This document shows, one piece after another, positions 1 to 46,759 of a stretch of 46,759 nucleotides of DNA. The DNA comes from Babesia bigemina (lineage: Eukaryota). The stretch spans positions 3,472,001 through 3,518,759 of the forward strand of contig NC_027218.1 of assembly GCF_000981445.1 (NCBI RefSeq), given 5' to 3'. The notes below the pieces were generated by a model. It worked only from the letters and a program-made list of their open reading frames with translations, ran no database searches and was not told the origin of the DNA. The position numbers and the translations under genes were made by a program. Each line of letters begins with the position of its first letter. The first letter of the stretch is position 1.

Positions 1-3000
1 ACATCGCAGAAATCTCTGCACGTGCGTTTTGTATGCGATTGTCCATCCCTGTTCAGCCTCTCTGGATCGCCGAGAACGAAGCCGTATTTTGCCAATGTCG
101 GCAGCGTTGAATTGCACTTTACAATGGATTTGCATTTGGGATCGTGATATCGTGGCGGTTTGTACGTAGTTGATGTAGTTGTACATTCCTTGATGCACGC
201 CTTTTCATGGCAATTCGACCCCTTGAAACCGCATTTGGAATTGCACTCATCGTACAACTTTTTAAGCAGATCGTAAAACGTCGCCGTCAGGTAAACGATC
301 CACGACAAATATTTATCGGCATGCTTCGATGAAAACATACCGTAGATGGATTTATTGATCGGACGCAAATATGGACCACATACGACGGCGTCATTCGACG
401 TGCATACGAGACTTCCCAGGCTACCAGCGGAATGCCCCGTCCACGCTTCTGAGTGACTAAAGGAAAATATGTAGTAAACCTTTAGCTCTTCATAATTAAC
501 GCCAAAGTTTGCATTGTTCACCGCAGTGTTGAATGCTGCTTCCCTATGCTCGCTATTACCCATGCTCCAGCGATTGGTGAAATTGTAGTAAAAGGCGAAC
601 ATATCGCCGAGAGTCTGCGGAGGCGTTTGTAACAGACAGTTGAAGTAACCACAAAGTTTCGTAAGTGGACTACCCTGTTTTCCACAAAATTCTGCAAGCA
701 CCTTCCTAAGATGTTCACCTATCTGAGTATGCGATGCCATAGTGCTTATATCTGTAAAGCCCATTGGCGTCTTACACGGTATGCCGCGATGGTTGGACAC
801 AGTGCATTCTAGTTTACAACCTGGTTTCTTAAATGAGTGTGGTAGAAAACCCGGCAAACCATCCTCTAAGTATGACTGTAACGGAGATTTTACACCGCAC
901 TTAGGGTGTAACTCACACGTTTGGTTGACCTTTTGGTTACACTTTTGGTCAGCGCATTGCTTTGAGTTGCACTTCCAATCTGACCCACCGATTGCATTGC
1001 CATACAAACAACCCCGCCACCCGGAACAGCTTTCGTCGTTGCAGCATTGGCAGCATACGAAGTAGAGCTGTTGGTAAAGACGATTCAAGATGTCTACCAG
1101 CATATCAATGCATTGGCCGTAGCGAGAGGGATACGAGAACCCTTGAGAATTGGTGTTGAAGTCCACCGCGTATATTCCGTCCGCGTGTCCATGACCAAGT
1201 ATAGATGTAAGTACGTCGTGAGCCTGATGGCATACTTCCGTCAGCATGCCTGATATTCCTCCAACTGTGATGTTCTCCGGGTGAGCAGGCAGAGTGTCGG
1301 CGTCGTCGGTTTCAAGCAAGATGTCGTCCCCCTCACTGTTAGCAGCGTTGTTCTCCTCCTTCTCAAACAGCTCACTGAATCCGTTAAATGACAACGGTTG
1401 GTAGACAGGATTGTATGGAAAACCGGACAACCATAGCAGCATTTGGTATACGCTCGACGGTTGCTTGGTGGCGAACATGGTACCGTAATGGCAGACTTCG
1501 TAGTAATGATGTAAGTGGGTGAACAGTTGAGCTAATATGCCCCCTTTTTCTTTGAAATACTCAAAGCACTCACCAACGGAATTTAGTTCACTGGGATCCT
1601 TGTTGAACGTCTTGTGACGCGTGAAGCCTCTGCTCAATCTGAAGGCAACTTCTTTACCGGTGTACGTTTTCTTTAGGCTCTCAATCCCGTAGCCATGGAT
1701 CGTCAGGTAATCCCTCAACATATTTGTATTTTGGTTCCCGGTGTCAGTGCCGGCAACGAAGTGCTCCTTCCACGTTTTACCGCCGTGGTAGAACAAATGA
1801 TGCAACTCATCGACGTAACTGGTCACGCAGGTCAAAAACACCTTCGCGCAATTATTTCCATTTGTCGTCAAAATCATATTCTGATCGGAGTCCTGCACTT
1901 TTTGAGCGCTTTGCTGCTTAGGGTCTTTTAACAACCAATCGGTGATTGCCGGCGAGCCATCGTACCTACTGACATACGCCCTCCCAAGTTCACCTACAAG
2001 CTTCCGAAGTCCACCTCTCATGGCATCAGGCAACTCCGGATGGTTATGACCAGCGAACGTGGATGGCTGCAGTGCGCTAAGTGTATTAGTAAAATCAGCG
2101 AGATTACGGGAGAATGTATGATCAAAGTGATTCGAGGAGGAGAGGTCGTCGAGCAGAAGGCCGAGCATGGCTTTCACGTCAGCGATTTTGGTGGACGCAA
2201 CTGTGTCTTTCTTCGTTTGCCCAGTCGAGGTTTGCACTTCACTTTCGACGTATTGGAGCAGCACATCTACGAACATTCTGACTTGGGGGGTAGCTGTTCG
2301 TAGTTCCGTTTGCGTTTGCAGAGTGTCGAGAAAAGTTTGATTGTCTTTCATTTTGCCCATCATTCCCTTCAATCCGCTTTCCAGATCCTCTTCAATAATC
2401 TTCTTAATCGCCGCATTCTCCCTCTCAACCAACTCCTGCAGCTTCTGGAGCGCGGCGGCCTTGGACTGGGCGAACTGGGAGAGGGCGGAGTTGCGGATGG
2501 CGGCGATTCTTAGTTTGACATGAGTTGCGAGACTATCGGTAATGGTGGAGATGCAAGTATTAATTTTTGTTCTCATTAATTCGTAGAACTTTCTGCACGC
2601 ATTTATAATACCGTAGACGGTAGTTGGCATTTCAGTAGTGTCGTCTTCATGACCAATTATATTTTCTAAATGTTTTTCGATATCCTTAAGACCGTTAGAA
2701 AAAACACCGGCGAGACCACGGTTGAGGCCCATTCCAAGATCTCTCAAAAGCGCTAAGACTCCTTTGTCAGCTTTATCATCCCCCATGAATGAATTTGACT
2801 TCTTCACCAAGGCGGTGATTTCCCTGAGCTCTTCAGCAATTTTGGTGAATGGCTCGTCAAAGGTCTGCTGCTTAATCTGTTCACCTACACTAGGACTAGG
2901 GGCGATTATATTCAAAGCCTTCTTGATTTCGTCTCCAATATCCTTGATCTTCTGCGGAAGAGCGCCTTCAAGTTTTCCAGCGTCACCGGTCAGTTTGGTT

Positions 3001-5270
3001 GAGTCTTGGTTGACGAAATTTTTGTAACCACCAAATTTATCTGCTCTATCGGGAAGTTGTACAGTTTTATCAGTTGTTGTCCCGATCTCCGCATCAAGCG
3101 TATTTGTCACCCACTCGATCGCAGTGTCGACGTCAGCGGCGGCGGTATTGCTGGCATCGCCATCGGAACCGGCTTGTGTCGCCGTTTGAAGCTGATGATG
3201 AAGTGTCTCAATCTGTGTATGAACCTCTTTCAAGGATGTGTCGATTTTGCTTCCGTAGCTAGTTCCACCAGATCTAAATTGGGCGTTTATGTTATCGGCG
3301 TTGACTATTGCAGTTTTCAAATTGATGATGTGGGACGCCGAAATAAAGCTCTTAAGTTCCGTATCTGCGTCCTTAGCCAGATGTGACACCGCATAGACAA
3401 TGGTTTTTACGGCGCAATTAAGATTATACGGCTGATATTTGTTTGGATATGTAGTCGACATAGTAAGTCGTAATTCGTCATTACTCATCATGGCGGTTTC
3501 AATCAACGAAACAATTTTATTTTCCTGCCCCTCTACTTTGGCAGAACACGTAGTAAGACATCTACTAATTGCCGTTAACATATGTTCAGGATCATCATAA
3601 TCAGTTATGCGAACCGTATCGACATATGATTTCATCTCTTCCGTAATAGTTTTTTTTACCAATGGAGTTATTTTCTTCAATAAGTCCTCCTGAGTCACTC
3701 CCCTAGCCGCATGTTGAATGCTGCTGGGGCCCTGAAAATTTTGTTTGTTATCACGAGCGTACCAAAGAAGATATCCTTTCTGCATTACATCGCTGTCTAC
3801 GACCGCTGTAACGGTTGCAACGATAGAACCCTCAAGCAGACTTTTGAACCCCGTGGCATAGTCCTTAATACCGTCGACAATCTGTTTCAGTCCGTCCTTA
3901 TTATGAAGCAAACCTTCACCCGGTACACCTTTTATTTTCGCAACGTAATCTTCAATCTTATCTTTCACTTCGCACCAGTTGTAGTATATGCTCTTATCAT
4001 TTGGTTTGTTCTCTCCTCTTTTTTTGGACTCGCCAACGTGACCCTTTATCTCATTAAGCTGACCATAGATATAGCCAAGCACCGTAGCAATTTTCTTTTT
4101 GCGCTCCGAATCGGATAAGCTATTTGTGATATCAACAACTTTATAAAGTTTCCCAATCGCCTCTTTAATCCCCGTCACCTTCTCCTGAACAGCATCCTTC
4201 ACCTTATACAAATCATTTTTTAGAGCATCGTCCATCTGTTTCACTTGTTCAAGCGCGTGTGGAACCAAATTTTGAACCTTTTCCTTTGCTAATGTGGCGG
4301 CGGCGAGAAGTGTCAGCGATTTATATTTCAACAATCTGGTTTTCTCTAAAATCTCTGCATCCCCTCCGCCTGTTTTTTTATCAACCCTCTGAAGTATCTC
4401 ATCGCACTTCTTTATAGCGGCTTCCACAACTTTCGCGACCTCCCGGATCCAACGCTCCAGATTTTCATTGATTGTCTCTAATTGATTTTTAACTTGCTCC
4501 ATCGGTGCAATAATGTTCATACCAAAATTTTCCTGCAATTCACCGATGCACTTTTTTTCTTCCCTCGTGGCAACTTGCTTGACAACACTTTCAAGTGCCC
4601 GAATCTCAGCATCTGTGTCTTTGGCCACCTTCTCAAGCCCCTTGTGATCGAGTTCAGCAGACCTTGCCAAATCTTTCACTGCTTGATCAATCACTTTTAC
4701 ATTCGGTTCAATTTGCGTTCTGAGGTTTTTGTCGATTTTTGAAAGTTTTTCTAGGGACTCCGCACTTTTCTGGGGAAGCTTCTTGACTTCCTCCATCCAA
4801 CTCTTCAAAACTTCATCAGAGTACGGTGATGCATTTTTACGTTTAATCGCATTTAACACCACGGAAATATCTTTATCAAGTATTTTCAATGGTCCAACAA
4901 CCATTCCATTTTTTTCCTTTACTTCCCCCTCATACCCCTCCAACCACTCCCTCACCGCGCCGACAGACGCCGCAAGCCCAGCACGCCCGGAGCCAATATT
5001 TTTATTTACCTCTTCTAGTACTTTTTCAAGTTTATTATTCACAGGCATGTATTCATTGTATTTTTTAACCGCTTCATCATCCTTCACCGCACCAAGCACC
5101 CTGTGCAAAAACGCCATCACCCCGTCACACAGCCTATCCAGGTCAGAGTAGACAATTCCCTGGCCGGTGTAGCCTTTGGAGTCTTTGTTGAAGCCGAGGA
5201 AAGTTTCGAGGCCGGTGCAGAGGTTATTAAGGATGATAGTAGGGTTGTTATTTGAGGTATTTTTAGGGTT
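1..5270 (-). CDS. ves1: ves1/VESA1-like variant surface antigen, copy 1 (3' end beyond left edge; first in-frame ATG at 5117, MAFLHRVLGAVK)
   Basis: Hand translation gives NNLCTGLETFLGFNKDSKGYTGQGIVYSDLDRLCDGVMAFL near 5100-5230 and KRTCRDFCD at the left edge, in the same frame. It is absent from the ORF track because no stop lies inside the window. The frame is bounded upstream by TAA at 5271-5273. Confidence 0.8.
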
Positions 5271-5319
5271 TTAAATTTTGTCAAATTTCTTGTCAAGCTC
5301 ACTAGGCGGCACATGGTCA

Positions 5320-5424
5320 GGGCAGTGGCAAGAGGTGGGAGAGGGGAAGTGAAGGGTGACAAGGCACAAGTTATTGTTATGGTTTATAGAGGTCATAGCG
5401 ATAATATGGCGAGGTAATTCGAGG
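5320..5424 (-). promoter_or_regulatory. Conserved ~100-bp pyrimidine-rich 5' leader between array A and each gene; also ~12237-12340, 19260-19364, 25875-25932 (short form), 31948-32048, 39922-39999, 45785-45888
   Basis: - strand consensus TCGAATTACCT..C...A.TA.CGCTATGACCTCTATAAACCAT...AATAACTTGTGCCTTGTCACCCTTCACTTCCC(C)TCTTCCACCTCTTGCCACTGCC. The conservation is seen directly; a regulatory role is inferred only from position. Confidence 0.5.
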
Positions 5425-5790
5425 GATGTAGAGTTGTAAAGGGAGCGATGTAGAGTGGGTTAAGGGGCGATGTAGAGTGGGTAAAGGAGCGATGTAGAGT
5501 GGGTTAAGGGGCGATGTGGAGTGGATAAAGCAGCGATGTAGAGTGGACAAAAGGGGCGATGTAGAGTGGGTTAGGGAGCGATGTAGAGTGGGTTAAGGAG
5601 CGATGTAGAGTGGGTTAAGGAGCGATGTGGAGTGGATAAGGGAGCGATGTAGAGTGGATAAAGGGGCGATGCAGAGTGGGTAAAGGGGCGATGTAGAGTG
5701 GATAAAGGGGCGATGTAGAGTGGGTTAGGGAGCGATGTAGAGTGGATAAAGGGGCGATGTAGAGTGGGTAAAGGGGCGATGTAGAGTGGA
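5425..5790. repeat. G-rich 22-bp (21-22) tandem array A, ~16 units
   Basis: Unit CGATGTAGAGTGG(ATAA/GTTA)(A/G)GG(G/A)G. Confidence 0.95.
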
Positions 5791-5811
5791 TGATAAATAC
5801 CACTCTGATCA

Positions 5812-5995
5812 CCATGTCATCGCTGCCGTGACCATGTCATCGCTGCCGTGTCCATGTCATCGCTGCCGTGACCATGTCATCGCTGCCGTGTCCATGTCAT
5901 CGCTGCCGTAACCATGTCATCGCTGCCGTGACCATGTCATCGCTGCTGTGTCCATGTCATCGCTGCCGTGACCATGTCATCGCTGCCGTGACCAT
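5812..5995. repeat. 20-bp tandem array B, ~9 units
   Basis: Unit CATGTCATCGCTGCCGTGAC. Confidence 0.95.
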
Positions 5996-5999
5996 CAAC

Positions 6000-6190
6000 T
6001 TGGTCAACACGTTGGTCAGCACGTTGGTCAGCACGTTGGTCATGGCATTGGTCACCACCTTGGTCAGCACTTTGGTCAGCACTTTGGTCAGCACTTTGGT
6101 CAGCACTTTGGTCAACACTTTGGTCAGCACTTTGGTCATGGCATTGGTCATCAACTTGGTCACCACTTTGGGCAGCATCTTGGTCAGCAC
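6000..6190. repeat. 12-bp tandem array C, ~16 units
   Basis: Unit TTGGTCAGCAC(T/G/A/C) with variants such as TTGGTCATGGCA. Confidence 0.95.
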
Positions 6191-6192
6191 AG

Positions 6193-6315
6193 TTGTTAAC
6201 TACTACACAATCACATACAACGATCAATGAGTTACACAAAACATTAGACAACAATTAGTTGTATAGGTGAGTAGGTGATGCTAGGTGAGTGTAGATAGTA
6301 AACACGTGAGTACGA
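6193..6315 (-). other. Conserved ~120-bp 3' flank (putative 3' UTR); also at ~13827-13947, 20039-20160, 26931-27053, 34733-34855, 41102-41225
   Basis: After each stop codon (- strand): TAATCGTACTCACGTGT...CACTCACCTAGCATCACCTACTCACCTA...GTATGTG.TTGTGTA.TAGTTAAC, in all six complete copies with minor variation. Confidence 0.8.
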
Positions 6316-9300
6316 TTATGGTTGCAGGTAAAACACCCTGTTAAGCTTGTTAACACGTGCAGCTGCAAGCAGTGATTGGGCGGCTATACGATGCGATGAG
6401 GGACTATGCAAATGCGATTTGATGTGGAGCAGGTCGAGGCGGATGACCATGATGTGCAGGAGGTACAAGAGAGAGAGGAGCCAGAGGGTTAGGACAAGGT
6501 AGGAGAAGGGTTCACGGATTCTCCACAGGAACATGTCACATTCGTCAAATAATTTTGAGAAGTAATTGGAACGCGTGACCTTGAACAATATTGTTTGGAA
6601 ATCAAAACATTTCATGGCGGATTTGCGAGCATCCAACGTCGGCGCGTCTTGGAATGCGAAACCATATCTGTACAATATTGGCATGACACCGCTACATTTG
6701 ACCATTGAGGTGCACTGACATGTATTATCGAGTACACCATGTTCGCCCTTTTTACATTTGCCATTCAAGCAGCTTCTGCAGCCCCAATCGTTGCAAAAGA
6801 TGTCTTTGAAAGCGGCAAGGAGACTTTCAAGATACTTATGGAAATTCCACGGGAGATATAAAATCCAGGAGAGATATGCGTTGGAATGCTTGTTCGCTAA
6901 ATACAGATATGAATCGGCACATAACGATTCGAGATATGGAGCGGAGTACTGGTTTTTATTGCACGTGCTTGACGATGTAAGATCCATCAGATGACTGTCT
7001 TCGCACTTGGGTAGAGCAGCTGTGCAATGACTGTAAGCGTTGCTAACTGCATCTGTGAGTTCGGATGCGTTCTTATACAGATCGATTGATACACCGCTGA
7101 TTGACTTGTCTATGGACTTCTTCAGAGTCTGGGTGTCGTACTTAGAATGGTTATTCCATCCAGTGACCAGCGACAAGGTGAAAGAGAAATGCTCGGGCAA
7201 TGTTGACGGCGCTTTGGGAGCTAGGCAAAGGAAGGAAGCGAGATAGGGGTTGCCGAAGAATTTGGCCAGCACGTTACACAGGTCTTTACCTGTCCTCATG
7301 CTACCTGAGAATCCCCTAAACCCGAGAGGCGTTAAGCAGGGCATCCCTGGCTTATTAGTTGGACAGGTTTTACATTCGTATCTACAGCCGATTGAAGTCA
7401 GCTTGTGAGGCAGGCAACCGACGTGACAGTCGGATAGGAAGGACATCAATGGCGACTTTGGTTGGCAACTTGGTTGGCTGTTTACTTGGCAATTTGGTTG
7501 GCACTTTGACTTGTCAGTTGGATGCTCCTTGCAAGGCCAGTTAGCCGGCAGCACGTCCCTACCGTAAGTGCACTGCAACCAACCGTTATGCGATGCGCTG
7601 ACGGAACATTGTGTCTGCAAAAATCTGAGTGGCGGAAACAGTCTGCGGAGGATGTCCAGAAGCATGTCCAGGCAATCTTCGCCGGAAGCGGGGTACTTGA
7701 ATTTAAATGAGTTATTGCACAGGTCACTGCCATAGATGGTGCCCGCGTCTCCAGTGCCAGCGATACTAACGAGAAGATCGTACGATGATGAACAGAGAAT
7801 CTCAAGCGCTTCAGTTATGCCATACCACGTGATTTTCCTTGGATTAGCATCTAGGTATGAGGATTCGTGGTCAAGCAGTGAGATACCATCGACGTCTGCA
7901 AGCGCTTTTTTGTTTGCGTTATCAAGCAAGTTACCGATACCATCCTGTAGCAACGCAGGACGTGCGACACTGTATGGAAGGCCACTCAGCCAAATCAACA
8001 TTTCATATACAGAGCATGGTTGCCTCCTCGCGAAGTGAGTTGAGTAGTGGCACACTTCATTATACCTGTCTATGTGATGTAGAAGGCAATCGAGAAGATC
8101 AGCGAAATTAAAGGGCGCCTGTTTTTTCGGCTCGCCTTCGTCAGTCAAATTCGATTCGCAAGCTGTAAGATGTGCTTTAACTTGGACGTTTGAAATTTCT
8201 TCGTTAAACTTCGCAAGCATATTTTGACCCGTTATACTTGTCCTGCATTGCGTTTCTCCGTCCTTCGAATCCTCTCTTTTGGCGACCAGGTATCCGCAAC
8301 GTTGTAGGAACAGACCAAGTGGGTTGTCCTCATTTTTCATGCTTATGCAAAGCACTTTATTTTCCCAGTTGTCTTCACATTTATTTATCAATCTGATTAT
8401 GTCTTCGTAAATGAAGTTGAAAATCGTCAGGAGTATTTTGGCGAGCTTAGTGCCATCCGGGGTTGACACAGTAATCCATCTGGCAGGCCCACTTAAGTCA
8501 ACTATTTGTCCGGTTTTCTTAACCAAATTATCGAAGTCAATACGATCAGGATGACCATCATACACCCTCACGTACGCCTTTTCCAACTCCTTCACGAAAT
8601 CGCGCAACCCTGGGACGAGACTCAAGGACACTTTCTGGGCGGTGTTGGCATACGTCTGCTGGGCGAAGTCGTCAATCTCGCTTTTTACCTTCGCCAGATT
8701 TTTGGTAAAAGTGTGGTCGTAGCGGGTGAGGGAGGTGAGCAGGGTGTCGAGAGCGTTGGAAATTGCGTTGACACGCATAGTTGTGGGAAATAGATCGAGT
8801 TGTTTCTGCAGATCGTCGAAGATATTCTTGAAGCTGTTTTTAACAATTGGCGAAAAGTCGAGGAGCTTCTTTTCGGCTGACCGGGGAGGAGAGAGAGTTT
8901 CAGTGAAAGAACTAAGCGGTGGCATGAATTTGCTGCGCAATTTTGATAGATAGCCTTTGAGGCCTAGTTGTTTGTCAAACTTGATGATTTCTTCAATTTT
9001 ATCAAACCGTTTGTTCACGATTTTTTGAAGGTCGGTAACCTGTTTTCTCTTCCTTGCGGTGTAAAGCATTTTAGCTTTTTCTTGCAATTCTTTGAACGCC
9101 TGTCTAATTCGTATGTCGACAGCATGACGCAGCTTATTGAACGATTTTTCAGTTTCATCATGGGTTACCCTTAGCATCTCATCCGTATATTTCATACATT
9201 CTTCCAACTCTTTCCCAACGGCTGAGACATTGGCCCTTACCAGAGTTACCTGCTCACCAAGCTTGCCTATATCTTTTTGCAATGTAGCCAATGCTTCGTA

Positions 9301-12102
9301 GACACTGCCTTCCATGGTGGCACTTTGGCCAACCTTGTTTGTCAAAAATTCATTAATTCTGTTGTGCAGTTTATCAGTTTGTTGTTGGATATCGGATATC
9401 CCATCAGATGAGCCGGCATCTGTGCTGTGAGTTATTGGAGTTTGCAGCTTCTGCATCTCAAGCTTTACTTCCTTAAGAGTATGCTTAAAACCTGCAGTTG
9501 TGCCATCAATAAGCTCTGTTATTTTTGTGTGCAGTTTATCAAACGCTTTATTGGCCGTTTCTTTAAGCAGCGTCTCTAGTTTGTTGTCAAATTGGTCGCT
9601 GGTTACCTTGGCCTTGATTGCCACGACTTTATTGACAAGGTCACCTTCAATGGGGAGAACGTTTTCGGCACCAATGGTTTGCTTAATGCCATTGTTAATA
9701 TTATCATGGAGGTTTTTAATTTGTGCGTGAACGAGACCTAACGCCACATCAATTTTGTACCCGTGGTCCGGTGTACCGAGAATTATATCTGTGTCCTCCA
9801 CATTGTTAAATTGTTTTCCAATGTCTACAGTTTGCGTTATAGCCTGCGTCAGATTACTAATCTTCAACACACCTACGAAACGCTGAAGTTCCGGTGCAGC
9901 TTGCTTGAATCTGTTTATTACAGAGTTCACAATGCCTTTAACTGCAGCTGTAAGATTTATGTCAGCATCTGTGTGAGCGACACTGGAACCGGATGTTTTC
10001 AATAATTTATCAATGGCCTTGACTGCCAACTCAATTGTTCCGTTCCCATCGGTATCCTCAAATTCAGACTCTAACTTTACAGAAAAGCTTGCATATTTCT
10101 CTGCAATGTTACTAACATTTGCATTATCCAATGCAGCTGCTACAGCGGCACTTTCAATATGGGTGTTGATGAAATCTGGAAGGTTGTTTGTAATCACGGA
10201 TTTAACGTTCCGTATTTTTGAAGGTCTGTCACCACCCTCAAGCTTCCTATCGTTGTTTAGTACATACTCAAATATTTTACCATATATTGCTCCATCATTC
10301 ACAAGTTCACCAATCCATGGCTTAAGAACAGCGACGAACTTCCCGCTGCCGAAACCTTCCGCATACGACCTGATGCCATTGACAATCTGCGTAAGACTTG
10401 AACCGCCGGGACTTGTTAATGTATCGACGAATCCCGTAAGCTCATCTTTCAACGCATCCCAATTGTGATATATGCTTGAATCTTCTGGCTTAGTGTGTCC
10501 CGCTTTTTTATCTCCGACATGCTGCTTAATACGACTCACTTGCCCCTCAATTTCTTCAAGAATGATCTTCACATGCCCTTTAACATTCGTTTCAATGACA
10601 TCTATGACTCCGTCAATTCGCTGTGCCAAGTTCCATGGATCATCACCATCGCCGTTTTTAAAATGCTCCAACGTTGTCCTTCGCATCTTCTCCTTGACCG
10701 TTGTGTCACTTTGTCTAAGCACCTGCATACGTTGATCCAAATATTCCACCAACTTCTTAATGGTCTTTTTTTCTCCTAGAACATCATCCTTAAGCTTATT
10801 TGCAGCCGCCAAAATACCTTCAACTTCTGGAACAAATTGTCCTTTGTACCTATCCAGAAGATTGGCCAACCCACCGCTTACCGTGTTGAAATGCCACTGG
10901 AGTCCGTCGTCGACAGACTTCTGTAGGTCGTAAAGTTGCTTTGATTTCATATTAAAAAGCTTTCCATAAAGTCCTCTGATCCACACATCTAATAAGTCTT
11001 GAAGCCACTTCCTTCTAGCATTAACAATTTCTTCGACATGCTGAAGCATGGCGTTCCACTTACTACCCGCCTCTTCATACATGTCCTTCAAGTCCTCGTT
11101 CCTAGCCGCCTCTTCGAACGTTCCCGTGGCCTGAACCAGCAATGAAATGTTACAATTTAACTTACCTAATAGCGTAGGATCAATGTGTTTTAAAGCCTTT
11201 TCGGCCTGGTCGGCAAGACTAACGTACCTCCCAGCTCGCTCAGTCCATTCCTTTACCTGCGTAATAAGGTTTTTGTCTTTTTCTTTTTCTATCTCATTTT
11301 TATCGCGTTCAACTAGATTTTTCATGACCTCTATGGGCTCTACAACTGCAGTAATTTTATTGTTCACCTCCCTCTCATACCCCTCCAACCACCCCTTCAC
11401 CGCGTCGACAGACGCCGCAAGCCCTTCACGACCGGAGCCAATTGAAGATTGTAATTTCTTAATAACTGTATTAATGTTATTACTCTCATTTTTATCATAA
11501 GTTGTCACTTCATTTTCGTTTTTCACCGCGCCAAGCACACCACTCAGAAATCCCATCACCCCGTCACACAGCCTATCCAGGTCAGAGTACACAATGCCAG
11601 TGCCATCGTAGCCTTTGGAGTCTTTGTTGAAGCCGAGGAAAGTCTCGATGCCAGAACAAAGATTCTCTAAGAGGTTTTTAGAAGGATTTTCACCACTTTT
11701 AAATTTACCATGAAATTCACAAAGCTTCTCCACTTTCTTCAAAGCCTCCAACTTGGAGTGCAATTCGGCTGAGTCAGCAGAGGGAGAGGGGGAAGGAAGA
11801 GAGTGATTATAGAGGTTATTAGGCTTACTAAGTATATCTTCAAGACGCTGAATTTCTTTACTAACTCGCTCACTAAGCTCACTAATTTTCTGGGTGTCAC
11901 CAGCCTGGACAGCAGAGTTGACAGACTCAGAAAGCTTAGTAACATGAGAAGAGTAATGATTTTTAAGGTCTTCATTACTGTTAATTTGGGCGATAATGGC
12001 ATATATAACGGCTTTCTTAACACTCTCACTTTGACCAACAAAAGCGCCAAGTTGACCAGCAAGGTGACCAAGGCTAATGAGCTTGGAGTCAATGTCCTCC
12101 AA
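6316..12102 (-). CDS. ves1: ves1/VESA1-like variant surface antigen, copy 2 (ORF start is TTG; first in-frame ATG at 11556)
   Basis: 1928-codon ORF with YSDLDRLCDGVM, a Cys-rich CQP/PCLTPLGFRGFSG domain, TM FSYLVLTLWLLSLLYLLHIMVI and the conserved tail ending RVFYLQP. Confidence 0.85.
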   Translation of the reverse strand: MEDIDSKLISLGHLAGQLGAFVGQSESVKKAVIYAIIAQINSNEDLKNHYSSHVTKLSESVNSAVQAGDTQKISELSERVSKEIQRLEDILSKPNNLYNHSLPSPSPSADSAELHSKLEALKKVEKLCEFHGKFKSGENPSKNLLENLCSGIETFLGFNKDSKGYDGTGIVYSDLDRLCDGVMGFLSGVLGAVKNENEVTTYDKNESNNINTVIKKLQSSIGSGREGLAASVDAVKGWLEGYEREVNNKITAVVEPIEVMKNLVERDKNEIEKEKDKNLITQVKEWTERAGRYVSLADQAEKALKHIDPTLLGKLNCNISLLVQATGTFEEAARNEDLKDMYEEAGSKWNAMLQHVEEIVNARRKWLQDLLDVWIRGLYGKLFNMKSKQLYDLQKSVDDGLQWHFNTVSGGLANLLDRYKGQFVPEVEGILAAANKLKDDVLGEKKTIKKLVEYLDQRMQVLRQSDTTVKEKMRRTTLEHFKNGDGDDPWNLAQRIDGVIDVIETNVKGHVKIILEEIEGQVSRIKQHVGDKKAGHTKPEDSSIYHNWDALKDELTGFVDTLTSPGGSSLTQIVNGIRSYAEGFGSGKFVAVLKPWIGELVNDGAIYGKIFEYVLNNDRKLEGGDRPSKIRNVKSVITNNLPDFINTHIESAAVAAALDNANVSNIAEKYASFSVKLESEFEDTDGNGTIELAVKAIDKLLKTSGSSVAHTDADINLTAAVKGIVNSVINRFKQAAPELQRFVGVLKISNLTQAITQTVDIGKQFNNVEDTDIILGTPDHGYKIDVALGLVHAQIKNLHDNINNGIKQTIGAENVLPIEGDLVNKVVAIKAKVTSDQFDNKLETLLKETANKAFDKLHTKITELIDGTTAGFKHTLKEVKLEMQKLQTPITHSTDAGSSDGISDIQQQTDKLHNRINEFLTNKVGQSATMEGSVYEALATLQKDIGKLGEQVTLVRANVSAVGKELEECMKYTDEMLRVTHDETEKSFNKLRHAVDIRIRQAFKELQEKAKMLYTARKRKQVTDLQKIVNKRFDKIEEIIKFDKQLGLKGYLSKLRSKFMPPLSSFTETLSPPRSAEKKLLDFSPIVKNSFKNIFDDLQKQLDLFPTTMRVNAISNALDTLLTSLTRYDHTFTKNLAKVKSEIDDFAQQTYANTAQKVSLSLVPGLRDFVKELEKAYVRVYDGHPDRIDFDNLVKKTGQIVDLSGPARWITVSTPDGTKLAKILLTIFNFIYEDIIRLINKCEDNWENKVLCISMKNEDNPLGLFLQRCGYLVAKREDSKDGETQCRTSITGQNMLAKFNEEISNVQVKAHLTACESNLTDEGEPKKQAPFNFADLLDCLLHHIDRYNEVCHYSTHFARRQPCSVYEMLIWLSGLPYSVARPALLQDGIGNLLDNANKKALADVDGISLLDHESSYLDANPRKITWYGITEALEILCSSSYDLLVSIAGTGDAGTIYGSDLCNNSFKFKYPASGEDCLDMLLDILRRLFPPLRFLQTQCSVSASHNGWLQCTYGRDVLPANWPCKEHPTDKSKCQPNCQVNSQPSCQPKSPLMSFLSDCHVGCLPHKLTSIGCRYECKTCPTNKPGMPCLTPLGFRGFSGSMRTGKDLCNVLAKFFGNPYLASFLCLAPKAPSTLPEHFSFTLSLVTGWNNHSKYDTQTLKKSIDKSISGVSIDLYKNASELTDAVSNAYSHCTAALPKCEDSHLMDLTSSSTCNKNQYSAPYLESLCADSYLYLANKHSNAYLSWILYLPWNFHKYLESLLAAFKDIFCNDWGCRSCLNGKCKKGEHGVLDNTCQCTSMVKCSGVMPILYRYGFAFQDAPTLDARKSAMKCFDFQTILFKVTRSNYFSKLFDECDMFLWRIREPFSYLVLTLWLLSLLYLLHIMVIRLDLLHIKSHLHSPSSHRIAAQSLLAAARVNKLNRVFYLQP

Positions 12103-12340
12103 GGCTCTTCTAGTAGCATCATCAGTAAGAGAATGGTCAGTATCAGCAAGTTATTATAAAGGTTTACAGAGGTCATAGCGTTAATAAGACGAGGTAATTC
12201 GAGGGATTTGGAGATAGGGTGAACATGATGGGATATGGCAGTGGCAAGAGGTGGAAGAGGGGAAGTGAAGGGTGACAAGGCAGGAGTTATTAGGATGGTT
12301 TATAGAGGTCATAGCGGTATTAAGGCGAGGTAATTCGAGG

Positions 12341-13273
12341 GATGTAGAGTGGATAAAGGGGCGATGTAGGGTGGGTTAAGGGGCGATGTAGAGTGGGTTA
12401 GGGAGCGATGAGGAGTGGATAAAGGGGCGATGTAGAGTGGATAAGGGGCGATGTAGAGTGGATAGAAAAGCGATGTAGAGTGGGTAGAGGAGCGATGTAG
12501 AGTGGGTAGAGGAGCGATGTAGAGTGGATAAGGGGCGATGTAGAGTGGATAAAGGGGCGATGTAGAGTGGATAGAGGAGCGATGTGGAGTAGGTAAAGGG
12601 GCGATGTAGAGTGGATAAAGGGGCGATGTAGAGTGGATAAAGGGGCGATGTAGAGTGGGTTAAGGGGCGATGTAGAGTGGGTTAGGGAGCGATGTAGAGT
12701 GGATAGAGTAGCGATGTAGAGTGGATTAAGGGGCGATGTAGAGTGGATAAAGGGGCGATGAAGGGTGGATTAGGGAGCGATGTAGAGTGGGTTAAGGGGC
12801 GATGTAGAGTGGATAAAGGGGCGATGCAGAGTGGATTAGGGAGCGATGTAGAGTGGGTTAAGGGGCGATGTAAAGTGGATAAAGGGGCGATGTAGAGTGG
12901 GTTAGGGAGCGATGTATAGTGGGTTAGGGAGCGATGGAGAGTGGATAAAGGGGTGATGTAGGGTGGATAAAGGAGCGATGTGGAGTGGATAAGGGGCGAT
13001 GTAGAGTGGGTTAAGGGGCGATGTAAGGTGGGTTAGGGAGCGATGTAGAGTGGGTTAGGGAGCGATGTGGAGTGGGTTAGGGAGCGATGTAGAGTGGGTT
13101 AGGGAGCGATGCGGAGTGGGTAAAGGAGCGATGTAGAGTGGGTTAGGGAGCGATGTAGAGTGGGTTAGGGAGCGATGTAGAGTGGGTAAAGGGGCGATGT
13201 AGAGTGGATAAGGGGCGATGTAGAGTGGATAAAGGAGCGATGTGGAGTGGATAAAGGAGCGATGTAGAGTGGA
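12341..13273. repeat. 22-bp array A, ~42 units
   Basis: Same unit as 5425-5790. Confidence 0.95.
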
Positions 13274-13294
13274 TGATAATCACCACTTAGGTCA

Positions 13295-13723
13295 CCATGT
13301 CATCGCTGCCGTGACCATGTCATCGCTGCCGTGACCATGTCATCGCTGCCGTGACCATGTCATCGCTGCCGTAACCATGTCATCGCTGCCGTAACCATCA
13401 ACTGTCATCGCTGCCGTAACCATCAACTGTAATCGCTGCCGTAACCATGTCATCGCTGCCGTAACCATCAACTGTCATCGCTGCCGTAACCATCAACTGT
13501 CATCGCTGCCGTAACCATCAACTGTAATCGCTGCCGTGACAATGTCATCGCTGCCGTGACCATGTCATCGCTGCCGTAACCATGTCATCGCTGCCGTGAC
13601 CATGTCATCGCTGCCGTAACCATGTCATCGCTGCCGTAACCATGTCATCGCTGCCGTTACCATGTCATCGCTGCCGTAACCATGTCATCGCTGCCGTAAC
13701 CATGTCATCGCTGCCGTGACCAT
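13295..13723. repeat. 20-bp array B, ~20 units including 25-bp variants
   Basis: CATGTCATCGCTGCCGT(G/A)AC and CATCAACTGTCATCGCTGCCGTAAC. Confidence 0.95.
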
Positions 13724-13727
13724 CAAC

Positions 13728-13826
13728 TTGGTCAGCACCTTGGTCAGCACCTTGGTCAGCACATTGGTCAGCACCTTGGTCAGCACATAGGTCATTACGT
13801 TGGTCAACACGTTGGTCAGCACTTTA
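13728..13826. repeat. 12-bp array C, ~8 units
   Basis: TTGGTCAGCACN repeats. Confidence 0.93.
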
Positions 13827-13947
13827 GTTAACTATTACACAACCACATACAACGTTTAATGAGTGATACAAAACATTAGATTACAATCCGTTAAATAGGT
13901 GAGTAGGTGATGCTAGGTGAGTGTGGATAGTAAACACGTGAGTACGA

Positions 13948-16900
13948 TTATGGTTGCAGATAAAACACTCTGTTAAGCTTGTTAACACGTGCGGCGGCGA
14001 GTAGTGATTGAGCGGCGATGCGATGTGATGAGGGACTATGTAGATGCGATTTGATGTGGAGGAGGTCGAGGCGGATGACCATGATGTGGAGGAGGTACAG
14101 GAAGGAGAAAAGCCAGAGGGCAAGGACAAGGTAGGAGAATGGTTCACGGATCTTCCACAGGAAGTTGTCACACTCTTCGAACAATCTCTCGAAATATTTC
14201 GAATGCAACACATTCTTCAACTGACTACAGAAATCGGAACACGTCTTCGGCGATGCCTTGTCATTCAGCGTCGACGCTTCACCAAAGACGAAACCATACT
14301 GGTAGAGCGTTGGTGCGACGCCCTTGCAGTCAACGATGGATCTGCATTGACAAATGGCAGATGGCTTATCTTCATCAACAACACCATGCTCCCCCTTCTT
14401 ACACTTATCACCACGAAGACATCCACGGCATCCCCAGTCCTGGCAGTTGATGGAGCAGAAGGCGTTGTAGAGATTGTTGAGTAGGTCCCAGAATGTCCAC
14501 GGGAGGTAGATGGACCAGGAGAGGTAGGTGTTGGATTGTTTCTTTGCAAGGTGATGATATGAATCGATGCATAGGGATGAGAGATAAGGAGCGCAGTTGA
14601 CATCCTTAACCGAACATGGTTTAGCTACCGCAAGACTTGACAAGTCAGCGTATACAGATAGATGTGGCTTATTGAGATGAGGAATATGCTTACTACCATA
14701 TGCGTCACGCAGTTTGTCGGTGAGCGTGCTGGGTGGCTCATATAGATTAATAGACCGGTCGGCGATGGATGCTTCAATGGACTGCTTAATGCTATGATTT
14801 CGTGTATCTGTCACATCACTCCACCCTTTTACAAAGGATAATGCAAAACCGAAGTGTTCCGGTAACGTAGATGGAGTTTTAGCTTGCAAGCTGAATAGGA
14901 CCTTAAGGTTGCCGTTGTCAAAGAATTTGCCTAGCACGTCACTTATGTCTCTGCCTTCACGCTTGGTCCCGGAGAAACCTCGGAATCCTAGGGGAGTGAG
15001 ACAGGGCATTCCAGGCGTGGATCTAGGGCAGGTAGTACATTTCGCTTTGCAGCCGATGTCAGTCAGGGCATGAGGTAAATGGCCAGGTAAGCAATCGTTA
15101 AGATAGGACATTAAAGGCGATTTTGGTTGGCAATTTGGTTCGCACTTTGCTTGACCATTTGGTTGGCACGTTACTTTAGTGCTAGAGTGTTCGTTACAGG
15201 GCCAGTTGGTTGTCTGTACGTCTTTGCCATAATGGCAACCTGCCCACCCGTACTCTCTCGCGGCGGTGCTGCACTGCGTCTCCAGGTATTTGAGCGGCGG
15301 GAACAATCTGCGGAGGATGTCGAGGAACATGTCAAGGCATTCCTCAGCCGACGTCGGATATCTGAACTTGAGCGAGTTGTTGCAGAAGTCTACGCCGTAC
15401 ATTGTGTATTCATCACCGTGACCGATGATGCGAGTCAGCACGTCATGCGATGTTGCGCAAATATGGTCGACGGCTGCGGTTATGTGGCCATATCGGATCT
15501 TACTCGGGAACACGTCCACGTAGTACGATGTCAAATCGTCATATTCAGCATCCAATTCCAATCCGTCGTCGCTCGCCTGTATTATCTTCTTCTTCGGCTT
15601 CTCCATCAGACCAGTAAAACCTTCGCGCAAAAACGTATTATAAATCAAACTGTAATTAAAGCCAGCGCACCAAACAAGCATCTCGTACACGGAACATGGA
15701 TTACGTTTGGCAGTGAAAGATGCCATGTGGCCGAGAGTATAGTACGTTTCCAGGTGGCAATGGAGGCACTTGAGAACGTCGAAGAAATCAAACTCGAGAG
15801 TTTTAATTTGTTTACCATCTGGATATTTATTTGTTTCACATTCAAGGAGATGGCTAACTTCTGCATCCTTGGTGAATTTTTGCTTCTTAAGTTTCAGTCG
15901 TATCTGATTTCCTGTCATCTTGTCACTGCGCTGCAGTTCACCGTCTTGCTTATCGCTATTGGAAACAACGTAACCACAATTCGCTAAAAATGTACCGAGA
16001 CCACTAATACGATGTATTTCTTTAGTACTCCATTGTACTTCACATTTCTTGCTTAGGTCAGTCAACCCATCCATCACCATCTCCACTATCGTCAGGCAGA
16101 CCTTGGCGCAGTTGCGGCCCTCAGGGGTTAAATCGTAATCAGGGGTGGAGGAGGCAGAAGGTGGATTTTTAGCAACGTTTTGATTCTTAGATGAAGGTTT
16201 AACTTCAAGCAATTTACCCATCTTCACCCCCGAGTACCTGTTCACGTACGCGTGGCCGAGTTGCTCGGTGAATTTGGAGAGGCCGGCCTTGAGGGGGGCG
16301 AGGAGGGGGGAGGGGTCACCAAACTTTTTGGGAGCGAAGTTGTTAAGGGCGTTTCGGAGGTCATTTAGGTTGGTGTTAAAGGTGTGGTCGAAGTGTTGGG
16401 AGTTACTGAGTTTGTCTAGCATATGCTTGAGTGCCAAACGGTAAGGCTCGAAAGCACTGTTAACTTTTTTGAAGTCATTTTGGTTTCTCAACTCGACGAT
16501 GAATTCGGTAAAACGGAGGCTAATTGACGCAGCAAACGCTTCTAATGACTTTTGGTGAACTGTTAGTTCAGATGGTTTGGGGCCTGAAGGTGATAAGTGT
16601 GTTGCATAGTGATTAATATGAATCACGAATGAGCTATTGATTTTTGCCAGGAAACCCTTGAAATTGTTTTTTGTATTTTTTGTGATGATGTCATCAATCT
16701 CAGTGATTTGGTCGTCAACAATTTTCTGCAGGGCGGCGACTTCCTGTGTCTTTCGCGCAGTGTAGAGGTCTTTGGCTGCTTGTTGAATATTCCGGAATGC
16801 TACTGTCATTTTTGCAAATATTTCATCACGGACGTTATTAATGAGCATTTTGACACCTTTAGGCAGTTCTGTGACAAGTTTTTCAGCATCTAATATACAA

Positions 16901-19128
16901 GTGGCAAGCTCAGTCTGTACGCTGTCGACATTCTCCTTAACTATGTTTACTTTTTGACGAAGCCCTGCAATGGTATTTTTCAATTCGTTCAATTTACCGT
17001 ATACCGTAAGTCCCTCTAATTGGTCATTAGATGTTCCAACGTTCACCTTCAATTCCTCAAGCGCATCATCAATTTTGTGCTTTAAGTCGTTGACCAGTTT
17101 TTCGAAGCCTACCACAGAATTCGGGATACCTTGAAGACCATGATTTGTTACATCTTGCATCTTCAAATGATTTTGACACCTGAGAACTTTTTCCTTAATA
17201 GCCCCAGCTATGTCACCAATCTCGTCAGTGACTTTAGTTTCAATGGCTCCTGTGATTGCCGTAACTAAATCTTTGGAATGCGACGAGACAGCTTTGGGGA
17301 TGTCGGCTAGGAAGGTAAGGAGTGATTGGAGTTCGTTTCCTTCGAGGGTGGTGGTATCAGTTCTACCAATTTTTTCGATAATCTTCTCGATTTCAGACAC
17401 AGTAGAGAATGTAGGTTTCGCACCTTTTAAACCGTCGACATAAACACCAAGATACTTATGAAGTTGGGCCTGCAGATTGTTAAGATCGGGAATGGATCCC
17501 GCATTTTTGCCTACTTCTTGAAGATTCGTCAGTGGTTCGTTCAGATGCAATTTTTCAACGGCATATGGAAAAATGTTATGCAATGCCTTCCCAATTTCTT
17601 CAATAGCCGTCTTTAAAGGTTTCATAATTTTGGAGTCCAGTTGGTTGAAATATGATACAAGCTCATCGAATGCTACGCCATCTGCAATGCCTCGGAGTAT
17701 GGATGTATCACTGCTGATCTTTTCAATACCCTCCAGAGTCTCAAGCCTCTCGATGTCATCATACACTATCTGTAGAGTCTGGTTGATCGCGCTGTGAGTG
17801 TGAGTAAACGCAATGTTCAGACTCTCCGAAGCCTCTCTAAGTTGACTGACTTGCTCAAATATCTGACTCTTATAACTACTTTGGACACCCTCAAAAGCGG
17901 AGTTAATCAATCCGAAAGCACGGCCAATATCTTCATTGATAACATTTTTTAATAACCCCAATTTTTCGGCGTTGAATTTCTTAAACTTTTCATGCAAATG
18001 GGTAAAATGTTTTCTTAAATACCATTGAATGGCTTTGTTCTTATTCTCGACAATTTCATATATCTCGTCAAGCACCTGCATCATTTGTGTTTCAGTCGTG
18101 TTATAGATATTCTCCAAATCTTTATTCATGGCGTCATCCAAGAAAATGGTCACACCCTGCAACACTAATTTAACGTTATGGTTTAACTTATCGAACAGTA
18201 GATTGTCTATCTTTTCCAAAGCTGTGTTCGCTTTCTGCGCCTTCTCAATATACCAAACTGCACGTCCGGTCCAGTTAGAAATTTGATCGGAAATATGAAA
18301 TTCTTCTTCTTCTCGTATTTTATTTTTGTGACGTTTTATTTCATCTTTGATACTTTCAATGGGATGTTTCACTTCATTTATTTTCTCACTTACCATACCT
18401 TCATACCCCTCCAACCACTCCTTCACCGCGCCGACAGACTCCACAAGCCCAGCACGCCCGGAGCCAATTTTACTATTTAATGTGCTAATAACTGTTTCAA
18501 GTTTATTAGTCATGTATTTATCATAAGTTGTCACTTCATTTTCATTTTTCACCGCCTCAAGCACAACACTCAAAAAAGCCATCACCCCGTCACACAGCCT
18601 ATCAAGGTCGGAGTAGACAATCCCACTGCCGTCGTAGCCTTTGGTCTCAGAGTTGAAGCCGAGGAAGGTTTCGAGGCCGGAACATAAATTAACAAGGATA
18701 TTTTTAGGCTCATTTGGATGATTCTTGAAATTCTCATAAAATTCACAAAGCTCCTTCACTTTCTCCAATGCCTCCAACTTGGACTGCAATTTGGCTGGGT
18801 CAGCAGAGGGAGAGGGGGAAGAAGGAGAGTTATTATTAAGGTTATTAGGCTTACTAAGTTGATCATTAAGACGCTGAATTTCTGCAGTAACTAACTTATT
18901 AAGCTCACTAATTTTCTTGGTGTCACCAGCCTGGACACCAGACTTGACAGACTCAGAAAGGGTAGTAACAAGAGAAGAGTAAACATTTTTAAGCTCTTCA
19001 GTACTGTTAATTTTAGCGATAATAGCATTCTTAACGGCTTTCTTAACACTGTCACTTTGACCAACAAATCCTCCAAGTTGGCCAGCCAGGTGACCAAGGC
19101 TAATGAGCTTGGAGTCAATGTCATTCAA
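13948..19128 (-). CDS. ves1: ves1/VESA1-like variant surface antigen, copy 3 (ORF start is TTG; first in-frame ATG at 18582)
   Basis: 1726-codon ORF with the same motifs, TM and tail as copy 2. Confidence 0.85.
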   Translation of the reverse strand: MNDIDSKLISLGHLAGQLGGFVGQSDSVKKAVKNAIIAKINSTEELKNVYSSLVTTLSESVKSGVQAGDTKKISELNKLVTAEIQRLNDQLSKPNNLNNNSPSSPSPSADPAKLQSKLEALEKVKELCEFYENFKNHPNEPKNILVNLCSGLETFLGFNSETKGYDGSGIVYSDLDRLCDGVMAFLSVVLEAVKNENEVTTYDKYMTNKLETVISTLNSKIGSGRAGLVESVGAVKEWLEGYEGMVSEKINEVKHPIESIKDEIKRHKNKIREEEEFHISDQISNWTGRAVWYIEKAQKANTALEKIDNLLFDKLNHNVKLVLQGVTIFLDDAMNKDLENIYNTTETQMMQVLDEIYEIVENKNKAIQWYLRKHFTHLHEKFKKFNAEKLGLLKNVINEDIGRAFGLINSAFEGVQSSYKSQIFEQVSQLREASESLNIAFTHTHSAINQTLQIVYDDIERLETLEGIEKISSDTSILRGIADGVAFDELVSYFNQLDSKIMKPLKTAIEEIGKALHNIFPYAVEKLHLNEPLTNLQEVGKNAGSIPDLNNLQAQLHKYLGVYVDGLKGAKPTFSTVSEIEKIIEKIGRTDTTTLEGNELQSLLTFLADIPKAVSSHSKDLVTAITGAIETKVTDEIGDIAGAIKEKVLRCQNHLKMQDVTNHGLQGIPNSVVGFEKLVNDLKHKIDDALEELKVNVGTSNDQLEGLTVYGKLNELKNTIAGLRQKVNIVKENVDSVQTELATCILDAEKLVTELPKGVKMLINNVRDEIFAKMTVAFRNIQQAAKDLYTARKTQEVAALQKIVDDQITEIDDIITKNTKNNFKGFLAKINSSFVIHINHYATHLSPSGPKPSELTVHQKSLEAFAASISLRFTEFIVELRNQNDFKKVNSAFEPYRLALKHMLDKLSNSQHFDHTFNTNLNDLRNALNNFAPKKFGDPSPLLAPLKAGLSKFTEQLGHAYVNRYSGVKMGKLLEVKPSSKNQNVAKNPPSASSTPDYDLTPEGRNCAKVCLTIVEMVMDGLTDLSKKCEVQWSTKEIHRISGLGTFLANCGYVVSNSDKQDGELQRSDKMTGNQIRLKLKKQKFTKDAEVSHLLECETNKYPDGKQIKTLEFDFFDVLKCLHCHLETYYTLGHMASFTAKRNPCSVYEMLVWCAGFNYSLIYNTFLREGFTGLMEKPKKKIIQASDDGLELDAEYDDLTSYYVDVFPSKIRYGHITAAVDHICATSHDVLTRIIGHGDEYTMYGVDFCNNSLKFRYPTSAEECLDMFLDILRRLFPPLKYLETQCSTAAREYGWAGCHYGKDVQTTNWPCNEHSSTKVTCQPNGQAKCEPNCQPKSPLMSYLNDCLPGHLPHALTDIGCKAKCTTCPRSTPGMPCLTPLGFRGFSGTKREGRDISDVLGKFFDNGNLKVLFSLQAKTPSTLPEHFGFALSFVKGWSDVTDTRNHSIKQSIEASIADRSINLYEPPSTLTDKLRDAYGSKHIPHLNKPHLSVYADLSSLAVAKPCSVKDVNCAPYLSSLCIDSYHHLAKKQSNTYLSWSIYLPWTFWDLLNNLYNAFCSINCQDWGCRGCLRGDKCKKGEHGVVDEDKPSAICQCRSIVDCKGVAPTLYQYGFVFGEASTLNDKASPKTCSDFCSQLKNVLHSKYFERLFEECDNFLWKIREPFSYLVLALWLFSFLYLLHIMVIRLDLLHIKSHLHSPSSHRIAAQSLLAAARVNKLNRVFYLQP

Positions 19129-19364
19129 GGCTCTTATAGTAGCATCGTCAGTGAGAAAATGGTCACTATCAACAAGTTATTAGGATGGTTTAAAGAGGTC
19201 ATAGCGTTAATAAGACAAGATAATTCGAGTGTTTTGGAAATAGGGTAAGATGATGGGACATGGCAGTGGCAAGAGGTGGAAGAGGGAAGTGAAGGGTGAC
19301 AAGGCACAAGTTATTATAATGGTGAAAGAAGGTCATAGCGGTATTATGGCAAGGTAATTCGGTG

Positions 19365-19791
19365 GATGTAGAGTGGATTAGGGAGCGATGTAGAGTGGAT
19401 TAGGGAGCGATGGAGAGTGGGTTAGGGAGCGATGGAGAGTGGGTTAGGGAGCGATGAAGAGTGGGTTAGGGAGCGATGTAGAGTGGGTTAAGGGGCGATG
19501 TGGAGTGGGTTAAGGGGCGATGTAGAGTGGGTTAAGGGGCGATGTAGAGTGGATAAGGGGCGATGTAGAGTGGATAAGGGGCGATGTAGAGTGGGTTAGG
19601 GAGCGATGAAGAGTGGATAAGGGGCGATGTAGAGTGGATAAGGGGCGATGTAGAGTGGATAGAGGAGCGATGAAGAGTGGATAAAGGGGCGATGTAGAGT
19701 GGGTCAGGGAGCGATGTAGAGTGGATAAAGGAGCGATGTAGAGTGGATTAAGGGGCGATGTAGAGTGGGTTAGGGAGCGATGTAGAGTGGA
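19365..19791. repeat. 22-bp array A, ~19 units
   Basis: Same unit. Confidence 0.95.
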
Positions 19792-19812
19792 TGATAATCA
19801 CTACTCTGGTCA

Positions 19813-19876
19813 CCATGTCATCGCTGCCGTGACCATGTCATCGCTGCCGTGACCGTGTCATCGCTGCCGTTACCAT
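19813..19876. repeat. 20-bp array B, ~3 units
   Basis: CATGTCATCGCTGCCGTGAC. Confidence 0.9.
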
Positions 19877-19880
19877 CAAC

Positions 19881-20038
19881 TTGGTCAGCACATTGGTCAT
19901 GGCATTGGTCAGCACTTTGGTCAGGTGCTTGGTCAGCACTTTGGTCAGGTGCTTGGTCAGCACGTTGGTCAGCACGTTGGTCAGCACTTTGGTCAGCACT
20001 TTGGTCAGCACTTTGGTCAGCACTTTGGTCAACACTTT
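19881..20038. repeat. 12-bp array C, ~13 units
   Basis: TTGGTCAGCACN repeats. Confidence 0.93.
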
Positions 20039-20160
20039 AGTTAACTATTACACAGTCACATACAACGATTAATGAGTGATTCAAAACATTAGATGACAAT
20101 TCATTTGTTAGGTGAGTAGGTGATGCTAGGTGAGTGTAGACAGTAAACACGTGAGTACGA

Positions 20161-23100
20161 TTATGGTTGCAGATAAAACACCCTGTTAAGCTTGTTAACA
20201 CGTGCCGCAGCAAGTAGTGATTGAGCAGCTATGCGATGGGAGGAAGGTGAGTGCAAATGCGATTTGATGTGGAGCAGGTCTAGGCGGATGACCATGATGT
20301 GGATGAGGTAGAGGAAGGAGAGGGACCAGAGGGCCACGTTGAGCCAGATGAAGGGGGCGCGGATGGTGAATATGAATTTATCGATAGAGTGGAACAGTTG
20401 CATCAATACGGATTCTCCGTCGAGAACTTTCTTCAATGCGTTGCACAAATCGTTACACGTCCTCTTGTAGTCCACATCATTTGTTCCACTCAGCTTTTTG
20501 CGGTCAACTAATGTGAATCCGTATGTGCACAAAACCGACGATGTGGATGGGCAGTTTATTATGGAATCACACAACGAGTGATGCGTAGATCCTGGCGATT
20601 TCTCGTTTGCCGTACATTTTTTCGGACATTTAGCGACACGGCATTTAGGCGTGGCACCGCCACATTTAGAGTTGCATTCGTCATACATTTTTTTAAGCAA
20701 GCTGTAGAAAGTCTCTGTCAGATACACCATCCACGAAACGTATTTATCAGCGTGCTTCAAGGAGAATGTGGCACTGATATCATTACTCAAGGGACTCAAG
20801 TATTGACCGCACGTGGCCGCTGTTTTAGAACTACATACGAGGCTGATCAGGTCACCTGATGTATGCGTTTTTGATTTCCCTGAGTGAGTGGTGCTGAATA
20901 TGGAAGCGACATTCAACTCGTCATATGGGCGTTGCAGATTGGCTTTGGTCACTGCTTCGTCAAAAGCCTCTTTCTTGTGCTTCTTACCACCGTCATTCCA
21001 CGTTGTTATAAACAGGTGATAAAACGCAAACATGTCACCCAGAGTCTGCGGCGGTCTACCCAGTACGCATACTAGAGAGGAGCAGACTACAGTGAGTGGT
21101 GAGGACGGAGTGCCACAGAACTCCTTCAGTACTTTGTACAGTCTCGAACCCTTGCTTGTATGCGACGCCGTGATGCTGATGTCCGCAAATCCCATTGGCG
21201 TTTTGCAAGGCTTGCCGAAATGGTTTGGTGCTGAACATGACAGCTTGCAGTCAGCCTTGTTATACGGATGAGGAAGGAAACCGGGAAGACCATCCTCCAA
21301 AAAGGATTGTAACGGTGACTTAACACCGCATTTAGGGTGTTGCTTGCACTTTTGGTTAGCAATTTGGTCAGCTATTTGCCTACAGTTTTGGTCAGCACAC
21401 TGCTTCTCATTGCACTTCCAACTTGAGCCTCCCACTCCTTGCCCGTACCAACACTCCGCCCATCCGCTGTATTGCGTGGAATTACTGCACTGCTCATACA
21501 GGAAGCGCAACTGATGGAACAGTCTGTACAACAGCTCCACCAATACATCCAGACACTTAGCTGCGCTGGACGGATATGCCAACTTGCCCGCGTTGGTGTA
21601 GAAATCGCAGGCGTAAATACCGTCATTATGCCCGTAGCCAAGGATGGACAGCAAAACGTCTTCTGCGTAGGTGGTGACTTCGGTGAGTTTGTCCGCGAGG
21701 GACGCAGCTGTGATGTCCTTAGGGTGGGCTGGCAAGGTGTCTGCTTCCTCACCTTCGAAAGTCGGACCGTCATCGTCGGCGGTGGCGTCGCCTTTCTTTT
21801 CCTCCCTCTCGAACAGGCCACTGAAACCGTCGTAGGATAATGCGTGATACACCGGGTTATACGGAAGCCCGTTGAGCCAAAGCAATATGTCGAACACGGA
21901 AGAGGGATGCCGAGGTCTGGGATGAACAACGAGGTGACCGACGTGATTGTAGGCGTCCAGGTAATAGAACAGTCTCGACATGAGACCCTCGTGTTTTTTG
22001 TAATGCGCCAGGTATTCTTTGTAGGTTCCCAAGTTTTCTGGGTTTTCGTTGAAAGATTGGTAGCGAGCGAATCCTCTGCTCAATCTGAGGGCGACTTCCT
22101 TACCGGTCTGATCCTTCAGCTGATCGATGTCATACCCCTCCTCCTGCAAATACTTTTTCAATTCATCTGCCTTTCGGTCACTTTTTGCGTTACCGGCAAC
22201 TTTGTACTCCTTCCACTCCGTAGCGCCCTTGTAGAACAGATGGTGGAGACCGTGGAAGTATGCCGGCACGATGGTCAAAAACGCTTTTGCGCAATTGTTT
22301 ACAGCCTTCTCATCGTGCTCCCACCTAACATTTGCGCCATCATACCTCGAGATATACACCTTGCCCAGCGCGCCGACCAACTCCCGGCAGCCACCGGAGA
22401 CGCCGTGCAGCATGGCAGTGACCGGGTTGGGGAAGCCGTCCGTTGTCAAGTCGGCAACGGCGGCGGTGAGATCGTCGAGCTTGGTAGGTAAGTCGCGGTC
22501 GTATTTGTTGGAGGTGTAAACATGGCTGATCAGTCCGCTAAGGGCCGCATAGAGTTTGGTGAGTTTAGAGGTATACGGATCCTGGGACCTGGGGAGTGAG
22601 GGATGCTTCTTGAGTTCCTCCCCGTCCAGCCGGGTGATCTCGCTGTCAATGTACGATTTAACTGGTGCGAAGAATGTCTCGACACTACGGCACAGAGTGG
22701 GAATGTCGGAGTTACTAAGCAGCCTGTTCACGTTGTCGCCGGAGTCGTTGCCGTTGAACGCCTCCATGAACCCCTTCAGGCCGATGTGCTTGTCGTGTTC
22801 GATTTGCAGTAGTAACTGCGAAAACTCAGTCTCAACCTTCAGCACAAACTGCCCTAGTAGCCACTTGATGGAGTCAACATACCGTCTGCGGGCGTGGGTT
22901 GTCAGGGCTGTTTCAGCGGTCTTGATGTCCTGATGGATTTGGTCCTTGATGAGTTTGGCGAAGTGATTTTCAGCCTTCATCGCGTATTGAAGCAAATCGT
23001 TTGTTTTATCGACGGGGCCCGTCTTTAGGGCGTTTTGTACGTCACTGAGGTCTTGCTTGATTTTGTCGATACCGGCTTTGCCTTCCTGAGTGTCTTTATC

Positions 23101-25830
23101 GTACTTTGCAAAATACGTTTCTTTAAACGTTTTTAATGTGCTCTTTAAGCCATTTGGTTCTCCCGCGGCGTTTTCGATGGCGTAGCACATTTCGTTAAGC
23201 TTATTGCTGACCTCGATGAAATGCCTTAGTGCCTGGTCATTGAACGTTTCAATTCCGGCAAGAGCGATGGTGACTTCTGCTTCGATATTATTGATTGCGT
23301 CCTCGAGTTGTTTTCTTTTGCTCGGTTTTGTTCCGAACCGGGTTGCGATTCCTTTGAAGGAATCCGCAAGGTTATCCAGTGTTACATATGCTTGTAAGTT
23401 ATCGGCCGCTTCTTGGTCCTCTGGCAACTGTTTTTCTAGCATATCATATATGGTTTTCTGAATATTGACGTCAAGCTCTATTGGTTGTTTGAGGGAATGA
23501 AACGGTTTGTATATATAGGCCTTAGCTAGATCACCATCACTGCCGGGTGTCACACTAGCAAGCGCTTTCGACAATCCCGTGTCAAGATGAATGGCCACAC
23601 CAAGTGCGGAATCAACTGTCATGACGTCTGGATCGGATGCGGAATCATCCCACGTGAACGACTCAACTGCAGCAGCAGTATGCCTGGCAGCAGCTAATAA
23701 TTGATATAGAACGCCATCCACTGCGAGTTGAAGATAAGGGTTACTATTTTTCTGCGTCGTTAGTTCTAACGAAATCGCATCGGCAATATCCTCCACAAAC
23801 GTACCAATCATCCCATCCTCTAGCTCGTCACCAAGCTTTTTGGCGAATTGCAGGCAAGCTCCCTTGGCAGCGCCAACATGTGACCCAATAGACCCTTTTT
23901 CATCAACAGCGTAAAATGAGTTAAAGGCTTCATTAACTTTGGCATGAAGCTCCTCAATAAGCTTATTCTTAAAAGCCGCAAGCAATCGGTGGTCGCTGCC
24001 TTGCTGAATAGCAATGTAGACATCCTTAAACTGTATACTGCTTTCATTCATCTCCTCAACGTACTTGTCTAACCATCCACTCACCGGTTCCTTATCCACA
24101 ATCTCACCAATCCATCTCTGAAGTACACTGTTAAACGCCAGTTTACCCTTAGTGAACAACTTAACATATCCTTTAACTCTCCCAACAAGCTCAGTCAACC
24201 CACTGGCATCACCTCCCTTAATCTCCTTAACACTGTTATGAATTTCCGTGATATACCTGGAAACATATTCCTTCATACCATTATTAATCTCGTTTTTCAG
24301 CGTCGCCAAATCCCCTTTAACAGCATTTTCCAACAGTGTAACTTTTTCCTTAGCCGTCCCAACCAAACTGGCAGCTTCTTTCCTGGCCAGCTCGCCAGCT
24401 TCGAAGAGCAATTTGACCTGCGATTGAATGTACTCCACTGCGCTTTCAATTTTTCTCCTGTTATTCTCTGTCCTGCTGTTGGAGTCTTTCACCTCCTTCA
24501 GTATCTCCTCAACTTTCTTCAACGATTCCTTGATAACATTGTCGGCCTTCGTAATCCAATCCTGCAACGTGTCAATGTGTTGTAGGAGATCACTGTTTAT
24601 TTTGGTAAGTTGCTTCATAATTGCACTGACTCGCTGCTTTATGTTTTTTATCAGTTCTTTCATCTGCGCATCAACTCTACAATCAGCATTGAATTTCAGT
24701 GATGCGAGCACTGCACTGATATTCTGCTTGGCCACCTCGAACTCCCTCTCCTCCTGCGCCCTCACCGTCTCCAGCCTACCACTCTCATACTTAATCGTCA
24801 CGCTCACGTTCTCAAGCTTATCACGCAACTTATCATTAAGCTCTACAATTGATTTTTTAAGTTCATTATCAGCTACGGTGATGTCTATGTCATTAGTGAA
24901 CTGCTCAGCCGCTCGCTGAAATTCTTGCAGCTTGGCGTCAATTTGCGTCTTGGCCTCTTCAACTTGCTGGTCCTTGTAATTTATCTTCCGCTGTTGTTGA
25001 TCTGTCTCACGTAGGATATCGTTCGCTTGATTTTCTAGACGCGCTAAGTCACCTGTAAAGCTATGAAATTTTTCACTCACCTTTTTATTACTACCGGCAA
25101 CAAGAGCATTATACCCCCGCACCCCTTCGACCACACTTCAAATCGCAGCATTAAAACCTTTTTTACCGCCGTGTTTATTTTTGTTAAGAGCTTCAATAGC
25201 TTCATTAATTTGTCCTTTATGCTGCCCTAAATGGCCTTGGATGTTACTGAGAACACCACTCAAAAATCCCATCACTGCGTCACACAACCTATCAAGGTCG
25301 GAGTAGACGATGCCAGTACCGTCGTAGCCTTTGGTGGCAGAGTCGAAGCCGAGGAAAGTCTGAAGGCCATCACATAAATTATTAAGGAGATTTTTAGGAT
25401 CATTTGGATGATTATTAAGATTAGTCAAAAATCCACAAAGCTCCTTCACTTTCTCCAAAGCGTCCAGCTTGGACTGCAATTTGGCTAGCTCAGCAGAGGG
25501 AGAGGGGGAAGAGAGAGAGGGATTACGAAGGTTATTAGGCTGTTTAAGTAGATTATTAATCTCAGTGATTTGACTAGTTACTTGACTTTTTAGGTCACTA
25601 ATTTTCTTGGTGCCACCAGCCTGGCCAGCAGAGTTGACAGACTCAGAAAGGTTAGTAACATAAGAAGAGTAAACATCTTTTAGGTCATTTTTAAGGTCGG
25701 AATTGTTGTCGAAACAAGCTTTAATAGCATTCACAACGGCTTTCTTAACAAAATCACTCTCACCAACAAATCCGCCAAGTTGACCAGCCAGGTGACCAAG
25801 GCTAATGAGCTTGGAGTCAATGTCATTCAA
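20161..25830 (-). pseudogene. ves1: ves1/VESA1-like copy 4, interrupted by one in-frame TGA at 25138-25140
   Basis: ORFs 25138..25830 and 20161..25134 share a frame (GFNAAI*SVVEGVRG). The conserved DAVM ATG at 25272 lies 44 codons before the stop. The 3' part keeps the Cys domain, TM and tail. Confidence 0.75.
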
Positions 25831-25932
25831 AGCTCTTTTAGTAGCATCGTCAGTAAGAGAATGGTCAGTATCAGCAAGTTATTATAATCATTTATAAAGG
25901 TCATAGCGATAATTAGATAAGGTAATTCGAAG

Positions 25933-26206
25933 GATGTGGAGTGGGTTAAGGGGCGATGTAGAGTGGGTTAAGGGGCGATGTAGAGTGGATAAGGGGCGAT
26001 GTAGAGTGGATAAGGGGCGATGTAGAGTGGGTTAGGGAGCGATGAAGAGTGGATAAGGGGCGATGTAGAGTGGATAAGGGGCGATGTAGAGTGGATAGAG
26101 GAGCGATGAAGAGTGGATAAAGGGGCGATGTAGAGTGGGTCAGGGAGCGATGTAGAGTGGATAAAGGAGCGATGTAGAGTGAATAAAGGAGCGATGTGGA
26201 GTGGAT
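25933..26206. repeat. 22-bp array A, ~12 units
   Basis: Same unit. Confidence 0.95.
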
Positions 26207-26224
26207 AATAATCACCACTTGTGT

Positions 26225-26696
26225 CCATGTCATCGCTGCCGTGACCATGTCATCGCTGCCGTTACCATGTCATCGCTGCCGTGTCCATGTCATCGCTGCC
26301 GTAACCATGTCATCGCTGCCGTGACCATGTCATCGCTGCCGTAACCTTGTCATCGCTGCCGTAACCTTGTCATCGCTACTGTGTCCTTGTCATCGCTGCC
26401 GTGACCATGTCATCGCTGCCGTGACCATCAACTGTCATCGCTGCCGTGACCATTTCATCGCTGCAGTAACCATGTCATCGCTGCCGTGTCCATATCATCG
26501 CTGCCGTGACCATGTCATCGCTGCCGTGACCATGTCATCGCTGCCGTGACCATGTCATCGCTGCCTTGACCATGTCATCGCTGCCGTGACCATGTCATCG
26601 CTGCTGTGACCAGTCATCGCTGCCGTGACCATCAACTGTCACCGCTGCCGTGACCGTGTCATCGCTGCCGTGACCATGTCATCGCTGCCGTGACCA
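26225..26696. repeat. 20-bp array B, ~23 units
   Basis: CATGTCATCGCTGCCGTGAC and variants. Confidence 0.95.
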
Positions 26697-26701
26697 CTAA
26701 C

Positions 26702-26930
26702 CTGGTCAGGTGCTAGGTCACCACTCTGGTCAGCACATTGGTCGACACGTTGGTCAGCACATTGGTCAACACTTAGGTCAACACGTTGGTCACCACTCTG
26801 GTCATGGCATTGGTCAACACTTTGGGCAGCATCTTGGTCACCACGTTGGTCATGACATTGGTCAACACGTTGGTCAGCACTCTGGTCAACACATTGGTCA
26901 ACACTTTGGGAAGCATCTTGGTCAACACTT
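26702..26930. repeat. 12-bp array C, ~19 units
   Basis: TTGGTCA(G/A)CACN repeats. Confidence 0.93.
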
Positions 26931-27053
26931 TAGTTAACTATTACACAATCACATACAACGATAAATGAGTGATTCAAAACATTAGACAACAATTAGTTGT
27001 ATAGGTGAGTAGGTGATGCTAGGTGAGTGTAGACAGTAAACACGTGAGTACGA

Positions 27054-30000
27054 TTATGGTTGCAGGTAAAACACCCTGTTAAGCTTGCTAACGCGTGCTT
27101 CGGCGAGTAGTGATTGAGCAGCAATCCTATGACTTGAGGGTGAGTGTAAGTGAGATTTGATGTGGAGCAGGTCGAGGCGGGTGACCATGATGTGGATGAG
27201 GTAGAGGAGAGAGAGGAGCCAGAGGGCGAGGGTTAAGGTCATGAAGGGGAAACGGATGGCAAGCAGGAAATCATCAATTTTGTAGAACATTTGGAGTAGT
27301 ACCGATTTTTCATCGACAATAATTTTTAATTCATTACAGAAATCTTGGCATGTACGTTTCGTGTTGTCGCCATTGATGCCACTAAGATTGGACAAACTCT
27401 TTAATGTGAATCCATGCTTGTACAATGTCGGTCGTGTGAATGGACATGTGGCTATGGATTTGCAGTCTTTGATGTGATATTGACCGTTCAGCGATTTTTG
27501 CGGATCCTCTGCTTTGTACGCGGCTTTCACTGTGCAGGCGTCGGGGCATATTTTTCCGTGACACCTGGTTCCAGGTTTATTGCAGTTATTGCAGCATTCA
27601 TCGTACAAGCCTTTTAGCAGCTGATAAAATGTTTCGGTGAGGTATACAATCCACGAAAGATAATTACCAGCATGCTTGTCTGCAAACATTCTCCATGTGT
27701 TGAAGCCGAAAGATTGAAGGTACCGGCCGCAAGTAACTCGTCCCTGGGCCGTATTATTGCAATCGACGAGGCACATCAAATTGCCCTTATCGTGCTTCGA
27801 CGAGGGTTCAACATTGAGTAGTGACTTAACGTCCAATCCGGAATATTGTTGGCCAAAGTACGCTTTGGTGACGGCGTTATTGAACGCATAACTTCTGTGC
27901 TTTGTGCCGGATTGATCCCAACCAACGATGAAATTGTAGTAGAACGCGAACATATCTCCAAGCGTCTGAGGAGTCCTTTGCAATATGCAGATGAAGTAAC
28001 TACACATTTTGCCCAGCGGTGTTTCCGCACCGCCACAGAAATCACGAAGCTCGGCAGAGATTTCTGCACCTGTTTTGGTATGCGATGCTGCAATGCTGAT
28101 ATCAGCAAATCCCATCGGAGTTTTGCATGGAACGCCACGGTGTTTTGATACGGTGCACTCTAGTTTACAACCTGGTTTTGTAAATTGGTGAGGCAAGAAG
28201 CCGGGTAGGCCGTCCTCCAGGAACGATTGCAAAGGAGACTTAAGGCCGCACTTAGGGTGTTGGTCGCACTGTTGGTTAGCGTTTTGGTCATCACTTTGGT
28301 TGGCAATTTGGTTAGCCTTTTGGTTGCACTCTAGGTTGTGACATTGCCATGTGTTGCACTCCCATGATGACCCGCCGACGTATCTGCCGTACCAGCAATC
28401 ACGCCAACTGTTAGTGTCCGAAGTGCGTTCACACTGAATGAATAAGAAATACAGTTGGTCATACAAGCGATACACAATGTCCACTAGCATGTCGAAGCAC
28501 GCGGCAGTATTACTAGGATATGACAACTTGGCTTCGTTAGTGTTGAAATCACAGGCATATCGGCCGGCAGCTTGCCCGTGACCGAGGATAGTTGTGAGCA
28601 CTGAGTGAGATTGAGCGCATATGTCTGTAAGCGTAGTAGTGAGGTTGCCAACTGTTATCCTCTCAGGGTATGCGTCCAAGTGTCGGTCTTCGAGGTTTTC
28701 AAACGTGACGTCTCCATCTGCGTTGCCTCCGTTCTCTTCCGTCTTCGGCTTGTCGAATAATTCGGCAAAATAGTCAAACGATAATTTTTGGTGCACGGCG
28801 TTATTTGGAAGTCCACTTAGCCATTGGAGCATTTCGTAAACGGAACGTGGCTGTCCCTTTGCGTCCGATGTGGCATAATGGCAGACTTGGTAGTACTCCT
28901 TGAGGTGACCAGTAATACACGAGAGAAGGCCCATCATGCTGAATTTCGTTGCTTCATCATTGTGCAATGAACATGTTTTGAAATGTGAATTAGCTGCTAC
29001 GATAGGAATTCGAGTGACCAATCGCTCATAAATTTTTTCACCCTTCATATCGGAAGAACATCTTAACTCCCCGTCCTGTTTGGATCCTTCACCCTTGGGG
29101 ATGGTGTAGCCGCAATACTCTAGGAACTGTCCAAATGCGTTTATACCACTTTTGTATGTTTCACTTATTTTCCTGTCTCTCCAAGTTCCATCTGTCATGT
29201 TACAATTATTATAGAATTCACTGAGGTCATGACCGAGTATCTCCAGCAGAGTCATAAACACCTTGGCGCAATCCCTACCGTCTGCCGTTAACATGTGTTT
29301 TGGTGAGTCAGTAGGGGCAACACCAGACTGCGGTTTTTGACGGTTTTCTATAACATGCACCCAATCTGTGACGAAGTTTGTTCCCTCGTATACGTTGACA
29401 TATGCCTTATGTAACTCAAATGCCAAAGCCTCCATACCTGTCTTAAGAATGTCAAGTAACTGCGGATGAGGGGGGCCCTCTAACATCATAGGTGAAAACG
29501 CATGAAGCAGCGTATCGAATGTTTGCAAATTGTTTCTAAACGTAGGATCGTAATGCTTGGAATTTGTAAGTCCATGTAGCAATTCAGCTAAAGCATTCCT
29601 AGACGGCTTTATAAACTCGTAGTTGGGCATGAAGTTTGTCTGAGTTTTTAAACCGTGAAAAAAGTAGCCAAATGCTCTATGAATATAATGTGCAGCTTGA
29701 CCCAGTGGGCTTTGTTGCGTAGAATCGGAGACGTCAATCTGCTTTACTTCTTTAACCTTGTCGATGAACTCCGTTTCCATTTGCTTCATAAAACCCTTGA
29801 AGCCGCTATCGAGGTCCAAGGTAATCGATTCAGGCAAACCGTATAACTCGTCTATGGATTTCTCGCAGAACGCCTGCAACAAGCTCTTCACTGAGGCACC
29901 GTACTGCATCTGGGCGTGAATGTATATAAGGTTTTTGAATTTTTCGACTTCTTTATCCGACTCTTGTTTTAAATATCTAGCGTAGTAATCTTCGGCTTGT

Positions 30001-31781
30001 TTGGCTCCTTTTTGGAGAAACTCCTTGACCTTGTTTATGGGCTTAGCTACAAGTTCGCTGTGCAGATCGCCAAGTTCAGTAAAGATTTTCCTGATGCTGT
30101 CATTTGCATCCCTAGCTCCATTAGAATATTGTTTAAAGCGTTCGTCTTTCAATTTTCTTAAATTCTGCTTGCTGTATTCAGCAGCTTGTTTAATGGCGCC
30201 GTAGAGTTCATTGAGGTGGTGCGTGACTAGATTGGCGTGTGTTTCAAAGGTGTCCCTGGTGATTCGACCGGAACCGCCACTCGCATCAATTATTTGTAGC
30301 GCAGCTACGCCATCGTTTTTAATTTTGCTTATCGCCGCTTCAAGAGCTTGTTTCTTGCCGTTGTCAGTGCCCGAATAAAAAGGAAACTTCTTGGGATCAA
30401 TGGTTACTTTACCATCGTTGAGCCTATCCTGCGGCAACTCCTTATCGAGAGGAGTCTGAAAGTATGCGGCCAGGTATTTGATGAAATCTGTAGATTCTAC
30501 TGTATTATGGCCAACTACTCTATTAAGATCATTTAACAACCACTCCAGATGCTTGCCAAGTTCATCTTTGCCACTTTTTTTTGCCTGAGCAAGCACTTTC
30601 GCAACAGGCTCTCCAATCGTTCCTAACTTACCATTCAATTCACCTATGACTGCCTTCTCCATAGCCTCAACGGCCGGACCAGCATTCTGAACCCACTCAT
30701 AGCCTTTAGCAGCATTAATACCCGCCTTCAACGCACTATTAATATTGTCAAGGCATTCTCTAATGGCAGCATCCACTCTCCCTTTCATATCATATAAATC
30801 CCCTCTAATCGCGAGATCCAATTGCCCTACCAACTTTGTAGCCTCCTGCACCAACTTCTCCACTTCACTCTTTGCCATGCTTGCAGCCTCAAAAACTTGA
30901 ATAGCTTCTCTCTCAAACTGCTCCATTGCCGCTTTATGCTGACTGGAATACGTGCTTGAAGTGCCATTAACATGTCCCGAAACCAGATCAACATTTTTTT
31001 CGGCATCATCTATTAGATTCTCCGCCTGCTCCATCCATTTGCGTAATGATTCGATATGGTCCCGAAACCTAGTGCCAAGGCTCTCCAGCTGACCGAGAAT
31101 CTCTCTCACTGATTTTTTCAATTGCTCCACAAGATCCTTTATATGCTTATCAATTGTCGTATGTAAACGCTTCTTAAGCTCATCTATCTCTGCATATAAA
31201 AAATCTTTCGTCGCCGTTAACTCCTCACGTTCCTTCTTAGACAGCTCAGTGAGACGCTTAGTCTCATGCTCTATCGTCACACGTACATTTTCGATCTTTT
31301 CACGTAAGCTACTATTAAGATCATTAATCGCGTTTCTATTATCAATGGAATTTGTGTTAATATCTAAATCATTTGTGAAGCTCTCAGCATATTTCCAGCA
31401 GTCTGCCAACCTCTGCTTGACTAACCATTCCGCTTGCGCAACTTCCCTTGATTTTCCTGCAACAGCATTAACTATAGTTATTTTACTAACCTCTGTTTCC
31501 AGCTTCTGCATATTGCTCTGCATTGTAGTTATGATGGTTCTAACTCTATTATTAGACTCTCTCACGTCCCTGTTATACGCCGCGATGCGAGCAGGCAACA
31601 CGCGGAAAAGCTCTTTAAAGCCCTCGTGCCCTGAGCAAAGATGATTGTTAATAAGCGTTAAAATGTTGTTAATTAATATATTTTTACCCACACTGTAAGG
31701 CTGTTTCTCGCTGACATCCTTAAGCAAATAATACAAAAATCCCATCACCCCGTCACACAGCCTGTCCAGGTCAGAGTACAC
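27054..31781 (-). CDS. ves1: ves1/VESA1-like variant surface antigen, copy 5 (ORF start is GTG; first in-frame ATG at 31745)
   Basis: 1575-codon ORF with YSDLDRLCDGVM, a VGGSSWECN/LEDGLPGFLPH/TPMGF Cys domain, TM and tail. The frame stays open upstream to TAA at 31899-31901. Confidence 0.85.
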   Translation of the reverse strand: MYSDLDRLCDGVMGFLYYLLKDVSEKQPYSVGKNILINNILTLINNHLCSGHEGFKELFRVLPARIAAYNRDVRESNNRVRTIITTMQSNMQKLETEVSKITIVNAVAGKSREVAQAEWLVKQRLADCWKYAESFTNDLDINTNSIDNRNAINDLNSSLREKIENVRVTIEHETKRLTELSKKEREELTATKDFLYAEIDELKKRLHTTIDKHIKDLVEQLKKSVREILGQLESLGTRFRDHIESLRKWMEQAENLIDDAEKNVDLVSGHVNGTSSTYSSQHKAAMEQFEREAIQVFEAASMAKSEVEKLVQEATKLVGQLDLAIRGDLYDMKGRVDAAIRECLDNINSALKAGINAAKGYEWVQNAGPAVEAMEKAVIGELNGKLGTIGEPVAKVLAQAKKSGKDELGKHLEWLLNDLNRVVGHNTVESTDFIKYLAAYFQTPLDKELPQDRLNDGKVTIDPKKFPFYSGTDNGKKQALEAAISKIKNDGVAALQIIDASGGSGRITRDTFETHANLVTHHLNELYGAIKQAAEYSKQNLRKLKDERFKQYSNGARDANDSIRKIFTELGDLHSELVAKPINKVKEFLQKGAKQAEDYYARYLKQESDKEVEKFKNLIYIHAQMQYGASVKSLLQAFCEKSIDELYGLPESITLDLDSGFKGFMKQMETEFIDKVKEVKQIDVSDSTQQSPLGQAAHYIHRAFGYFFHGLKTQTNFMPNYEFIKPSRNALAELLHGLTNSKHYDPTFRNNLQTFDTLLHAFSPMMLEGPPHPQLLDILKTGMEALAFELHKAYVNVYEGTNFVTDWVHVIENRQKPQSGVAPTDSPKHMLTADGRDCAKVFMTLLEILGHDLSEFYNNCNMTDGTWRDRKISETYKSGINAFGQFLEYCGYTIPKGEGSKQDGELRCSSDMKGEKIYERLVTRIPIVAANSHFKTCSLHNDEATKFSMMGLLSCITGHLKEYYQVCHYATSDAKGQPRSVYEMLQWLSGLPNNAVHQKLSFDYFAELFDKPKTEENGGNADGDVTFENLEDRHLDAYPERITVGNLTTTLTDICAQSHSVLTTILGHGQAAGRYACDFNTNEAKLSYPSNTAACFDMLVDIVYRLYDQLYFLFIQCERTSDTNSWRDCWYGRYVGGSSWECNTWQCHNLECNQKANQIANQSDDQNANQQCDQHPKCGLKSPLQSFLEDGLPGFLPHQFTKPGCKLECTVSKHRGVPCKTPMGFADISIAASHTKTGAEISAELRDFCGGAETPLGKMCSYFICILQRTPQTLGDMFAFYYNFIVGWDQSGTKHRSYAFNNAVTKAYFGQQYSGLDVKSLLNVEPSSKHDKGNLMCLVDCNNTAQGRVTCGRYLQSFGFNTWRMFADKHAGNYLSWIVYLTETFYQLLKGLYDECCNNCNKPGTRCHGKICPDACTVKAAYKAEDPQKSLNGQYHIKDCKSIATCPFTRPTLYKHGFTLKSLSNLSGINGDNTKRTCQDFCNELKIIVDEKSVLLQMFYKIDDFLLAIRFPFMTLTLALWLLSLLYLIHIMVTRLDLLHIKSHLHSPSSHRIAAQSLLAEARVSKLNRVFYLQP

Positions 31782-32048
31782 AATCCCAGAGCCGTCGTAG
31801 CCTTTGGAAGTTTTATCGTAACCAAGAAAAGTCTGAAGGCCGGTGCAGAGGTTATTAAGGATGTTAGTAGGGTTGTTATTTGAGGTAATTTTAAGGTTTT
31901 AAATTTTGTCAAATTTCTTGCCAAGCCCCCTAAGCGGCACACGGTCAGGGCAGTGGCAAGAGGTGGAAGAGGGAAGTGAAGGGTGACAGGGCACAAGGTA
32001 TTGCAATGGTTTAAAGAAATCATAGCGGTAATATGGCGAAGTAATTCG

Positions 32049-34260
32049 AGCGATGTAGAGTGGGTTAAGGAGCGATGTAGAGTGGATAAAGGAGCGATGT
32101 GGAGTGGGTTAGGGAGCGATGTAGAGTGGGTAAAGGAGCGATGTAGAGTGGATAAAGGGGCGATGTATAGTGGATAAAGGAGCGATGTAAGGTGGATAAA
32201 AGAGCGATGTAGAGTGGGTTAGGGAGCGATGTAGAGTGGATAAGGGAGCGATGTAGAGTGGGTAAGGGAGCGATGTAGAGTGGATAGAGGAGCGATGTAG
32301 AGTGAGTTAGGGAGCGATGAAGGGTGGATTAGGGAGCGATGTGGAGTGGGTTAAGGAGCGATGTAGAGTGGGTTAGGGAGCGATGTAGAGTGGGTTAGGG
32401 AGCGATGTAGAGTGGATTAAGGGGCGATGTAGAGTGAGTTAGGGAGCGATGTGGAGTGGGTAAGGGAGCGATGTAGAGTGGGTAAAGGGGCGATGTAGAG
32501 TGGGTTAGGGAGCGATGTAGAGTGGGTTAGGGAGCGATGTAAAGTGGATAAGGAGCGATGTAGAGTGGGTTAAGGGGCGATGTGGAGTGGATAAGGGGCG
32601 ATGTAGAGTGGATTAGGGAGCGATGTGGAGTGGATTAGGGAGCGATGTGGAGTGGGTTAAGGGGCGATGTAGAGTTGGTTAAGGGGCGATGTAGAGTGGA
32701 TAAAGGGGCGATGTAGAGTGGATAAAGGGGCGATGTAGAGTGGGTTAAGGGGCGATGTAGAGTGGGTTAAGGGGCGATGTGGAGTGGATTAGGGAGCGAT
32801 GTAGAGTGGGTAAAGGGGCGATGTAGAGTGGGTTAAGGGGCGATGTGGAGTGGGTTAGGGAGCGATGTAGAGTGGATAAAGGAGCGATGTAGAGTGGGTT
32901 AGGGAGCGATGTGGAGTGGGTTAAGGAGCGATGTAGAGTGGGTTAGGGAGCGATGTAGAGTGGGTAAAGGGGCGATGTAGAGAGGGCTAAGGAGCGATGT
33001 AGAGTGGATAAGGGGCGATGTAGAGTGGATAAGGGAGCGATGTAGAGTGGATAAAGGAGCGATGTAGAGTGGATAAAGGGGCGATGTAGGGTGGATAAAA
33101 AGGCGATGTGGAGTGGGTAAAGGGGCGATGAGGAGTGGATAAAGGGGCGATGTAGAGTGGGTTAGGGAGCGATGTAGAGTGGGTAAAGGGGCGATGTAGA
33201 GTGGGTAAAGGGGCGATGTAGAGTGGTTAAGGGGCGATGTAGAGTGGGTTAAGGGGCGATGTAGAGTGGGTAAGGCAGCGATGTAGAGTGTGTAAGGCAG
33301 CGATGTAGAGTGGGTTAAGGGGCGATGTCGAGTGGGTAAAGGGGCGATGTGGAGTGGGTAAAGGGGCGATGTAGAGTGGGTTAAGGGGCGATGTAGAGTG
33401 GGTAAAGGGGCGGTGTGGAGTGGGTTAGGGAGCGATGTAGAGTGGGTAAAGGAGCGATGTAGAGTGGGTTAAGGGGCGATTAGAGGAGGTGAAGGAGCGA
33501 TGTAGAGTGGGTTAAGGAGCGATGTAGAGTGGATAAGGGAGCGATGAAGGGTGGGTTAAGGGGCGATGTAGAGTGGGTTAGGGAGCGATGTAGAGTGGGT
33601 TAGGGAGCGATGTAGAGTGGATAAAGGGGCGATGTGGAGTGGATAAAGGGGCGATGTAGAGTGGGTTAGGGAGCGATGTAGAGTGGGTAAGGAGCGATGT
33701 GGAGTGGGTTAAGGGGCGATGTAGAGTGGGTAAAAGAGCGATGAAGAGTGGGTTAGGGAGCGATGTAGAGTGGGTAAAGGGGCGATGTGGAGTGGGTTAG
33801 GGAGCGATGTAGAGTGGGTTAAGAAGCGATGTAGAGTGGGTTAAGGGAGCGATGTAGAGTGGGTTAAGGGGCGATGTAGAGTGGGTTAGGGAGCGATGTA
33901 GAGTGGATAAAGGAGCGATGTAGAGTGGATAGAGGAGCGATGTAGAGTGGATGAAGGGGCGATGTAGAGTGGGTTAAGGGGCGATGACGAGTGGATAAAG
34001 GAGCGATGTAGAGTGGGTTAAGGGGCGATGTAGAGTGGGTTAAGGGGCGATGTAGAGTGGGTTAAGGGGCGATGTGGAGTGGGTTAGGGAGCGATGTAGA
34101 GTGGGTTAAGGGGCGATGTAGAGTGGGTTAAGGGGCGATGTGGAGTGGGTTAGGGAGCGATGTAAGGTGGGTAAAGGAGCGATGTAGAGTGGATAAGGGA
34201 GCGATGTAGAGTGGATAGAGGAGCGATGTAGAGTGGGTAAAGGGGCGATGTAGAGTGGAT
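32049..34260. repeat. 22-bp array A, ~100 units (2.2 kb)
   Basis: Same unit; longest complete copy in the window. Confidence 0.97.
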
Positions 34261-34296
34261 TATAATCACTACTTAGGTCAGGTGATTGGTCATCAC

Positions 34297-34341
34297 TGTC
34301 ATCGCTGCCGTGACCATAACCATGTCATCGCTGCCGTGACC
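34297..34341. repeat. 20-bp array B remnant, ~2 units
   Basis: TGTCATCGCTGCCGTGACC twice. Confidence 0.85.
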
Positions 34342-34347
34342 GTCAAC

Positions 34348-34732
34348 TTGGTCAGCACCTTGGTCATGGCATTGGTCAGCACATTGGTCAACACGTTGGT
34401 CAACACTTTGGTCAGCACCTTGGTCATGGCATTGGTCAGCACATTGGTCAACACGTTGGTCAACACTTTGGTCAGCACCTTGGTCAGCACTTTGGTCAGC
34501 ACATTGGTCACCAAGTTGGTCATGGCATTGGTCAGCTGCTTGGTCAGCACATAGGTCAGCACATAGGTCAGCACTTAGGTCAGCACATTGGTCATAGCAT
34601 TGGTCAACACTTTGGTCGTGGCATTGGTCAGCTACTAGGTCAGCACATTGGTCACCACTTTGGTCAGCACTTTGGTCGTGGCATTGGTCAGCATTTTGGT
34701 CAGCACGTTGGTCAGCACTTTGGTCAGCACTT
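34348..34732. repeat. 12-bp array C, ~32 units
   Basis: TTGGTCAGCACN repeats, with a 60-bp higher-order duplication visible around 34350-34480. Confidence 0.95.
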
Positions 34733-34855
34733 TAGTTAACTATTACACAATCACATACAACGAATAATGAGTGATTCAACAGATTAATGCACAATTCATA
34801 AGTTAGGTGAGTAGGTGATCCTAGGTGAGTGTAGGTAGTAGACACGTGAGTACGA

Positions 34856-37800
34856 TTATGGTTGCAGATAAAACACCCTGTTAAGCTTGTTAACACGTCC
34901 AGCGGCGAGTAGTGATTGAGCGGCAATGCGATGTGATGAGGGACTATGTAGATGCGATTTGATGTGGAGCAGGTCTAGGCGGATGACCATGACAATGATG
35001 AGATAGAGGACAGAGAGGAGCCAGAGGGCTACATTGAGCCAGATGAAGGGGGCGCGGATGGTGAAAATGAATTCGTCGATGGCTGTGAAAAATTGCACGA
35101 GATGTGAGTCTTTTTTGAATGTTTCTTCAAATACGGTACTGAAATCTTTGCACGTGCGTTTCTTATTGATGTTATCATCGCCGTTAAGCTTATGTTTATC
35201 CCATAAGGTGAAACCATATTTACATAATGTAGGCATTGTATATTTACATGTCACAATAGATTTGCATTGCTCATTATGGGATGGTGTTGTCTCTTTCGAT
35301 GATGTAGTTGGACACCCCTTAATACACGCTTTGGCGTGACAATTGTATCCTTTGGAACCGCATTTGGAATTGCATTCTTCGTAGAGTTTCTTAAGTAAGT
35401 CGTAGAATGTCTGCGTCAGGTAAACGATCCATGATAGGTATTTGTCGGCATGCTTCGATGAAAACATAACGTAGATGGATTTATTGATCGGACGCAAATA
35501 TGGACCACATACGACGGCGTCGTTCGACGTGCATACGAGACTGGCAAGGCTACCCGCGGAATGACCTTTCCATGCTGCTGAATGGCTTTCGGAGAACAGG
35601 TAGCCGACGTTCGGCTTACTATATTCACGTTCTAAATTGGCGGCGGTGGCGGCATCATTGAAGGCTTTGTATTTATGTTCATTGCCGTCCATACCCCAGC
35701 GATAGGTGAAGTTAGAATAAAATGCAAACATATCACCGAGCGTTTTCGGAGCGCTGGGAAGGAGAGTGTTCAGCATTGCACATAGCACATTCAGTGGAGA
35801 TGCATCAGTACAGCAGAAGTCAAGCAGTGCACTGTATATATGGTCACCCGTTTTGGTGTGCGAGGCTGTGCTACTGATCTCGGGGAATCCCATGGGTGTT
35901 CTGCAGGGCATACCGGGTGGCGTTTTAAGGCACGTTGAACATGACAATGTTGCGCCCTTAGATGATAGAGCGTGAGGCAAGAAACCTTGCAAGCCGTCTT
36001 CAAGGAAAGATTGGAGTGGCGATTTAAGGCCGCAGTTGGGGTGTTGGTCACACGTTTGCTTACATGTTTGGTCACCTAATTGGTTACCTTCTTGGTTAAC
36101 ACATTGCATAGCATTGCAGTTCCATGCTGAGCCACCAACGTGCCGGCCGTAATGGCAGTCTTGCCAGCCGCTCAACTCACTATCGTGCGAGCATTGTTCG
36201 TACAGGAAATAGAGCTGGTGATGGAGGCGCTTTAAATATTCCTGCAGCGTACACAGTAACGTATTCATGTTGGTGGGATAAGCTAACTTGTCAGAATTTG
36301 TGTAAAAGTCGCAAGCGTACCGGCCCTCCGCGTGGCCATGGCCCTGAACACCGACTAGGACAGTGTAGGATTGTGCGCAAACAGCAGGGAGTAAACGCAT
36401 AAATGTGGTTGGGTACAGAGCGGGACGTTTCAAATATTTCTTTATTTCTTCCGGCATGTAAACGTCTAATTCCCCGTTATCACCAAACAAGTCAACCATG
36501 GTCTTAATAAGACCATTGCGCACCGGATTGTACCATAGTCCACAGAGCCACTGAAGCATTTCGTATACTGTCGTCGGTGCTCTTGGATTCGGCGGGATGT
36601 AGTAGTGATTGACACGGAAGTATGTCTCAAGGTGTTCGTGAAGCGTATTGAGTGTTCCTTCCTGCTGGTTTTGGTTGTCGTAAATTGGCTTATAATTCGG
36701 CGGCATGTTAAGCTGTTTCATCAGGTATTGCATTATTTGAGCACCAGTCTTTCTCCTGTCCAACTCACCATTCTGCTCGTGTTCATTCCTCGACACCTTG
36801 AAACCGTGGGTGCTGAACCATAAGCCAAGTGAGTTCGGCGTAATATCACCACCATTATCCATCTCATATTGACGAACATGTTCGTCATTCCATTTGCCGT
36901 TCGTCTTACATCCTTTCCTTAAATCTTCCAACTCATGGAACAGCGTGTCGACAACAGTCAAAAACACTTTAGCGCCATTTTTTCCTTCAGGCGTCAAAAC
37001 ATCTTTTTCACCTTTTTTAACCCACTGTTTAATACTTTCCCCTCCATCATACCTATTCACATACCCCTTCTCCAACTCCTCCACGAATCCCAGCATCCCT
37101 GCCTGCAGCGCCTTGAGCACGGGCCGTCCTGCGTCCGGCAGCGCTTGGGGGTCGAGGGCGGAGGTAGCGGAGGAGAGGGCGGAGAGGCGGAGGGAGACGG
37201 GGTGGCTGAAGTGGGCGTAGAGATTTAGTGCCGATGCTAATTTTTCGATGTATTTTTCGAAGTTTTGGAGTTGGTCGAAATTTCTGTCAAGTTTCTGTAA
37301 ATCGCCATTTGAGTAAGTGACGATATTCTTGAGGAGTGAGTAGGCCTTGGCAGACAGTCCGGTGACAGTTTTGACATTGTTATTACTTTTTAGTGAATTC
37401 AGGCCATCTTTAATTTTTCCCAGTAACCCTTTCACGCCGTTCATTTCGTCATCTTTAATAACATCAGCGATCTGTTCATTTTGCTCTACAATAATGCCTC
37501 GGAAGGTGGAAAGCTGCCCTTCACGTACAGTTGCGAAGAAGGCTTGCACATCCGATTTCACACCCGCGAAAACCACTTCAATTGCGGCAGTTAAACCAGA
37601 TATCAGAGTTTCAAGTCCGGAAGCGATTTCTTGACGAGCTGAATTTGCAGTGGATTCGGCGGCTTGAATTGCATTTTCAATCGATGCGTTGAACGCTTCC
37701 AAGTCTACATTCACATCGTGAATATTCGTGAGAGTTCCGCCTACCTTATCCTTCAGTGCTTCTACTAGATCTTTAACGCCATCTTTGTCCGAATCTTTTT

Positions 37801-39937
37801 TCCCTGCATTCTCTCTTAGCTTCTTAATGAGTTCTTCGGTCTCATCAATACTGGACTGAAGGGTTTTGATTTTTTTCTGAATTTCACCGTCTTCTGTCAT
37901 ATCATCGTCACTTGCAACATCCAATTTCTCAATTTGATCTTGTATATCTTTCTTAATACCACCGGTGACATCGTGTGTCCTACCATTAATTCTGAGATTG
38001 AGTGCTTCCTTGAACGCAGCTGTCCCCCTTAGTGCTGCAGACCTAAGGAGAGGGTTTAGTTGGTTTTGGGCGCTATCGATTTTGGAGTCAAACTCAGTTG
38101 TGAGAGCGTGGAAAACGTCGGATGGTTTCGGGTCTCCACCGTTGGCACTGCTTGCATTTTTTAGATACACTAACACTGATTCCATCGCGTTTGCAAAATT
38201 TAGATTCCCGTTGTTAGCTTGTGACAACTTTCTGCCGACGTCAGTATCCGGTTCCAATGGGTTTCGTTTATTCAAGGTGCTTACAAGAGCGGAGAAACGC
38301 GGCCTCCCCACTCCACTAGATGTATTGATTCCTGCCTTGATAGCCGTTGCCAACTCCTGGAGATAACCCCCAACCTGCTGCTTAATATCACCATAGAGCG
38401 TTTGTACATCACTATATAGCTTGCCTTTCAGATCGTAAAACTCGTGCTCTAACTCTGACGTAATGGTGTCATGAAGTTTCCCAAGCGTTACCAAATGTTG
38501 ACCAACTGTCATCAATATTTCTTGAAGATCACTTGCAACATCATCAGTGTCAATCTTCTCAACTTGTCTCTCTATACGCTCTATCTTCTGAACAATATCT
38601 CTCTCATATATGGTACTCAGATCATAGGCACTATCTACCGCCTGCTTCACGGATTCTAATGCCTCCTTCGTAGAGGCAATCAATTCTGTTAACCTAGTGG
38701 TACGTATGTGTCCAATGTGTCCGATTTGTTTTATAACTTCATCAAGTTTATTCTCAACTTTTATACGTAGTTCAGGTACTCTTTTATTTACGTCACTAAG
38801 GAGTTTCTGCTTCTGACTCCCCAATGAACTGTCCACCACTCGGCACGCTGCCTTTAAATCGTCAGTCGCCGACTTTTCAAGCACATTTACCGCACCATCA
38901 ATTTTTGCTAACGGCGCGACTAACTGTTTTTTGAGTTGTTCGTCAATGTTTTTCATGGCTTCGTTGGCCTCCCTAACTTTGTCTCCATACCCCTTAACCT
39001 GCCCTGACCAGGCAGTGAACTGTTTATCAAGCGTCATTGATTTTTGTTCCTCAACTTTCTTGACATTTTCATTTACGCTGTCTTCTAATTCATACAAAGG
39101 GCCACTTACTGCTGTAACTTCTTTACTGACTTTATTTTGGTAGCTGACTAGATGGCTTTTCACCTGACTAAGGACGGCCTTCAGTCCTTCAGCGCCTTTA
39201 CCATTATTGTCGTTTAATAAATTAATAATTCTATTAAAATCATTTGGTGACATCGATTTGTCGTATTTTTTAACTGCATCATCATCTTTCACCCCCTCAA
39301 GCACACCACTCAAAAATCCCATCACCCCGTCACACAGCCTATCCAAGTCAGAGTACACAATGCCAGTGCCGTCGTAGCCTTTGGAGTTAGGGGAGTAACC
39401 AAGAAAAGTCTGAAGGCCGTCACATAAATGTGTTAAAAGATTATCATTAGCATGTTTTTCAAGTTCTTTAGCAAATGTTTCAAGTTTCTTAACAATTTCT
39501 CTCTGCTGCTCCACTTCCTGCAAACCCTTCTGCCTCTCCTCCTGAGGGAGGTAATGGGTCTTAGCACAGTCATTTTTAGAGGCTTCGGCTTTTTTGATTT
39601 TAGCGTTTAGTTCATCAATTTGCTTTTTAGAGTCATCGGTTTGATTAGCAAGCTTAGATTTAAGTTGCTCTTTAGTATCATCAATAGTCTTCTGTTGCTG
39701 CTTACAACAGGGCTGGACAGAGGGATGGTCTTTAGAGGACTCATCAGTAGGTTTTCCACGGCAAAGGAGCTTGGATTGGCGGTCATTAAGGGAGTTAGTA
39801 GCCTTCTCAATAGCCTCCTCAATCAACTTTTTCAAAGCTTGAGACAACTTGGTAAGACCATCACTGCCACCATTCCCATACCTAACCTGGATCAACCAGT
39901 CGATGGACTCAGTCAGAAGGTAAGTGAAGGGTGACAA
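34856..39937 (-). CDS. ves1: ves1/VESA1-like variant surface antigen, copy 6 (ORF start is TTG; first in-frame ATG at 39322)
   Basis: 1693-codon ORF beginning LTESIDWLIQVRYGNGG..GLTKLSQALKKLIEEAI, which resembles the N-terminal 'IDWL' motif of Babesia VESA1-type proteins. TM and tail are conserved. Confidence 0.85.
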   Translation of the reverse strand: MSPFTYLLTESIDWLIQVRYGNGGSDGLTKLSQALKKLIEEAIEKATNSLNDRQSKLLCRGKPTDESSKDHPSVQPCCKQQQKTIDDTKEQLKSKLANQTDDSKKQIDELNAKIKKAEASKNDCAKTHYLPQEERQKGLQEVEQQREIVKKLETFAKELEKHANDNLLTHLCDGLQTFLGYSPNSKGYDGTGIVYSDLDRLCDGVMGFLSGVLEGVKDDDAVKKYDKSMSPNDFNRIINLLNDNNGKGAEGLKAVLSQVKSHLVSYQNKVSKEVTAVSGPLYELEDSVNENVKKVEEQKSMTLDKQFTAWSGQVKGYGDKVREANEAMKNIDEQLKKQLVAPLAKIDGAVNVLEKSATDDLKAACRVVDSSLGSQKQKLLSDVNKRVPELRIKVENKLDEVIKQIGHIGHIRTTRLTELIASTKEALESVKQAVDSAYDLSTIYERDIVQKIERIERQVEKIDTDDVASDLQEILMTVGQHLVTLGKLHDTITSELEHEFYDLKGKLYSDVQTLYGDIKQQVGGYLQELATAIKAGINTSSGVGRPRFSALVSTLNKRNPLEPDTDVGRKLSQANNGNLNFANAMESVLVYLKNASSANGGDPKPSDVFHALTTEFDSKIDSAQNQLNPLLRSAALRGTAAFKEALNLRINGRTHDVTGGIKKDIQDQIEKLDVASDDDMTEDGEIQKKIKTLQSSIDETEELIKKLRENAGKKDSDKDGVKDLVEALKDKVGGTLTNIHDVNVDLEAFNASIENAIQAAESTANSARQEIASGLETLISGLTAAIEVVFAGVKSDVQAFFATVREGQLSTFRGIIVEQNEQIADVIKDDEMNGVKGLLGKIKDGLNSLKSNNNVKTVTGLSAKAYSLLKNIVTYSNGDLQKLDRNFDQLQNFEKYIEKLASALNLYAHFSHPVSLRLSALSSATSALDPQALPDAGRPVLKALQAGMLGFVEELEKGYVNRYDGGESIKQWVKKGEKDVLTPEGKNGAKVFLTVVDTLFHELEDLRKGCKTNGKWNDEHVRQYEMDNGGDITPNSLGLWFSTHGFKVSRNEHEQNGELDRRKTGAQIMQYLMKQLNMPPNYKPIYDNQNQQEGTLNTLHEHLETYFRVNHYYIPPNPRAPTTVYEMLQWLCGLWYNPVRNGLIKTMVDLFGDNGELDVYMPEEIKKYLKRPALYPTTFMRLLPAVCAQSYTVLVGVQGHGHAEGRYACDFYTNSDKLAYPTNMNTLLCTLQEYLKRLHHQLYFLYEQCSHDSELSGWQDCHYGRHVGGSAWNCNAMQCVNQEGNQLGDQTCKQTCDQHPNCGLKSPLQSFLEDGLQGFLPHALSSKGATLSCSTCLKTPPGMPCRTPMGFPEISSTASHTKTGDHIYSALLDFCCTDASPLNVLCAMLNTLLPSAPKTLGDMFAFYSNFTYRWGMDGNEHKYKAFNDAATAANLEREYSKPNVGYLFSESHSAAWKGHSAGSLASLVCTSNDAVVCGPYLRPINKSIYVMFSSKHADKYLSWIVYLTQTFYDLLKKLYEECNSKCGSKGYNCHAKACIKGCPTTSSKETTPSHNEQCKSIVTCKYTMPTLCKYGFTLWDKHKLNGDDNINKKRTCKDFSTVFEETFKKDSHLVQFFTAIDEFIFTIRAPFIWLNVALWLLSVLYLIIVMVIRLDLLHIKSHLHSPSSHRIAAQSLLAAGRVNKLNRVFYLQP

Positions 39938-39999
39938 GGCACAAGTTATTGTGATGGTTTATAGAGGTCATTGCGGTATTATGGCGAGGCAATTGGAAG

Positions 40000-40255
40000 G
40001 ATGTAGAGTGGGTTAGGGAGCGATGTAGAGTGGATTGGGGAGCGATGTAGAGTGGGTTAGGGAGCGATGTAGGGTGGGTAAAGGGGCGATGTGGAGTGGG
40101 TAAAGGGGCGATGTAGAGTGGATAAAGGGGCGATGTAGAGTGGATAAAGGGGCGATGTAGAGTGGATTAAGGGGCGATGTAGAGTGGATTAAGGGGCGAT
40201 GTAGAGTGGGTTAAGGGGCGATGTAGAGTGAGTTAAGGGGCGATGTAGAGTGGAT
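40000..40255. repeat. 22-bp array A, ~11 units
   Basis: Same unit. Confidence 0.95.
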
Positions 40256-40275
40256 GATAATAACCACTTTGGCCA

Positions 40276-40459
40276 CCATGTCATCGATGCCGTAACCATG
40301 TCATCGATGCCGTGACCATGTCATCGCTGCCGTGACCATGTCATCGCTGCCGTAACCATGTCATCGATGCCGTGACCATGTCATCGCTGCCGTGACCATG
40401 TCATCGCTGCCGTAACCATGTCATCGCTGCCGTGACCATGTCATCGCTGCCGTGACCAT
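40276..40459. repeat. 20-bp array B, ~9 units
   Basis: CATGTCATCG(C/A)TGCCGT(G/A)AC. Confidence 0.95.
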
Positions 40460-40463
40460 CAAC

Positions 40464-41085
40464 TTGGTCATGGCATTGGTCACCACTTTGGTCAGCACAT
40501 AGGTCAGCACATAGGTCAGCACCTTGGTCACCACTTTGGTCATCACTTTGGTCAACACTTTGGTCAGCACATTGGTCAGTACATTGGTCACCACTCTGGT
40601 CATGGCATTGGTCACCACGTTGGTCATGGCGTTGGTCACCACTCTGGTCATGGCATTGGTCAGCACATTGGTCAGCACTCTGGTCATGGCATTGGTCAGC
40701 ACATTGGTCAGCATCTTGGTCACCACTTTGGTCAGCACATTGGTCAGCACATTGGTCAGCTACTAGGTCACCACTCTGGTGAGGTGCTTGGTCACCACGT
40801 TGGTCATGGCATTGGTCAGCGCTTTGGTCACCACTTTGGTCAGCACATTGGTCAGCACTTTGGTCAGCACGTTGTTCATGGCATTGGTCAGCACTTTGGT
40901 CAGCACGTTGGTCAGGTGCTTGGTCATGGCATTGGTCACCACGTTGGTCATGGCATTGGTCAGCACCTTGGTCAGCACCTTGGTCATGGCATTGGTCATC
41001 GCATTGTTCAGCACCTTGGTCAGCACATAGCTCACTCACCAGGTCACCACTTTGGTCAGCACATTGGTCAGCACCTTGGTCAGCT
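40464..41085. repeat. 12-bp array C, ~52 units
   Basis: TTGGTCAGCACN, TTGGTCATGGCA and TTGGTCACCACN units. Confidence 0.95.
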
Positions 41086-41225
41086 ACTAAATCACCACAT
41101 CAGTTAACTATTACACAATCACATACACCTATTAATGAGTGATGCAACAGATTAAAGCACAATTCATATGTTAGGTGAGTAGGTGATATGCTAGGTGAGT
41201 TTAGATATTGAACACGTGAGTACGA

Positions 41226-44200
41226 TTATGGTTGCAGATAAAACACCCTGTTAAACTTGTTAACGCGTGCGGCGGCAAGTAGTGATTGCGCGGCGATACG
41301 ATGCGATGATGGTGAGTGCAAGTGAGATTTGATGTGGAGCAGGTCGAGGCGGATGACCATGATGTGGAGGAGGTAGAGGAGGGAAAGCGACCAAAGGGCG
41401 ACGTTGAGCCAGATGAAGGGTGAGCGGATCTTGAAGATGAATTCGTCGCATTTGTCGAAGAGTGTTTGGAAATATTTAGATTTTAGCACATTTTTGAATT
41501 GAGCGTGGAAATTGCGGCAATATCTCCACTCATCCGTGGACATTAGTTTCGATGCGTCCCCAAATGAAAATCCGTAAGTATGGAATACGCTCATTACACC
41601 GCGACATTCGACGATTCCACGGCACTTACAATTGTAGTCTTCACCGTGTTTACCCTTCTTACATTTCTCGTTTTGCAGACAGCCACGGCACCCCCAATCC
41701 TGGCAGGATATATTGCAGAAAGAATCAAATAGGCCTTGAAGATATCGATATAGCGTCCAAGGTAAGTAGACAGCCCATGATAGATATAGGTTGCAATGTT
41801 TTGGGGCGAGGTAATAGTATGCATCAGAGTAGAGAGATGATAGGTAGGGGCCGCAGTGGACGTTGTCCTTCGCAGCAACCATACATGAGTCGCGCATTGA
41901 TAGACTCTTCAAGTCAGCATTTGTAGCTGTTGGATGCATCATAGCTTTACCGCCATGCGTACTATGATATGCATTACGAAAAGCAGTGATAAAAGCTGAT
42001 GCTTCGTTGTAAAGGTCCATCGATGTTTCCTTAACGGATGTTTCCAGTGCATCTTGTAATGTAATAACTCCATCGTGTTTGTTCGCATTAGAAGCATTAA
42101 GTCCTGCCGCAAGCGACAATGCAAATCCGAAGTGTTCTGGCAGACTGGCTGGCGGTTGAGGAGAAAAGGTGAATAGCGCTAACAGTTTCTCGTTATTGAA
42201 AAATTCATCGAGCACATCGCATATGTGTTTACCAGTTTTTGCGGATCCCGAGAAAGCTCTGAAGCCAAGTGGCGTCAGACACGGCTGTCCAGGCTGAGAT
42301 TTAGAGCACGTGCGACAGTCATACTTACATCCAATACTGCTAAGTTCATGCGGTAAACGACCGACTAGACAATCGGATAAATACGACTGAAGGGGGGAAG
42401 TTGGTTGGCAATTTGCTTTGCCTTTTGGTTGGCAGTTTGGTTGGCACGTTACTTCGTCGCTCGAGTGGTCGGTACATGTCCACTTGGTTGTTCTGACATC
42501 CTTTCCGTAGAAGCATTCTGACCAGCCGTGGAATTCAGCACCGAGTTTACACTGGCTATGTAAGAAGCGCAGTGGAGGTAGTAATCTACGCAGCATATCG
42601 ATCAGCATTTGCAAACAATCTCCTGCTTTGGGGGGATAGTGGAAATTAAGTGCGTTATTGCCGAAGTCGACTGCGTACATAGTGTACGCGTCTCCGTAGC
42701 CGAGTATTGTCGCTAATACGTCGTAGGATTTCGAACATAAGCGCGTCACTGCTGCTTGAGTGCGTTCCAATTCGATTGAGTGCGGATATGCCGGTACGGG
42801 TTCATCGCCGACAACTGCAGCGGCTAGGTCACCAACTGTGACCTGCTTAGCAGGATCCACAAATAAGTCACTAACGGCGTCATGTAGCAGATCGTCATAC
42901 ACGTTATTTGAAGGCAGACCAGATATCCAGCACAGTATCTCGAATATATTAGATGGACGCTTCTTGGCGGATGCACTAGTTACGTGGCCGACTCTGTAAT
43001 ATGTTTGGAGACAGCCGTGAAGCCGCTTCAGGGGGCCATTATCTTGATCATGATCATGTTTCGTGTATACGTGTTCATCGTCGTCCTTTACCACTAGTTT
43101 GTAGATATGGAAACCTGTCTTCGTTACCTTATCCTGAAGCTCCCATTGTTGTTTGTCACCTGTAGCGACATGGTATCCATGGTTGATGAAGAATTTCCCA
43201 AATTCGGTTGTGTCATTTACCTGTTGAGATCTCCATCTAACGCTGCCATATTTCTTCAAAGCTTTCAAAGCGTTGTGAGTAATGCTGAGTGCCGTCAGGA
43301 ACACCTTCGCGCACTTCCTCCCGTACTCGGTTATTTCGGTGTTGTCAGCAGGATTTGGCATGGTTTTAACTGTTTTCGCTTCAGATGACGTTTTTGGTTT
43401 CACCAACTGATCAGCATAAATTTGCCCCGAGTACCTGCTCACGTACTGCTTCGCGAGCTCCCCGTGGAACGCCTGGACGCCGGCCTTGAGGACGTTGAGC
43501 AGCGGGGAGGCCTCGGCGAATGAGGAGGGGGCGAGGGTGGTGAGCTGCGCTTGGAGGTCGGCGAGCTTGCGGGAGACGGCGGCGTCGAAGTGGCGTTGGG
43601 AGTGCATTGTGGACAGGAGGGAGGAGAGGGCCTGGGTGAGGGGGGTGAGACGGTCAGGGGAGAGGTCGGACTGGGATTGGAGGGAGGTGAAGAATTTAGT
43701 TACGAATTCTTTGGCTTTGTTCGAGAATATTTCGAGTGATGAATCGGATACTTTTTGGAGGTTATGTATAGTGAAGGTACCGTGCAGCTTGTTCATGAGA
43801 CCTTTGAGGCCGGTGTGGAAGTCGGAGTCAATTAAACCAATAATTTCCAAAATTTGTGCAGTAACAGACTTATTAAGAGATGTCAAATCAACTCTTTTCT
43901 GCTCCGAGTAAAGCGTCTGCGTTTGCTCTTCTAGGTCGTTAAGAGCGTTTTGAACGTACTTCTGTAAATTTGTGTGCAGCACCGCAAGAGCACCATTTGC
44001 AGTGTCTTGAGCGTCTTGGTGGAATTGTACAGCGGCATCTATGGAGGATTGCAATGCCTCGTTGGCAGTGGTGACTTTCGGTAAAATGGCTTTTACTGCT
44101 GCCTGAATGCCTTCTATCTTAGTTTTCAATTGAGTCATATACGCATCAGCAGCTTCACGGTTTTGTTCTATAACGGTAGGTATTCCTTTTAGAGCACTTA

Positions 44201-45860
44201 GCTCACCGCTAATTAGATTCACCGCCTCCTCTAGCGTTTCTGCCGCTGTATTATACATTGTCATCACTTGTGCCACGTCAATCTCATTAATGCGATTACT
44301 ACTCATCTTAAATTTTTTTACGGCTTCCTCGATGGCTGTATTGGCTGCATCCTTAATCCGTTGTGTCGCATCGTTGTGAAATGTATTGACCGCTCTTACT
44401 AGATTTCCGTTATCTTCGTCGCCTATGGCTGCAATTAAGTCGGTGATAAACTTGGCCAGAGAGCTTTCTGCAGGATCGCTGGATGACCCTCCCTCACCGT
44501 ATATGGCATTTTTCAAGCCTGCGAAAGAGATAGGAAGTTTATCAAAAATATTTTTTACACCTACTTCATACTGCTTTTTCAGAGCCTTAGACTCTGAAGT
44601 AATTTCCGCAGTGGTAAGATCAAGCGTTTTTCTGGCATCTTCAAGATCCTTCAACGCATCTTTAACAAGAGCGCTATCTTTGTTTCCTTGTACATCTGCG
44701 GCAAGTTCATTAACCTCTTTCTTCAACTGCTGCAAATCCCCCTGCACAGCGGCATTAATACCGCTGACCTTATCGCGAACAACGCTAAATTGCTTGATCA
44801 GAGGAGTGCTATCGGTGATGTCGACAAACCTATTAATACAGTCACTAATCTGAATAAACAGCAGCAAAAGCTTTTCTTTGCAGCCTCTATCGTAACCATT
44901 AATTTCAGAACTGAGCAGATCATCCGCCAACTTCTGAGCATTTTGTACCGCCTCTTCAATCTTCTTCAAATACATTGTTCTTTGGTGTGTTAGGCTGCCA
45001 AGCTTCAAGCGAATCAATTCAAATTTCTGATTCAAAGCGCTCTGCACTCGCTGTATCTGTGTCTGAATGTATGTCTTCACTTCGGCGTGCTTTTTATCAA
45101 ACTCACTACCTAAATTTTCCACGGAGTTCCACAAGCGCGCATCATTCACTGAATTCCAGAAGTTGTCAACAAGCTGCTTAACAAAGTCGATCTTAGACGA
45201 TATTGTATTACGTAGCTTAGTATCTACGCCATCTAGAAGTTCAACTGACATCAAGGCCTTATCCAGGTAGTCCCCCGCAAAGGTCTGCCAGTTTTGCAAT
45301 TGCTCCTTTATTGGTTTGTATTCCATTTTAAGCGACACGTGCTTACTGAGTAATTCTTGTAACTCATTCAACGGCTCCACCACCTTTCTATGCCTATCCT
45401 CCACCCCGCTCACCCATTCCCTAATCCCCCGACTGACCGCGACAATACTACTATCAAAATGCTCTTTTCTATTATATTGAGCGAGTTTAATTTTTTTAAG
45501 TATGCCAGGCAGATTATTATTGTATTTTTCGAGGTTTTCGTTCTTATTTACGTCAGTGATTATACTAAACAAAAATCCCATCACCCCGTCACACAGCCTG
45601 TCCAGGTCGGAGTACACAATCCCAGAGCCGTCGTAGCCTTTGGACTCAGAGTTGAAGCCGAGGAAAGTTTCGAGGCCAGAGCAGAGGTTATTAAGGATGT
45701 TAGTAGGGTTGTTATTTGAGGTATTTTTAGGGTTCAAAATTTTACCAAATTTCTTGTAAAGCTCCCTAGGCGGCACATGGTCAGGGCAGTGGCAAGCGGT
45801 GGAAGAGGGGAAGTGAAGGGTGACAAGGCACAAGTTATTATTGTGGTTTATAGAGGTCAT
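41226..45860 (-). CDS. ves1: ves1/VESA1-like variant surface antigen, copy 7 (only copy open from the leader ATG; conserved DGVM ATG at 45581)
   Basis: 1544-codon ATG-initiated ORF with all family motifs, TM and tail. Confidence 0.87.
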   Translation of the reverse strand: MTSINHNNNLCLVTLHFPSSTACHCPDHVPPRELYKKFGKILNPKNTSNNNPTNILNNLCSGLETFLGFNSESKGYDGSGIVYSDLDRLCDGVMGFLFSIITDVNKNENLEKYNNNLPGILKKIKLAQYNRKEHFDSSIVAVSRGIREWVSGVEDRHRKVVEPLNELQELLSKHVSLKMEYKPIKEQLQNWQTFAGDYLDKALMSVELLDGVDTKLRNTISSKIDFVKQLVDNFWNSVNDARLWNSVENLGSEFDKKHAEVKTYIQTQIQRVQSALNQKFELIRLKLGSLTHQRTMYLKKIEEAVQNAQKLADDLLSSEINGYDRGCKEKLLLLFIQISDCINRFVDITDSTPLIKQFSVVRDKVSGINAAVQGDLQQLKKEVNELAADVQGNKDSALVKDALKDLEDARKTLDLTTAEITSESKALKKQYEVGVKNIFDKLPISFAGLKNAIYGEGGSSSDPAESSLAKFITDLIAAIGDEDNGNLVRAVNTFHNDATQRIKDAANTAIEEAVKKFKMSSNRINEIDVAQVMTMYNTAAETLEEAVNLISGELSALKGIPTVIEQNREAADAYMTQLKTKIEGIQAAVKAILPKVTTANEALQSSIDAAVQFHQDAQDTANGALAVLHTNLQKYVQNALNDLEEQTQTLYSEQKRVDLTSLNKSVTAQILEIIGLIDSDFHTGLKGLMNKLHGTFTIHNLQKVSDSSLEIFSNKAKEFVTKFFTSLQSQSDLSPDRLTPLTQALSSLLSTMHSQRHFDAAVSRKLADLQAQLTTLAPSSFAEASPLLNVLKAGVQAFHGELAKQYVSRYSGQIYADQLVKPKTSSEAKTVKTMPNPADNTEITEYGRKCAKVFLTALSITHNALKALKKYGSVRWRSQQVNDTTEFGKFFINHGYHVATGDKQQWELQDKVTKTGFHIYKLVVKDDDEHVYTKHDHDQDNGPLKRLHGCLQTYYRVGHVTSASAKKRPSNIFEILCWISGLPSNNVYDDLLHDAVSDLFVDPAKQVTVGDLAAAVVGDEPVPAYPHSIELERTQAAVTRLCSKSYDVLATILGYGDAYTMYAVDFGNNALNFHYPPKAGDCLQMLIDMLRRLLPPLRFLHSQCKLGAEFHGWSECFYGKDVRTTKWTCTDHSSDEVTCQPNCQPKGKANCQPTSPLQSYLSDCLVGRLPHELSSIGCKYDCRTCSKSQPGQPCLTPLGFRAFSGSAKTGKHICDVLDEFFNNEKLLALFTFSPQPPASLPEHFGFALSLAAGLNASNANKHDGVITLQDALETSVKETSMDLYNEASAFITAFRNAYHSTHGGKAMMHPTATNADLKSLSMRDSCMVAAKDNVHCGPYLSSLYSDAYYYLAPKHCNLYLSWAVYLPWTLYRYLQGLFDSFCNISCQDWGCRGCLQNEKCKKGKHGEDYNCKCRGIVECRGVMSVFHTYGFSFGDASKLMSTDEWRYCRNFHAQFKNVLKSKYFQTLFDKCDEFIFKIRSPFIWLNVALWSLSLLYLLHIMVIRLDLLHIKSHLHSPSSHRIAAQSLLAAARVNKFNRVFYLQP

Positions 45861-45888
45861 AGCGATAATATAACGAGGTAATTCGAAG

Positions 45889-46759
45889 GATGTAGAGTGG
45901 GTAAAGAAGCGATGAAGGGTGGGTTAAGGGGCGATGTGGAGTGGATAAAGGAGCGATGTAGAGTGGATAAGGGGCGATGTAGAGTGGATAAATAGGCGAT
46001 GTAGAGTGGGTTAAGGGGCGATGAGGAGTGGGTAAAGGAGCGATGTAGAGTGGGTTAAGGGGCGATGTAGAGTGGATAAAGGGGCGATGTAAGGTGGATA
46101 AAGGGACGATGTAGAGTGGATAAGGGGCGATGTAGAGTGGATTAAGGGGCGATGTAGAGTGGATAAGGGAGCGATGTGGAGTGGGTAAGGGGCGATGTAG
46201 AGTGGGTTAAGGGGCGATGTAGAGTGGGTTAGGGAGCGATGTAGAGTGGGTTAAGGGGCGATGTGGAGTGGGTTAGGGTGCGATGTAGAGTGGATAAGGG
46301 GCGATGTAGAGTGGATAAAGGGGCGATGTAGAGTGGATAAAGGGGCGATGTAGAGTGGATAAAGGGGCGATGTGGACTGGGTTAAAGAGCGATGTGGAGT
46401 GGGTAAAGGGGCGATGTAGGGTGGGTTAAGGGGCGATGTAGAGTGGATAAGGGAGCGATGTAGAGTGGATAAAGGGCGATGTAGAGTGGATAAAGGGGCG
46501 ATGTAGAGTGGGTAAAGGGGCGATGTAGAGTGGGTAAAGGGGCGATGTAGAGTGGGTTAGGGAGCGATGTAGAGTGGGTTAGGGAGCGATGTAGAGTGGG
46601 TTAAGGGCGATGTAGAGTGGATAAAGGAGCGATGTAGAGTGGATTAAGGAGCGATGTGGAGTGGGTAAAGGAGCGATGTGGAGTGGGTTAAGGGGCGATG
46701 TAGAGTGGATGAAGGAGCGATGTAGAGTGGATAAGGGAGCGATGAAGAGTGGGTTAGGG
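45889..46759. repeat. 22-bp array A, at least ~39 units, truncated by window edge
   Basis: Same unit. Confidence 0.95.

Follow-up and report, generated by a model that had tools for sequence, protein, structure and literature searches.

A three-part minisatellite linker in an array of 5'-truncated ves1b-type genes of Babesia bigemina: a candidate recombination zone

Seven genes occupy the window, by which is meant the whole 46,759-nucleotide stretch of Babesia bigemina DNA that was analysed. All lie head-to-tail on the minus strand and are ves1b-type by their protein matches, which bears out the original prediction that they are ves1-like. Their products carry the conserved VESA C-terminal domain, which ends in a hydrophobic helix and the family tail, with identities of up to 59% (E 1e-220); the protein search with an array-gene query lists the best 120 of 370 matches, and none of the seven proteins matched a Pfam family at cut-off.

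g1, 1..5261, minus strand: ves1b-type; matches the complete paralogue P0055 only from residue 267; 3' end beyond the window.
g2, 6316..12105, minus strand: ves1b-type; P0055 match from residue 128; 100% identity to B. bigemina P0078 over 1903 aa.
g3, 13948..19131, minus strand: ves1b-type; P0055 match from residue 128; last 483 aa identical to P0034 (another contig).
g4, 20161..25833, minus strand: ves1b-type; P0055 match from residue 128; in-frame stop at 25138-25140.
g5, 27054..31982, minus strand: ves1b-type; decayed P0055 match from residue 234.
g6, 34856..39916, minus strand: ves1b-type; matches canonical N-termini only from residue 13-15 (ESIDWLIQV); junction type shared with P0188.
g7, 41226..45725, minus strand: ves1b-type; P0055 match from residue 267.

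The window genes are nested 5' truncations at three points: mapped on P0055, they start at residue 15 (one gene), 128 (three genes) or 234-267 (three genes). The canonical N-terminus of complete family members, MxxKKLTDCPENLRE(A/S)IDW, is absent from all seven, and the first 45 amino acids of P0030, P0079, P0101 and P0116 match the window solely at g6, from residue 13-15. Each gene has an in-frame methionine within a conserved coding block, and the frame is open from this methionine onward in six of the seven; in g4, a stop codon follows after 45 codons. Because VESA1 is described as having no N-terminal signal peptide (PMC6630957), the missing N-terminus is no proof of lost export. Start sites annotated for public proteins are predictions.

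The genes are joined by a three-part repeat spacer, or cassette, of which TRF and motif counts gave six complete copies and a seventh cut by the window end. On the gene strand, each runs from the stop codon through a 3' flank (about 125-127 nt), array C (12-mer), array B (20-mer) and array A (22-mer) to a leader. The original prediction had the parts right but listed them as leader-A-B-C-flank; since the genes lie on the minus strand, the gene-sense order is flank-C-B-A-leader. Units by motif count are given in brackets.

Cassette 1, 5262..6315, minus strand: 3' flank 6315-6192; C 6191-6000 (16); B 5993-5812 (9); joint; A 5789-5425 (17); leader from 5424.
Cassette 2, 12106..13947, minus strand: flank; C 13823-13728 (8); B 13721-13295 (20); A 13272-12341 (43); doubled leader start, ATGs 12312 and 12176.
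Cassette 3, 19132..20160, minus strand: flank; C 20036-19881 (13); B 19874-19813 (3); A 19790-19365 (20); doubled leader start, ATGs 19336 and 19202.
Cassette 4, 25834..27053, minus strand: flank; C 26929-26702 (18); B 26695-26225 (23); A 26204-25933 (13); short leader, ATG 25904.
Cassette 5, 31899..34855, minus strand: flank; C 34731-34348 (32); B 34341-34294 (2); extra C-like units; A 34258-32052 (100); leader ATG 32023.
Cassette 6, 39917..41225, minus strand: flank; C 41087-40464 (49); B 40457-40276 (9); A 40253-40000 (12); leader ATG 39971.
Cassette 7, 45726..46759, minus strand, cut by the window end: A 46752-45889 (40 visible); leader ATG 45860.

Part order and orientation are identical in all six complete spacers, so that the predicted cassette is real, and the motif counts agree with the copy-number ranges given for it earlier (TRF gives 8.0-50.9 copies for C). 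The stop-side flank measures 127 nt up to the first C unit in five of the six, the C-B joint reads GTTGAT in four and differs by one letter in the remaining two, and all A arrays end at the identical point of the 22-mer unit. While the joints are thus fixed, the earlier term "invariant" is slightly too strong: the B-A joint itself resembles a C unit (spacer 5 has three such C-like units), the leader start is duplicated in spacers 2 and 3, and the B array includes 25-nt unit variants. A scan of the window found no match to the A 12-mer core (up to 2 mismatches) or the B 16-mer core (up to 3 mismatches) outside the spacers or on the opposite strand. The C unit is also intragenic, with 10 matches (up to 2 mismatches), every one on the sense strand. 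Part of the stretch is present in 5 of 24 public sequencing runs, with no parasite RNA run among those listed as carrying it; contigs from three public runs bridge the B-A joint, and loose contig ends (34 in total) continue as A, B or C units in all 23 that were listed.

Ten interior bins of g6 have no contig cover in four of four runs, and run X4 is uncovered at the leader and the B-A joint; these gaps were not counted as evidence. A literature search of open-access text found no description of the cassette; subscription papers, among them the first report of the B. bovis LAT and older work on B. bigemina DNA probes, may bear on its novelty, as may supplement 1 of PMC4066756.

Array A is strand-biased (75% purine) and contains TTAGGG 53 times. 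Telomere mimicry was rejected, as the Babesia telomere repeat is TTTAGGG (PMC10463595), which occurs 0 times in A, and the motif content of A is not above composition. As regards a possible G-quadruplex recombination trigger, G4Hunter scores of at least 1.2 occur in 24% of A windows versus 1.1% in coding DNA, yet in 43% of shuffled A, and high-stringency G4 motifs number 26 against a shuffle mean of 34; by these counts, the motifs in A do not exceed base composition. A hairpin of B (GCGATG) with A (CATCGC) was rejected, as it has no stable fold (z -0.7), and Rfam returned 0 matches.

The leader is non-coding. Its ATG is in frame and open into the gene in one of the seven genes (cassette 7, ATG 45860); in cassette 1, the frame from ATG 5396 stops at codon 42, and the ATGs of cassettes 5 (32023) and 6 (39971) are out of frame. 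The ratio pN/pS, based on small counts, is 0.61 and 1.32 in the leader versus 0.16 in the conserved block and 0.13 in the last 45 codons. The frame breaks and these ratios reject the leader as a genuine N-terminal peptide. A leader exon spliced into frame is improbable: no splice-site pair of consensus strength is common to the copies and none is found in g4, and no donor of that strength is shared, though a weak donor-like site recurs in five genes. Of 130 database proteins, 25 show traces of the leader, and these come from many contigs; in about 17 database proteins, the leader frame is open into the gene. For the distal leader, an alignment with coding DNA rich in Ser/Pro was obtained (p 0.004-0.006 versus g2, uncorrected for 24 comparisons).

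Two coding elements recur in every gene.

45578..45641, minus strand: conserved coding block KGYxGxGIVYSDLDRLCDxVM, 64 nt, one per gene; others at 39382, 31805, 25332, 18642, 11616 and 5177.
28272..28325, minus strand: coding 12-bp repeat (xxDQ/xxNQ or CQPN tetrapeptides), C-like, about 1.2 kb before the stop; counterparts near 956, 7505, 15170, 21399, 36103 and 42448.

The block sits about 50-190 codons into the retained gene part, is 80-98% identical among genes and, with its low pN/pS, is a candidate internal recombination junction. The best C-like triplet falls at the same coding repeat in all seven genes (codon-shuffle p 0.005 in four, 0.025-0.055 in three), and array C is, to judge from this comparison, a copy of the gene-internal repeat. 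Derivation of B from C is weakly indicated (p 0.04 for the 20-mer, 0.30 for the 25-mer). Neither A nor B matched coding DNA significantly in 14 of 14 scans (p at least 0.05), and no match to coding DNA was found for the 3' flank. The original prediction included neither the truncation at the 5' end nor the non-coding character of the leader, nor that C is of coding origin.

Identity between copies is 82-95% in the flank, 67-92% in the leader and 50-55% in the gene interiors, with shuffled DNA at 52%. Exact inter-unit matches of 30 nt or more account for 87% of A, 73% of B and 40% of C, together with 54-57% of the flank, block and last codons and 0.8% of the interiors. The cassette sits in a zone of high inter-copy similarity that flanks unalignable interiors, and within it two A arrays share an exact tract.

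19497..19745, minus strand: 249-nt tract in A array 3, identical to 25933-26181.
25933..26181, minus strand: 249-nt tract in A array 4, identical to 19497-19745; one end exactly at the A-leader junction.

The tract comprises 10 units of 6 variants in identical order; the next-longest match is 89 nt, and 0 of 300 shuffles exceeded 4 shared units. The leader starts that adjoin it are 73% alike. Such a tract points to recent exchange within the A arrays, the evidence for which is this single tract, of a kind that an assembly error could also produce. Its presence in two neighbouring spacers makes the spacer a likely recombining linker. Three truncation classes have the identical A-leader junction, from which it follows that the cassette was joined repeatedly to different gene ends.

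Whole-genome linkage of the cassette to genes was approached indirectly, through locus tags and the N-termini of proteins. The canonical N-terminus is present in 32 of 33 B. bigemina matches, with 29 of the 33 on the 3.52-Mb contig, which is of chromosome size; in B. ovata, 34 of 37 matches to this N-terminus lie on its 3.70-Mb contig. Among proteins matching at the C-terminus, it is found in 6 of 101 from B. bigemina and 0 of 19 from B. ovata. Complete and truncated genes are intermixed in the C-terminal tree. At least 30 identical residues are shared by 11 of 3503 complete-truncated pairs (0.3%; up to 64 residues), 126 of 6328 truncated-truncated pairs (2.0%) and 6 of 465 complete-complete pairs; sharing across the two classes is thus rarer than within either.

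Published proteomics gives as its most abundant VESA1b an entry with the complete gene BBBOND_0303890 (P0030) at its head. A gene model with the coordinates of g1 has 12 peptides (7 quantified) and a value of 394,377 against 988,928 for this top VESA1b (40%); the g3, g7 and g2 models have one quantified peptide each, and peptides are assigned to at least 13 array-type gene models. In the proteomics table of PMC4066756, array gene models appear as "hypothetical protein" and 18 other entries as BbigVes1b. As the proteome came from another, non-clonal isolate and was searched against reference models, its peptides cannot be placed at the locus. Peptides on array models fit copying into an expressed gene and, equally, direct expression.

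The reading preferred here, at about even confidence, is that the cassette is the minisatellite linker of a 5'-truncated ves1b array, likely a recombination zone that maintains and reshuffles a donor archive of antigen sequences, which are likely copied into complete ves1b genes elsewhere. It builds directly on the part order, the 5' truncation, the leader that does not code, the conserved ends enclosing interiors that cannot be aligned, the shared A tract and the match of C to the coding repeat. A, B and C would misalign between neighbours or chromosome ends, and the resulting unequal exchange and conversion would alter copy numbers, make the ends uniform and bring gene bodies into new combinations. 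For a complete gene to receive sequence productively, transfer would start at the internal GIVYSDLDRLCD block, the likely 5' junction, or downstream of it, and would finish in the 3' flank or the C-terminal domain; a start in A would not serve, since what follows A is a headless 5' end. Scraps of the gene itself may have supplied part of the linker: the cysteine-rich domain, through its 12-bp repeat, would be the source of C, and a Ser/Pro-rich N-terminal stretch that of the distal leader.

The study of BbigVes1b in B. bigemina (Jackson et al., 2014; PMC4066756) reported 28 ves1b insertions in chromosome 3 and two dominant VESA1B proteins, and suggested that non-coding flanking repeats and conserved C-termini might help recombination. 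It concerns the same proteins and C-terminal domain as the window genes; in its accessible sections, unlike in the window, neither spacer repeats nor a 5'-truncated tier is described.

More tentatively, and as a possibility that is on balance unlikely, B. bigemina, and probably B. ovata, would have a two-tier ves1b system, with about 30 complete, mostly interstitial genes as expression sites and headless donor arrays at chromosome ends. A dedicated, partly gene-derived three-part satellite would organise the arrays; through its likeness to the coding repeat 1.2 kb upstream, C would provide a second stretch of homology for exchanging C-termini, and the block would be a CRJE-like junction. The description of Pneumocystis msg-I (PMC10622565) offers several parallels: silent subtelomeric genes without the promoter-bearing 5' part, much as the window genes are 5'-truncated; a short conserved coding element as presumed junction, comparable with the block; intergenic DNA more conserved than coding interiors; and strand-biased purine content. 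The differences are that Pneumocystis has one UCS per genome and a CRJE at the very start of each silent gene, whereas there are at least 32 complete B. bigemina genes, three truncation points and a block about 50-190 codons inward; minisatellite arrays are not part of the CRJE description in those sections. If such a two-tier system, not recognised before, is true, the satellite would be the first cis-element to be defined for antigenic variation in piroplasms.

Tandem duplication alone would link the spacer to every gene. A passive origin, in which one ancestral truncated gene and its spacer were so duplicated, slippage expanded A, B and C, concerted evolution kept the ends alike and the repeats recombine as any minisatellite would, without selection for antigenic variation, is rather improbable. 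The match of C to the coding repeat and the alignment of the distal leader with Ser/Pro-rich DNA are as expected of debris, and the absence of a fold, Rfam match or G4 excess over composition, together with B arrays of 2-3 copies in two spacers, also fits. Against it, three arrays, their order and their joints are kept in six of six spacers though the interiors are at random identity, the cassette joints recur in other sequencing runs, and the junction common to three truncation classes implies repeated attachment.

Less probable still is a regulatory role, with A and the leader as promoter/5' UTR or silencer and the flank and C as 3' end signal of a subfamily of short VESA1b products made in place from the block methionine and switched epigenetically. 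Long open frames from that methionine, coding constraint at both ends, non-coding leader and flank conserved at 67-95%, the purine bias and TTAGGG content of A, and peptides on array-type models, one at 40% of the top VESA1b, would suit such an element, as would the in situ switching implicated in B. bovis ves1 (PMC7485966). The peptides, however, come from the other isolate and are not assignable to a locus, B. ovata and 32 complete genes of B. bigemina still carry the lost N-terminal motif, g4 has its early stop, and the true Babesia telomere repeat is missing from A.

In B. bovis, with its ves1 LAT and truncated non-LAT ves1 genes, the loci are described (Brayton et al., 2007, PMC2034396; PMC7485966; PMC6630957) as head-to-head alpha/beta pairs that have a short bidirectional promoter and convert by microhomology, 75% of them at sites other than telomeres and centromeres; the window array is instead head-to-tail, of a single family and with a fixed three-array spacer. 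Gene-derived repeat blocks 3' of the coding region, with a B. bovis precedent in PMC2034396, are represented in the window by C. The homology at B. bovis conversion tracts is described as local and 2-35 bp long, or absent, and as bearing no relation to conserved regions (PMC7485966); repeats on the flanks therefore do not have to serve as anchors.

The original prediction compared the cassette with trypanosome 70-bp repeats as a recombination anchor, and named a silencing or boundary element as further possible roles. The similar zone flanking unalignable interiors, the 249-nt tract and the leader traces in proteins of many contigs sustain the part about recombination; the direct analogy fails, because a conversion that began in A would leave a complete locus with a headless gene. 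T. brucei VSG genes have a conserved 3' end. According to PMC4858185, the VSG archive consists, like the window, of directional antigen arrays with variable-length repeats before each gene; the 70-bp repeats also occur in the expression site, and their manipulation showed access to archival genes. The window repeats precede headless genes and lie downstream too, and where a T. brucei conversion would deliver a usable 5' end, the leader is open in 1/7 and the canonical N-terminus present in 0/7. An expression site with a long cassette copy, into which whole array genes are converted via A upstream and the 3' flank and C downstream, is highly improbable. In its favour, every gene has upstream repeats and a conserved 3' end in fixed orientation, the leader is open in about 17 database proteins, and in B. 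caballi a contig end is the origin of the dominant ves1c transcript (PMC10463595). Against it, such conversion would in 6/7 cases bring in a headless gene together with a leader that does not code, the top VESA1b entry is headed by a complete gene and no cassette-bearing expression site is known.

Antigen variation at the erythrocyte surface is largely unstudied in B. bigemina, which does not have paired loci as B. bovis does. Dividing ves1b between complete genes and arrays of headless ones singles out candidate expression sites and donors, and the block, C-terminal repeat, flank and A/B/C arrays are fixed landmarks for counting breakpoints in clones. It also follows that the start codon is false or internal in many public models of ves1b genes, and that the product of the "SpeI-AvaI" diagnostic PCR, a test in long use, is a ves1b segment present in many copies, a point that matters for the sensitivity of the test and for its dependence on the strain.

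The seven long minus-strand ORFs of the window (g1-g7) belong to the ves1b type of variant erythrocyte surface antigen genes. Searching with the last 545 residues of g7 produced 370 matches, and the best 120 of these divide into 101 proteins from B. bigemina and 19 from B. ovata. The g2 product is 100% identical across 1903 residues to the stored protein P0078 (source name BBBOND_0314010), and g1, g3 and g7 fit the distances between the published gene models 0314000, 0314020 and 0314060. Six complete spacers separate the genes, and a seventh runs off the end of the window. In gene sense they read as follows.

Stop codon, then flank, ~125 nt
Array C, 12-mer, 8-49 units by motif count (8-51 by TRF)
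GTTGAT
Array B, 20-mer, 2-23 units
C-like joint
Array A, 22-mer, 12-100 units
Leader, then the next gene

The original prediction of a fixed cassette between divergent genes was borne out. The order of parts is kept, and between-copy identity is 82-95% for flanks, 67-92% for leader starts and 82-91% for the last 150 coding bases, while gene interiors are 50-55% alike, equal to the shuffled baseline (52%). Departures are minor: the leader start is doubled in spacers 2 and 3, spacer 5 has additional C-like units, and B includes 25-nt variants. A motif search of the window found no A or B core elsewhere or on the opposite strand.

Complete ves1b proteins begin with MxxKKLTDCPENLRE(A/S)IDW. Among the window genes, a search with four canonical N-termini matched only g6, and only from residue 13-15. 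Gene starts were placed by alignment on P0055, a complete paralogue, which indicates that the window genes are three nested 5' truncations.

g6: starts at residue 15
g2, g3, g4: start at residue 128
g1, g5, g7: start at residues 234-267

The leader ATG is conserved, and in one of seven cases its reading frame continues open into the gene. Small counts gave leader pN/pS values of 0.61 (16 codons) and 1.32 (24 codons), with changes even across codon positions, and values, also from small counts, of 0.16 for a conserved coding block and 0.13 for the last 45 codons. This 64-nt block, encoding KGYxGxGIVYSDLDRLCDxVM, is kept in all seven genes (80-98% alike). No splice pair of consensus strength common to the window genes was found. 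Because the distal leader is colinear with Ser/Pro-rich ves coding DNA (p 0.004-0.006, uncorrected; also in the g5 alignment), it is probably decayed coding sequence.

Beyond the window, the view rests on proxies: stored proteins, locus tags and contigs of public sequencing runs. Leader-derived residues open 25 of 130 stored proteins, all from B. bigemina and spread over many contigs; the B. bigemina leader peptide as query drew none of its 13 matches from B. ovata. The canonical N-terminus matched 70 proteins, 33 from B. bigemina (motif in 32; 29 on a 3.52-Mb contig) and 37 from B. ovata (34 on a 3.70-Mb contig), whereas canonical starts occur in 6 of the 101 B. bigemina and none of the 19 B. 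ovata C-terminal matches listed, a biased and partial sample. B. ovata thus shows the same split. This distribution, which agrees with the 28 ves1b insertions in chromosome 3 reported in the accessible part of the B. bigemina genome paper (PMC4066756), suggests two tiers, with complete genes dispersed and truncated genes in arrays. The array extends past the window: published coordinates put five further reverse-strand 'hypothetical' models (4.9-5.6 kb, separated by 1.2-3.8 kb) in the 57 kb to its left. Locus tags, together with the window ending inside an A array, would place the array at a chromosome end; truncated models also occur at the lowest chromosome-3 locus tag and at a high chromosome-2 locus tag. 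The public runs X1-X4 cover many variants of the flank, C-terminus and block; in X1-X3 the leader is covered and the B-A joint bridged, and the 23 of 34 loose ends listed were all further repeat units.

Complete and truncated proteins are intermixed in a midpoint-rooted C-terminal tree of 107 rows, which sampled 40 of 102 truncated proteins and left out P0078 and proteins lacking a VESA end. Exact tracts of at least 30 residues were shared by 11 of 3503 complete-truncated, 126 of 6328 truncated and 6 of 465 complete pairs. In g3, the final 483 residues (window 13948-15400) match P0034 exactly, and two tracts in its C-terminal part, of 138 and 132 residues, match P0048 exactly, each a stored protein from another contig; these reflect either swapped C-termini or alleles duplicated in the assembly. 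Since P0055 holds, in order, the N-terminal segments of all three truncation classes and ends in an array-type tail, P0055 and P0132 are candidates for genes at expression sites or for parents of the arrays. Both are complete genes with a distinct MRHVPKKLTDCP start, on contigs of 10.7 and 8.4 kb. In B. ovata, about 16 long 'ebh' proteins (P0178-P0194, 2300-2800 aa) carry a variant ves1b N-terminal motif and a different C-terminus.

The best-supported reading, to which we give an even chance, has the cassette act as a linker that recombines within an archive of truncated donor genes. Misaligned arrays would reshuffle and homogenise archive units, and transfer into a complete gene would start at or after the internal block, because a start in A would swap a good 5' end for a headless one. 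A tract of 249 bases is identical between A array 3 (19745-19497) and A array 4 (26181-25933); it comprises ten units of six kinds in identical order (maximum of four in 300 unit shuffles), and no other match between two units exceeds 89 nt. Because the adjoining leader starts are only 73% alike and the interiors there unrelated, this looks like recent conversion confined to A, although it may be an assembly error. Against the archive, B. bovis conversion needs as little as 2-35 bp of homology or none, according to the available text of PMC7485966, and a merely passive spacer, without any such role, is an unlikely though serious alternative. The C profile matches the same coding 12-bp repeat in all seven genes, ~1.2 kb ahead of the stop codon (p 0.005 for four genes and 0.025-0.055 for the other three, all scoring far lower than the arrays do). 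The part seen of PMC2034396 offers a precedent in B. bovis, where repeat blocks derived from the gene lie downstream of ves1. B resembles C weakly (p 0.04), and scans against coding DNA detected no source of A or B. Purines make up 75% of the plus strand of A, whose mean G4Hunter score of ~1.0 is equalled or exceeded by shuffled A; the array lacks the Babesia telomere repeat as given in the available part of PMC10463595.

A regulatory element serving expression in place is rather improbable. The published proteome comes from a different isolate, which was non-clonal; it gives the g1 model 12 peptides, 7 of them quantified, at 40% of the top VESA1b, and it assigns further peptides to at least 12 other array-type models (PMC4066756, in part); such assignments count against a donor archive, as does the lack of an N-terminal signal peptide in VESA1 (PMC6630957, in part). 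The top VESA1b entry there is headed by P0030, a complete gene, and 14 of 18 entries labelled BbigVes1b are among the complete genes found here. A direct equivalent of the T. brucei 70-bp repeats (as described in the accessible text of PMC4858185) is very doubtful, since conversion from A would bring a headless 5' end; of the anchor proposed by analogy with them, a recombining role stands at even odds and conversion from A does not. By the same argument Pneumocystis msg-I genes are the nearer likeness, although their single site and junction at the start, per the available part of PMC10622565, were not found in B. bigemina.

Truncated donors, repeat-flanked archives and G4-prone DNA near B. 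bovis ves loci are already known as kinds. No description of the cassette or truncated tier was found in the literature, where coverage of subscription papers was thin, nor in the accessible portions of the B. bigemina, B. ovata (PMC5660447) and B. caballi (PMC10463595) genome papers or the reviews PMC9047050 and PMC6630957. The cassette anatomy makes antigenic variation in B. bigemina testable, with the function of the repeats still putative.

The conserved block also bears on diagnostics. The nested-PCR primers BiIB and BiIBN of the B. bigemina 'SpeI-AvaI' assay, from Table 2 of PMC7909277 (seen in part), match at or just before it.

45610-45663 and six other conserved blocks, minus strand: primer sites, by primer match

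BiIBN matches all seven genes with 2-3 mismatches and BiIB five of seven with 2-5, while the reverse primers match weakly, in the variable region; the matches suggest that the assay targets a ves1b segment present in multiple copies. In g4, an in-frame stop lies at window 25138-25140, 45 codons from the block Met, and is followed by 1658 open codons.
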